Shown here: positions 1 through 64,000 of the stretch, piece by piece | How positions within the stretch are numbered: the stretch's first letter is position 1 | Layout of the letters: each line of letters starts with the position of its first letter | Origin: Octopus sinensis | Taxonomy: Eukaryota | NCBI RefSeq assembly: GCF_006345805.1 | Contig: NW_021835989.1 | Coordinates: 124,001 to 188,000 of the forward strand | DNA: 64,000 nucleotides | Direction of reading: 5' to 3' | Notes under the pieces: generated by a model | The model's input: only the letters and a program-made list of their open reading frames with translations | Databases searched by the model: none | Told to the model about the DNA's origin: nothing | Position numbers and translations under genes: made by a program

Positions 1-993
1 ACTCAAGTGCTTGGCTTCCATTCTATTGCCACTTCACTCCTACTTGCCAAAGTCAATAAAAAAAGCAAATTTTGTTCATTTTTCTTTATTGAAAAAACGA
101 TCTGTTACACAAAGAATCAGCAAATAAGTACAGTCTCTATAGCTTAACATAAATAATTTCTCCGGAAATTCTCTGTTTCAAGCTTTTGAAAATAAATTGA
201 AATTGTGCGAATTAGTTACAAAAAGAAAATGCAGATTTTGTGGATTTTCTTTCTAAAAATCCTATCGATCTGTATGAATATATGCAAAGATAATTATGAA
301 ATTGAAATTAGAAATTTCATCACGTTTCACGGATTTATGAATAAAATGTAATATGTCACGAGCGCAGTGCAAGACTGAGCGCTAGGCGCGACCAATCAAT
401 GTCTAAGAAGAATAGCTGATTCGCATCTTAACAATACATTAATTTTGCCAACTAGTGAGATTAACGTAGACCTTTATTAAAAAACTAAATTCACTTTTTT
501 AAAAATAATATTTTTTCTCGTTCGGCCCGCATCACATAAAAAACACAAAATTTATCTTGTGAAGCCAAAAAACCTGCCGACTTTTGTGATAGATCATCTG
601 ATACATATTGAGCCATCATTAGAGTATTGCAATGTTCATGTCTACTGTTCACAACCTTCTCCTCTTAAAACTATCAAAAAATGCCAAAATTGATAATTGT
701 GTCCTTTATGATAAAAATAAGATAAATTAGTTCCTTATTAGAAATTTCAAGTAATTTATACATATCTCATAAAAGAAAAATTCTTGATTATTTGGCTTTA
801 TTGAGTTTGACAGATTTTATGAAATTAACATTTACTCAAAAAAACTCACAAAAAAATTGATCGTCATTCCATCATCAAAAAACTGAACAAAATAACAATT
901 AGTCAACATTATTTCACTCTGGAAACATGTTTGTTGAGGACACATTAGATATTGATTAATAAAAAGATAAATAAAAATTTTATAAAAAAACTT

Positions 994-1466
994 TCACTCA
1001 GGTTTAAGCATTTGAAGGAAATCAAGTTTGGTAAGTGCCTTAGAACTGTTCTTCCTTTTATTTGAAGATTTTTGACGTCCTTGCTTATCCTCTGATTCTG
1101 CAGATAGTTCGGCCTTTCTTTTCTTAGCCTGGGACACAAATTTGAGAACGGCTCTTATTTGATAATATAACAGAAATACTTCTGACTTGTTCTTAGTAAT
1201 ATATCTTCCAATTCTTGGTCGTATGAGTCAAGAGATTGATGGAAAAACATTTCTGGCATTATGTTCTGTTAATTTATATTTTTAATATTACAATTGAACG
1301 GGAAGGTTTTATATCCTCGGAAATTGTTTCTGTATTGAAATCTTGCTTGCTTAGGATTACTGGGTCTGCCACTTTCTTCCGTAGGATTCTCCGGATGGAA
1401 GTTGACATGGCGTTTAAAGAATCTTGAATTGGGTTGTCGTTAGTATTGAAAGAAGTTTGGGTTCAT
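994..1466 (-). CDS. RRP15-like ribosome biogenesis protein (spliced, frameshifted)
   Basis: Manual splicing gives MSTSIRRILRKKVADPVILSK...EDILLRTSQKAVLKFVSQAKK...ALTKLDFLQMLKPE*. This resembles the RRP15 motifs (ILxKK..PxILSK, ATRGVVQLFNAV, SKKDFxxxL). Two ~26-nt GT-AG introns. Confidence 0.5.
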
Positions 1467-1689
1467 TTATATTAAAACTTGTTCAATTAGATTAACTAAC
1501 AACAAAAAAACGTGTTTTAAAAATTAATTTTGAAATATCATAAAAATGGTTAAAAATATAGAAATTATAGAAATTTAATTTTTAAGTTGATTAATTCTCC
1601 TAAAGTGGATAATTAAATTAAAAAGATACAAGGTCTTAATATATTTAAAAAATAACAAGTAAAATAGAGAAGTTAACTAAATTAGATGA

Positions 1690-1840
1690 GTCGCCGAGCG
1701 GATGGACAGGCAATTTCCACGTAATATCGCGAACGATATCCGCTGAAAAACCCAGCTCGTTTCACGACTATCGGGACTCTTTTTCGAGATGATTAAACCA
1801 ATCTCTTAAATATTTTTTGTCATAAACGCGGAAAAATTTC
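1690..1840 (-). mobile_element. CRE-type non-LTR retrotransposon 3' end relic
   Basis: Translates ...SRETSWVFQRISFAILRGNCLSI, the C-terminal motif also seen in the intact RLE ORF at 16246-16644 (WLFQRISIVILRGNC). Confidence 0.7.
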
Positions 1841-2279
1841 ATCCTGCTAATTATTTTATGGGTGGTTTTTTTTGACAAATTTGAGAATTTTAGGAGATGG
1901 CCGACCACGTTGAGCTGTGACAAATACCTCGAATGTTCTGATATTTTGACAAGAATCATCAATCTTTTTTATTATGGATCTTTTGAAAATTAAAATTTAA
2001 TGACTCCTTCAGTTTTTTCGCTCATCTCAAAATTTCATTTTGAAATTACTAACCGCTTGTTTTAAAATTTTCGGAACAAACTCCGCATTGGAGGTAACAA
2101 GATCGGACTTGTATTCTCTTTAGGGTACAAACATGTCAGGATGACGTGAAGAAGAATCATATAGCGTACATATCAATGCAATGCTAACTGGCCTGGCCTC
2201 TTTAAAATGAATTTTCCATTAAATTGCTTATAAAAATCAAAATTCCTATATATTATTTCAAATTAAAAATTAGTCTCAT

Positions 2280-4580
2280 TATCTAGTTAATTTAAATTGA
2301 TAAAAATATGACGAATCTGTTTCGATACATAAAATCTTTTTATCATTCGCACATAAACCAATTTATTTACCCTTTTTAATGATTTATAAAATCGTTCATT
2401 TTCAGGTATTTTCACATCCTAAACTCACTAAATTTGATAATAAATACAGAAAATATATTAAAACATTGCAGCAAATCAACACTGTTGGCAAGAACTACTA
2501 AATCTGAATTGTTTGATAAATCAAAAGCTGGCACGTGATTATGATATTTATTGTGTAAAAAATCTAAAATATTAATGTATATTTATTTGAAGATAACCAT
2601 GTAATAATCCTACTTTTTTGCATTTGTTATTCATCCATTGAGTATTATTAAATTCGTTAAAAGTTTGTTCATTCAATTTCAAAATGTTCCAAGAAAATAT
2701 TTTATTTTTAGTTATTTCTGAATTAGCAGCTATGCAAGTCCCATCCCAAGACCACACGATATTCTCGATTGGACAGTCCTCAATATAAAAAATAAAATAA
2801 TCTCAAATAAATACCAAAAACGTAGAACATTTTTGATACGTTGTTTTTGAATTTTCTCGTTCAAAAATATGTATACTTCCACAGCTGTAATAAACGACCA
2901 ATTTTGAATTATCGGCATTAAATGCAGACTTCATTACTGTACTTGACACCTCTTCTATTGAGCATTGTTTCGTCAATGTAATCGATTCGATAACAACTAG
3001 CTGGCCGTTTTTGGACCCAACACAAATTTGAGTGCAATCGTGACTTATTGTTATTGATGAAATTGGTATCTTTATGAAATAGTAATTATGACTTACATGT
3101 AATTTAATTATCTTAATTAATCTATTCGTCACTAAATCCCACTTTATTAATCTTCCAGACTCGTCTCCTGTTATAATAAAGTGATGGAGTCTAGAAGCAC
3201 ACAAATCCAATATTTTGACTGAATGACTCTAATGAAATTCACAATATATTCTAACTTCAAAAATCGTCGAGATTTGCATGTTTTTTAATAATAAAATTAT
3301 ATGATTTGAGGTCATCAAATACATCATGTGTGGTCCATCGGAGGATAAGTTTATCACATGTCCTTTATCCTGTTCGATCTAAAAATTGAAATGTGATATA
3401 TACTTTAAATGTGTTAATACAATGTTTTGTACCGACCTTCCAAATTTTCACGAACCCTTCATCGCAAGCTGTGGCGATTTTATTTTCAGTAATTACAAGC
3501 ATTGAAGAAATTGTCCCCGAATGGGCTTTATCAATACGATATAACATATTTTGTGATTCTTAAATTTCAAAAATAGTAGTTTATACTAAAACTCCAACAT
3601 TCAAGTGTGCCATTAGAGAGTCCAAGAACAATATCCCCGCTGTTGGTAAAAATACCACAAGTTGTGTGGCATGTAGGATCATATTTCTACAAAAATGGTT
3701 TAGAGATGAACTTTATTAATTGGAATTTTGTGCAATTCATTATTTTCAATTACAAAAAGCCATAAGTGCTGTTTGCTCCATGAAACAAACAAGTTTTCTG
3801 TTTTAGGTGAATAAATCAAATTATATTGCCTAAAGCACGATCCCTGAAGTTTATTATTAAATATAACGAGATTTATTTCAGCTATTCTTCTATCAGCCCT
3901 CCAGTTAAGGACAGCAACAAATACAGAAATATCTTGAAAGATCCCAACAAGGAACTTTCCATTCGACTACATTTGCTAGATATATTTTACAAGATCTGAC
4001 GAAAAACACAGTGAAGTCAGTTTTTTGACAGAATCGTCGAGTTTGATAATTTTTTTGGTTTGGAAAGTATACGAATCCCAAATTCTGATTATGATCTGAA
4101 TTATATTTTCAAAAGTAAAAAACATTTAAATTGCTTGTAGTTTCTGTTGTTGCATAAATTACTTTATTTGGATGAAAACAGATTCTAAATATTACTAAAT
4201 CAAATAAACATGTTTATATTGGATTCATGTTGATCATATATTCGTTGAGTGTGTTCATCTGGATCAAAAAATACTACAAATCTTCCAACATTATATGTCA
4301 ATTCTCGCGAATCATTAAAAAACATTTTTGATTTTTTATTGTCAAATAAATAACTAAAATTGAATCTATTATTTATTAAAAAACATCCATTCAATTTCTA
4401 ATTTGACGTCATCTTTTTTACTTTCATCTACAACATAGAAATTGTATTTATTTTTATTATTTTTCACAATAACTTTTCCAAATCTATTTTTTGAAGTCAA
4501 ATTTTGCTGATGATTTTTATTATTGTGATATTTCTTACTAAAAGTAAATTATTCATTAGGAAAATAACCAATTTAGACAT
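2280..4580 (-). CDS. EML/EMAP-like WD40 (HELP/TAPE) microtubule-associated protein
   Basis: KLEIEW|I-FNF...ELTYNVGRFVVFFDPDEHTQRIYDQH matches the HELP motif (KLKLEWVYGY...YFVASVVVLYN...QRHYLGH). WD repeats include AHSGTISSML..KIWK and GDESGRLIKWD. Many short introns; ends approximate. Confidence 0.65.
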
Positions 4581-5339
4581 TCAATTTGCTTCTGATATTT
4601 GAGCTTATTTAAATAAATTTCGTAATAGGTTTTTTTACTAAATATAAAATTAAAACATTAACTTTATTGGGGATCCGCAGTTTTTAACTAGAAAAAAATT
4701 TCAAAACAAACAAACTGCTATATAGATGTTTAAAACTGCTGTTCAAAGCGTCTAAGACACTTTCGCTTTTAAATAGCCTTCTTTCAATGTCTGCAAGTTT
4801 ATGAGAAAATATATCTAGAAAACATTTGTAGACAAACTTTACCAATCTCAGAGTACATTTTAGTATTCATGCATCAATTTTATAACTAGCAATATTAGTA
4901 ACAGCCTATATTTAACTAATTATTTACGTCATTACCTCGGGAAAATATCCATTAAATATGTAGTGTCTATCGATGAGCATCAATATATTTTAGGTAGTAA
5001 GATAAGTGAAAAGCAAATAATATTTATTAAATTGAGTTGAAATATTAATTCGACACTAAATTGGAAAGGTATTTTTGGTTAAGATAACTAAGGTCGATAA
5101 TGTAACATGTGACAAAATGTCGTAAGTAATCTTAAAATCAAATTATGTTCTATAAAATTGATTTATTAAACATAATACCTCAAGATATGATATATGTATT
5201 TTTTAAAAATAGATGTCTAGTATTTTGAAAACAAAATTAATCAATATTTATAAATACAAATCGGTCCAAAACGGTTATAAAAAATAGTATAACTAGATAC
5301 TCTTATATATAATTCGGTTTAAATCGAGAAGAAATAATT

Positions 5340-5535
5340 AAAAGATGTTGTTGCCCAGGCTGGCGACCAGGATTACCTACTTGACAGGGTAAACTAAATT
5401 AATTCTTAAGTGTCAATTTTAATCGGAAAGAAAACCAATAACCGCCGGAAAACCAGCTGGTTGTACCAAAGAATATCTATCGCGATCTTGCGAGGTAACT
5501 CGTTTGCTATCCGCGGTGCAGCCACTGGTGAATAA
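5340..5535 (+). mobile_element. CRE-type retrotransposon 3' end relic
   Basis: Translates NRRKTSWLYQRISIAILRGNSFAIRGAA. Confidence 0.7.
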
Positions 5536-6717
5536 TAAGTGCTGATATAACTTTTTTTCGATTTGTGTTCTTTTTATTCTTGTTTTTTAGATAAAACTAT
5601 GGGTTATAAATGGTACATATACAGATCATTAATTATTATAAATTGATTCTTTTTTATAAGTTTGTATTTTTCCGATTTAGATGTAGTTATCACTGGTTGT
5701 TTAAGTAATACATTTACAAGCTTTTTTGATATCGATAAAATATCTTACAATTTTGGTTGAAATTGTAGAAATGAATTTTCTTATTCTTGTTAAAAATAAT
5801 TAATAAATATGTATTATGACCATTAATAAACTATTTTTTATATTTTTATTTGAAAATACGCTTGCGGTCCGAGCAGATGCCGGGTCCAGGCAAAAACCGG
5901 TGACATAATTGTATTACTATTTTAACTTAAAAGTGGAATAATGAGCATCAAACGAGATAGGACTGAATATTAGTCTTGAAGAACTTTCTACACCATGATT
6001 GATAAAATGTAACTGTCATACTTCCAACCAATCTCATACTTAGAATTAATTTAGATCCTTTGCTTAATTGTTTAATTATTCATTCGCAAAGACCTTTCGA
6101 ACATGCGAACATAACATTTGACCTACACTTAATTTAATTTTTTAAAAACTACTTTTAGTGGTGATTTAAATAATTCTTCCTCATTATCTACATAAAAATA
6201 AGTACCAATAATACCAAAAATGGTAAATAATTGTAGATATGCATGAAATATTTCTTGAATGATTTTGAAATTTCTTTGCTGCTTTATGTTATAAATAATA
6301 CTACTATTCAAGATTTCGCAAAAATTTAGGAATTGATCGGCTGAACCGGTTTTTTATTATTTTGTCAATTGATGATTAGTATGTTTAGCAATCATAATTA
6401 TTTTTAGAAAAATTATTATTTTATACATTTTTTTATTTTTAAACGAAATTGGATTGAAAAATAAGTAAAAAAGTTAATTTTGTATCAAAATCGAAAATAT
6501 CAAAAATGAATGAGTTTTTTATATAAATAATATTCTGAAAAGACCATTTTATTAATTAAAAAATAAAAAAAATTCGAATAAAAGGCAATCAATTTATCCC
6601 AGGGGATTTCATTATCCAATTGCCACTTAATTAGGCTTCATCACCAAGACCACTTTACTAAAACAAAGTTCGTACAAGTTAACACGCAATAAACAATTCA
6701 AGTAGATCTTTACACTG

Positions 6718-7851
6718 ATGAACAACTCAAGTATCATATTTGAAGAAATAAATCAATGTTTTATCACAAATAATTTTGATTTGATAATACCCCCTGTCGG
6801 ACTTTTGTTTATTCGTTTGCTGTATATTTGTACAATTTTATCTTCTCTTTTCACAAACGCATTGGTGTTGATTATTTATCGATGCGGGAAGGGAGCAGGT
6901 GGACTCATTGGTGTATGGCTTTGCAACCTGGCTGCTGCAGATATAATATTGAATTTGTCTTATATTCCCATCACATTTACTGAAATGGTTCAAGTAAAGT
7001 GGAAAAACGGACATGTGACATGCCCACTTGTCAAATTCTTGAAACAGTCAGCAGTTTGTGCCACAATTTGGTTTGATATAACAATTGCCGTTGTCAGATT
7101 TGTAGCTCTGTTCAAACCTATGGCTACGAAAAAAATCAAACCGCATATAAAATCTATTGTGTTGTCAATTTGGATTTGTTCTGTTGGAATATCCTCAGTA
7201 AACTTGTTTATTTTGAAACAAACTGCAAGTGACTTTAGTTGCTCCATGCAAATCGAAATATGTCAAGAAAGATTGGAAGATCGAGGTTACGCAGCATTTT
7301 TGACTGCATTTTTATTAGTCATTCCATTGTTTTTAATAATCATAATATACACACTAATCATCATAAAGTTGTCAAATCCTATTTTTTTAAATAATATTCC
7401 AAAAAAGGTAAATCTGTGAATTCTACGTTGCCAGAAAATAATGCTTCCAGTAACCATAATACTGGTTTTTGTAATCTCTGGTCTTCCATACAAAATAACA
7501 TATATTATCTACATATTTTATCCGCGCTCATTTGCCGTGGAGGGAGTGGATGATGCTCGACATATCTATGCAATATTTTTTTCCACTCATTGGCTAATGT
7601 TGCTTTCTTCGTTGGCAAATCCACTCCTTTACATGTTTTTTAACAAGAATTACTGGGTAATTTATAATTTTAAATTTTTATAGTTGCACTGCAAATTGTT
7701 GTTCATAAAAATATGGCCACTGAAACAAATTAGGAAACAAGACTTGATTGGAAAGATTTATGAAAGCATTCATTTTAAGCCTTTGTGCAGTGACTATAAA
7801 CAGGAAATGACTAATCATAAAAAATCTTCTCAAAATTCTGACAATATTTGA
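6718..7851 (+). CDS. Class A (rhodopsin-like) GPCR, neuropeptide-receptor-like
   Basis: Seven hydrophobic helices with NLAAAD (TM2), the TM3 Cys, TM4 W, GLPY (TM6) and NPLLY (TM7). Two 27-nt introns (7408-7434, 7657-7683) join the ORFs in frame up to TGA at 7849-7851. Confidence 0.9.
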
Positions 7852-8239
7852 AACTACTTTTTCATTGAATTCATGATTTTTTCTTACTTTTAAATTATTA
7901 AATAAATTACAAAACTGTACAAAAATTTGACTATTTTATTTCTTCTTGTGATCATGTATATTTTGTAAATAATCATTTTATTCTATATATGCATATTATG
8001 TATGTTCATATACTCATTTTTTTGGCTTCATATTCTCATTAACTAGTATTTTGAGGTTTTAGGTTTGGGTCTTTAAGTGTTTGGAATAATTTAACATGTT
8101 TATTATTTTCAAAGCTATATACTATTTTTATATTCATTTAATAAATAATGGTTAATTTTAATGAAAAATAAATAAAATAAACATATACAATTCAACCACA
8201 GGATTCTTTATTTTTTGTAGATTTTCAGTTTATGTACAA

Positions 8240-8630
8240 AAACATACTATCGCAGATAAGTATAGTATCCCCGACACTACCACGACCAAAGTTATTCTCA
8301 AAAATATCCCTTTGGATACTGAAACATCAGAACTAGAGAAAAAAAATTCGATTAGAATTATCCATCGACTATGGAAGTGGAAAGATTTCGCAAATCCGAC
8401 CGACCTATGTCGTTGTGCAAAGTCGTACTGACGTCCATATTGGAAGCAACTAATCTAGTGAGTTCTGAATTATATTTTAAACATGTCCATTTGTACGCAC
8501 AATGGGATTGGCCTCAACAAAATAGAACGTGTTTTAAGTGTGGCATTTTTGTACAAGAGAAGGACTGGGAAAATACAAACAAGGGATTAAACGACGCGTT
8601 GAAATTCTCAGAAAATTTGATCGTTTAGGA
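8240..8630 (+). mobile_element. Degenerate LINE ORF1/gag-like fragment
   Basis: KVILKNIPLDTETSELEK...VERFRK...RTCFKCG resembles a LINE ORF1 RRM followed by a decayed zinc knuckle. Confidence 0.35.
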
Positions 8631-8839
8631 GTTTAGTTTAGTCTTGCTGATACTCAGGGGTGAAGCAAAAACAATGATTTAAATTTGTCACAATTAACCA
8701 TTGAGGAATTAATGCATTTATAAAAATGACTTGATCTAACGCTTTTACTTAAAATAACTTTTTATGATTAAGCAGTCCAGTTCTTTTTTCTTGATTGGTC
8801 CTTGAAAAACATTAAAAGAAAAAGTGTAAAATCTTCTGG

Positions 8840-10080
8840 AAATCAACGAGAAATGACCTCGGTAACAATATTTTTGGGGAACGAAATCTGTTTCGGTTCA
8901 GAAAGGGCCATCTAGAAAGGATTTTTTGCCAATTCAGTAATTAATAAGCCGGAACGACTGTTCAAGTTTGCTTGCAGGCCGAACGGAAACGAGCATAAGG
9001 GAAGTTGACATCCAGGATTTCAGTTTTGGTGAAATTCACAGTAAAACTGAGGTTGTTCACCACAGGGATCAAAAGAGATAGGTTTAATGACCAAATCAAA
9101 AAAAAGCCGAAAATAATACCAGAAGTTAATAAAAATCATAGCCACGTTGATAATCTAAATCTGCACTGGCTTTAAAAATAAAAGATTTTCAAAAGTCTTT
9201 TAATTTAACAAAACAATTTCACAGCATTTACCCAGTAAACTCGTCAAAATCACCTTGAACAAATTAAAAAATAAAACTCAACTTCCGAATAAAGATGTAA
9301 AAGTGTGCAACGTGGCTTGGAGCAAGAATCTCGATTGGCATCGTCCGCTGAGACAGTCAAGCAATTTTCTGCCCAGTCAAATGATTTTACTTGTCTTTCA
9401 ATAATAAATAAATCAATTAAAAAAAATAATTCGCCCTGTCCTTTTGTTTTTAACTACACAGAATTTTTTAGACGGTTAACAACGAGGCTATATAGCCCCT
9501 CTCATCACTGTCGTTGTGGAGAATTAGTTTCTTCTGAGAAATGTAGCCTAAATAATTTTCCAAAAATAAAAGTAAATAAATTTTTTTAATACAAAAAACG
9601 CAACTATCAGAACTTATGAAAAATAACTTTGCTACAAAAAATGTTCGCATAATTCACGAGAAACAGAAGCATCGTCGACTTCTACCACGTCGTATTTACC
9701 ACATATTTTGCCAAGACGAGTGGCCAGCCAATGTTTACACTGCTAAATTAATCAACAAAATACCGTGTAGATCTCATCCTTTTCAAGAACTAGGAATAAT
9801 CCATAATTATTACCGAAATGCTGAAATGCTGGGCATGTGCAAAAATTGAAATATTCGAGACATAAATACGATTTTCCAGACAATCCACGAACCTATAATG
9901 AACCTAAATCATTACTTTATAAAATCCTCTCCCTGAAGGAGACAAATACATGTTTATTCTATTTCTGTCAATTATATCCAAAGCATGGATTAATATTCCG
10001 GGAAGAAGGTTGTCATACCTGCCAATTTCGTTATTAGAATTGTACATTAGAAGATGTGAGTCGGGGACTAGATGTATTTA
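8840..10080 (+). mobile_element. Highly decayed non-LTR retrotransposon fragments
   Basis: HHCRCG zinc motif at ~9500, like the CRE HKCRCG at ~52550. Scattered RT/RLE-like peptide remnants with many stops. Confidence 0.3.
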
Positions 10081-10344
10081 GTTGATTATATATACATTTT
10101 TTGTGAATTCCATATTCTTTTTGTGTTTCTTTCAATAAATTAGAGACACAAGAACTTGTATCCATCAAATATTTTAATTATAAAAAAATTAATATTTATA
10201 AAACGGAAACTTATAGATTTTAACATCATTCAATAAGTTATTTAAAAATTTTTTGAAGTATATGAAAAATAAATAGTTTTTTTTATAATTTGTCGTTTTT
10301 TGAAATAGAATGTATTTATTTTAAAAATAAATGTATTATTTTAC

Positions 10345-10954
10345 TTATAAACTAAATTTTGGTTCCCATTTCCCTGTGTTACGACTCAAAGTCACCAGAA
10401 AACGACCTAAAAATTCCGATTCTCATAAAATACAAGCAGGACACGTGACTATCTCTGACTTGACAGTACAGTCATACCCCCAAGCTTTCATAATCCCTCT
10501 AATAAGTCCGCATATATATGCAGTATACTACAATATATATACTATTTTACATCTTGAAAAGAACTTTTGTATTGTTCGCCGTTAGAAATTGACTCCAAAA
10601 ATAAAAAATTTGAATCTTCAATTACAAAACAATTTTCCTCTGGGTTTGACAGAGTTGCCTTCCGTCCTAAAAAGGAATTCCAAAACTCCTCAAATATCAA
10701 TTTAAGAATCTCTTCTATTTCTCCTAAAACTTGTTTCGTTATTGTAAATCTATCAAATGAATAAATTAAGTAACTTTTCTGCAAATTTTAACCCGGATGA
10801 GAACCCAATAGATTCAATTTTTGTCCTACCTGTGGTCTGGTTCGGTTATTAAAAGACCTACTTGGAATGTTTGGCCATAAATGGTTCGGTAATAAGATAA
10901 TAATTCGCCATGGTAATAATAAAACAAAGTCTTTTCGCCACTATTTGTATCCAT
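10345..10954 (-). CDS. TRAPPC6: TRAPP complex subunit 6 (Trs33)
   Basis: Spliced product: LFYYYHGELL...KIESIGFSSGLKFAEK|FT...ILKLIFEEFWNSFLGRK...FVIEDSNF...AYICGLIRGIMKAWG...PAC|RFLV. Four short introns. Confidence 0.85.
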
Positions 10955-11555
10955 CACAAGACTTTCTTGTTGGTTTAATTTTATTTGAATTATTTTAGTC
11001 TTAACAAACCAATTTTTTAATATAATATTTATTAAACTATATTGGATTTAAAAATTGATTTTGCCTGATAAAAACTAATCTCATCTTAGTAAGAAGTTTA
11101 CACTATCTTGAGTTTAATTTCTTAAAGTACAATTTAATAATTGGTTGACTATCAGTACATAACTCAGTCATGTAATTCTGTTGCTGTTCTAATCTAAATT
11201 GTTAAAATCTATTGAGATTGTTTTTTGGAAAATTTCATTTTCATAGAATTATACGCTCGAAATTCCAATATCCAGAAATATAACCACTACTTATTAAAAT
11301 ATCAATATAATAAAATTGACATTTTCATGTGGTTTCCTTGGTTGTTCTTATTGAACTTAATTATCGATAAATTTTGTAAAGCTATATTGAATTAAAAGCT
11401 CTGCACTTATAAACTAAAACAATATATTATCATTAATATAATATGAACTTGCACATGATCAATACTGTTTATTTTAATAATCTGTGGTTTTTAAAGTCAT
11501 ATTGACCGAAGCTAATATAATCAATTTCTTCGCAAAATCATCACATTTTATTTTA

Positions 11556-14420
11556 ATGACAGAGTTTGAATAATTTTATAATTAAAGTGGTTTGTTGAGT
11601 TATGTTGACTTTGATGTCTTCGGGAATGGATTAAAAAATAAATTAGTTTCAGACTACTTTGACAATTTTATGAAAATTACAGTAAAAGTGTAATTTTAAA
11701 AATCACTAGCCGCAAATTCCCCACATTACATGGGACTCGGTAAACGAACAGTTGAGGTTAGAAAAAAGTCAGGACTGTCAAATACAAGACTTGCAGCAAC
11801 ATATTCTGAAGAGTCATGTAACTAAATATTACATTCCACAATTCCTGAAGTAATTTTTCAAAGCTTAGCTCAAGTTCGGAAATGTTTTGTGAGTGCCTGT
11901 TGGCGTGGCATCTTATCAAAAATGTTAGGAAAAAAGTTCTCAAAAGTGCGACGACCAGGTTTTTCTGAAATTTAAATATATTAGAAAATCCACAAATACT
12001 TTTACTCTAAAAAGTATCAATTACTTTATTAAAATTTTCAAGGGACTTATTCATTTCACATCCCGACAAATTTAGGTAATAAACCAAAAAAGTAACGTTT
12101 TCAAATTAATGTATTTAGATTGGGATCCGTGTTGGGTGACCGTATGTTGACAGTTTAAATCACAAAAATATATTTTAGTTCTTGAAAATGCAAGAATTCA
12201 AATTATTTTTAAAATCTACAAATTATGAACATGTTTTCGACTTTTGGATCGAGTTAGAAATGTCTAGAAAAAATCGAAGGTTTGGGTTACTTGTTAATAA
12301 TAAGATTTTATGTTAACGACAAATATAAACAATTTTTTAAAAAAGATTTCATCAAAAATAAACGACAACAAGTAAAGGTGCTGGAGAGGCTGGTAAAAGC
12401 TTTGAAAACGTTTTTCAATAATTATCGGTTTTATCTTAATTTTTTAAGTTTATAAGTGAAACTGAAACTAAATCTGATCGCCTGTTATTGCATAATATTG
12501 TGAAATCGGCTGAATTAAAAATTATCCGACAATTTGATATTATTAAAATCGAACAACTTAATTTCCAAGAAAAGGAAAAATCAATTTTCGAACTTGATCC
12601 AATGCCGGTAGATAATCTATTGTTTCTCGATTATTATATTGGTCAGCCATTCATGAACTATTTACTTAAGTAGTAAATCTTAATCTAAATTTACAGCAAT
12701 TCAAAAGAAAACTACTATAAATTATATGTAGAAATTCACTCATATTTAAATAATTCGAAATTCTCAATATCCTGTCATATATCAAGAAACGATTTTCTTA
12801 ATTTATACGACAAAATCGCCTTATTTGAAAAAAGTCCAAATTACACATTTTTTGAAGAGAAAATAGACAAAGAAAAATTCATAAATGTTAAAAATCTAAA
12901 AAGATATTTTTGTGTCTTAAAGAAACACATTTACAAAGAGTGGAATGAATATTTGACTTTTACGAGGTTTGATAAATTATAACAATCAAAAATTATTTAA
13001 ATTAATTTATCTAGAAAAAATATTTTCAACCACCCAATTACACAAATATCTAACCAAAAGGTAAAATCTTGTGAAAAACCTGACCCCTCCACCCCAGAAC
13101 GTGTATGTAAATCTATTCATTCACAAAAATCCTTCTTACACCAAAATAAGAGTAACTCTGAATGGTAAAAAGGTAATACGACAAAGTAGGCCACTGACGG
13201 ACTACATGATATATTTGAAAAAACGTGGCTCAAATAATTTGTTGTCGTTGCTAGAACTAAATGACATGATAAATCGGTACGAAGACGAAACTATGCTCGG
13301 TTCTTCTGAAAAAACCAAAAAAGAAATCAAAAAGTATTACATTCAAAAATAAAACCCAATTCTGTGTGATATAATCAAATACAGGATGTTGTGTAATCCA
13401 GACAGCCCGAGCTATGTCGAACTGCCAGATCACATTCAAATGCTTTACAAAGATACTTCTAATCCTTTCGATTCAAAAATACTAAAGCAAATACAGTTTT
13501 ATATATTGGAAAAAAATCGTGATGTTTTCAAACAATACGAGGTATCTAAGTGTAATATAGCTCAGCAAGATTTGGTGAAATCAACCGGACTTTTAGATTC
13601 GTCTCAAGTCATTGATTATCGGTCGAAAAAAAAATTCGAGCAGTTGTTTAATCGCAAATTAGACTCAAAACCCCAAAAGAGTTTCGAAAGTATTCAAAGG
13701 GTACATGATTTGACTAATTTAGGAATCAAAGAAAGACGAAGATTTAATTTTCTCCAAAAAAATAAGACAAAACTCAACAACCCCAAGATTTGTTGAGTTT
13801 TTGTACTCAAATGTGGCAAACAAAAGCCAAGAATTTGAATTATTTGAAGAATTTATTCGAAAATACTCTTTGATAAAGAACATTCAATATTATAACTATC
13901 TTCATCTCTTCATTGAGTTATATAAACTTAAAGTAGCCCAGAAGTATCATTTTAGAGAATCGAAGCAGCAAAAACCGATCAAAAAATCGTCTTGGACAAA
14001 GCTAGAACAATCTACCAATGTTGTGTGAACACAGGAATACTCGAACAAACTCAGGTTGTTTCAGAGAATAAATCCTAGACGTTAGAATGCAATAAAATTT
14101 ATAAAAAAATTCTTTCTGGATTTGAGAGAGCTTCGACATTGCCAACAATAAGTTCAATTTTTGATAATGTACTGAAAATTGCCTGTGTAAATCTGAACAA
14201 ATTGTGGAATGAATTTCAAACTAAACAAAAAAAAAGTTTCTGTATAATTTCAAATTTTTTAAGTAAATCGCCTTTATCGGGGGATGTTTTTAAAAAGAGG
14301 AAGGAGAGTCGCCAATCGAAGGCTGAGGTCCATGATTTGCCGCGAATTTCTTTAAAAAATGAAAAAATTATCATTCGTTTGACTTTAAAAATGGAATGTG
14401 TATTCAGGTTTGTTTGTTAA
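11556..14420 (+). CDS. RGS22/RGSL-like multi-RGS-domain protein
   Basis: The N-terminus LVSDYFDNFMKIT|PQ resembles RGS22 LVDYFNEFLSLP|T. Repeated RGS-like blocks: YMIYLKKRGSNNLLSLLE..RYE, PDSPSYVELP, FEEFIRK..YLHLFIEL. The 3' end is uncertain. Confidence 0.5.
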
Positions 14421-14579
14421 AATATTTTAGAAAATAAATGAAAAAGGAAACGAATATTTTGTTAAAATTGATTCTCAAATATAATTACAACTATTTTTGA
14501 TACTAATAAATTTAGACAAATTTTATGGCCAATTTGAAAAAAATCAATTCTTAAAATTTAAAATAAACGCGTTTAAAAT

Positions 14580-15130
14580 GTCGGACTAAGTTCGAGAAAT
14601 ACATGCAGGACGAAACCGCGATTCCCGTCGGCCAGCTGAAGCTCGACTTTAGAGCCAAGGCCAATTTCCTCATCCGCGTTGGGATCACAGGTGGCTTAAG
14701 CCATATCCGATGTAAATGGAGAAAGCCCCCTCCATGAAATGTTTCCGGAGCCCCTATTTGGGCACATGTCCCACAAGTGCACCGAGAAACTGCATTAATT
14801 TTAACCATCTCAGCCACCTGACTATCCAGCCTACTGTATGGGATAGAAGGGTGGTACTACTCACAGCAATTAAGAAAAATCCTGAAGAAATGCGAAAAGT
14901 TACGACGCTATGCGCTGAAGCTAGCCTATAGGCTAGAACCACGGGGCTTATTCTCAAGCTGGACAAAGGCTATGTCTCTGGCGATGACGCAGGTCATTTA
15001 GGAATCAATCTGGACTTTCCGGAGATGATTTCTGGTGACCGACCTATTTATTGATTGGACTAAATTGTTAGCAGACTAACCCGGACATCAGAAAGAAAAA
15101 CGGACGTCTACCCCTAGCAGTCGTCTCAAA
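14580..15130 (+). mobile_element. Decayed LINE (RT C-terminal region)
   Basis: Shares nucleotide blocks with 19330-19500 (ccagcctactgtatg...ggtactactc...aagctagcctata). Confidence 0.45.
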
Positions 15131-15429
15131 ATATTATTCCGTCCTTATGCAGTCAATTTCTTTGATTGTCTAACAATAAAACCCTTCATTCATTATAACC
15201 ACCCACAGTCACGGATAATCTACAAAAAGGACAATTTAAATATTTCGTTTTCTAGAAATGTCTATGCTGGAATTCTAAAGTAGATTATTAGTAGAAAAGT
15301 TAAAATTTGTATTGAGACCAAATCTTTTATATTTGATATGAAATAAGCAAAATAAATCCAAAGGCATAAATATAAAGACGGTTAGAAAATTTATGTGTTC
15401 GCATACTTTTGATGTGAAACACTGATTAA

Positions 15430-15550
15430 ACGGACCAGAGACCTAATTTATAGATCTGTACCGGAGAGAAGTTGATCAGAATAAAATTTCTGGTTATTTT
15501 CTATACAATCCGTAATCCGCGGCAACTGCTTCGCAATCCGTGACCTGGGA
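15430..15550 (+). mobile_element. CRE-type 3' end relic
   Basis: VIRGNCFAIR motif. Confidence 0.45.
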
Positions 15551-16098
15551 GAACGCCCTAAACTGCGTAGTCTTCAACAATCTTTCTCCTTTTTCTAACT
15601 GCCATAAATTAACTAATAAATTAATTGTTTAAAAAAATTGTTTTATTAATAATTTTAAAGCTAAATTGACGCTATAGAACACACTGGAAAGGCTTCTTTG
15701 TAACCGAATAAGAAAAAAAAATATTCCAGAAATATACTGATTCTCATTTATTCTTCAAAATCATTCAAAAAATGGGAATTAAAAAATCAAGTATTCCTCG
15801 TCTATTTTCTAGTCTTGATTTCGTGCTAGGAAATTTTTATTTTAAAAAGTCAAGTTCAAAATTATATGTCTGATGCATCTTTGTACCTGTTTAGACAAAT
15901 TACTATGTTTTGTTTCAGCTATTCAATCAGAAAATATATCAGTAAGGCCTTATAATTATGCATTTAAATAGAGTATACAAAATAAGGAGTTTTGTATCAA
16001 AATATACATAATTGTGCTTTAAATTAAGTAATCTGTTGTTTAATGAGGAGGAAAATCGAAATTAGATCAAATAAATTTGAAAGAAACAAACTAATCAC

Positions 16099-16195
16099 TA
16101 GGGCAACATTTTTATTGACTTAAAAAATAAAAATTGCCTTTAAAAAGTCAATTTAATTGACCTTAAAATTTTAAAAATTGACTGAAAAATTTATC
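16099..16195. mobile_element. Isolated hAT-like terminus
   Basis: TAGGGC followed by repeated TTGAC/TTGCC subterminal motifs, the same layout as the left end of the hAT at 50325. Confidence 0.45.
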
Positions 16196-16245
16196 TAAGA
16201 AATTTTTTTCATTTTATAAGATAGAATAGATTAAAGTCAAAATAT

Positions 16246-16705
16246 TTAGGAGGACAAAATGGAATGGCAATTCCCGCGCAAGATAACTATTGATATGCGT
16301 TGGAAAAGCCATGTCCGTTCTCGATGATCGTTTTTCCTTCTGCTTGCCAGATTCCCCAGTTTGATGAGAAATTTTTTAGTCCTGGGACCGAGGACACCTG
16401 ACGTCTCCACTGCGACCGGGGCGAAGATATAACGGTGCGATATGGCGCCGTATTTTTTGATCTTCAGCGTTTCTGCCAGGTTAGCTGCGGAGCCCGGCTC
16501 TGAAGCTGACGTCAAGATGTTCCCGGCGGAGAAGGTATCCGTACAAGTGGCGTCCCAAATGAGAGGCTTTCCATTTTCAAATGGGAAGGTCGTTAGACCA
16601 TCAGGACGTTTACCATCCTCCCGAGCCAGCCCGACCGGTTCCAACTGTGAAGGGAATCCGGCAGTTTCCAGAGTATGCTTGACTATGTCGTTCAGAGCAG
16701 TATGT
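16246..16705 (-). mobile_element. CRE-type non-LTR retrotransposon, RLE endonuclease 3' fragment
   Basis: Open ORF: EPVGLAREDGKRPDG..WDATC..AETLKIKKY..FAPVAVETSG..FQRISIVILRGN (PD..D restriction-like endonuclease). Confidence 0.9.
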
Positions 16706-16744
16706 CGAAAAATTTTTATTTTAAAAAAAGGCTGTTAGTAGAGG

Positions 16745-17630
16745 GTATAATTAAGACATTCGGCATTCCTGCCTTTTCAGTCCCGCACACACGCTCGCCT
16801 CTCAGCCGCGAACTAAGACCTACCGCCATACCTGCCACCCAGGCATTATCTTTTCTAAGACCTCAGGGAGGCCTTTGAGGGACAATTCCTGGGTGTCCGT
16901 GAGCTCCACTCGCCATCCTAAGCCATGGGCTAGCCGGATGGCTCGTCTTCTAACTTTCTTGAGCGCGTCAACGTACTTCTCCCGGTCCTCGCAGAAGTGC
17001 CAGGCATGAACGCCATAGGTCAACACGGGTAACACCATGGCGTTAAACACGCGTAGCCAGGCACTTCTCCGCAGCCGGAAAGCACGCAACGCGCCTAATC
17101 GCTGCATTGCACGCATTTTCGTACGTGCAATGTGATCATCAAACTTATCGGACGGCTTAAAGAGCACGCCCAAATAAGTCATCCGATCAACTGCAGCAAT
17201 TGCTGACCCATTCAGCAATAACCTAGGGACGTAATAAGTGTAACCCCTCGTCCTTTTACAGACTTTGAGGACACTGCACTTGCCTGCACGCATCTTTAGA
17301 CCCCTACTCCCACACCAGTTTACAAATCCATCCATTGACTGGCATGAGCGCAGAAGCCATAAAGACATTAAAAAGCGTGGGACTCAGCACAGAGCCCCGA
17401 GGGACACCGCGAAGGACTGTTCTGATTTTAGAAAAGACCACCTGATGCCGCACGACCTGTCCGCGAGATTCAAGGAACCCCGACAGCCAGCGTCTTAGAC
17501 ACAGAGAAACCCCACACGTGGCGAGGGAGCTCCGGAGGCCGTCGTGCCACACCGAGTCGAAGGCCTTTTAAATGTCAAGACTAACTAACATACCACACTC
17601 TTTGCTTCTCGGTTTTTTGGCTAAGATCTA
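16745..17630 (-). mobile_element. GC-rich LINE RT fragment (Jockey/CR1/I-like)
   Basis: LDI*KAFDSVWHDGL, GVPRGSVLSPTLFNVFM and YLGV motifs. The YADD segment is deleted. Confidence 0.85.
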
Positions 17631-18099
17631 CATGCCAATAATTAAAGTTCGAAAAATAAACTTACATGCCAATTGAATTTTTTGGTGTTAAAAAAGAGGC
17701 ATTTCCTTTTTATGCCCCATGCAACCACTGAGGGCTGCATTCAGTCAGCCGCCTTTTTTGTTTTATGACCTGACCTTCTTAGCCTGTAGCATTTTACAGT
17801 AGCATGAAAGCAGGGTTTATGAATTGCTATCCATATGGCCATACAGCCATAGACAATTTACTATTAAATTACAAGTAAAAAAGCTAATCAATGATAGTTT
17901 TAGTCTGCTACAATATTTTAATTAATTCGTCAATCATTAGTTAATTCTGGCAAATGAGCTGTTTTATTTCTAATTCAGATCATTCGCATGTTTTTTATAT
18001 TTCTGTTAAACATTTTCCTATACCTCAGTAAGGTTTGATTGTCCTCTAATATTAAAATAAACGTTTCTTTTATGTATTCCCCGTTTGTACAGCTTACCT

Positions 18100-18390
18100 T
18101 CTTTACGATATTAATTTATTTAATTAAACGTTCGTGATTAAATAAAAAAACGACTTTGAATGAGTTTGCGATTAACAGATTTTGAAAAACACTTTAAAAG
18201 TTAAAAGAAAATTATCACATTCATTAACACAATTGACGGTGAAATTATAAAAATTTTCGTAGAAATATTAACTATTTATTAAAGCTTTTCGTAAACATAC
18301 AATTTATTAGAAGTATGCTTCTCTTCCTAATCTATTTTGTTATTCATAAATATTTTTTTAATAGACAACGAGAGGAGGGAACGAAGCTGC
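18100..18390 (+). repeat. Dispersed repeat related to 20190-20380 and to the Helitron interior (~29870)
   Basis: Shared gtgattaaataaaaa..cgac..gaat..aacagattt..aacactttaaaagtt and cctaatctattttgttattcataaat blocks. Confidence 0.75.
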
Positions 18391-18539
18391 AGAAAAGAAA
18401 TCTGAGCTTATGTTATTTAATTAAAATGGTTGTTTTATTCAGAAAAGAACAAAATAGATTATGGACTTTGGTTAATAGAGCACAAGAGACACCTGAACAG
18501 ATGCATTTTAAGCGTTAGTCATGTCAGCGAAACTAAGAT

Positions 18540-19520
18540 TAGTTAACAGCCGTAAGAAAATAAAGAAGCCTACAGAGACTTACACGCGTTCCCGGCAGAC
18601 CTGTTTTCTACATAAGCCTAAGCTACCGTCCCATAAGCCTAATTCCAACCATCTCAAGGCTGATTAAAAAAATCATGGTCAAGCGCCTTGACTTCCTCGC
18701 CGAAGAAAAGAAAGTGCTTCCCCCACAGCAATGGGGTTTTTGTTCTAGGCGGGGCTGGAGTGACTGTTTCCTAACGATTCAGTCCATAGCCTCGGGAGCA
18801 ATGGAGTTCAAAGAAACTCTATCTATCATAGAAATTTCAAAGAAATTCGACTGACATGGGACCTATTGAAGAGGATCCAACTCTGTGAGCCAACAGAAGA
18901 GGCCTTCTTCTGCTTGCTGTGCTTCGTCACGAACCGCCATTTGATTCCAAATCGGGCTTTTGCTCAAGAAACATCACACTCCAAAAAAGGGTCCCGCAAG
19001 GTTCCTGTGTCAGTCCACTTTTATTCTAATTTGGTAGTGAGTTGTTTCCTTCACCCTCTTCTTGTCTTCTACATCTCGATGAACACAATTTCCTTTGAAA
19101 AACGACTTTCTAGTTACATCAAGGAAATTATTAAAAGATAAAGGATTGCTGCGTCAGAAAGCGACTCTCGCTGACCATTGATAAATCAACGTATTTCCTA
19201 ATTAACGCAAGGAAATCGCCAAATCATAGATCCGGCGAAATTAATTGGCTCAGCTGTATACGCTACCTGAGGGTTACAATACTGCTTGCATGTCAAGAAA
19301 GAGAGAGGGAAAGCCATCGCGGCTCTGCCTTTAAAGAGGTATGCACTTGGACCCAAGAACTTTCCAGTTTGTTTTCCACGCAACCATTTTGTCCAGCCTA
19401 CTGTATGATATGGAAGCCATGGTACTACTCGAAACAATACCAGGAAAACTTGCTAAAACGTGAAAAAATAGGGCGCTAAAGCTAGCCTATAAGTTAAACT
19501 CAGGAAACCCAGTCCCAAGC
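18540..19520 (+). mobile_element. Decayed LINE reverse transcriptase
   Basis: SYRPISLIPTISRLIKKIMVKRL...LPPQQWGF motif. Downstream similarity to 14580-15130. Confidence 0.75.
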
Positions 19521-19814
19521 TGTGCGGAGACGAAGTCGCCTTAAAAAATTCTACTGAAGTGATTCTCTACCGTAATGCATGTGCACAATTTTTGATACAT
19601 GAAAAATACTCGAATTGTGCATAGAAAAAAACTCGGATTTATCGTAAAATTATCTAAACAATAGATTTATCCCTTGAGACAAATATAAGCCTTTTTGCAT
19701 ATTTGCAAAAATTGTCATTTCATAATATTTTCGTGAAAAGTTAGAGAAATATAGACATAACTGTGAATGGAGAAAATACGATTTTCTATATTCAGTAAAA
19801 GAAAGATTTAACCA

Positions 19815-20380
19815 ATTTTAATAACAAAATCGTGTGTCTGCGCACCAACTTCAAATAGGAAAAATACAGATCAAGTGTGAAAATCCATTTCTCTTATAAT
19901 TAGCTAATAATGGGGAACAAGTCCAAAATGATGAGGTCTTCCAAGAATCCTCCACGCAAAAATCGAACATATTAATAATAGCCTCGATGAGGTCCTTGTA
20001 ATTTTCCCGACAAAAATTATTTTCTCATTTTGGTTAAAATGAACAACAAAGATGTCCTCGACCTACATGATTAGGTCCTTAAAATACCGGAAGAATATCT
20101 AAGGAAAACGGCTCCGCGGTCGGTCAGAAAGTGTGTTGACTCAAAAGTCCAACACATAGAAAAGTTAAGGACATTCCTTTGTATTGTCGGACTCACCTAA
20201 TTAATTTATTTAATTAACTGTTTGTGATTAAATAAAAACGACCTTGAATAGAGCGTGCAAATAACAGATTTTTAAAAACACTTTAAAAGTTCGTTTATTA
20301 AAAGTATGTCTCTTTTCCTAATCTATTTTGTTATTCATAAATAATTTTTAAATAGAACACGAAAGGAGAGAATACAAACA
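19815..20380 (+). mobile_element. Degenerate copy of the Helitron 5' region, with 1-2 units of the 96-bp repeat
   Basis: ttaataac..tctgcgcac..ttcaaat..cagatcaa parallels 28928-29030. ttaaaatgaacaacaa..gtcctcgac..catgat.aggtcc matches the satellite unit. Confidence 0.65.
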
Positions 20381-21313
20381 ATCACTAATTATTCTCAAAA
20401 AACGATTTTCAAAGACATCGTGGTTGGAGCTATGATATTTGACCTAAATTCTACGCACAAGTGTTAGACTTTATTTTCAGAGCCTTCCCTCTGACCTAAA
20501 GGAAAAACTCTCCTTCTGACCAGTGCGCATGCGGACCATGTTTCCAATCAGACAGACGTCTTCATATACTTGAAGTCAAAATAGCTAAAGAATAAAATAT
20601 TTTATTTACACTCATTTCTAAATAGTGTTCTATTTTAGCTTTTCGACACAATTGGAGTCTGTTCAAAAACTGAAACCATTCTTAGAACATGAAATACGTA
20701 GTAAACAAAAAAACATTCCAAAAAGTTAAATTTCCAAGAACAAAATAAACTAAATGCATTTAACTTCATATTTTTCCTTAGAATTCATGTCACTAAACCA
20801 ATAAGTGAATTTTCTATCAAATCAACTACAGGCAGCACCTATTCACTTTAAAATAAAAAATATATAACCCATGAACACCATCATTTGTTACTGCATAGAG
20901 GGCACCATTAAAACTTGGATAATATCGACACGATTCAAGCCAGGGAGATCCTTTTGAAAGGTTCGACTGCCCACAATGAACGGACTGAGACGACAATGTC
21001 CCAGGGTCAGATTCAAACTTTTAATGTTTTGCATTGTGTCGTATACAGGGTTAATTTTTAATTAAGTTTTAATAAAATCGTTAACACTAGAAATTGTAAT
21101 CAGAAAATATTAAAGATAGTATTAATCATAAAATCCGAGTCAAATACACTGCATAGGGAACAATATCAAATTGACTTTTAAAAATTAGAGTTTGGTTGAG
21201 GTTGTCTTTCGAAATTAAATTTTAACGTTAGAATATTCATATCTCAAATTTTAAGTTCTCGCAAAAATTTTAAGCGTTTACTATTATTATTTTAAATTGG
21301 AAAATTGATTATT

Positions 21314-21720
21314 TTAAAATGAAAACCCTCTAAATATACCCTCTATAATTGATATTAATAAGATTTTGATGCGGTCCATTAATATGCCGGGTCCATTAAT
21401 GAGCCGGTGAGATTCAATTTTCTTGTATTTGTAAATATAATTGTTTGTGAAAAGTGCTTTTGTGTTTCCTTGTGTTTGTTCACAAAAAATATTTTTGCAG
21501 ATTACGGGTAACTCCAATAATTTACAAAAAAGTATTTCATTTGGTGTAATTGAAAATTCTTTAGGATATTTTTCACAAATATTTTTAGCTTTTTTAAAAT
21601 CGGAAGGCTTATTTTTAGGCATACTATAATTTAGTTAAAGATTTGTTATAATAAAACAAAATTTAAAAATTGACCTAAAAATTCCAAAAATTGGCCAAAT
21701 TGATCAAACAAACTTTGTAT
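21314..21720 (-). mobile_element. Truncated hAT (CGGBP-like zinc finger) transposase 5' relic
   Basis: MPKNKPSDFKKAKNICEKYPKEFSITPNEILFCKL is homologous to the N-terminus at 51932. Confidence 0.7.
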
Positions 21721-21809
21721 AGAAACCTTTTTTGGACATTTTTAATTAATCATTATTTTTAGACTAAAATCTAACTCTGAATTGAAATATCACCGTTGAT
21801 TACCAAATG

Positions 21810-21975
21810 TTCGGCGGCAACCATTATATCTTGTAATCAATGAGTCACTAAGAGATCGGGTCTCAGATGTCTACATTCACAGGCAACGTTCACGAATCGA
21901 GATGGTTTTTTGAACGGGTACCTCTTACGACTGTACGCTCTAACTCTTTCTAGATTGCGTCAGCATCCGCCTGGC
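21810..21975 (+). mobile_element. CRE-type 3' end relic
   Basis: TGNVHESRWFFERVPLTTVRSNSF, a degenerate C-terminal motif. Confidence 0.5.
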
Positions 21976-22249
21976 AAAATAATATTTTAAATTCTCGTTT
22001 ACTTAGACTAATAAGAAAATAATCAAAAAATGAGTCATTTAATGACGCAATCAAAATGCATTATTTATGGCAGCAGTTTGTGTTTAGCAGCATACAAAAA
22101 TTAGATTAAAAATATTATTTGAACAATAAATTTTTTATACACACATAGATTGATTATCTATTGGAAAAATACAAATTATTTTTCTTTAGTAAAACCTAAA
22201 TCTAGTAGCTTCAATGAAAACAAAAAAATACAAAAAAAGTTAAAAAATA

Positions 22250-25200
22250 GAAACCTAAAGTCCCTCAAGTCTGAAATATTAGAACTGGTGATAACCGAAT
22301 ATCCTCTAGCAAACATAACAACACCACAAACCTAAAATCCTTAGAAACGATAAAAGGAGTCACAATGGCCAGTCCGACTCAACAACTCAACAAATTCCTC
22401 ATCGTGTGTAATCACTATGAGCTGGAAATTCCTCTGCTGGTGTCTACTACTCAATATTCTGCCCAATATTATTGTTCAACTCAACTCATTCAACGCATAA
22501 GCCAGCCCCTCAATGTTCGCACTGTCCAGGTTACTCGTCGGCTCGTCCAGTGCCAGAATCCCACAATTTATGCAGAATGCCTCAGCGAGAGCCAATCGGA
22601 TGATAAGAGAAGACAACATCTGCCATAAATATACTCCCCTCGACCTTCTGTCCTGCACTACAACCGCCCTCTCATATCAATGGCCGTATCGCCCTTAAGC
22701 ATGACCACTCTGTAGTTAAATTGGCGACGTTTTATCTCCAAAGGGGACTTTGAGTCCGTCTCGACTTGATATCTCAGTTCAATGCTCTCATATCTCCAGT
22801 TACTAACTACTCCCTACCATTGCCCTTGTAGATCGACCTCCACAACTCTCGGATTATCTTATTCAGTTCTTCCATCTTCTCTTGGTGATATATCCCCACA
22901 CACATTGATCCAACACTCGATAAAAGTCGTCCAAGTCCTGACATACATTCTCACATATTCTGAGACTTGCCAACGTCCTTCTATACTCCAATTCGGCATC
23001 ACTATAGTCCTTCTCGAGGGTTGTCCTCATTCGGTCCACATCCTCTCTGAGTGACTCCAATCTTGTCCCCAATTTATTCTCTGCCACTTCAATTTCCACA
23101 ATTACTTCGCCTGATAGGATCTGCAGTTGAGTCCAATTTTTTGATATTTCGGACTCCAAAAGTCTCCGTTTTCATCCGAGAATGTCCCCAATTGTCCTTC
23201 CATTGTTCTACTCATTTTGAGTCTCTTTTAGACGGATATTTTCAGTTAAAAGTATGTCGGATTGTCTTTTTATGTAAATATGTATATATTACGTCGTAAT
23301 TGGACAGCTCGTAATTTAATTTGTCAAGTTTTGTGAAATGATGGCCCTTTCTTCTGCCTATTATACGTAATAAATTGAGGTTAATTTGGTCAATCTCTCT
23401 GCAAATGGACTCCAGTTTTGGCTTTGAGTCAGTCTCGTACCTTCAAATGACACAAAATGTAATCACACTTTGATATTTTTTTTGTCATATCTACATTATT
23501 TCCAGATTTGACTTATAGACTGAACTGAATTTAAAAGTGACTCTGTTTTATGACGTCTCTGAGTCAACGATTTGTCTCTCTCCGTAGCTGCCGATTCCAC
23601 CTGGCTCTGAAACCCTATTTTATGCCCGAGTACCTCCAATTGAAGTAACTCGGCTTTTAATTTACACAAATCAATTTGTTTTTATCCATTTCTGAGTTTA
23701 AAGTATTTTGTTCAGATTTTAGTCGGTCAATGATTGACACTCCTTCCACAACACGTAATTTCTCATTTTCAAGTTGAGCGATATTTAATTCAAGTTGTGA
23801 TGACATTTTATTTGCTGATTGTATTAGATTATAATCCTCTTCTTTTTCTTTCTCAATTCACATCTAACAGTATAAAATCATAATAACACAATTTTTCTTC
23901 CACTATAGATTTGTTTGTGAGTCGTCATCGGTTTCTTGTGAGTCTTTTAGTTCTTCCTGAAGACTCTCAATCTCCAATGACAGAGAATCAGTCTCCAGTC
24001 TCAATTGATGTAGTAATGTCATATCCTTTAGCATATCTTTCCCATTCCTTCTCTTTTCTTTAAGGACATTTCCATAGAATCAATCTCCTCTATTTTTAAC
24101 TTATAATCAGCCAATTCTCCATTATTAGTGGCTAAATCCTGCCTTAGTTTTGTGACTTGTCCACCCAATTCATTCATCTAAATTACTCATTATTCCCTTA
24201 CTAGATCTCTACGTGGAATTAGCTGTTTGTAGGTGATTATAGGCTATTCGTAATTCATTCACTTTCTCAGTCTTTTTGCTGATTTGTCTGGGTATTGCTT
24301 TATTCGAGTATCAAGCTAGTAGGTTATAATATTATTTTATACTTCATCAACAATATCCGCCGTTCTGTCTCAGAGGCAAAAGGTCTGTGGCAGAGAGGAC
24401 AGCTCCTGTCGCCAGATTTTCAGAGAGCAAATATAGTTCTCAAAATGATCTTTACTTCCTGCTATAATCCGAGATCTCTATAGGATTGTTATAATACTCC
24501 ACCCTTCCAATGTCCGCAGTTGTTTACTGAGGGTATCTTCATATTCTTGCATATCTACTGACCCACACATATCGAATATATCTTCTTGTACTCCTATATG
24601 TTGGACTTATAAGGCAATACTGTTTTATTTCTCTCTTTTTAATTTAATTTGAGTTCTATTAATTTGATAATAATAATAAATTACGAAATAAAAGTTATAT
24701 TCGCTTCTAAAGAGGAGATTTTTGATTTTATGTCACCTCTGAGTGCTGCATTGGTAGAAGTGATACACTTAATTCTAACAAAAAATATCCCGCGTAAATT
24801 ACTCTAGAACATTCTGTAGGTTAACCAGTGCAGAAATTCTTTCTAATGGTATTCCAACAACCTGTTATACATTTCCTCATACTTGTCAAATCTAAATAAA
24901 AATAATTTATACATGTTCTTAATATTCTCACATTTATCAGCCTGTTGCTTCATTAGTAGAGAGAGCTGAGTCCTGCTGGCTGAGTGACGGTTATTTTGCT
25001 TGACTTTGGCTGTTATTTTGATATAGTCTTGCTCATATCTCATTTTTCCTCGTTCAGATATGATAGACGAGATTCAGCCAGTTCTACATCATTCCTCGAC
25101 TGGACAGACCTCAATTCCCCTTTGCTTTAATATAAAAATATATAAATACCAATAAAGTCAATTGGATGTCAATATTTGTCAATTTCTCCCACTTTGGTCT

Positions 25201-26844
25201 AATTCAGCCATTCTAATATTATACTGTCCAATTTAAGTTGTTGTTCCCCCTAAATATAAAAAACATGTCCAAACAAGCAGCTGTCTAGTAAAATGTAGTC
25301 TATGTGAACATGCAGAGTGTTTATTCCTCAAACTATCCAGTTCATCCCTCGACTCACTCTCATATACACTTGTTCTATTCTTCTGATCCTCCATTCACTT
25401 TCCACTGACTTTAATTTGGTGTATAATTCATTAATACATTCTTTGGAATTATTTAATAAATTCAGTTTATTAAATAATTCATTTTGTTTGTGTTATAATG
25501 TCTTTGATTACCTAACAGTCATTACACACACAATAACCCTCGATTCATGGACAAGACACCCCTTATCCACCATAAGGGATGATAATAAAGTATTTAATTG
25601 CTATTTTCTGTTGTTAAATCCTCATCTCTCACTCTAAGTTGAGAAATATTGAGTTCTCTTTGTCTTCATATTGGACACATGATCAGCCAATCTAGCACTA
25701 ATGTCCTTAATTGGGTCTGATTTTTATATTAATTAATTACCAGAAATTTCTCTTTGAGTGAATTAATAATAAATTTGCAATTATCTTCCAATCTTTGCAC
25801 AGTGGCGCGACATTGTTCTAAAATATGGACAGAATAGAAAACCCTTCTCCAAATGACGGGCTTTTTAAATGGACTAATTTAGCCTTTAAGCCAGCCAGCC
25901 GTTGCTATTAGAATTTTTATCGAGAAATAAACTTCTGACTCGTTGACTTGAAGTTCAACTTGATCAAGTCGGTCGTTCTTTGCACAATCTCATCTTCCTT
26001 CTCAGAAATGTCCATTCTCAGCTAAAATGAACCAAAATTAGCACAGTTTGAGCTTGTTGTCGTTTTTGTGTCACATAAGACATTATTCCACGAAGACTCT
26101 TAGCCTCTGCTAACTTTAAATTAATAAAATTAAAAAAACTTGTTCTTTTCGTAGCTTTGATATACAATCGAGGGCTTTGGAGTATTTTAGCAGAAGCAAA
26201 ATGGCATCAAATCTATCTTTGAGCACTTTTCCTTCACTCAGAGGCCTAGTTTAGCTATAAATAGGAATAAACCAAGTCGTGTCCTCTTGATGACAGAATA
26301 TAACATTCTCCAGGATAGATTTAGACACACCCAGCAGTTCAGCAATCTATATAAGGCTGACAAGTCTCCAACCTCCAGATTTAAGTCCCCACATCTTCTT
26401 GTGACATTACTTTTTGATCCGTCTGTCTCTTCTCTGGAGATTACACCGTCTAATGTCCTGCAGAGCTGTTTATTTGATTATTTATTTACTTTTCCTGTGC
26501 TTTGAAGGGATCTTTGGACTATGCAAGATTGGTTGGTCACTGAGGATATGGAGAGGCCAATTTGTGCCTTTAATTCTTTCTCGTTACATAGCTTTAGGGT
26601 TTTAGAAGATAATACTGAGGGTTCGTGGACAAAGGCACCTCCTTTGCTTCCAGGTGGCATATCTCCTGTCACCATGTACCGTAGACACTCGATTATAGTC
26701 TGGGAGTGGTTTAGAGTAGTACTGTTTTCCCTGATCCATTTGGCCGACAATTAGAGTTAGGGGTGTGTGGAACTCGATTGATTGGTATGTTTCTGGGCTA
26801 AAGCTTCGAATCCCCAATATTTTCATTTTTAAAATCATTGACAT
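22250..26844 (-). CDS. RAD50: DNA repair protein RAD50
   Basis: GIRSF..PLTLIVG.NGSGK|TIIECL Walker A; central zinc hook CPLC (~24385-24405); MRGRCSAGQK signature; [11 protein letters not shown] Walker B; ITHDEEF H-loop. Many mini-introns and frameshifts. The 3' end is approximate. Confidence 0.95.
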
Positions 26845-26871
26845 TTGTGTAACCACAAGATATAGTTTTTT

Positions 26872-27215
26872 TTTTCGCGCGCACAAATTAATACTATTAA
26901 TTAATAATATTAATTCATAACCTCAAATATATGAAATAAATAAATAAATGTCATTGTCTCAAATATATCTCTATTAAACATTTTAGTGCTCCTGCAAATA
27001 ATTAAATATCGCGTTGCTAAGAAAGAATTGATTTGTCTGCTTTAATTCATTCTTTGTGCTCCTCAGCACGCCTACTGAGTGAATCATTTTTTCATAATCA
27101 GTATAAATATTTTAAATTTTGATAAATCTATGTTAATTACACATTGAAATGATTGCAATAAATCAATAATCGCACCAAAACTCTAATTAATCAATTTTCC
27201 CGCCATCAATTTGAA
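26872..27215. promoter_or_regulatory. Putative bidirectional promoter with E2F-like and CHR-like motifs
   Basis: TTTCGCGC ~30 bp upstream of the RAD50 ATG. TTTTCCCGCC followed by TTTGAA at ~27196-27215. Both are CpG motifs in very AT-rich DNA. Confidence 0.4.
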
Positions 27216-27299
27216 TTAAAACGTTAAATTATGCGTTATTTATGTGGTGTGTTATCTCAAAGAACAAGGCCGATTTTTAATCAAAATTTAAGCCGAAAA

Positions 27300-27989
27300 A
27301 TGTCCAATTCCAGTAATGTAGCTAAGTAATTTTAACTGGCCGAGACATTGCCTCTCTGGGCATATCAGTGATAGGAAATCATCATAAAAAGTATTAATTT
27401 CATTTCAAAATAGCACTTTTGTTGGATTAAAGTCATTAATCTCTCAAAGAACAAGACTAGTCGACAAAAAATAAAACCTGGGGATTTGATAATCCAAATT
27501 AACGGGACTGACTTGGTTGACAAACCTCCTTCCTGGTAAATCCCTAAAAATTACTGATTAGTGCCTATAAAGTCTTTGTCGAAGAAATGGAGAACGTCCC
27601 GTCACCTTAGTCATCCTCAGAGACAATAAAATACAAATAACACACTCAAAATCCTCTTTTAATACCATAAATGGCATCTTGTTACAATTTCCCTTAAAAA
27701 CGTGTTTTATTGATGCTAAAAATTATTTAGAACTTTTCGGGTTTGGGTTTTTGCTTGCTTCGTGTCCTCAACTGGAGATTGGTGGTCCAATTTCAGCACT
27801 TTTGTGAAGGGGATCACCAGTCAGGAATGTACTGACTCAGGTTTGACCATCGGGGACCGTCTTGTTACTGTAAATTGTTTTTTATGGTATTTTTAGATAA
27901 ATAAATGCAATGTAAGGGCAATGGAGAAGATTAATGTCTCCAATTTGCTTAAAACCTTCCCGTTGATGTTAAAATTGACTTTACGGTAG
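27300..27989 (+). CDS. Small two-PDZ-domain protein
   Basis: IKPGDLIIQINGTDL and GLGF...GLTIGDRLVT|INKCNV PDZ signatures, with short introns. Confidence 0.65.
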
Positions 27990-28927
27990 CACGGATTAGT
28001 CCGCCTGACCAAGTCTGCTATATTTGGACATAAAATAGACTTTTGTGGGGGAAAGATCACTTTTAGTTGCATTCGGGGAGACCCAATCTGCCGGATTAGG
28101 CATTTCTTTAAAGACATGAACGACAGACAAATCTTCAGGAATATATATTGAGTCAATTTTAAGACAGGAGCACTATGGAAGTTTGGTAGAATTGAAATAT
28201 CTGATAAGGATGGACGGGCTTTAGAGGGGACGAATATTGGCTGTGAACGACACTTCTATCGAGGATTGTTTGACTGTTCATTCTGCTTGAAAAGCTGATT
28301 GGGCGGTGGAGAAAAGTCGGAATATGGGGACTTTTCTTGTTTGTTATTGAAAGAGGGGAGAACATAAGGCCGAGTATTTAAGGATATTTAATGTAGAGTA
28401 TGTTGAGAGACACAGTTCGACAAGCGTAGTTGGTCGGGAATGCACAGAGAAGATAAACGGGGGGATAAAGGCTAGTCATACTGAGCAGTCGATTAAGTCT
28501 TTGAGACATTTTTTAAGCTTCAGGAAGGATGGTACGAGAGGAGTTTAAGAATTGTCGATTATATATTTTTCGCAGAACAATATTTTAAAATGATTATTTT
28601 AATTAGTGGCTATGTTCTATTTAATCCAGTGGCTATGAATTAATGTGTTGAAATAAGAGTGGATACTTTGTGTCAAAATAATAGAACATAAAAATCTCTG
28701 GAGATAATTTATAACAAATTTGGCACTAAAGAAGACTTTAGAGAACATGAGAATGATGAAAGAACTCAGGCTGTGGGATGTAAATTCCGGAACCTTAACA
28801 TAATTATAATTTGTTTTTTCTAAATTTATTTTAAATTTCGACCTATCTCTATAGCCACACTAATTATTGATGGCCACCTAATCAAAAATGGATTAATAAC
28901 GATATATTTTGAGTGAATTGACCCTCA

Positions 28928-31392
28928 TCTTAATAATAAATGGTTGGTTGGTCTGTCTTTCTGTCTGTGGTCCCCTGTCTGTGCACACCCACATTCAAAT
29001 TGTTACAACCAGATCAAATTGTCAAAACCTTCCCTTTTGTAGTTATTCGTCTGAGGCCAATAAAAGGTTTTTATCCTCTAATAACCGTCTGTCAAAAAAA
29101 TTTAATAAGAAAGAATATCTCGATGATGAGGTCCCCAAAACCTTCAAGGCAATTTTCTGCGTTTTTGTTAAAATGAACAACAGAAAGTCTTCGACTCACC
29201 TGATGTGGTCCCCCAAAACGTTCAGCAACAAGTAAAATTAAAAAAATATTTTCCGGCGTTTTTGTTATAATGAACAACAAGAAAGTCCTCGACTCACATG
29301 ATGTGGTCCCCTTCAAACCTTCAAGCCAAAAAATTAAACAAATTATTTTCTGCGTTTTTGTTAAAATGACCACAAGAAAGTCCCTCGACTCACATGATTG
29401 TGTCCCTCAAAAACCTTCAAGCCAAAAAATTAAAAAAATTATTTTCTGCGTTTTTGTTAATGAACAACAAAAAGTCCACTCGACTCACATGAGGATTGTC
29501 CCTCAAAACCTTCAAGCCAAAAAATTAGAAAAAATTATTTTCTGCGTTTTTGTTAAAATGAACAACAAAAAGTCCTCGACTCACATGAAAAATGTTGGTC
29601 CCTCAAAACCTTCAAGCCAAAAATAAAAAAATTATTTTCTGCGTTTGTGTTAATGAAGCAACAAGAAAGTCCTCGACTCACATGATGTGTCCCCCAAAAC
29701 TTCAAGCCCAAAATTCAAAAAAAATTTTCTGCGTTTTTGTTAAATGAACGACAAGAAAGTCCTCGACTCACAGATGAGGTCCTCCACACCTTCAAGCCTC
29801 GGAGGCCATTAATGTACTTAGCTAATCTTTTTTTCGATGACATAATTCTTTTTTGTTAAATTTTCTAAACAAATAAATAAAACGCTCACTTGTTCTCGAC
29901 ATGGAATAGACTGTGCAATTATCAGATTTGAAACCACTAAAAAAAAGGAAAAAGCAAATTAATTAGAGATTTACATAATTGATTCTTTTTAACTGCCGAA
30001 CTACAAATTCGATATGCGCTGTTAGATTTTCTACAAGATAGAGGCAATAAATTTAATTAGTCATGTAAATCAATTTGCCTATATTTAATCTCCTTGATTT
30101 AACATGGCTTTAATTTTTTTCCTTATAATACTACAAAGAAAAGCTGATTATCGTTCTTACCGAAACAGACAAGTTCGATTATTCTACAGTTTCATTCCTT
30201 TAACCATAGAGAATTAAATAATGGCTTTATGGATAATACACTTTACAATAATTTTCACTAAATAAATTTACGTAAAAATTTAAGAATAAATGTACTGATT
30301 CGCGTTACCAAATCTAAGAATGTCCTATAAGAGAGATCTGAACTGTTAACAAACAAGAGAATATGAACCATATAACAAAAAAAAGAGAACGAGGAAGATG
30401 TGCTTTAAATGTGAGGAACTTATACACAGCTGAACAAGTCGGCTGCTGTTAGACTCAACAACTACGGTTAATAGAATTAATGCTTCTAGAATTGTTGGGA
30501 TGAATGTACGATGGGCTCATAAAGGCGCATTCAAGCATTGACCGAACATATAGAGATATCAATAAAAATGTACGACCATTTGTTTGGGGAGCATTATTTT
30601 TATTGGCAGGTGATTTTAATACAACGCTGCAATTATTCAAAAGGGACTCCTGCGGATGAATTGAATGCCTCGCCGCAATCGTCATATTTGTGGACACACT
30701 GAAACAGGTAAGCTTGATGTAAATTACATGCACATTTACAGGCCGTTAATATCATATTCCCACATCCTTCTAGATTTTGGAAATGGGGGCAATCACTTTC
30801 AGAAATGCACGACCAGAAAAATTAGGCTACGAAGAATTATGTATTTCGAGAAACAGCAGAAGAATATTGAATTCCGTCTATTCCCAACTATCTGAACACT
30901 ACGTGAATTTCGCTGGCTGCGTGAACGAGCTATATTAGCCTCCACTTTGATGAGTACTTAATATAAATTTAGATTTTTTAATCGAATCCCTGGCAGAGAA
31001 GAACAGATATAAATCGTGGTTCGACTTTATATGGACCTGAATTGGCCTGCGATATTTTAAGAGACTACAATTTCCGCTGAGATAAGTTTTGCTATGACAA
31101 TAAATAGCCCAAGGTGACAGTCTTTTAAGGTATTAGGCTTATTTTTAGAGAGAGTGCTTTTCACATGGCCAGCTGTATTGGGGTGCTCAATGGTAAGGTA
31201 GAAGAGAAATTCTTCATATTTTGCCACGGAGGAGTACTGCAAACATCTTTATCCACATTAAATAAGGTTATATCAAAAGTCACATTATATATCTACATAA
31301 ATTTATAGTTATTTAGGGAACCTGCGAGCGTACGCGAGCAGGGCCTCCGCATGAGCTAGCCTTCGCAGTGAGCGAAGCGAATGCTGAGCTAG
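28928..31392 (+). mobile_element. Helitron (non-autonomous, decayed PIF1-like helicase)
   Basis: 5' A|TCTTAATAATAAA with (GTCT)-rich tract; 3' hairpin plus CTAG|T. Helicase remnants WDECTMAHK, LLAGDF, TPADELNA, FAMTIN and FSHGQLY. Confidence 0.85.
29118..29798 (+). repeat. Tandem ~96-bp minisatellite, ~7 copies
   Basis: GACTCAC recurs at 29193, 29291, 29387, 29482, 29578, 29675 and 29765. Confidence 0.95.
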
Positions 31393-31469
31393 TACTCAAT
31401 AAAATGTGACTGTAAAAATTAATATTAAACATTTATTAAAATTTAATCAAATTTTTTGATGGTTTCGGA

Positions 31470-31570
31470 TTTAGACTAAACAAAATATCACAAGCGATAT
31501 CCGCTGAAAAAGTCACTCGTTTTGCGACTGTCGTGACTGATCCTCAATATGATTAAACCATCCTGAATTT
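31470..31570 (-). mobile_element. CRE-type 3' end relic
   Basis: Nucleotide match to 1735-1800 (cgatatccgctgaaaaa...tgattaaacca). Translates LFQRISLVI. Confidence 0.65.
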
Positions 31571-32267
31571 AAAATCACTTCGTTTTTTTACAAAAACTAC
31601 AAATTTATATAAAATTTGTCAATGAACTTTTAAAAGAAATCAAAACCCAATGTTTACTTTTTACCAAACATAACCCGACGTTTCCCCAAAATTTAATTTT
31701 AAAAACCATCAGATTAAAATTTGCATTGATAACAAAAATTAATCAAATTCATTAAGCTTTTTCATCCTGAAATTTGTACGAAAAAATGCTCGGATAATTT
31801 CAAATTGATCACGTGACCCATTGTTGAAGAAATCTATCTTTTACGGATTGATTGAATCTGTTTTTTTTAAAAATAAAATTCAAAACCTTTAAACTTGACC
31901 CTGATCGAGGGAGCCGAAACAGGTTTTATCGATAATTCTGCATTGCGGTATAATTAAATTCCTTTCCATTGTTCCTTAGTGGAATTGACCTTAATGTACT
32001 AAATTTATCTCGAAAAAATAGGAATCAATTAATATCCAAAAATCTGGTCCATTGAATAACGTGACGTTAATTATTAAAAATTCATATTAGTTGGGACCCG
32101 TCGCGAATTTCCGCCAAAAAAGGCGATGCCGCCCTGTGCGATTTGTTGGAATCTGAAAGACCACCGACTATAATGAGGTCCCTGGTTTGAGTGTATCGGG
32201 ATCACGTGAGTCGGGTCTTATTTTTTAGAAATAAATTAAATAAATTAAAAATATAATATTTAATAAA

Positions 32268-32748
32268 ATGTCAGAGTACCCAGGGTATGTTGTTGTTCAT
32301 ATTAAAAGTAACCAAGAAAAATCAAAATTCTACGAAATGATAGATCAGCTGATTAAAAGAGGGAATAGAACGTTATGAAGACTCAATTCCCAACTGTCTT
32401 CTCGAATCGCTTATTGTTTGCCTCCCCACTTAATCCATAGCCTACACCTGTAATTTCTCGAAGAGGCTCGTGCTGTGTCCCACTATGCTGGGAAGAAGTG
32501 CATTGATGTGGAAGATGTACGATTGGGGATCACTCTGAAGAAGGAGGCTGCAGGGAAGGATGTCCCCAGTCGGGAGGTCAGGACTATATTCTACTAAAAC
32601 ATAGTCACTGGATGAATTGGCTCGCCGAGTCAATTCTGTCCCCTTACCTCCAATCAGGAGTAATTCGACTCTTCCTCCTGATAAACTGTGCGTTGTGGCT
32701 GTCAATTATAAATTGACTGGCGATTCCAATAATCAGACTTTTTTGTAG
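32268..32748 (+). CDS. TAF9: TFIID subunit 9
   Basis: GIERYE..NCLLE..Y|..LEEARAVSHYAGKKCIDVEDVRLGI..PSRE|SLDELARRVNSVPLPPI..LPPDKLC..NYKL. Three short introns. Confidence 0.9.
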
Positions 32749-32860
32749 ATCTTTATTATTTTGTTTCATAAATATCTCACCATATTTTTCAAAATTGGAT
32801 TTTTTCTTTAAAAATGATGTTATGGACTACACAACTAAGACATAATAAAAGCCAATTAAA

Positions 32861-33945
32861 TTAAATGATGGTTTTGACTCTCTTGGCCTCTGAATTCCAA
32901 TAACTGGCTCGAATACGGTCATTCAAAGCCAATTTCATGTATAACTACAAAATAACACGTCCATTCGTCACCTCCACTGCCTCATCCACATTTTTCTGAG
33001 GGTCAATCCCTGCAATAGCCAATTCCTCAGCACAGTCAGCCAGACATGACCACAAAAAAAGCACGTCCCGATATCTAGTCCTCTAAGGGTCTCAACTAGT
33101 CTTAAATTGTGAGAATATCCTCCAATCAGTTTTACAATTCTAAAAACATAAATCAAATAAATAACCCGGTCAAATAATCCACGGACTTTCATTGTCAGGA
33201 ATAATCCCAATATATTTTAGACAAAACTAAAAGTATTACAAAATAATAATTCAACTCAATTTCCGACTCAGTTTTGGCGGGAAATTGAATAGTTTTGGCG
33301 GGAAAAATAGTTGAAATCTATGATTCCAAGCGGAATTATTGTGTGGGTCAGATTCGATCATTTGTTGGTAAATTGGACTTCTTTGATGTTATCCGCGGAC
33401 ATTAAATCATTTCGTTTAAGCAGCCACAAACTATCAATTCATAAAAACACAAAACCCGTATTGCCATGCATGTAGATTTCTCGAATCTTTTGAAAATACA
33501 ATTTCGCAAATTCAAGTTCCCGCAAAATATTGAATCGTCCGTTGGACAAGCCATTGCTGTGGTACCAGCTTGGTAGTTTTTGTATTTCCTGGGAGCATAA
33601 CAGAAGTTACAAATCTCTTTCTACAAGCAGATCTGATTTTAGTGCAATTAATACTCTTCTACGATAATTCCTGTGGATTTTATAATCTGGTTGTACCAGG
33701 CTGTGTAATTGGCGATATTCAGGCAGAGGAGATCCCCTGTGAGTTCTAAGGCTCTCGAGCTCATTTCGCCTTGAGTGAGATGGCTCGGAATAGCCCATTA
33801 GATCACGAACTGGGGTACATTTAGGTAATAAAACATTCAGGAGTGAAGTCTATTTGAAGAAAGTCAGTGTCTTTGGGTAGGGGATGGGTTCTATGTCATC
33901 CCACTCGGGTCTTTTATTGTAAAAAATGTATTCGTCGTTGGTCAT
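32861..33945 (-). CDS. FNTA: Protein farnesyltransferase/GGTase-I alpha subunit
   Basis: YNKRPEWDDIEPIP, RALELT..LNIANYTAW|NYRR, NNSAWNHR, NESPW and DRIRASYW. PPTA repeats; mini-introns and frameshifts. Confidence 0.9.
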
Positions 33946-34059
33946 GCCACCTCAGATTGATAAATTTACTTTTGAATTAAATAAAAATTATGTCTCATAT
34001 AATAAGTTAATTATTCATTATTTCTTTAATACGACGGGCCCTCGAGGGGGGTGGGATTT

Positions 34060-34340
34060 ATTTCAGCTTACCTTTTATGAAACAATTTTTTATTTAAAAA
34101 TAATGGCATTACCGTCTTGCCTATTTCTTTCTGGGGACAACACGATGCCGGTGCGGGGGAATGGGATTTCCATCACAACGCATTTCATTGTGTTAGAGAT
34201 TAACCGCCTCTCTGCACACCAAATTACACACTCTTCTATATTATCGCCAAAGAGCCTGTTTAGAGACAATAATCGGTTATATTCCTGCATTATTTGCTCA
34301 TCAGACTTGATTGCAGCCGCATCAACAATCCCATTTAAAA
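34060..34340 (-). mobile_element. Possible Merlin/ISXO2-like transposase N-terminal relic
   Basis: EECVIWCAERRLISNTMKC resembles the N-terminal zinc ribbon region of Merlin-type transposases. Truncated. Confidence 0.35.
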
Positions 34341-34399
34341 TTAAACAATCCCATTAAAATTAAATTAAAAAATAATGAAAAAATAATTCAAGTCTATTG

Positions 34400-35881
34400 T
34401 TTATACGTCGAGATTTATACATTATACAAAGTAAACATTCAACTCTTTTCACTGAAAAAGAAGTATTGGAATCCCTACACCAAACAAAAGTAACATATTC
34501 ACATGGTCCCGACAGCATTCCTATAATTCTCCTGAAAAACATAGGCAATGAGGGAATCAGTGTTCTCACAAAAATCTTCAATTGGTCGATTAACTACAAC
34601 TCAATCCCAACGATTTGGAAATTGGCGAACATCCGCCCAATTTTGAAGGGTGGAAAACCAAAACAAGACCCGGCCTCCTTCAGGCCAATTTCCCTATTAT
34701 GTTCCATGTCAAAAACTCTGGAAAAACTCATCCTCACAAAAATCATTAACAGCATTCCCAACAAGGCTTGCTAACATGGATTCAAAAAAGATTGTTCCAC
34801 TGCAAGCTTCCTTAGCTCCTTGACTAACTTTATCCGTTCTGGCATTTCGTGCAAGCCAAGACATCAGAAAACTGTACTTTGTTCGCTGGATATCCACAAA
34901 GCCTTCGACGCTGTGCCTAGAAAAAACCTAGCATGGAAAATCTACCAATCAAACATCCCTGAAGACCTCAAGCTCTGGTTTACTAACTTCCTCAGCGGTC
35001 GAAGAGGAAGAGTATGCTTTGGAAACATTCGTTTCATTTCCCGTCTATTCCCAAATGGTGTACCCCAGGGCTCACCATTATCACCTTTCCTATTCACTTT
35101 GTTTACGGCCGATATTCCGACGCCTAATGGCGATGACGATCTGCTTCTGGCCTATGCAGATGACATTGTATTGGCATCACGGGACCAGAACATCCAAACA
35201 GCAAAAGGAATTACAACAAAACCTGGATCACCTAGTTGAGTGGTTTAACGTAAACCGGATGTCGATCAACACAGAAAAATCTCTGTCACAACTCTCTACT
35301 CCTCAGCCAAAAGACTATCGAAAACTTCAATCGAAGTTGTTGTGGAGGGAAGAGTATTACCTTTCAGCAAATGGCAAAAGATATTGCGATTAACTTATGG
35401 CACACACATGAACTTCTCTAAACATGTCACAAATGTGCTGAACAAATGTGAAAAGAAAATCAACCTCCTGAAATGCCTAACTGGTTTATGGAAAATGGGA
35501 AATCACCCTATACTTAAAACACTCTACTCACAGTATATCGAACCATGTATCTCATATGTTTGTGCCTCATGGGGGCCACTGATTTCGAATACAAACATCC
35601 GTAAAATCTCCGCAACCCAGAAAAGAGCTTTCACACTTACCGAAAGGTGGTATACAGGTGAAGCTATCAAACCACCAATCTCTTTCGGAACTCTCATTGA
35701 GAAGAATACAAAAGGGCATCAATGGTATAAAGAAACGATCCGCCCTCAACGATCTTGTGTGGGCTCAAGAGAGCAGCACAGAGCGAAACTGAGAGCAATG
35801 ATCAAATTCGTCGGGATCACCTAGTTAGTTTTTTCTTTTGGTTAACGGTGGTCTTTGGAATAAATTTTGATTTGATTTGAC
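34400..35881 (+). mobile_element. LINE reverse transcriptase (5'-truncated) with (TTTGA)n tail
   Basis: GPDSIP, SFRPISLL, LDIHKAFD, GVPQGSPLSP and YADD motifs, with one stop and frameshifts. AATAAA followed by TTTGA x3 at ~35859-35880. Confidence 0.9.
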
Positions 35882-37589
35882 TAAAATTGTAGATTACCAT
35901 GTGAAAGTGATTGTCTTGGCTAATACCTAGTAAAAGGAATCAAATTCGTCAGATTTCTTGGCAATCCTGCCTCTTGATTTTTAGTAAACGATGTTTGATT
36001 TTTAGTAAAAACTGATCGGCAATTAAATAAAACAACTATAAATTAACCTCGGGGTTAATTTGCGTAAATAAGTCCAGTTGTCATAAATATTTTATTTCAA
36101 AAAAACTGAGTCGAGCTTTTATTTATAGAAAAAATTAGAATTATAAATTTACTTTTATAGGATAATTACGTCATGATTTGAGGAAATACCTTTCTCTTCA
36201 ACGGTTGACCATTTCGTTAAGCATATTGGGGCAATCTACAATTTCCATGATAGCCTACTTGAACGAATGGATATCCATTAATTAAAAATGATTTTGGAGT
36301 ACTCTAGTCATGTTTTTGATAAAAGGAGACTATAATTGAGGCGGTGCCCCATCCGGATTGTCTGATTCTATGAACAAAACCATAATATTCTGTTTTGTTC
36401 AAAAAATTTTTAATCTATAAAGTGTTGTTTTGAATCCATTAATTAGGTTCTTAACTGTAAAATATCTGATCTACAAATCATTTTCTACTCATTGATTATT
36501 TGACTACGACAAAATTTAATCTTCCTAAGATATGCAGCATGTGGGCTAAACAAAAAAAACAACCCATATGCAAACAATCACAGAATTCGGGCAGAGTGAA
36601 TATGCAAAAAAGATACTGTAGTAAATTAAAAAATTACTTCGTAACTTGCAGATTGCGTCTTATCTACATTCCATTAAAGCTGTATTTGTTGTTGGAAAAT
36701 TAGATGTTTAATATACTAACATTTTTAACACGTCTCTCAAAAAGAATGATTTTTGAAAAAGAAAAATTTATTTAACAGTTTGAATTATCTAAAACCTACT
36801 TTTTTTCTCTATAAAAATTCAAAACTCAAGACTGTTCATTTATAAATAATTCATGTTAAGCTGAAATCAACTTTTAGATCAATTAAGAGAATTTTCTTTT
36901 AATTTTTAATTGGTTTATTTTTAATGGGTATCTAAAGTCTAACTGCGTTTGAACCCCAGATAGAACAAGTAATGTATTTTTATGAAATAGGCATGCCACG
37001 ATGCACTGAAAATACTATCAAACCAGGGGGGGAAATGAAAAAGATTAAAAATGATGAAAACTACATAGAGAGTGGTAATTCTGTTTTCCAAATAAAAGAT
37101 TTTAACACAAATTCAGCACGCCCCACAGTGCCGCTATACGACGAGGTAATACGAGAATATATAAAGTTGTTTATAATAATTGGGATAACTATGAAGTTGA
37201 AAATGAGGAGTGGAATTTGTCAAAAAACATTTTTCATTATCAAACAAATTATAAAAACATTCTTTTGTCATTTAAATGATTAGGATTTAGAGTTAATCCA
37301 TTCTTAGGGAATAAAATTACGGTTAAAGCTTGGGTTAGGATTAATGCGTCCTATAAATTTCTAGAATTAAAGAATTTTTATCCCAGAAACAAATTTGTGC
37401 TCCTAGGGTTAATAGATCTTCATTTGATTTTTTTTAAGTAGATACAAGCCTGCTTAATGGATTCAACATGAGTATAAATACCTGAAATTGCAGTAAATTA
37501 CATTGGAGTATACCACGTTCAATGTTCTTTACACTTAGTTATTTTTTAGCAACCTTAATGAACTCTCAAGTTGAGAATTATTAACATTA

Positions 37590-38720
37590 TGTCGTGAGGA
37601 GCGTCAAATTCAGATGCAACATAAGAGGGAGTTGTAGCCAAACTCGTATGTCCGTAGGCCGCAGCGGCATTGGTCTTTAGTCAAGACTGGTATATCAAGG
37701 CGCCGGGACCCTCCGATTTTCTTTGATTTGTCGTCTAGAAATTAGCCACTTGTCTCAAAGTGTTGGAATTACCAAAAACCGCTCAGATTTATTCATAACC
37801 AGACAAGTTTACCTTGGTCCATACGTTCTTGAATTTTTTGTATGTTTTGGCGTAGATTGGTGATGTCCATTAGATAGGCCAGTTGTATTAAATGGAATTT
37901 TTTGTTACGTAATTTGCCCTAAAATATATACATAAACCACACAACCTAATTTGAAGGTCACTGGGATTTCATACAAGAATAGTCTCTAAACCTGGCTATA
38001 GTCAATCCACTAATAACAAATTTATCAAACAAATCCAAATTAGCAAATCCATTCGAGTGAAAAAAATATCTTATCATGAGAATTTTGGTTCCAACTTCCT
38101 TCTCTTTGCTATTGATCCGCCTCCTTCCGCCAGATTCATGGGCCGGAATACAGCGTCTCTATCTTTGACAGGTTCCTCTAGTGTCTCGTGGTGGATGTTT
38201 CCTTTATTTGGTCGTTAATTGATCGCATGCTTCGCCGTTGTAGGCAAGAGTTTGTACTCCGGGCGCATGCTCTCCAGTGTTTTTTTGATTACGATTGTCT
38301 GGACATATGGACGCGTAGAGTCATTGACTTGTAGGGAGTTTTGGTAGAGCTAATCCACTAATAAATAATAATATTTAGTTAGTTAAGCGCTCTTTCTTGT
38401 AGCCCACAAAGAGTTTCGCTTGAGCCATGCATTTCGGCCATCTTCTCTGCCATCTTTGCCTACGCTGCCTTGTTTTTAGCCCTTATTCGGACAGCGTCCA
38501 AATCTTCTTTTGTCAGCAATTTTCTTCCGATTTTTGCGTAGTCTATTTTTAAACAAGTTGCGAGTATTGTTTTTTTGTCTTTTCGGAATTTATTACTTCC
38601 AGTGTGAAAATAATTTTTCATTATTTGTTCTCGAAATTGTGAATGACCGGAATAAGTGGAGAAAATTGGCTTATGAGACCTCCAAGGATCGGATAAGACT
38701 TAATTAGATAACTTAGCCCT
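37590..38720. mobile_element. Cluster of decayed LINE/RTE 3' fragments
   Basis: VNDRNKWRKLAYETSKDRIRLN at 38640-38705 is a typical RTE C-terminus. Other GC-richer remnants lie nearby. Confidence 0.4.
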
Positions 38721-39583
38721 ATGATTTTTCTGATTCAGATGTTGTAAATTTATTTAAGATATGTAGCCAGCATTTTTCTTAAAAAATGCCCATAGCATCA
38801 CGCAATAATAAGCCAAGTTTTTTCAATAGCAGTTACAAAAATCAATTTGATTATCAATAAAAACATTTTAAGAAACACAACAATACATATTATATTCTCG
38901 ATAAACCACAATTCAGAATGATAATGTATTCACATTTAATTAAATCAACTAAACAAATTTTTTTGAACCAAACTGTAGGTAACCAGAAAAAGACGAATTC
39001 GCTATTTAAACTGAAATGATTCCATTTTCAATTAATTCTGCAAATAAACATTAAACTACATCTCCAACTAGATTAAAGTTTACAGAGCTTCAAGAGTTTA
39101 CAGAGCTTGTTAGTAATTAAAAAAATCAACTCTATTATATCTTTGAAGCCTTTTTGTCAACTGCGTGTACTAAAAATACCTGATACGGGATCAGACCGCA
39201 GACATTTATTATCTCTAAAAGTAATCTTTAAGATATGAACTAATAAGAATTAAGCTATTCGTAAAAAATGACTTTTACAATACAGACTATCATTCTGTAA
39301 TGGTGAATCCAATGTTATATTTAAAGAATAAAAATATGTCCTTATTGATGAATTCTTTAAATTTTTATTCTCAGATTTTTGGTCATATAAACTAGTTTTT
39401 GTTATATTCGTTAAAAATTAATTCTGATTATTTCAAGGCAGTTAACCAATTTATATTCTTTGTTTTCAAACATTCCTGGCAATTAATTACTGAAGAGAAA
39501 TCCCGTTATTCGTTACTATTCGATATCTGTTAAGACTTCCTTAATTAGCGAATTATTCTAATTAAATTTAGTTGACACAATTA

Positions 39584-39867
39584 TTATATTTTATATAAAA
39601 GAAAAGCAAGTCTCCCGTAATAAAAATAAATAAAATGATTCTTACAATGAGTTACATAACTCCCAAATTCCTGCCCCACCACACATTGCCAATCGGACTG
39701 TGCAGGAGATCAAACTCATTTTTAATAAACATAGCAATGTCCCTCTCCGAATCACTCTGCTCTAATGCTCTCTGGCACATTCGATAGCTTTTGTTGAAGG
39801 GATTCCGACAATCTACAAGTCTTACTACAGGATGTCTATCTTCCAATACATTGTAGGAATTGGCCAT
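39584..39867 (-). CDS. Dynein light chain LC8-type
   Basis: [13 protein letters not shown]...[21 protein letters not shown] after correcting one indel. No intron seen. Confidence 0.85.
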
Positions 39868-41330
39868 AATTGCGATATTATTAATTTATGCTAATTCTTA
39901 ACGCAATTATATTCATCAAAAATATTCTTTTATATCACATAAATCGTATTGGTCTTAAATATTTTTATTATTATATTAATACTATTAAAGAGTAAAGTAT
40001 TAACTATATTTTCCGATCAATCAAATGTGTATCAATAATTGCTAAATTATATTGTTTAAATATATTTGATAACTCAGTGAAATATGACTGTCTCGTATTT
40101 TACGTGTGTGCCTTTAAATAGATTAATCATAACTTCCATTATATTAATATTATTTTATACTTCAGCAGAAATATTTGAATAAACACAAAAATAATATTCG
40201 AAGTAAACGATTACTTATTTCATTCGATTTTTAAAAAATCCGATAAAAAAATAAAATGTGCATATTGTTTTTGATATCAGAAAAAATTTTGTAAAATTCA
40301 TATCATTTAAATATTGTATTCTGCTAGATAATTTTTAAATTAATAATAAAATCTTTAAATTGACTAAGCAATTTAAAAGAATTTCTAGCTGACAAAGACA
40401 ATTTGAATAATAGGTTGTTTGCTACCTATAACTTGTCATAAAAATCAATAAATTAAAAAATAAATTCTAGTCGAGATAGTACTTAAAGAATATCATTTAG
40501 GTATAATATTATTTTAACCTATTTAATTACTATTGTAAATAAAAAAATTTCTGTAAATGTAAAAGTTGCTAAAAATCGGCTTATTTTTGTATTGAAATAC
40601 ACAAAAATATATTGTTTTACTAAAATTATCTTTTGATTGATAATTAGATAAATTTTAATTTTTATATTGATTTTAATATTGTGGAATAGGTTACTTTGCG
40701 CTTTAATTAAATGATTTAATATAAAAATGATCCACGAATCAATCAATTTCCTTAATTTCATGTAATTAAAACTACATGAAAAACGTTTGATTCTAAAGTG
40801 ATGGAATCTATTTAAAATTTCTGCATAAATAGTTTCGATCCCAACACAATTTTGACAATTTGTACGGTCAACCGAAATTGGTGGTTATTTAAACTTGTCG
40901 CAGATAATTTAAATCACAAAATAGTCACATAAATACCAAAAAATGGCAGCTCTGCATACCAGCATCCAAAGCCACAGCGCTCAAGCGCATATAATCGTGA
41001 AATATTGATTTAACGGCGAATACGCTACTTTCTCGTTGATATATGAATACATTATATTACAGAGATACATACGCTGTTTGGTAGTTTGTTTATCCTTGAT
41101 GTATGTACACTATGCGTTATTGGTTTATGTTAGTTTGTCTACGCGGATGCATTGTGTTTGAGTAAAGGATTATATTTGCTATATATGACGATATGTTGTA
41201 TTAGTATATAATGGCTACGCTTTGGTGCTGGCAAATGAACAGTAATTAGGTTGAGTAATTCAGGAATGATATTGTATTTACGGATTAAACACTAATTAAT
41301 GAATATTCTCATTCTTTTTAGGTATACAAC

Positions 41331-43979
41331 ATGGACAATCACAACTCCAAGAGAAATAAAGATTCTAAATGTCACTCAAATTGTGATTCAGAAAACCAAG
41401 TAACCTAAAACCAATCGCTCTAATTCCAATTTTATCACCGAGATAAACCTGATTCTATGGACGAATCTCCTGTAGCTCCTAATGAAAATCAAAAAACACA
41501 AAAAAATTCGAAATTTAGTGTCACTGATCTTGTCAATGAATCTGAACAAATTTTCCACAATTTTTCATTGTCAAAGATCATAAAATTATATCTTAAAGAC
41601 AAAACTGTTCTTAATGATATTTCCTCCTATGTGACAAAGCTCGAACAAAGTCAAATTAATCACGTGCTTACCGAAATGAAGCCTTTGAAGTTGCCGCCTG
41701 ATACTTCCTTCAAAGATTTAGAAAATAAAAAAGAATTTAACTCTCTCGAGTATTCTCCGAATGCATTTCCTCATATTGCTTATGCTCTGGAATGCCCTCT
41801 GATAAACGGGGACCAGATTTATGAGTATCAAGTCGAAACCAATGCCGTCTGGTTCATCAGAGTTCTCGAAATAGAATATCCGCTAATCAAAGCTCAGTTT
41901 TTAGGGGACAAAGAAACTTTTTCCATTAAAATTGACTCACCGAAAATCAAACAACTTTACCACGGAGGAGAAAACGGCCTACTTTATCGATATCCTCCGT
42001 TCATGGATGGCAAAAACATGCAAGAAGAGATTGCACAGACTTTGACGGATTGTTATTCGTTTAAAGATGAATTCCTTATAAAAGTATTTCTCTCGCATTA
42101 TTCTTAGAAAAATATATTTACATGGAGCTCTCAGGGTCTTGTGGGAAGATACATGGAGGTGAAGCACAGGAGAAGACACTTGTCTATGGTTTGGTTCGCA
42201 CAGATCATAAAAAACGTTGGAGGATATTTATTGCTGAGATGGATATGCCCGAATAAAAAATTCCGTGAATTTTGGATTTTTTGCACTTCGCATAGACTTT
42301 GCCCTGTTGGGTATGGTGCACAGAATAATGTTGAATATGGATTCCCCAAAATGGAAGGTATGTTGACTGAATACTTATTTTTGGAGGATTCAAAACGTTT
42401 GAGATATCTTTGGGGTTTATATTTGTGTGTTTTTTATTTTTGAATACAGAAGTGCTTTCTGTGCCAGCATTTCTATTTGAGGTAGCCTAAAATTTCTAAC
42501 TTGGTTTAGATTCCCTTTGAAGTAACCGTTCATAAACTAAAAGTTGGAATGGCAGTCGAGGCTTTGGATTTGAAGACCAGACAGATTCTCTTTCCAGCAA
42601 AAATTAGCGAAATAATCGACCACACGTGCATTAAAATCGATTCAATCGAATCTGGTACAAAAATTGAATCTTTTTATTCTCTTTCTGATGGAATCTTTCC
42701 TGTTGAGTTTTCTGTAGACCACAAACTGCCTCTTACGTTTTCTGATGGTTGTGCTTGGTGGTCTCATGTTAAAGGACCAGAAAACTTTTCAGTGGAGTAA
42801 ATATACAGGGATTGGAAAGGGACTTGAAAGAGCTCCAAAATCGATTACAAGAACAAAAATAATTAAAAAAAACTATTTCTTTCAGTTCAAGAAAAAGCCT
42901 GGATTCGAACCCGGGATGAAGCTTCAAGTGATTAATCCTACGAATAATCAAATTGTCTGCCCAGCAACGATCCTCAAAGTTGCTGGACATTTGATTTTTG
43001 TCAAAATAAACGAGGAATCGCCCTTGATGTATTCAGTCTACAGTCCTCAAGTCCTCCCCTTTGGGTGGGCTGAATCAAACGGTTATCCACTCAGTCAGCC
43101 ACAATTGCCATCCTTATGTGAACAAGATAGAAGTATACTGTTGAAAGCCCTTTTATCAAATATGTTGGACGACCACGTGGAAATTAGGAGAATTGATGAC
43201 CTTTGGAGTCCTGAGATCTTCATTAATGCTCATTGCTACTCAGGGAAGTACCTTTATGTGTCAGAAATACTTCGAATTCCCAAAATAATTGGACCTGGGC
43301 CAATTTGTTTGGTCCTTAAGTCACTATATGAGTATATTCTTAAATGTACATCAAATTTTAAACGTCTGAACGGAATTTTAAGTGTTTTCGGAGATTTAAC
43401 CAGTTCAATACAGATATCCGTAAAAAAGTATTTTTGAATTTATGTACTTAATAAACAGTAAATTCGACAGTTTTCACAAGTTTGAGGTCTGTGATTCTGC
43501 GGGACAACTGAGTCACTTTCTACTCAAATTGTGTCTAAAGTTAAAAGTTTGTCCGAATTTAATATCCCTCGTCGATTTATCAGGAAAACCTTGTTTACTA
43601 TGTAAATTTAAATAAATTAAATTAACAAGGCAACCCCAAAATTACAAAATCCAAGAAACGCAAAAAAGATTTCTCAATTCCTGAGATCTGCTCCAAGCCT
43701 AAGAGAAAAATCGAATGTAGTCAAACTCTGCCACTTTCTGAGGAAAATAAAAATTCCCTACTAAAAGACCCACGGGACTGGACCTGTGAGAATTTGATAA
43801 AGTACATCGAGTCTACGAAATGCCGGAATGTGGCTCCCGTGCTGAGATACCAGAATTTTGACGGACAGTCGTTTCTCTTATTGAACAAACGAACGTTGAA
43901 GGATTCCCTGTGTCTCAAAGACACAATTTCGGACGCCCTTCTGAAGATCATCAACGAACTGAGAAACTCCTACTATTAA
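41331..43979 (+). CDS. SFMBT-like Polycomb protein (MBT repeats, SLED, SAM)
   Basis: MBT motifs LKVGMAVEALD, FEPGMKLQVI..PATI..PFGWAE..GYPL; SLED CYSGKYL..IPKIIGPGPI; C-terminal SAM PRDWT..FDGQSFLLL. Confidence 0.85.
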
Positions 43980-44959
43980 GACGATCATTTATTTTTATTT
44001 ATATTTTTATCGATTTTCTTTGTATTACAAAGATGCATAGACTTGGTTATATATAAGAATTTGTCAAAATCATCAACATTCTCTTGACAGCTTTTTTTGA
44101 GGGACTGTTGGGAGTTATATTAAGAATGAGTAGGCGTTTAACACACAGTGGTGGTTCCAGTGATATTTTTGTGAACAAGTAAGAGAGGACAGAACTATCT
44201 TTTTTCATATAAAACAATTTTAAATAAATCTGAACAGTCAAAGAATTAAATGTAGGAAATTGGGGCAGTAAGAAATGCTCCAATGAACTAATTTCAGGTA
44301 TAAAAAGTTTTTAGACACTGAAAAGTGACTTATAAAATGTGAATTGACTGATTTACCGAAACCGGTGAAGAATTTTCTCACTCGAATAGACCAATAAAGA
44401 AGCAATGGCGCTTTACATCGGACTTGAAACTTCCGTTTGAAAAAAAGCGTTTGACAGTATATCTTACATGGACTGATTATAACGTAGATCTTCTTTCTGG
44501 TATTTGTTGACGTACAAAAAAAGATCAGAGAAATTGTGGGTTATTAATTCAGTGCGGTTTTAATTTGATTACTTAAAGGTGATAGACTCGAACTGTGGAA
44601 GGCCAAAATGCAATGAAAAATTATAAATTGATATTAATAAGTGAACAAAACATTGTAGATTACTCACAAGACCTTGGGAATCAAGGATTTAATGGAGAAA
44701 TGATGACTAATATGTATGAACTATATTCATACGAAAGAATTGTATTTTTGTTAATCTTAATACATTTCAAATGAGATTAGTCCCAACAAGATAGCTCTGA
44801 TAATGGTCCTAGCAAAAATCACTTCAATCTCTATTGGAAACGTAAATTCGGATTTGATTTTATACGACTTAACCATTATTATTAAAAGCACGTTCACAGA
44901 ACCAAAGAATGTAAATTAATTAAAATTCCGTTTGTGCCACACGTTTCGAGATTCTATTC

Positions 44960-45560
44960 ACCAAACTTCTTCATCGGTATTTGTTTTTCGCGTCTGTTCG
45001 TTGTTCTTCTAGGTCTTTCCCACATTTGAGTTTTTTCCCAATTTTATTAAGATCCTTGTTTAGAACAACAGAGAAAGTGACTCCAGGTCTTTTATTGAAC
45101 GATTTCTTGCTTTCAGTGTCAAAGTAATTGTCCATTGTAATGCTTGCGGGAGTGTTTATGTCCATTCTAAGTACATGCCTAAATAGCCTCCATCTTGATT
45201 CGATAATTTTTGTGCTTATTGAAACCGATTGTGTCATAGAGTAAAATTTCTTGTTTGAAATTTTCTTTGGCCAATCTAGGTCGAGTAAATTTCGTAATGG
45301 CTTTTGATGAAATGTGTCCATTTTCTTGAGTTCTAACTCTGACTTCCCATGTACACGAGTTGTAGGCAAGTAACGGCTTTATATACGAGTTGTATAACCT
45401 TATTTGTAACTTTTTTGATTAGCTTTGGTCGACTCCATATTTTTTGCATTTTATTATACATTGCACTGGCTAGGACTCTTCTATACACCATGTCCTCACC
45501 ATCACCAAGTAGGGATCTCAGTTTCCTTTTTTCCCCAGTTTTCATCAATGTATTTTAATT
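44960..45560 (-). mobile_element. RTE/RTEX-like LINE 3' fragment
   Basis: FHQKPLRNLLDLDWPKKISN..RWRLFRHVLRM motif. Confidence 0.75.
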
Positions 45561-45815
45561 CCCTTGTGATTCTTATATGTTCAACTCAGTAATATTTTCT
45601 AAAAAATGATTTTTAGGAATATTCATTATCGACAACTGAGTTATTAAATCACAGAATCCCCTACAAGCGAACAGGAACCACGGCGATCTCAAAAAGGATT
45701 CTGGAAAGAGACGTTTTCTTGGTCACATATACAGACGTAAAATCTTGAGTACTAACTTATCTTAAAAAATGAATTAAAAGAATAAATCAAAAAAGCACGA
45801 CAAATATTCAAAAAT

Positions 45816-46418
45816 CTACTCGTCATTGGCCATTTCAGCAATAGGGTTGGCATGTATAGTGACAGAGAGGATAGAAATATCATCCAAAGGACGGTGTGTC
45901 TTCTCATCCACTTCCACCTGCTCCATCTGTTGGAGAGTGCCGAATCCGTCAATCAGTCTCAAATATGCTTCAAATGCCATACTTTCCAAACACGCTGTAT
46001 TTCATGTCTAAGGATGTTTGTTTGGAATAGGTTATAAAGAATTGAGATTTGTTGGTATTAGACCCACTGTTGGCCATGGACAGCACTCCACGGGAGGCGT
46101 GCTTCAGAGTCCTCTTGAATTCGTCCTCGATGGGACTCCCCCAGATGCTCTGACCGCCCTTTCCAGTCCCTTTCTTGTGGGTTTCATTAAAGTGAACCTG
46201 AAGGGTCGCCACCCTGAACAATGAAACCCTTATATTTCTGTGGAAAATGCAGTGATTGTAATATTCAGAGGCGCAGAGAGCCAGGAAGTTCTACAATTTT
46301 TATTTTTTGAACGTGGCATAGTTTTGGACAATCTTCACAAAAAAGTTCAAATTTTAAGTCTCCGAGTGATGTATGAAGGGTACATGACTGTTTTAATTAA
46401 TGCACCACAGCAAACCAT
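45816..46418 (-). CDS. PPIL3: Peptidyl-prolyl isomerase-like 3 (cyclophilin)
   Basis: M|SCTLHTSLGDLKFELFCEDCPKLCH|NFLALCASEYY..FHRNI..GDPS|GTGKGGQSIWG..MANSG..SQFFITY..VTIHANPIA. The first exon is the ATG only. Confidence 0.92.
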
Positions 46419-46858
46419 TTGAAATAAAAATATTTATTTAGTTTGTTTATATAAAAAAATATAAATTTAAATAAGACCAATCGGAAATGCAAACTAAATC
46501 ATATTTTTTCTTTACAAAGAACTTAACATACAAGGCAACGTCTCTCCTGGGGGACATCTTAGCCAAATCAATGGTCAGGTAACGGTCTGCCTAATACTTC
46601 CGGGCATGTGGTTCATAATCTCCTATGAGATAAGGAAAATTCTGCGGTTCTTACTAGATATCAAAAATTATTTAAAGATAAATAATTTTTCATTAATAGG
46701 CAATTTTCCGTATACTTAGTCAGATAATTCGGTAAAATTGTAAATCTAAAAGACCACATTGTCCTATTAATTTATTTATTATTAATTTAAATTATTTACT
46801 AATTATTTATTGAAAATATAATCAATTTTGCGTAGTATTCCAAAACTTATATTAAAAA

Positions 46859-49656
46859 ATGCCCTACAGTAATGGAATGGAAAACCTAATAACAGTCATC
46901 GACAAAATACAAAATGCCTTTACATGTTCTTCTCTGCCCTGCAATCTCGATCTCCCTCAAATCGTCGTCGTCGGCTGCCAAAGTGCAGGCAAAAGCAGCG
47001 TATTAGAAAATTTTGTCGGAAGGTTTTGTACATAAAATCATATTTTTAGAGATTTTCTGCCACGGGGGACTGGAATTGTGACCCGAAGACCTCTGGTTCT
47101 TCAGCTGATCAACTCCGATGAAGGTTATACATGTCATAATGCACAGAATATGGCGAATTTTTGCACAACTCAAGCAAATACTTCAACTTTAACGATATTC
47201 GAACTGAAATTGAAGCAGAAACAACGAGATCTTGTGGAACCAACAAAGATGTTTCCGACGTTCCAATAAACCTAAAAATATTTTCCCCAACGGTAAAAAA
47301 ATCAAAAATAAACATTTTAGTGATTGATTTAACTTTGGTCGACCTTCCAGGACTCACAAAAATTGCTGTGGCGGGACAAACCACGAGGTCATTGGGGTAA
47401 TAAGGAAAATGGTCCTCAAATTTATCGAAAACCCAAACAGTCTCATTTTGGCTGTCACCCCTGCCACGACTGACTTGGCCAACTCTGACGCCTTGCAATC
47501 GCAAAGGAAGTGGACCCTCTCGGACCCGCACTATTGGGGTCATTACTAAGCTTGATATGATGGACACGGAAACCAATGCACGGGATATTTTGGAAAATAA
47601 ACTCCACCTTTGAAAAGAGGTTGGATATGTGATTTATTTTAGGATATGTCGGGGTGGTTAATCGTAGTCAGCAAGATATCGAACAAAATATTCCGATTGC
47701 TGTCGCCCACAAAAAAGAACGTCACTTTTTTAACAACCATCCTTCATATAAGTACTAATACTACATGATACTATTATTAGACATATGGCTGATCGAATGG
47801 GAACAGAATTTTTACAAAAAACGTTAAATCAACAACTTTTACAACACATTTTTACTGTCCTTCCTTCGCTGCGACAAAAAATATCTGAAAACCTGAATGT
47901 TTTAGAATCGCAAGTAAAGGAAATCGAATCAAGGGGAGGTTCAATGTCCCACAAGTTATTGATATGGTTATTTTTGCGTATTTCTTTATTAATAGCGCAA
48001 TCGAGGAGTTTTCTACTATTTTGTCCGACAATATAATGTCTACGCATACGACTGCGTTGGTTAATGCTCAAAGATTGTCGATTGGAGCTACAATAAATCG
48101 ATGCTTTTTTAAAACCCTTCCAACAAATTACAAAAAGTTATTATTATATTTAACAGATATTTGATGAAAATAGTAATCAAATTCTCCAAAATATACGTCT
48201 AGCTATTCAAAACGTGCATGGCGTCAAGTTAGTGATTTAATGTCTATACAGAACTGGACTTCATACACCAGATTTGGCATTTGAAATGATTGTCAAAATG
48301 GATTTTGAAAAAAGCGCCATTCCTATTAAATCCTGCTTGGAGGAAGTCTACAATTTTACTAATCTCGCAATCGAGGAAGCTCACAAAACGGTTTGTAAAA
48401 AATTATTCCATTCAGTTTGAGGAATTTCCATATTTGCAGTCGGCAGTGGCACGGATTGTGTTAAATGCACTGAATGTACCACCAGAGACGCTGAGTCAAA
48501 TTGAGCTCAATATAGATTTTCATTTGAATTATATCAACACAAACCATCCTGATTTTATCGGAGTTCCCACGTATTTTTATTTTTTTTTCAATTTCAGGCA
48601 GAAACATAAACGAGAAGAACGTACAGGACCGGTTTGTTTAATTACAATAAATTAGCTTACTCAAAAAAGGGGTACATTACAATAAGCAATTTGTTGACGA
48701 CAAAAATAAAGGACACGTTTATTATGCCGCATTGGTCACCGGAAACCTTGTGTTATACAAAGATGAAGATGTAAATTTTATATTTCATTTTGATTAGGAA
48801 AAGACAAAAACTGTCGATTTCTGTCACTAAACTTCGTTATCAAATTCCTGAAGATTTTAGCACACTTTCACAATTTGTCTTGTCGGATATGACATCAAGT
48901 TCATAGGGAGTTATATTATTTTAGGGGATGTATATTTAGGGACTTGAAAATCCTCCATTTCCAGTGTTCCATTTTAGTGAGTGTAACGATTGGTTGGTTG
49001 CCCTCATCGAAATTGGACTGAGGCCGCTCGATCCAGCAAATCAAGTCGAATTATATGTTTGATATTTCTAGAATTCGTATGATTTAGAAAGAGGTGTAAA
49101 TGACGTTAAGAGTGTGTTGAGTCATATATATATTTTATGAAAAATTATTCTCGACATTATTCCAAAAATATTTTTCATTGTTTTCTTAGCAAAGTCGAAA
49201 TATTTTTAATTCCTAGATTGTGAAGTATTGCAAAAAAGGTTTAATTGCTGAATTATATTCCCAATGGCCGATTGTATATTAAATAATTATATTATTAATA
49301 GGAAGAACTGCTAAACAATCTCCAGAAAAACTCGCTCATGATCAAGAAATCGTCAGACTCTACCAGGCCACCAAGAAGCCGCTGAATATATTAAAATGTT
49401 CACAACGAAGTCACACAAAATCAAATTAAATTTCCGACTTCTCGGTCACTGTCAACTTTTTGTGAATTTCTAGACACTCAAATAATTTAGTTTCTTCTGG
49501 CAATCACAAAATGCGTCTAAAGACACATTATTCACTTTAGATCAACAGGAAAATAATATTCAGTTTTAATTTTTTGGTAATTTTTTAGAAATCCACTTCC
49601 ACTGCCTCCGTAAGATTATTTTGTTTTAATTAGATAGTCGCCCCAATAGAAAATGA
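46859..49656 (+). CDS. Classical dynamin (GTPase, stalk, PH, GED)
   Basis: [24 protein letters not shown]|[32 protein letters not shown] and a PH-like KKGYITI block. Many 20-29 nt introns. The 3' end is approximate. Confidence 0.93.
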
Positions 49657-50324
49657 ATTTTTCATTAAAAATTAATCATACTAACTCTAACTAATCATTT
49701 TTAATTGGTAGACATTTTCAAATCACACCTTGAATTTTTGATTAACTTTTTTGTGTTTTTTAAAAGAAACGCAGTCTTTTTTCGAATAGCTCCCTCAATA
49801 AAAATGACATCCAAACAATGATATAATAATAATATAAATTTGACACAATTAGCAAACTATGCAACAAATCTCGAACTTTTTCCCTCTACAACTTTAATAA
49901 TCTCCAAGAACAATAAATCAATAACAATTGGTATTTACAAAAATCGACGAGTCGGATATTATAACCATATTTCAGATGCTGTCAAGCTGGTAAATTTGCA
50001 ACTATTCGCAGAATTAACTTTGTAGCATTTACCTAACACAGTGACGAGAGTAGATTAAAGGTCTATATTTAATTAGATCATATTCCGGAAATGACATTTA
50101 TACAGGGTCTACATGTTTCCCACTGAGAAGATTGGGCTACTTATTACACATTATAGAATTCTGAAAATACCGCATGCATCCAAAATTTTTTTTAAAAGCG
50201 GTTTTTATCATTGCGTTTTATTATTAAACACTGATTAACTATATACAACCTGCTGTTTTTAATCTACCTTGAAGCCCCTTTTGCGATAGCTGAAAAGTTC
50301 ACTGAATTAATTCACGCTGATGAC

Positions 50325-52173
50325 TAGGGCGATTTTTTTTAACCTGAAAAATAAAAATTTTAACCTAAAAACTTTAACTTTATTAACCTAAAAACTAAAA
50401 ATTAACCCAAAAATTTAACTTTATAAATAAACAAAAAAACACTAAAACTGTTTGTTGCACATACAAATTACATAATTTTCTAAATTTTCTTGTAGAAAAT
50501 TTCGGTTGGATCTTAGAAAACTCTTTATTAGAGAGAAAGTTCTTTCAACCGAGCACGAGGTCGGCTGACAATTCAGAAGTAATGCATACTCGGCAGGAGA
50601 TATTTGTGAATTAGTCATTTTAATTATATTCGAAATATCGTTTGTTTTAATCCTTTAATTATGTATTCTTTGATAAATTTGTTGTCATTCCCAAATTCCA
50701 ACGATTCTAAACAATAATATGCTTGTTCAATTGTGAAGCGCGTACTTTCAAATTTCGTAATAATATCTGCAATAGCGACATTTACTCGAAAACCTGGAAT
50801 GTTTGAATAGCTTCGGATAAGGTCACATAGACTGCTCACTAATACATGGTTTCGAAGACTTTCTTTGGCTGTTCGAACTAGATATCCATCATCCGCGAAT
50901 GATTCGAAAATATTTTGTACTCCAATCAGATTTTCTGAATAGTAAGTAGCGGCCTTAAGCCAACTCCCCCATCTTGTCAAATGCACACGAGGTGGAATGG
51001 CGATGTTTCTGTTTTTAAATATTCGTTTTCTTGTATTGTTCTTGTTAATTGCTGCTTGTACAGTAGCAATCATCAAATCAATTTCCGGATAGGAAGCTTT
51101 TATTTTCTCACAACAATTGTGTAATAGATGAACAGTACATGTGACATGGAATAACTTGGGGTACAGATTGTTAAGTATTTTGCCAGCTAAAACTTAAACA
51201 TGAAATTTTACCTGATTTCATATAATTTGCGGCATCCGAAATTAACAAAAGGAAATTTTCCCTTTGAACCAAATTATTCCGAAGTACATCGTCGACTATT
51301 TGAGCAATGATGTGCTTGTTAGGAGCAGATTCAACCGGCATAAACGATATCAGATATGTTGTTTCAGGAGAATTTAACGATCCAATCATCACAGCAACGT
51401 ATCTGTGGCCACGAATTTGTGTTTCATCCGCAATAGCAAAAACCTTTTGATCGCTACAAAATAAAGTAAATTTTTATACACAATTTTTTGTTGAATTATC
51501 AATTTTTGCTCAATTATGATTTGATTGACACAGCTTCTAGCCTTCGATGGTGAGGGTACTCGCACAGAACCTCCGTAAAACAATTCTCTAAGCCATGGCA
51601 TAGATAGTTTGTTTAGCGGAATATCGGATTTAATGAATGCTCTGGTTACTTGTAGAGCCCAATCATCATTTTTGGCATATTGGTCAATATTTGTTTGGTG
51701 TGATGTGGTCAGATAATCTACAAAAAATAATTTTTATTTCGAATAAACTCAATGAATTTTGATGTTTCTGTGAGGATCGATGAGAATTTACAAAATGCCT
51801 TTTTTCGCATTTAATATTACACAAACAGAGACGACAATATAATACACCATCCTCAAGAATCATAAATTCTTGCGGATAATCCTTAACAATGGCTTTAGCT
51901 TTGATTTGATACGATTTTGCTATCTTAGGCATGTCAACCAAAAATTTTTGTTACAAAATGTATTATTAATTGTTAATTTAAAAAATTAATAAATTATATC
52001 AAAAATTATAAGGTTAAAATAATTTTAACCTTATAATTTTAAATTTTAACTTTTTAACCTAATAATAATGTTTAATATGCATTTATTTATAATAAAATAT
52101 AGTTAAAAAATCATTTAAATTATTATTTATTTACTATTATTAAATTTTAACTTTTTTAACTTAGTTCGCCCTA
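50325..52173 (-). mobile_element. hAT DNA transposon, apparently complete (CGGBP-related transposase)
   Basis: TIR TAGGGCGA...TCGCCCTA; 8-bp TSD CTGATGAC (50317-50324 and 52174-52181); TTAACC subterminal repeats. Confidence 0.95.
50442..51932 (-). CDS. hAT transposase, ~460 aa, 5 exons
   Basis: Zinc finger CxxC..H..H, ADET, SDAANYM, CTVH, TRWGSW and SCSVERTFS. Introns at 51718-51748, 51454-51479, 51187-51211 and 50767-50793. One homopolymer indel near 50655. Confidence 0.88.
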
Positions 52174-52181
52174 CTGATGAC

Positions 52182-53185
52182 AGTGCCGCATGTCTGAGTT
52201 TCAGAAATCATATGAAACACATAGAAGTAACAATCTACTAGGATTAAAAAAATTAATAAAATTTGCGAATTTTGCTTGTTAGAATTTTAGAAAAAAATTG
52301 AAATCGTCACGTCCATACACAAATCCAAAGCAACGAATATGGCCATAATGATTCTTTTCAAGCATAAAAGTAATTGCCGAAGCTTTTCGGACAAATCTAC
52401 CACATGACAGCATCTTCTAGGTTGTCCATCGCAGATTCGCTGAAAAAGCTCGCTCGTCTCCCCCGGTCGTTTGTTTTCGAAAAATTCTTCTACCATTGTC
52501 AGTGAGAAGTTGATTCGCTACCTTTTCAACGATGGCCCCACACCGGCATTTGTGGAGTCCGGCAAATCTCCAGTCCAAGTCTGGTGCTGATGCCGATGCG
52601 GACAGTATCGTCGTCAAGGTGGGTTCCGACACTATCAACGGGGAGTGCGTTGATCCAAGCTCCACTCGATTCGCATCTTCCAGTCACTAGACAGGCACGT
52701 CTGTGTTGGTTTGATTGGATCAGAAGCCTCTTATATTTTTCCTCGCAGATGTTCCTGTCTTTCTGCTCAGGCTCATCCTCCTCGAATGCGCCATGTCTGT
52801 GATTTCAGATGATTCAGTTTGGAGTTGGAGAATCATCCTGATCAGCAGTCGGCTGGAGTCCAAAGAGGATAGATATGCGGGGCAAGCTAGATCTTTCGGA
52901 GAAGGGATTCCCAGTCCGCCCAGGTTAACGGGTAGGGTCGCTTGGTCTCACCCTTGGTCGTCGAATTTCACATGCGTTCAATGGTGGTCCGAAAGAGACA
53001 ATCGATATTGTCGAGCTGTTGCATTTCCAGGTAGCAGGGTGCGCCCCGAAGAACGTAATTCAGTTTCTGTGCTGACAAGGCGTTTTTTAGCAGAAATAGG
53101 AAGGTATGTGCGTCTAGCGTCTCAAGACGTATGAATGTTGTTTTTAGTTGTTGTTCTTTTGTTATTAGTGTTACTAAATCCAGCA
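52182..53185 (-). mobile_element. CRE-type retrotransposon 3' part with internal deletion of most of the RLE
   Basis: KLNYVLR..P, GGLGI, SGAWINALP..LG, HKCRCG, then a jump to the C-terminal LFQRI motif. Confidence 0.85.
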
Positions 53186-53212
53186 ATCCTCTTTTTTAGT
53201 TCCCCAAAGAGT

Positions 53213-55400
53213 TATGGCTTTAAATAATTTACACGAGTTTAGTTTGGTCTTCGAAAGATTGTCGATCCTCTTTTTTAGTTCCCCAAAGAGTGCCTTCAAT
53301 ACTTCGCTTTTCAATACATCGCTTCTTCTATCTTCTAACACTCCAAGGTATCTGTAACCTTCCATCCCATCAAGCAATTTAGCTTCAGACCCAAGGTTTG
53401 CCAGATTAGTTGCAGACTTTTCGACATTTTTTTCCAGTCCGACAGCTTCGAAGAAATTATTTACCTCATTCATCATATTCATCGTTGTATCTTCTTTTGT
53501 GAAAATATTTTTAGATCATCCATAAACAGTAAGTGATTTGTTGTATATGTAATACAACCCTGATCTTGGTTATCAATCATCACTTTTGGGTACTTAGCAT
53601 TCAGAATTCTACTAAGAGGATCCATCACCAGGGAAAAGATTTGAGGTGACAAGGAATCACCCTGGAGTATGCCTCTTTCCAATTTAACCTCTCCGATTTC
53701 ATTATGATTCAGAATTAGCTTTATTCGCCATTTCGTTACAAGGTTCTTCACAAAATTCACAATCCAGCTAGGGAGTCCGGAGTTTTCAAGCACCTGGAAC
53801 AGAAAGTCGTGATCTACCGAATCGAACGCTTTCTTTACGTCAATCCAGGTAGAAACAAATTATTTCCGTTTTGCTTGTGAATGCACCGGTTAAGAATTGC
53901 TTGTTCCTTTGCCCCTTGACACATTCGCCGAGTTCCCAATTGATTATCCGCAATCAGATTATATGCCTCAATATAATCTCCCAACTTCCTGTTAACACAT
54001 TTCGTTGCAAGCTTATATAGGTTAGACATACAAGTAATTGGTCTCAAATCTTTGGGTCCTTGACAAATATCTTTGGGATGAGATATGTGATTCCAGTGTA
54101 GAACCACTCATCCGGTATGTATTCACCACGGATTATCTTGACTAGTTCTTCACACAAGTGATCATGGATTAAGGTCATTCTTTTTAGAAAGAAATTATAC
54201 ACCCCATCACAACAGCTAGCTCTCCAGTTTGGGAGTTGTTTAATTGTTTCAAGGATGCTTTCTTTACTAAACTCTGCAAATGTATCCTCTGCCCATGTCA
54301 CTCTCTTGTTAATATGTAACACATTATCGCTCTTCTCATTTCTACTCCATATTTTTTTCCAATATGATAAACATTCACTGTTATTAAACATGAACTCTGC
54401 ACTCTTTCTCTCATCATTTAAACTGCGATAGAAACAACGCCGATTCAATTCAAAGAACCAATTCTGTTTCCGAAATTCTTTTCTTGCATCATGGAGTCGA
54501 AGTTTCTTCTCAACAATCTTTATTTCGTCTCCAATGCAAGCAGAAATTCTTCCAAGTTCTCCTTTCTTTGCCTTTCGATATCCATATTCACTCAGCGTAT
54601 CCCTCGTTGCATTATCAAACTTCAAGCTTCCTTTTTGATCAATAAGTGTATTAGTCTGTTCGTATTGTTCTTTAAATTTAATTAGTTTTGCTTCCATTAT
54701 TCCTTTCCAGTTTGTTATTCTTAGGAGAGTATTTTGTAAGAGCTTGGTATGTCAGCTGTTCAGCATAAACGATATCGTGATATCATTCAAATTGACAGGA
54801 GGGTTGGTCTTTTATATTCATTAATCACTGCATTTATTCCAGACAATATTTCTTTTTTAAGTAGTTGATATGGGACTTTTTTTGGTCGGCTTTCGTTTTT
54901 TTTCGAGAGATAGATTTAACTTGCTCTATTTGGTAAGAAAATTCAATTGAGCAATCTCTAAAATTAGAGATTTCAGTCTTGTGATTCTTTTCTTGATCCA
55001 ATGGAGAGTTAGACTTTGTTCCCGTCATCTTAGCCAGACTCTTCACATTCGCCACAGATTTGGACGTGAGGAACTTTCGTTAAAAGCCTGAGTAATCATG
55101 GGCCATCCACCACGTGGTATTCTTTTGAATCTGCTCGAGAAACGTTGACCACTTCATTCATTGCGCCATTGATCATGTCCACCTGCGTTACTTGATCGAT
55201 GATAGCCCGTAGAGTTAACAGATTAGCAGGACAATCCGTTTGCGACAACCGAATTTGGAGGGGAATATCAGATTCTTGCGTTCCAAGCTGCCCACGGACC
55301 ACACGATCTACGTTATTATTGGTTTCTCTTTCATTTCTTCCGTAGATAGGTCCATTGGAAATGTTTCATTAGACCCAGTAGAAACAAACATGCACGTAAA
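53213..55400 (-). mobile_element. R4/Dong/NeSL-like non-LTR retrotransposon, 5' part (RT), 3'-truncated
   Basis: RPITCMSNLYK, NQLG..GAKEQ, KAFDSVDH, GILQGDSLSP, NHLLFMDDLK and YRYLGV, with frameshifts. Confidence 0.88.
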
Positions 55401-55559
55401 CAACAAATTTTTTTTATTTCATGTAGCTCATATAGACACAATTCTAAAGTAATTTGTTATTTTCAAATAAAAAAATAATTAAAACTGACCTAATTTCTGT
55501 ATAATTTTGCCGCTGGTATTGGTGGTATCTAATGTCGCACTTCAGGCTTATGTCAGGAT

Positions 55560-56960
55560 ATTAATGAATACGACAACATTAAAAAGATATTATGTGGAAT
55601 TCAAATGAGGATACCAATACTCAGAGGAATCGCAGATTGCGAAAAAAATCCTCACATTTTTTCGTGAGGAACAATAAGTTTTACGTTTAATCTAATTTTA
55701 TTTATACGTTTTTCTGAAAGGAAATATTGAAAATTGGTTATTCCTCTCGACTGTGAGTCAGAGATGGAAGCCCACGCCAGGTCGCTGCATGTGATCTCGC
55801 ATAAAGGGATAAACAAAATAGAATTTCTCTGCCGTCAAAACTACTTTTATAAAAAGTAGCGTTAATAAAAAGTTATTACTGAATGTGAGATATGTAAGTT
55901 TTCCCTCCCTCTTAAAGTTGTCCTTTTTAAATAACGTTTTAGACTGTTGACGAGAATAATCATGTTTTTTGCCGTTGTTCCAAATGAGCGGTTTCAGATT
56001 GATCTGATAGATTTGAAAAGGTTTCAAAGTGTCAACCAAGGATATAAATGGATCTTATCCGTGATTGATATTTATAGTCGGTATTAATTTATATATAACC
56101 AAATTAGTTTCGCCTTTGCAAGGCCATTGCTTAATAAGTCGGCAATTGAAGTATGCCACAATTTGGAGGATCTTTTCTACGTACATGGGCCATGTAAAAT
56201 TCTACAGTCGGACAACGGGACAAAATTTAAAAAATGCAGAAATTCAAGTTTATGTCAAAGGTTCAGAATACTTCACATTCATGGAAGACCAAACAATACT
56301 ATTCTACCAATTAATTTTTAGGGTATAGTGGAACGTTTTAATCAAACGATAACAAGATCAATCGTCAAACTTATTGAAGAAATGGGAATCATAATGAATG
56401 GATGTCGATTCTACAGTATGCAGTTTACTGCTACAATACGACAATGCATTCGTTCTCGAATGAGACACCTTTAAACGCTATCGAGGAATTTCGGGGATAA
56501 TTCCTTCATATGGACGAAATCACAGAAGGTGATACATTTAGACTTACTTTTAGACTCAGTGACGAGCTTGATTGACGATTCAACTATTTCTGAATCCACT
56601 CATCAAAGCGGTTTAAATTCATAAATTACAATATTGTAGAATGCTTTAATTTTCAGATAACTCCAATAGGAGGTGACGACAAATACTACAAGCGTATGAA
56701 TAGAAGAATGGGTGTCCATTGTTCGAATATACAGTTATGCTATTGGAGATAAGTTAAAATTAATGTGAATTTAATTTAGGTACGATTTGCTAAAGATCAC
56801 GGAACGAATCCATCTTTGAGACTCGATAAGTTCGAGTCCCATATTTCTGAGACTTGCAAAATAATCTCAATTTTATCAAATTCACGTGTCGAGGTATTCA
56901 TCAAATTTATGTTTGCATCAAATTTCCCGATGGAAGAAGAACATCGTATTAATGTCTAGG
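55560..56960 (+). mobile_element. Ginger/KRBA2-like DDE integrase (rve) with mini-introns, decayed
   Basis: PNERFQIDLID..YKWILSVIDIYSR|FAFARPLLNK, LQSDNG, G.VERFNQT and YNTTMH. 27-nt intron at 56081-56107. Confidence 0.8.
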
Positions 56961-57262
56961 ATAAAAAATGATTATCTTTGTTTTTCTCTTAATAAAGTTT
57001 TCTTCATTATCCAAAGAATATGTCTTAAACAAATAGAAATCACAGTTTCTCTTATTTTTTCCTGTATGTCATTATTGAAATTTGCTGAATTGAAACACAT
57101 TTTTAATCTGATTAGATACAATATCAAATATTGTCAGCCATCTATGATATCATTATCAAAAAATATATAATAGCAAATTTTTTTCAAATCGAGATTCATT
57201 TCAACAAATTCCAATAATATCCGTCTATAAATAAATTTAACTTTATGTGCTCTATAATCAAA

Positions 57263-58209
57263 ATGAAATCATGTAAAATTTGCGGAGCCAGAGCTAATGG
57301 AACACACTATTCTGTCAGAAGTTGTCACGGGTGCAAAAATTTTTTTCAGTATATTTTTGTATAATTTATTATTAGAAGATGCATCAACAATAAATACATG
57401 TTCTTTTGCAGATTGAGGGAAATTGCATTTTAACACAAAACAAGAAATATTGCAGATTTTGTAGGCTAAAAAAATGTTTAGAAATGGGAATGACAAAACA
57501 TGGTTATTCAATTTATTAACTTTAGAAATTAAAATACATTTTCAATATCTTATGAGGTACAGATATTTCCAAGCCAGTTTATTACGTACGAAACTGAACT
57601 GCAAGTTGAATTATTCATAACAATTGTTAGAAATATTTCGATTTTAACTGCTTAAATTGCTTTTTAATGAGAACTTGTGTAAGCCAAATTAGAAAAATTG
57701 TTTTCTAAATTTGACCAAAAATGGATTGAAATTTTGGTTCAAAGTGAAAATCTGATCGCCCAGATTGTGGGATCATATATATAATTATTTTTAGGACGTC
57801 GAAATGGTCTCTAAGAATTATTTTCATTTCCATTTTTCTAACTGCTGTTTGAGTCAAATTTCGAAAAATTCTTCCCACAAACTCACGTTAATATGAATTG
57901 TAACAATGGTCCGATCTTAAGCATACTGAAACAGTTTAAAGAATTGTATCAAGCTATTACTGATTTACATATTACGAAAGAAGAATATTTCTATTTAAAA
58001 ATTATTTATTTTTCAAATTTTGTAAATTTTTAATGATATTCTTAGATTCAGACGAGGTGAATGATTGTGAGCCTATACTATTCAAATATCTTGCATTATT
58101 AGAAAAAAATTGCATTTCACGGAAAAAATTAATCACAAAAGTTTTAATTTTGTTACCGGATTTCGAAAATCTTTCTTTAACATTTAAAAACTTTTTAATT
58201 CTCTATTAA
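57263..58209 (+). CDS. Minimal nuclear hormone receptor (C4 zinc-finger DBD plus shortened LBD)
   Basis: MKSCKICGARANGTHYSVRSCHGCKNFFQ|RC...C..GNC..CRFCRLKKCLEMGM. LBD remnants EEYFYLKIIYFSN and KVLILLPDFE. Short introns. Confidence 0.85.
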
Positions 58210-58739
58210 TTTTAAAATTCTATTAATTTCAAAATTCTATACAAAAATGTCAATAAAACAACAGGTATAGATTTAGAATTATCTAATTTGATAAAATATG
58301 TGATATCGCTTAAAAAGATTTAGCTGGCTTTTTTACAATTCTTAAATTCAAATATTGTGAGAAAATATTGCAAAAATATATGCAAATATGCAAAGAAACT
58401 TAAATTCAATTGCTTTAGAGAAACAGCAACCAATCGGTAATATTAATAAATATAATAATCGTTATAGTATTTTTCTAGAATCAACAAATTACTGTAAAAC
58501 TGGAATTCAATCTGTCTGATCTCTTAGCAAAGTCTCATATTTATTACCCTAAAATTGAGACTAAAAAGACTTTCCCGCATTTAAAACGACCAAGTTCAAT
58601 CAAACTAAATTGAGAAAATAGACATCAAAATAATTTTATTTAATTTGCTAAGAACTAAGTGCTCAAACTTCAATTTGTGATAAACTTAGTTAGTAAAATA
58701 TTTTTATCAATTATTCGTTTTCTTCTGATTTTTGAGAAG

Positions 58740-58880
58740 TGAAACTACATTTTAATCTGATTAGATACAATATCAATAAACACACAGGTATAGATTTAGA
58801 ATTATCTAATTTGATAAAATATGTGATATCGCTTAAAAGATTTAGCTGGCTTTTTTACAATTCTTTAAATTCAAATATTT
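58740..58880 (+). repeat. Fused copy of the two flanks of the nuclear receptor gene
   Basis: 58740-58776 matches 57091-57127, and 58774-58880 matches 58251-58357. Confidence 0.9.
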
Positions 58881-58894
58881 GTTATTCTCTCTCT

Positions 58895-59480
58895 TTGCGA
58901 TAGCTGAAAGTTCACTCACTGAATTAATTCACGCTGATGACAGTGCCGCATGTCTGAGTTTTCAGAAATCATATGAAACACATGGAAGTAATAATCTACT
59001 AGGATTAAAAAATTAATAAAATTTTGCGACTTTTGCTTGTTCGAATTTTAGAAAAAAATTGAAATCGTCACGTTCATACACAAATCCAAAGCAACGAATA
59101 TGGTCATAATGATTCTTTTCAGGCATAAAAGTAATTGCCGAAGCTTTTCGGACAAATCTAACACACAAACATCATCTTCTAGGGTGTCCATCGCCGATTC
59201 GCTGAAAAGCTCGCTCATCTCCCTCCGGTCGTTTGTTTTCAAAAAATTCTCCTACCAATGTCAGTGAGAAGTTGATTCGCTGCCTTTTCGACGATTCCAG
59301 AAAGTTCAATTGCGAGGGGAAAATTTAATAGTGTATTTCGTCTTCTATGATCCTTTGGCATTGGCGGAGCCCGGGTTTCCGACTGTCTTGTGTAGAATCG
59401 TCACAGAAAACGAGTTGATTCAAGTGGAATCTCAAACCAGGAACTTGCCCTTCCTAAAAGAAAGGTAGTCCTCTGTCGGA
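58895..59480 (-). mobile_element. CRE-type 3' end, paralog of 50280-50324 plus 52182-52530, lacking the hAT
   Basis: Near-identical sequence with a single CTGATGAC. Degenerate RLE RKGKFLV*DST..NPGSAN. Confidence 0.85.
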
Positions 59481-59559
59481 AAAAAATAATTAAAGTACAA
59501 AACAAATTAAATATATTTAAGGAAAAAGAAAAATTTCTTTTTCTTGAAAAGAGTTATTT

Positions 59560-60024
59560 CCAATTTTCCGTCGATCTTGTTTCTCAAAACCATATTTCAA
59601 ACTGTGTCGTCTTTGAAGCTGTAGTTATAACACTAACCCGTAATTAAAGTGATATTTATGAATATTTCAGCGTACTCAGTTGATAACAATGTTTTTGAAT
59701 AATTGCTTAGAATTTCATAATTTTGTTTTAGAATCCTACAAGTTTCACAACATTGTTAACTATACCCTATGTGGGAGCGGTTGTTTTTTGTTCAGATACA
59801 AAAGTGACTTATGATCTAAACACCCCGGACGAAAAATGTGATGAATTTTTGTATTAACAAATCAGCAATGGCAATTTGATCACAATCTCCTAGACCAGCG
59901 GATCTTTTAAACTACTTAGTCATATTTTCAAAATCTGGTACGAATTAGATGTCGAGGTCCGCAACAACTGACTTAGATTGACATCCGTTGGTCTATTGCG
60001 GTATTTGTTCTTAATTTTAGCCAT
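59560..60024 (-). CDS. Possible spliced gene of unknown function
   Basis: ATG in an AAAATG context: MAKIKNKYRNRPTDVNLSQLL..., with GT-AG mini-intron-like gaps. No family recognised. Confidence 0.3.
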
Positions 60025-60162
60025 TTTGGTAAAATAAGGCACTCAACTCTAAATGTGTTGTCAAATCACTTAATTTCATGATTTAGGGAGTTCGTCCTTA
60101 TCCAATTGGACGATAGATTTCAACGATTTTTAAACATGTTCCATTTTTATTGTTTTTGGAAT

Positions 60163-60435
60163 TCAATTTTCCTGATGAATGACATGGCAGATAGCCAGAG
60201 TATTGCCTCTGACTATGGCTATAGATATTCTTTCGATTAAATACCGGTGCTCACACGGGTCGCCGGTAACCCTTTCGATTAATGAGGCAATGTGCTGGAG
60301 TAAGGTCCGAGTAGAAGGCCCCTGTATTCCTGACGTCTCGACAGCCAGGGGGACAAACACTCTGCCATTCCCAATTCCAGCGTATTTCTCAGCTTTTCTC
60401 TTCTCAGCCCGTTCAGACGGGGCTCCCGGACTCAT
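60163..60435 (-). mobile_element. CRE-type RLE C-terminal fragment
   Basis: AEKRKAEKY..FVPLAVETSG..LIERISIAIVRGN. Confidence 0.85.
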
Positions 60436-60599
60436 TTTTATCGAAAAATGACAAATTTGTTTATTTGTTGTGGTGGTGTAATTTTTTCCCCATTTGTGAT
60501 TTTGTCACTTCATTGTTGTTCTTCATTGTACTGTCTCATTTTCTGTGTATCCCATTGTATTGTCTTATTTTCTGTGTATCCTATGATTCTATTCTAATC

Positions 60600-61150
60600 T
60601 ATTCATGGAAAAAGTAGATAATCCCACATGCCTTTCTTGCGAAAAATCGAACAGACGGAAACGTGGAATTAATTGCTCGACCTGTGAGAATTTTTTTTCC
60701 ATCTTTCTTGTATTGGTCTCAAGAGGAAGCAGGGATTTGCCCTCCAGACGTGGAATTGCCCTTCGTGCGTAGTTCCTGGATGGTGTCCACCTCCTTTTGC
60801 CCTTCCGTCTCTGATGCAGAGAATTTCCTTCCTGCGATATCTGTCCGCTTGCGACGGTGCAGGTACATCCCGTCAGGATTCCGAAGACAGTAAGGTTACT
60901 TGCTGCGGAGAGTCTTGCCACCTTGATCGGAAATGTCACGAAGAAACACTCCGACGCAAATGCGAAATTGTGACTGTCAACACGGACGAACTTTCCTTTC
61001 GTAAGTGGATGACCGAATTCGACAAACTGCTACCTGGATGCACCTTCCCCCTCAAAGAAAACTTGATTTTTCTTGGATCTCCTATTTTTGAAAGTGCTAT
61101 CAAAGCTGTTATGAAGGCTAAAATTTCGGAATTTTCCCTTCTCTCTTAAA
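60600..61150 (+). mobile_element. CRE-type RT fragment
   Basis: KCEIV..LIFLGSPIFESAI thumb-region motif, preceded by decayed N-terminal remnants. Confidence 0.55.
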
Positions 61151-61329
61151 ATTACGTTGTGTGGATAGCCTGACGATTCTAAAAGTATAAACAACAACAG
61201 TTAAGTACAAATAAATTTTAAAACTGAAATAATGTACGGAAACGACACCTTAATAAAGATTAAATCCAAAGAATATTAGAATACATAATTTAATAGACTA
61301 CACGAATAGGAAAAAATAAATAAGACAGT

Positions 61330-63812
61330 CTACACATTGGAGACGGCATTCTTAGTGACACTCTCGAGAAAGCCCTCGAGAGCCACATCATCCGTCAACA
61401 CCAAATACGAGTCCTCACTACTCCTCGAAGGATTCACTTTATTCAGCAGAAATCTCTCCTGTGACCCATCATGCCTCGTCTGTATCAACCGAGCCACTGG
61501 GAATCGACCAACCAATATTTTCTTGGCATCCTCCAAGGGGACAGTGAACAGTTTATCCAGATAGGAATACTCTTGCCTCTTGTGTAGTTGCTGGTCGTAG
61601 TAATAGGCCACAGCACGTCCGAAATATATCAAGACAGAGAAGAATGTGTCCATCAAGAGAACATGATCCTCCTTTATACTCGAGGCGTCCAGTGGGGCAT
61701 TCTGCACACAGAACTCGATTCCATTGTTGGTCACCAAAAAGGAGTAGGATTTGAGACAGGTTGAATCATTATGAGAGAGTTGGTCACATTCTCCGACATG
61801 AAAATATGTCTGTTGTAGGATGTCTCGTCGGGACTGTTTTACTTGTCCGTGAAAACTGAGACCGACGGAGGTGGAATACAAATTGGGGGACCATTGTGAA
61901 ACGGGGGTGGAATCTGTACGACTGAGGACAGTTCGCCTGGTAGTCCCCGAATTGAGCACACTACACTTAACCACCACAACAAACCAATTGAACCAGACAT
62001 TTGTCAAAGTAACGAGCTATTTTGAATGTATAATCACAACTCGCTTGATATAGACCTTTCCTTGTCAGTAAAACAGTCCCAGCAAATTGGTCAAAGTAGT
62101 GGGGAATCATGTGACTCTCATTGGGGCCAGACCAACTAGAACATTCGAGAATAATCCACTACTTTCTAGCCACCGTCGTCACTCGGAGATGTCTTCGTCC
62201 ATCAGTATGCTGATAGTTGGTCATAAACTGAAAGTAGGCCTGTCCACTGGGAGTGACATTCTTCTTATTCTCATTCCCGAAATAGAAGGCCAGAGTAGTG
62301 CGGGTGTGAGTGCACATACTTTCCACAAAACTGTGCCTCCACTCCCAATCACAGTGGAGGACACAGTCGAGTCCTTCTGAGAGTGCGACTGGACATGTCC
62401 GATAGCCCCGTTGATGACCAAATCTCCACTCACCTTCACCTTCACAGCAGCATTGAGTCCCATTTGTAATTGTCCGTGAGAATCCTGCTGGAAAAGTGCC
62501 CGAATATTCTGGACAAACAACTCCGAATCGAACGAATCGGCCAGAATGATATTCCCTCTGGCATTACCCAGCATTATACCCAGTCGAGTCCACACACGCC
62601 GACATTTCGTGGATGCCCGTCTCCTTGGGAGTGCACGAAAATATATCCACTGCCTGCCCGTTCTGGGATGCCCTCTCTGCCAGCCGAGAATAATGCTACA
62701 ACACAACACGACTGCCACCTTCATTGCTGTGCTCATATACTCACAGTTGTCTGTCAATATGTCGTGGTGGGTTCGGATTGGCTTCTTCAAGTCATCACTG
62801 CACACTTGGCCAGGCCCAGTCGTGCATGGCCCGCCTGTGAAGAGCAGAATTCTCCCTCCCAGGTTAGGAGTCAACACTTCCAGGAGACTTATAGCCAGGG
62901 AGAGTGCTGAGCCTGTTGCTCTCAGTGGGTGTCTTCCTTCCGTCACATTCCACACATCCTGACTCAAATCAGTTATCAAATCTCCCAAATTGGCATCACA
63001 TTCCTCCAAACGTTGCAAAAATCTAAATATTTTAATACTCAAACTTATTTTCAGTCACAGTACAACTCGATCTACTCGAATCGACATTCTCCAGCCCCAG
63101 AAAACTCTACTAAACTGGAATACAGGATCTGACCTTAAGTTGGTCCTTTGAGTATGTTTTCGACCCTTTGAAGACATAAGCCCGGGCCACATCCTCACAA
63201 AAGAGTTCATGAATGTACACAACACGGAAAAGGAGATCAGCCCGACATATGCCTGTTGGGGCAGCAGGGCAAGGGTGGTGGAAAGCGTCTCCCTCAGTGA
63301 CGACATCTCCACTTCATCAAGACACGTGTCCACCACAAATAGAAAGACGGAAGGACGTGGTGGAACTTTCTAGAACATTCGAGAACATAAAGAACGAGAA
63401 TATATTCCACGGAAGGAAGTACAAGTTCAGCAACTTTGTTTTGTTCCGTCATTCCGTGATAGTGCGGAGGCATCTACAACTGGTGGGAAATACAATTACC
63501 ATGTTTCTTCCGTGACAAAAACAGCAAATCCAGGCGTGTTGTTGATAGTTGATTTGGCTGGAATATACAAGAATAATACCAGTGGAGGTTAAGGATGCCC
63601 TCACATTGGTGTGTTGGGCATTTAAGAGGCTCGTAGGGAAGTTGAATTGTTGTCTTTGGGTTGGCAAGGGGAGTGAGTAGACAGCCCATTGGGATTATTG
63701 TACGACTGGCCTCTGTTCGGGATGATGGGAGGAGATTCCATGAAAAGCGTACTCCACATGTCTCCTCTGTATCGTTTATAAACTTGTCTAGTGCTCGGTA
63801 ATGGTCTTCCAT
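61330..63812 (-). CDS. SEC23: COPII coat subunit SEC23
   Basis: [16 protein letters not shown], zinc finger [38 protein letters not shown]-like, [10 protein letters not shown] and LTDDVAL. Introns of 22-26 nt. Confidence 0.97.
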
Positions 63813-64000
63813 TTATAATTAAAATGTCGTTTTTATAAACCACTAAAGATAATACACGACTTGAATATATTTAAATTTTAAATATTATTTTACTAAAAAA
63901 ATAATTTATTTTATATTTTAAAATAAGGATTAATTCACAAAGAAAATGAATTTATTTATCTAAATAACTTATTAACTGTGTGTCAAGTGTGGGCGTCATC

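Follow-up and report, generated by a model that had tools for sequence, protein, structure and literature searches.

The locus examined here raises the question of whether the very short GT-AG gaps that interrupt its genes are genuine introns and, if so, in whose genome they reside. A sequence-only reading of the 64,000-nucleotide stretch of octopus assembly that was analysed (the window) had proposed spliceosomal introns of 19-32 nucleotides (nt) that shrank in place at ancestral animal positions, and had pointed to dicyemids as a known source of introns of this size. Our analysis makes it highly probable that the gaps, which measure 20-29 bases, are major-class spliceosomal introns of a dicyemid, situated at old animal positions and likely shrunken there.

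Gene models were built with a protein-to-DNA aligner whose intron cost is independent of length (minimum 12 nt) and which favours GT-AG ends while allowing non-canonical gaps at higher cost. With this same aligner, host orthologues gave introns of 87 to ~7,900 nt, and the well-aligned parts of the window gave GT-AG introns of 22-29 nt. Where alignment was poor and frameshifts occurred, it made a few long or non-canonical calls, which we corrected manually from cleaner duplicates, with four dynamin boundaries and three 5' ones set by hand, and boundaries in the G-protein-coupled receptor (GPCR) and nuclear receptor genes were taken from Pfam continuity and reading frame. The curated window set comprises 39 introns in seven genes (dynamin 16, SEC23 8, PPIL3 4, TRAPPC6 4, TAF9 3, GPCR 2 and nuclear receptor 2), all GT-AG, 20-29 nt long with a median of 26. 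The tiny gaps splitting the window genes are thus confirmed, but the lower end of the proposed size range is not: no intron below 20 nt is well supported in the window, the ab initio calls of 15-19 nt being without homology support and several of them differing from copy to copy. Adding 42 introns from other parasite contigs, with the cleanest copy taken for each gene, gave a set of 81 introns of 21-31 nt (median 26), all of them with GT-AG ends under an aligner that favours such ends; this set omits a non-canonical call of 38 nt in cyclophilin, the duplicate locus of that gene (L030) and those DNM1L calls that aligned poorly. Ab initio models were excluded from every count because they miss stop-free introns whose length is a multiple of three (3n).

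The dynamin gene (46859..49430, + strand, gene end approximate) has 16 introns of 20-29 nt, at 47023-47049, 47124-47146, 47293-47320, 47620-47642, 47752-47780, 47967-47995, 48137-48156, 48228-48251, 48391-48415, 48571-48597, 48632-48655, 48771-48797, 48899-48924, 49045-49071, 49194-49216 and 49274-49301. Six of these are the introns of 27, 23, 23, 29, 20 and 24 nt recognized earlier, although the one of 20 nt measures 21 nt in a duplicate. The duplicate on the window contig splices to a stop-free frame, and its normal phase-1 intron rules out the idea that the in-frame segment 47293-47320 is an exonised intron. SEC23 (61330..63812, - strand) contains eight introns at 63558-63579, 63474-63499, 63370-63395, 63107-63133, 62696-62718, 62558-62579, 62136-62162 and 61961-61984; their range is 22-27 nt, slightly wider than the 22-26 nt first given. 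PPIL3 (45816..46418, - strand) indeed has a first exon consisting of the ATG only, followed by introns at 46388-46415, 46291-46312, 46170-46197 and 45958-45982 (28, 22, 28 and 25 nt), within the 22-28 nt claimed, except that the intron of 22 nt is 24 nt in a duplicate. TAF9 (32268..32748, + strand) has introns at 32285-32308, 32416-32440 and 32577-32604, the first of which has the 24 nt that were claimed in the window but 26 nt in all three other copies on the contig.

The remaining curated genes follow the same pattern. TRAPPC6 (10345..10954, - strand; Pfam TRAPP) has introns of 23-27 nt at 10837-10861 (alternatively 10830-10857), 10750-10774, 10528-10550 and 10407-10433, with boundaries set by alignment to an intronless host gene and the first intron set by hand; the intron noted after PAC is present and has 27 nt. 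In the Rhodopsin-family GPCR (6718..7851, + strand), Pfam 7tm_1 positions 2-182 and then 206-260 fall on successive exons, the frame can be read directly, and the two introns (7408-7434 and 7657-7683) have the 27 nt each that had been reported, with an in-frame stop in each. The nuclear receptor (57245..58209, + strand; Pfam zf-C4 and Hormone_recep), with a model taken from the cleaner duplicate, has the anticipated intron at FFQ|R (57349-57375, 27 nt, phase 2) and a second of 23 nt at 57503-57525; others are less certain. Outside the curated set, ab initio models place ~20 further tiny introns, mostly of 22-29 nt, in RAD50 (22270..26826, - strand; Pfam AAA_23 and SbcC_Walker_B, with models on two duplicates). 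A WD40 gene (2498..4125, - strand) has ab initio introns of 24-27 nt together with some uncertain calls that are longer, and two ab initio introns of 26 nt (1266-1291 and 1154-1179) lie in an unnamed short gene without a Pfam hit (994..1408, - strand). In an MBT-SLED-SAM gene resembling SFMBT or SCM (41331..43979, + strand), ab initio introns range from 24 to 37 nt; no recurring calls in the window are longer, and those of 31-37 nt recur in all three copies of the gene.

Many of the window genes contain frameshifts, and the contig carries duplicated blocks that are mostly 92-98% identical, features that would fit an explanation in which the gaps are never spliced, having arisen either as insertions in duplicates that are dead or from the errors of a noisy long-read assembly. 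We consider this explanation extremely improbable: the blocks lack most of the window frameshifts, and in copies that are almost or wholly free of frameshifts the gaps recur and the frames are open. Moreover, the gaps have GT-AG ends, coincide in position with host introns and are kept in a dynamin copy of only 64% protein identity. Of the 87 indels between window genes and duplicates, 61 involve a single base within a homopolymer, so that intron lengths in the window are good to ~1-2 nt; this favours read error over pseudogenes as the source of the frameshifts, and the introns would be unaffected either way. Splicing of the gaps is therefore, as judged from the DNA, very likely.

The diverged dynamin copy, on contig C9990, may represent a paralogue or a second species. 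Its protein is 64% identical to the window type, with 74, 81 and 49% identity at the three codon positions, and it retains all 16 intron positions. The intron interiors of the two copies are 50% identical, compared with a mean of 47% and a maximum of 52% for permuted pairs, and in 10 of the 16 introns the difference in length is not divisible by three, with both spliced frames free of stops. The intron interiors are saturated between the copies, and the segments are non-coding.

Removal of the gaps restores the homologous frame at conserved positions, as is expected of U2-type introns, and the proposed spliceosomal type is supported. Among 31 window introns that could be compared with host orthologues, 26 share the exact codon position and phase, an agreement that is not due to chance. 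Another four, in stretches of poor alignment, are a few codons away from a host intron at most, and one, the first TAF9 intron, is without a host counterpart. By gene, the exact matches include 13 dynamin introns (the other three lie within ~4 codons), seven SEC23 introns (the eighth within two codons) and both internal TAF9 introns, which agree in position and phase with the two introns of the host gene. The three internal PPIL3 introns also match host positions, one further host intron is missing, and host PPIL3 has an acceptor AG immediately 5' of residue 2. Host TRAPPC6 is intronless. The proposal of ancestral animal positions is thereby supported against the cephalopod host. Matches of window introns to vertebrate positions, as given in the sequence-only reading, are putative. 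For RPS13, the match to human positions comes from a published supplement (PMC13644364).

Shrinkage in place rather than loss had been suggested, and this holds for the introns that are present, but many introns of the host are missing. The parasite keeps 16 of 18 host introns in dynamin, 8 of ~20 in SEC23 (20 were called in the host, two to four of these calls being uncertain), 4 of 5 in PPIL3, 2 of 2 in TAF9 and 5 of 6 in an aldolase gene on another contig, or 35 of 51 in total. Approximately one-third of host introns in the compared genes are thus absent and were probably lost outright, although a part of the host-only introns may be gains on the host side. In SEC23 no host intron past residue 542 was found in the parasite gene, and the empty sites of this gene are without in-frame insertions. 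A general 3' bias of intron loss was rejected, as the pattern is seen in SEC23 only.

The window is AT-rich (26-44% GC) and belongs to an unplaced contig of 218 kb; the assembly totals 2.72 Gb in 13,516 contigs, chromosome-size ones among them. The latter encode molluscan haemocyanin (37 matches), one functional unit of which scores 490-502 bits against 1JS8, 6R83 and 4YD9, which we take to be octopus and squid (cephalopod) proteins, and 378-385 bits against the next entries. On this sequence evidence the host is a cephalopod, as membership of Dicyemida requires. The window proteins themselves are distant from named proteins (SEC23 at most 37% and PPIL3 at most 65% identical), protein searches with window genes returned no dicyemid orthologue among the matches, and no 18S rRNA was present in the 30 loci scanned. 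The link to dicyemids is provided by other small contigs. On one of these, C8901, an aldolase gene has its best match in Dicyema acuticephalum, at 87% with one intron read through, compared with at most 61% for the next animals (unspliced query). After removal of five GT-AG gaps of 25-28 nt, all missing from the D. acuticephalum protein, the identity rises to 95%; that gene was cloned from both cDNA and genomic DNA (PMC2222250). The tetranucleotide profile of C8901 correlates with that of the window at r=0.97, whereas three host regions give 0.79-0.84, and one repeat is common to the window and C8901. On two further small contigs, linked to the window by composition, RPS13 shares unusual dicyemid-type residues and the same three introns with D. 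japonicum as given in a published supplement (27, 26 and 25 nt here versus 24, 24 and 24), and ~117 of 151 residues are identical (~77%, hand count). The four tiny-intron RPS13 loci among the matches listed are all of one type.

Taken together, the aldolase match, the composition and the RPS13 type indicate that the source is very likely a dicyemid, closer on present sequences to D. acuticephalum (aldolase 95%) and apparently a species other than D. japonicum, for which near-identical RPS13 would be expected. The window is tied to these contigs through its composition, a single common repeat and the style of its introns, and is very likely co-sequenced DNA of such a cephalopod kidney parasite. 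The earlier pointer to dicyemids is therefore supported, but that the window is parasite DNA in a host assembly had gone unrecognized. A parasite segment within host chromosome C10 (L130, r=0.94) was also considered and dropped, as it was without a match to the parasite loci compared. Because the median intron of myxobolid myxozoans measures 22-27 nt and has equally weak signals (PMC13644364), and no window gene had a match in a named dicyemid, the contig might instead derive from a myxobolid or another tiny-intron eukaryote, in which case the introns would be real and only the lineage different. Such an origin is most unlikely. A member of Myxobolidae should show protein affinity to Thelohanellus and have a fish or annelid host; PPIL3 of Thelohanellus kitauei is just 57% identical, under many other animals, and the host is a cephalopod. 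Most genes searched show one tiny-intron type in the assembly, which for aldolase and RPS13 is dicyemid. A myxozoan origin for a small contig in an assembly of this size was accordingly dropped in favour of the dicyemid.

The splice signals of the 81 introns are sparse; some of the percentages (for example, that for position +3) include three boundaries that were corrected later. Exonic A, A and G precede GT in 49, 56 and 56% of introns, position +3 is T in 52% and A in 28%, and no GTAAGT donor consensus occurs in the 81. At the 3' end, a pyrimidine occupies -3 in ~86% and T occupies -6 in 53 of 81, and AG is under-represented within the final 12 nt (16 versus 29 expected). The reported lack of a branch-point consensus is borne out, CTRAY being found in 3 of 81 introns against 4.2 expected, yet there is a weak excess of A at -7 to -11 (37% versus 26% at -12 to -16, p=0.0015, in a window picked post hoc).

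A survey of snRNAs, which the sequence-only reading had called for, was informative for U6 but yielded U2 only as a 5' fragment; both family searches cover the best 48 scored matches, mostly host copies. A U6 with ACAGAGA, AGC, the ISL and a shortened 5' hairpin (110.7 bits) is found on at least three parasite-like contigs (r=0.97 to the window). An Rfam U2 match on the window contig, scoring 48.5 bits against a cut-off of 46, diverges from canonical U2 just after the branch-site helix begins, and might suggest that a modified spliceosome, for example one with an altered U2 branch-site helix, removes these introns. However, this match consists of the initial ~38 nt of canonical U2 joined to a repeat that is dispersed over 40 scored places. 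This rules out the idea of an intact dicyemid U2 whose branch helix is altered, and renders the match uninformative on the working U2; no full-length parasite U2 was found among the U2 matches listed. As the U6 catalytic core is canonical, and U2 and U2AF are reported to be conserved in myxozoans (PMC13644364), we regard a modified spliceosome as improbable. We favour instead an ordinary spliceosome acting on introns that would have been inherited at old animal positions and reduced through small deletions almost to the minimum length that splicing allows. Each intron would be recognized as a single unit by intron definition, with the donor read as GT after exonic AAG, a loosely placed branch A ~7-11 nt from the intron end, and the acceptor as a short T run followed by the first YAG.

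In such a system a retained intron would shift the frame or introduce a stop, and the transcript would be removed by nonsense-mediated decay (NMD). In-frame stops occur in 21 of 25 introns of 3n length versus 29 of 56 others (Fisher p=0.007); in shuffles the excess gives p=0.023, or p=0.057 with the terminal NAG fixed and p=0.10 for internal stops only. From this small sample the excess hints at decay-based proofreading. Ogino (2010) may discuss stops in retained introns, and the openly accessible literature (subscription journals being outside its scope) yielded nothing on 3n introns in Dicyema. We tentatively propose, as a possibility that we hold to be somewhat more doubtful than not, that the cephalopod assembly contains a dicyemid genome other than that of D. 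japonicum, in which animal introns at the size floor rely on NMD and 3n introns are selected for stops as in Paramecium.

The presence of many parasite contigs in a cephalopod assembly implies that pipelines accepting no intron shorter than 30-40 nt would mis-annotate them as host genes. A further dicyemid genome also allows intron loss to be weighed against shrinkage, and helps to address how the spliceosome fits on 21-31 nt, a question left by Hadjez et al. 2026 (PMC13644364).

Tiny introns at conserved positions are an already known trait of dicyemids, in print from 2007 to 2026, as the sequence-only reading had stated. D. acuticephalum has 16 introns whose positions are conserved and whose length is 26.2 +/- 1.9 nt (Aruga 2007, PMC2222250), cDNA shows the splicing of such introns in other dicyemids (PMC2222250), Dicyema sp. 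has a median of 27 (PMC2222250, PMC6543705 or PMC6736024), and Lu 2019 gives a mean dicyemid intron of 38 nt (PMC6736024). The window resembles the dicyemids of these papers (PMC2222250; Zverkov 2019, PMC6543705; PMC6736024) in its short uniform introns, conserved positions, cephalopod host and fast-evolving proteins. What our results would add, tentatively, is a further dicyemid genome in a host assembly and the stop-codon signal; in the openly accessible literature (with subscription journals outside its scope) we found no report on dicyemid snRNAs or on dicyemid contigs in cephalopod assemblies. D. japonicum introns have a slightly lower median of 24 (quartiles 23-25; PMC13644364) than the 26 seen here (n=81). 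Hadjez et al., who covered myxobolids together with D. japonicum, described introns that are conserved in position but reduced in their signals, with a weak stretch of A, and their main text is without an analysis of 3n length and stops (PMC13644364). The myxobolids are similar to our introns in their median size, in signals amounting to little beyond GT and AG, and in an A stretch as putative branch site; however, they are cnidarian and the likeness is convergent, and the paper gives 'GTa', whereas here +3 is more often T. In Paramecium, GT-AG introns of ~25 nt are likewise found, and those of 3n length often contain stops, which has been read as a decay safety net (PMC5014332). In contrast to several ciliates, in which 3n introns are under-represented (PMC5014332), the dicyemid introns show no such deficit overall (25 of 81).

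A second dynamin gene, which shares 64% protein identity and the same 16 introns with the dynamin of the window, was found on another contig of the assembly (G000:C9990:10118-12712; L105-L107). Because a second type was not seen for SEC23, PPIL3, aldolase or RPS13, the last two of which lie on other parasite-like contigs, we favour the explanation that this gene is a paralogue rather than the dynamin of a second species. The species of the window itself could be placed directly using the partial pieces of large-subunit rRNA on contig G000:C9315 (L088:6681-8020 and L096:1688-1942), which also bears a SEC23 copy with 99% identity.

The parasite TRAPPC6 gene contains four introns, whereas the gene found in the cephalopod host (L114, G000:C8:103428262-103428705) contains none. 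In SEC23 (window 61330-63812), the exon GC content of 42-44% is above that of the remaining window sequence, and none of the introns that the host carries beyond residue 542 is present; together, these features form the pattern expected under gene conversion by a 3' cDNA. This pattern was not seen in dynamin.

Most window sequence beyond 11 kb has one to three copies on the same contig (G000:C12460), mostly 92-98% identical, and these repeated blocks may represent either segmental duplication or uncollapsed haplotypes assembled from noisy reads. A tandem repeat with a unit of ~95 bp (window 29100-29800) recurs with ~76% identity elsewhere on this contig and on C8702. The WD40 gene has a partial copy on G000:C2687 (L122), which matches window 2702-3594 with 93-97% identity and is broken by an insertion of ~580 bp. 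Much of the intergenic space is occupied by decayed remnants of non-LTR retrotransposon, DUF659-like transposase and integrase sequences (window 14550-19500, 34380-35820, 50600-55400, 55700-56500 and 60160-61150).

Among the spliceosomal RNAs, the parasite U6 (L121, L122 and L123) is 100 nt long; its 5' hairpin is strongly reduced in length, and its catalytic core shows no change. A dispersed repeat several hundred bases long is fused to the 5' end of U2 snRNA; the U2 portion of this fusion spans ~38 nt in the duplicate at G000:C12460:6424-6461 (L077) and is shorter and altered in the window copy (17604-17628). Reverse-transcriptase remnants lie directly upstream on the opposite strand. The fusion may be a truncated pseudogene or the target-site relic of a U2-targeting retroelement of the Keno/Utopia type.

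Follow-up and report, generated by a model that had tools for sequence, protein, structure and literature searches.

We consider it probable that the element described here is a recently mobile hAT transposon of 1.85 kb, likely from a dicyemid parasite, and that the four spliced introns of 25-31 nt in its transposase gene were gained within the parasite lineage. The element lies in the window, a stretch of 64,000 nucleotides of the Octopus sinensis assembly (GCF_006345805.1, contig NW_021835989.1, positions 124,001 to 188,000), and all coordinates below are those of the window. What is new, judging from sequence comparison, is that family A (the window element), family B and family D share four intron positions and family C shares three, and that this clade appears nested among intronless relatives. 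If the gain is true, the element is of value mainly because it lets intron gain be traced and holds a natural record of the origin of ultra-short introns.

Element boundaries and insertion site

The hAT element spans positions 50325-52173 and has 8-bp terminal inverted repeats (TIRs) and a perfect 8-bp target site duplication (TSD). The features of its ends and of its insertion site are:

50317..50324, no strand: left copy of the TSD, CTGATGAC, also present as a single copy at the empty paralogous site
50325-50332, plus strand: TIR TAGGGCGA, 8 bp, at the 3' end of the transposase gene
50335..50424, no strand: TTAAC(C/T) subterminal array, predicted transposase binding sites (function by hAT analogy)
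52002..52066, no strand: motifs of the 5' subterminal region, among them a perfect 19-bp inverted repeat (52002-52040)
52166-52173, minus strand: TIR TAGGGCGA, 8 bp, at the 5' end
52174-52181, no strand: right copy of the TSD, CTGATGAC
58934..58941, no strand: empty paralogous site, with the target 8-mer once

The duplicate of the right flank (364 bp, at 58934) is continuous through a single CTGATGAC into a match of the last bases of the left flank. This uninterrupted duplicate is an empty site and thus shows both the insertion of the element and the duplication of its flank. An earlier note on this DNA, made from the sequence alone, had described 8-bp TIRs, a perfect 8-bp TSD and TTAACC subterminal arrays, and these are borne out by the sequence and by the empty site. 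There are six TTAAC(C/T) motifs in the 117-bp 3' end and seven in the 241-bp 5' end, that is, 13 in 358 bp of ends as against none in the 1491-bp coding part and a window mean of 1.6/kb. The 19-bp inverted repeat lies about 70 bp upstream of the transposase ATG. Related elements with perfect 8-bp TSDs (35, of which L098 and L099 are possibly one site) give the target consensus nTnATnAn, whose T2 and A7 we take to resemble the preference of Ac. The perfect TIR measures 8 bp in the window element and 11 bp in family B.

Transposase gene and protein

The transposase gene is on the minus strand, from an ATG at 51932 to a stop codon ending at 50442, and is interrupted by four GT..AG introns of 31, 26, 25 and 27 nt. 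Its parts are as follows, where X2, X3 and X5 are public runs and B, C and D are sister families, both treated below:

51749..51932, minus strand: exon 1, with the ATG at 51932 and a C2H2-type zinc finger (C33, C36, H51, H57)
51748-51718, minus strand: intron 1, 31 nt, phase 1, aa 61; skipped in X2 and X5; site common to B, C and D
51480..51717, minus strand: exon 2
51479-51454, minus strand: intron 2, 26 nt, phase 2, aa 140; skipped in X2; site common to B, C and D
51212..51453, minus strand: exon 3, with catalytic D150 and D214
51211-51187, minus strand: intron 3, 25 nt, phase 1, aa 221; skipped in X2, X3 and X5; site common to B, C and D
50794..51186, minus strand: exon 4, with CxxH and the TRWGSW motif
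50793-50767, minus strand: intron 4, 27 nt, phase 1, aa 352, stop-free; skipped in X2 and X3; site common to B and D
50442..50766, minus strand: exon 5, with catalytic E427 and the stop codon

The frame of about 460 aa that the earlier note had expected after splicing is found as 460 aa without a stop in four other copies of the family (L002, L003, L005 and L006). A profile search gave 209 relatives, many of them 455-465 aa long, which agrees with the spliced length. Longer homologs were also sought with the exon 4-5 frame, and none appeared among 1053 candidates; because the profile search found 209 relatives, this null result is a failure of sensitivity. Conservation among 52 relatives is high for D150 (52/52), D214 (51/52), C238 (51/51), H241 (52/52), W294 (50/51) and E427 (49/49), and positions C33, C36, H51 and H57 of the finger hardly vary either. 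The catalytic roles of D150, D214 and E427 are those that we presume by analogy with Hermes. Thus the catalytic D, D and E and the CxxH motif (C238xxH241), said earlier to be intact, are near-invariant among the relatives, and the window copy as written is without E427.

In Pfam there was no match to zf-BED and none to Dimer_Tnp_hAT above the curated cut-off. Dimer_Tnp_hAT is matched weakly in 6 of the 17 aligned relatives (best E 0.0014) and DUF659 weakly in all 17, below the cut-off wherever scores are given. Atlas matches point to hAT clusters, and an intronless relative is assigned to a DUF659/hAT cluster at 0.97. When the model of the intronless relative L079 (pLDDT 69) was searched with Foldseek, the top 11 ranks were all Hermes (best E 9e-6), with low TM-scores (0.19-0.25) and for a model of L079, not of the window element's own protein. 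Sequence searches of the PDB gave nothing significant, the weak U1-C-type finger matches being at E 0.05 or worse.

Splicing of the four introns

Contigs of four public runs (X2, X3, X5 and X7) were aligned to window positions 47550-52000. The runs are not on record as RNA, and we infer an RNA origin for the contigs that skip introns; X5 is by our guess DNA and may be the window's own sample. The support for splicing stems from two studies. Whether the introns are spliced was a check proposed in the earlier note, and all four (31, 26, 25 and 27 nt) are skipped in these contigs. Intron 1 is absent from some X2 and X5 contigs as a 31-nt skip with CT..AC ends. Intron 2 is skipped in X2, and the loose end of an X3 contig fits the next exon. 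Intron 3 is skipped in X2, X3 and X5, listed as 5+20 letters omitted, and intron 4 is skipped at depths of 29.3/29.3 in X2 and 19/22.3 in X3. A single X2 contig skips introns 1 and 2, and a single X3 contig skips introns 3 and 4. No skipping of any of the four is seen in the X7 contigs, and the dynamin gene, chosen as a splicing control, has no contig cover.

Two other origins of the gaps were considered. DNA copies without introns, from which the skipped contigs might have come, were not found among 30 loci (best 40 of 273 candidates scored), where the genomic copies without introns 1 to 4 number 0/15, 0/16, 0/18 and 0/19 of those spanning each site. Frameshifts rather than introns are rejected, being contradicted by gaps that are bounded by GT..AG, common to copies and sister families, and skipped in contigs.

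The predicted products of retention are 82 aa for intron 1, 170 for intron 2, 234 for intron 3 and 469 for intron 4. Since a retained intron 1, 2 or 3 truncates the protein, the transposase needs mini-intron splicing, as had been claimed. The accompanying proposal of an isoform that retains intron 4 is rejected as a main form: the intron is skipped at the depths given above, its nine residues are an insertion relative to all six other rows that cover the site, and its family D counterpart, at 28 nt, breaks the frame. X2, X3, X5 and X7 all include contigs that keep intron 1, and X3 lists no spliced form of it. Most of the listed retaining contigs differ from the window copy, and the one from X7 has a mutated donor (C>T at 51748).

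Copies and recent movement

A DNA search of the assembly itself gave 70 matches from the best 40 of 273 candidates. Full-length copies with TSDs of their own are the window copy, L002, L003, L005 and L006/L007, the last being one site with a nested insert and a duplicate pair. L012 has a TSD and is internally deleted; L004 arose from the window copy's locus, or the reverse, by segmental duplication. The element measures 1849-1854 bp, in a clade mostly of 1.77-1.9 kb. L002 and L003 are identical over all 1854 bases and occupy different sites with different TSDs, from which it follows that the family moved recently; together with the intact members, this agrees with the earlier description of a young hAT. 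The remaining pairs of copies diverge by 1.1-2.5%, except the duplicate pair L006/L007, and the window copy differs from the intact copies by 1.3-1.7%. As expected of autonomous members, L002, L003 and L005 each have an intact frame flanked by intact ends and have spread recently; the frames of L004 and L007 are broken elsewhere.

The window copy as written encodes 399 aa and has lost the catalytic E, at the following position:

50653..50655, minus strand: one-base loss in an A run, private to the window copy

The base is present in nine of nine other aligned copies that cover the position and in contigs of X2 and X3, including the X3 contig that skips introns 3 and 4. Thus the frameshift near 50655 is not real in all copies. 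The cyclophilin region of the window, compared with its duplicate, has seven short losses, five of them in homopolymers, against one in the opposite direction, and the other length differences between the window copy and L002 are likewise losses in homopolymer runs. Because the cyclophilin region also loses bases relative to its duplicate, a consensus error at 50653-50655 appears more likely than a mutation.

Host genome

The assembly is 2.7 Gb in size and has molluscan hemocyanin on its large scaffolds. The element family is found on small contigs: among the best candidates, scaffolds C1-C30 account for 0 of 70 DNA matches and, of the protein matches, for 1 of 150 listed and 2 of 107. The window, on contig C12460, is gene-dense and uses the standard genetic code, and introns in the cyclophilin genes, both here and on three more small contigs, measure 22-29 nt. 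There are two 18S types in the assembly, of 1667 nt on C1618 and of about 2600 nt on the chromosomes. Of the dicyemid 18S primers in the supplement of PMC6778094, R2 matches the C1618 18S exactly and F3 with two mismatches; neither matches the one long chromosomal 18S that was tested. C1618 is not physically linked to the window contig. In the accessible parts of the literature cited here and below, the median length of dicyemid introns is given as 27 bp (PMC6543705), and of 51 animals such tiny introns are reported only in myxobolids and Dicyema (PMC13644364). The D. japonicum genome is described as 49% repeats, with LINE-1 reported (PMC6736024); the main text of that paper has no word beginning with 'transpos' or 'hAT', and its supplements may list such elements. 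We suggest that the window contig likely derives from a dicyemid parasite that was co-assembled with the mollusc.

The likely parasite origin of the contig and the sharing of introns with sister families were both absent from the first reading of this DNA.

Sister families and the origin of the introns

Families were surveyed by a protein search of the assembly, with 40 retrieved regions and our own spliced aligner. The assembly holds a radiation of hATs with TAGGGC(A/G)A ends, mostly 1.77-1.9 kb long. Family B is about 54% identical to family A and has introns of 27/24/25/24 nt, and family D is 53-54% identical with introns of 25/26/28/28 nt, both at the same four codons and phases. Family C, at about 41% identity, has the first three introns only (23-24/23/23 nt). 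The positions shared with sister families imply that the introns are much older than the window copy. Families E/J and F/H have zero introns, and the intronless L079 and L080 are single frames of 457 and 455 aa in intact 1.82-1.85-kb elements with TSDs. Contigs C12464, C9300 and C1794 carry both intronless and intron-bearing families, which places the two in one genome. Family G has a candidate intron of its own, a 31-nt GT..AG insert at aa 144 (phase 0); its two copies are both broken otherwise, and it sits within an otherwise intronless clade. The intron sequences themselves are visibly dissimilar between families A, B, C and D, and with this divergence no gain mechanism is visible.

Outside this group, none of 26 metagenome loci (the 26 longest of 80, many redundant or partial) has an intron at the four sites. 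Four of them read as one frame over their full length, and three carry a longer intron at another position, namely L110 (71 nt, close to aa 11) and L115 and L124 (a long insert close to aa 179). An old relic family of the same clade is present on the mollusc chromosomes, and no intron was found at the four sites in the 12 loci of it that were examined, two private inserts aside. The comparison of homologs suggested in the earlier note thus places four sites in common with B and D and three with C, the outside loci examined being intronless there. Several other calls are likely artefacts or private inserts and were rejected: 20-21-nt and 146-nt 'introns' at other positions in decayed metagenome copies, a 172-nt call at the start of L036, weak calls in the decayed L089 and L091, a C/A run expanded by 24 nt in L214, and an insert of 38-41 nt in the mollusc relic L218.

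The trees are unrooted, with chosen family representatives as rows. A+B+D is supported at 100/100 in all three careful trees. The grouping of C with A, B and D received 96/87 (52 rows), 97/91 (39 rows) and 83/82 (25 rows, mixture model), being unstarred under the mixture model, and C's position is unsettled in a quick 114-row tree. The clade of A-D with the mollusc relics and four outside proteins received 98/98, 99/98 and 95/96. A single clade of all parasite-side families, that is, one invasion, was rejected (p-AU 0.003), which implies several invasions. The nearest outside proteins, the P0020 group (P0020, P0008, P0021 and P0024), were compared as protein only. In a one-change count on the unrooted tree, gain and loss are indistinguishable. 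The simplest reading of these sequences is that introns were likely gained stepwise in the parasite lineage, three and then the fourth.

Discussion

We hypothesize that an originally intronless hAT in the parasite lineage gained three introns before C split from A, B and D and the fourth after that split, and that family G probably gained one separately. The parasite spliceosome would remove the four introns to give a 460-aa DDE transposase. In the manner of Hermes, this enzyme would recognise the subterminal motifs, cleave at the TIRs and integrate the element at nTnATnAn targets. Because DNA transposons move without an RNA copy, introns persist in them by default. Most likely, the introns are passengers that are tolerated and spliced constitutively, and the dependence on mini-intron splicing would be a side effect and not an evolved control.

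Other explanations concern the genome and the copy. The element and its contig could belong to the mollusc itself or to another, non-dicyemid cobiont, given that the chromosomes of the assembly are molluscan, that C12460 has no physical link to the dicyemid-type 18S and that ciliates too are reported to parasitise cephalopod kidneys (PMC4988119). We consider this very improbable in view of the dense genes, the standard code, the introns of 22-29 nt, which among the 51 animals are reported only in myxobolids and Dicyema (PMC13644364), and the match of dicyemid primers to the C1618 18S. It is conceivable, if rather doubtful, that the family is as described and the frameshift of the window copy is real, in which case this copy would be non-autonomous and would rely on intact copies to mobilise it in trans. 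Its 399 aa without E427 and its difference of 1.3-1.7% from the intact copies would fit; however, its segmental duplicate L004 carries the base, its other length differences from L002 are homopolymer losses, and the neighbouring host sequence is equally biased.

The introns themselves could have arrived with the element from an earlier host, shrunk to parasite size and been lost in the intronless relatives. Unrooted trees cannot separate gain from loss, some outside relatives bear introns (L110; L115 and L124), and the P0020 group is known as protein only. Yet none of those outside introns occupies one of the four sites, the mollusc relics, which fall in the same strongly supported clade, have no introns there, so that several exact losses would be required, and the candidate intron of family G lies inside an otherwise intronless clade; thus we regard inheritance as unlikely. 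Alternatively, the introns may be kept as a P element-like switch, in which retention of intron 1 yields an 82-aa zinc-finger-only repressor of transposition. This would be consistent with the intron 1-keeping contigs in X2, X3, X5 and X7 (X3 listing no spliced form), with four positions preserved across families only about 54% identical, and with the P-element precedent (PMC7776569). However, most listed retaining contigs are unlike the window copy, the X7 one being donor-mutated as in a dead copy, and levels cannot be read from contigs. The same contigs also carry intronless families whose frames are intact and whose TSDs are perfect, and introns persist by default in DNA transposons, so we consider a switch quite improbable. 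If any intron is a switch, intron 1 would be the candidate, by analogy with P-element IVS3.

The retention of intron 1 in several contigs leaves room for regulation. A barrier to escape from this host is plausible from the rarity of such introns. The intronless families of the same contigs have no young copies on mollusc chromosomes among the matches listed; since they are equally absent, the absence of family A there is uninformative about introns. We also entertain, tentatively, a broader possibility: the dicyemid may be an active source of ultra-short introns, in which intronless hATs invaded separately, gained stepwise 23-31-nt introns that are spliced poorly elsewhere among animals, and so became trapped in the parasite, one lineage perhaps being exchanged with the mollusc and intron 1 acting as a P-like switch. 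The same-clade fossils on mollusc chromosomes are the ground for the perhaps-exchanged lineage. If this were true, the transposon families would be a datable series of intron birth in a genome known for reduction.

The birth of spliceosomal introns is an open question, and clear cases require an intronless ancestor and close relatives. Here, a single genome contains versions of one transposase with zero, three and four introns, and a second lineage probably gained an intron independently. The setting is one of only two animal groups reported, in the texts cited above, to splice introns <30 nt. Intron gain and the limits of ultra-short splicing become testable. Full-text searches of the open literature, judged by title and the opening of each abstract, listed nothing that deals with DNA transposons of dicyemids or with a transposase gaining mini-introns; the supplements of PMC6736024, PMC6543705 and PMC13644364 may list such elements. 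The findings also carry a warning that repeat and gene annotation of the mollusc assembly includes parasite transposons. As for the proposed genetic tool, the clade is indeed small (460 aa), and intronless members would serve equally.

Comparison with known systems

Like Hermes (PDB 8edg, 4d1q, 8sjd, 2bw3), the window element has an 8-bp TSD, short TIRs, subterminal repeats, an N-terminal C2H2 finger and D-D-E with CxxH, the fold match coming via the model of a relative. hAT elements are described, in the part of the source available, as 2.5-5 kb long, with TIRs of 10-25 bp and transposases of >600 aa (PMC3942097). In contrast to these and to Hermes, the window element has 1.85 kb, 460 aa and a TIR of 8 bp, and no sequence-level match in the PDB. 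The 2.5-5 kb range is descriptive, not diagnostic. The special compactness once claimed for this element does not hold, since intronless relatives measure 1.82-1.85 kb and compactness is clade-wide. Intronless hATs of the same size, some of them intact, are on the same contigs; thus compactness and success are independent of introns. The compact DUF659-type hAT transposases (P0003-P0122, L109-L130) have about 460 aa, the same motifs and best matches of about 38-43% identity. They differ in being intronless, or in having a longer intron elsewhere, where DNA was seen, with no mini-introns at the four sites.

Maize Ac is an intron-bearing hAT. The hAT BuT2 has five exons, so a transposase gene with four introns is not new (PMC3942097). 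By the printed exon coordinates, its predicted introns are about 58-154 nt, compared with 25-31 nt in the window element, and it moved horizontally among Drosophila despite its introns (PMC3942097). Unlike BuT2, the window element has intronless close relatives that allow the origin of the introns to be traced. The likeness to P-element IVS3 is that intron retention would give a truncated DNA-binding product. The P element belongs to another superfamily, and regulated retention is reported as proven for P (PMC7776569) and is a candidate only in the window element. With CGGBP/hAT-19 it has in common a short N-terminal C2H2 finger on a hAT-type protein; Pfam is reported to detect nothing in CGGBP1, and CGGBPs are described as mostly truncated, domesticated genes, whereas the family of the window element is full-length and mobile (PMC8097297). 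The four introns resemble dicyemid mini-introns in size (median 27 bp, PMC6543705) and in their reduced GT/AG signals (PMC13644364). The dicyemid mini-introns of the accessible literature are shrunken introns of host genes, whereas the positions in the window element appear to be new and are in a transposon gene.

A probable second genome in the assembly

A large part of a second genome, one with mini-introns, appears to be present in the Octopus sinensis assembly G000 as small contigs such as C1618, C12460 (which carries the window), C1794 and C2292. A dicyemid-type 18S lies on C1618 and would belong to this second genome. In addition to the hAT element, the window contains host genes recognized by Pfam, two domain matches to reverse transcriptase (RVT_1), which are probably LINEs, and a tandem array.

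Other features of the window
2.8-3.2 kb, WD40 host gene (Pfam)
6.7-7.4 kb, rhodopsin-type GPCR host gene (Pfam)
26.6-26.9 kb, AAA-domain host gene (Pfam)
29152-29798, tandem array, 96-bp unit, ~6.8 copies
34775-35239, plus strand, RVT_1 reverse-transcriptase fragment (domain match)
41.3-44.0 kb, MBT/SLED host gene (Pfam)
47.0-49.4 kb, dynamin host gene (Pfam)
53479-53859, minus strand, RVT_1 reverse-transcriptase fragment (domain match)
61.3-63.4 kb, Sec23/24 host gene (Pfam)

The tandem array overlaps open frames of 104-140 aa. Judged by eye, the dynamin gene has apparent mini-introns and frameshifts.

Duplications and nested inserts

The region around the element holds nested local duplications, ~6.8 kb and ~16 kb apart (window 52174-52533 and 58934-59295; G000:C12460:190-199 kb), and L004, the second copy of the hAT element, is 3'-truncated. 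The cyclophilin region (window 45.4-46.9 kb) is also duplicated on the same contig, ~108 kb away (L034, C12460:61-63 kb), with 95-98% identity between the two.

Copies of the hAT family have themselves received inserts. At L006 (891-1501), and likewise at L007, the 3' subterminal region is interrupted by a non-coding element of ~0.6 kb, whose inverted ends are long and GC-rich and which has TA on its flanks; L035 and L091 also carry pieces of this element. Exon 1 of another copy (L008:3042-4318) contains an insert of ~1.3 kb that has inverted ends and a short target duplication; this insert has no second match among the retrieved loci. In the window element, the subterminal motifs at 52002-52040 form a perfect 19-bp inverted repeat ~70 bp upstream of the transposase ATG, possibly a site of self-regulation.

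Intron variation and mollusc relics

Intron 1 of family C is 24 nt long and free of in-frame stops in six of the seven copies (L069-L071, L084, L092, L100, L101), and is 23 nt in the remaining one. If left unspliced, this intron could be read through, and the same holds for the fourth intron in families A and B. Family G (L086 on G000:C12760 and L090 on G000:C8311) has a 31-nt GT..AG insert of its own that breaks the frame at transposase aa 144 and is bordered by a short AAG-GTT-like repeat. The clade around family G is otherwise intronless, and the insert is a candidate independent intron gain, perhaps a younger one.

On the mollusc scaffolds, including C11, C9, C5, C18, C2 and C20, there is an old intronless relic family (L209-L220), with DNA identity of 69-89% to the query relic. 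Our trees group it in one clade with the intron-bearing parasite families, and its placement as their sister is weak (90/76) or unresolved, depending on the tree. A past transfer between host and parasite is possible.
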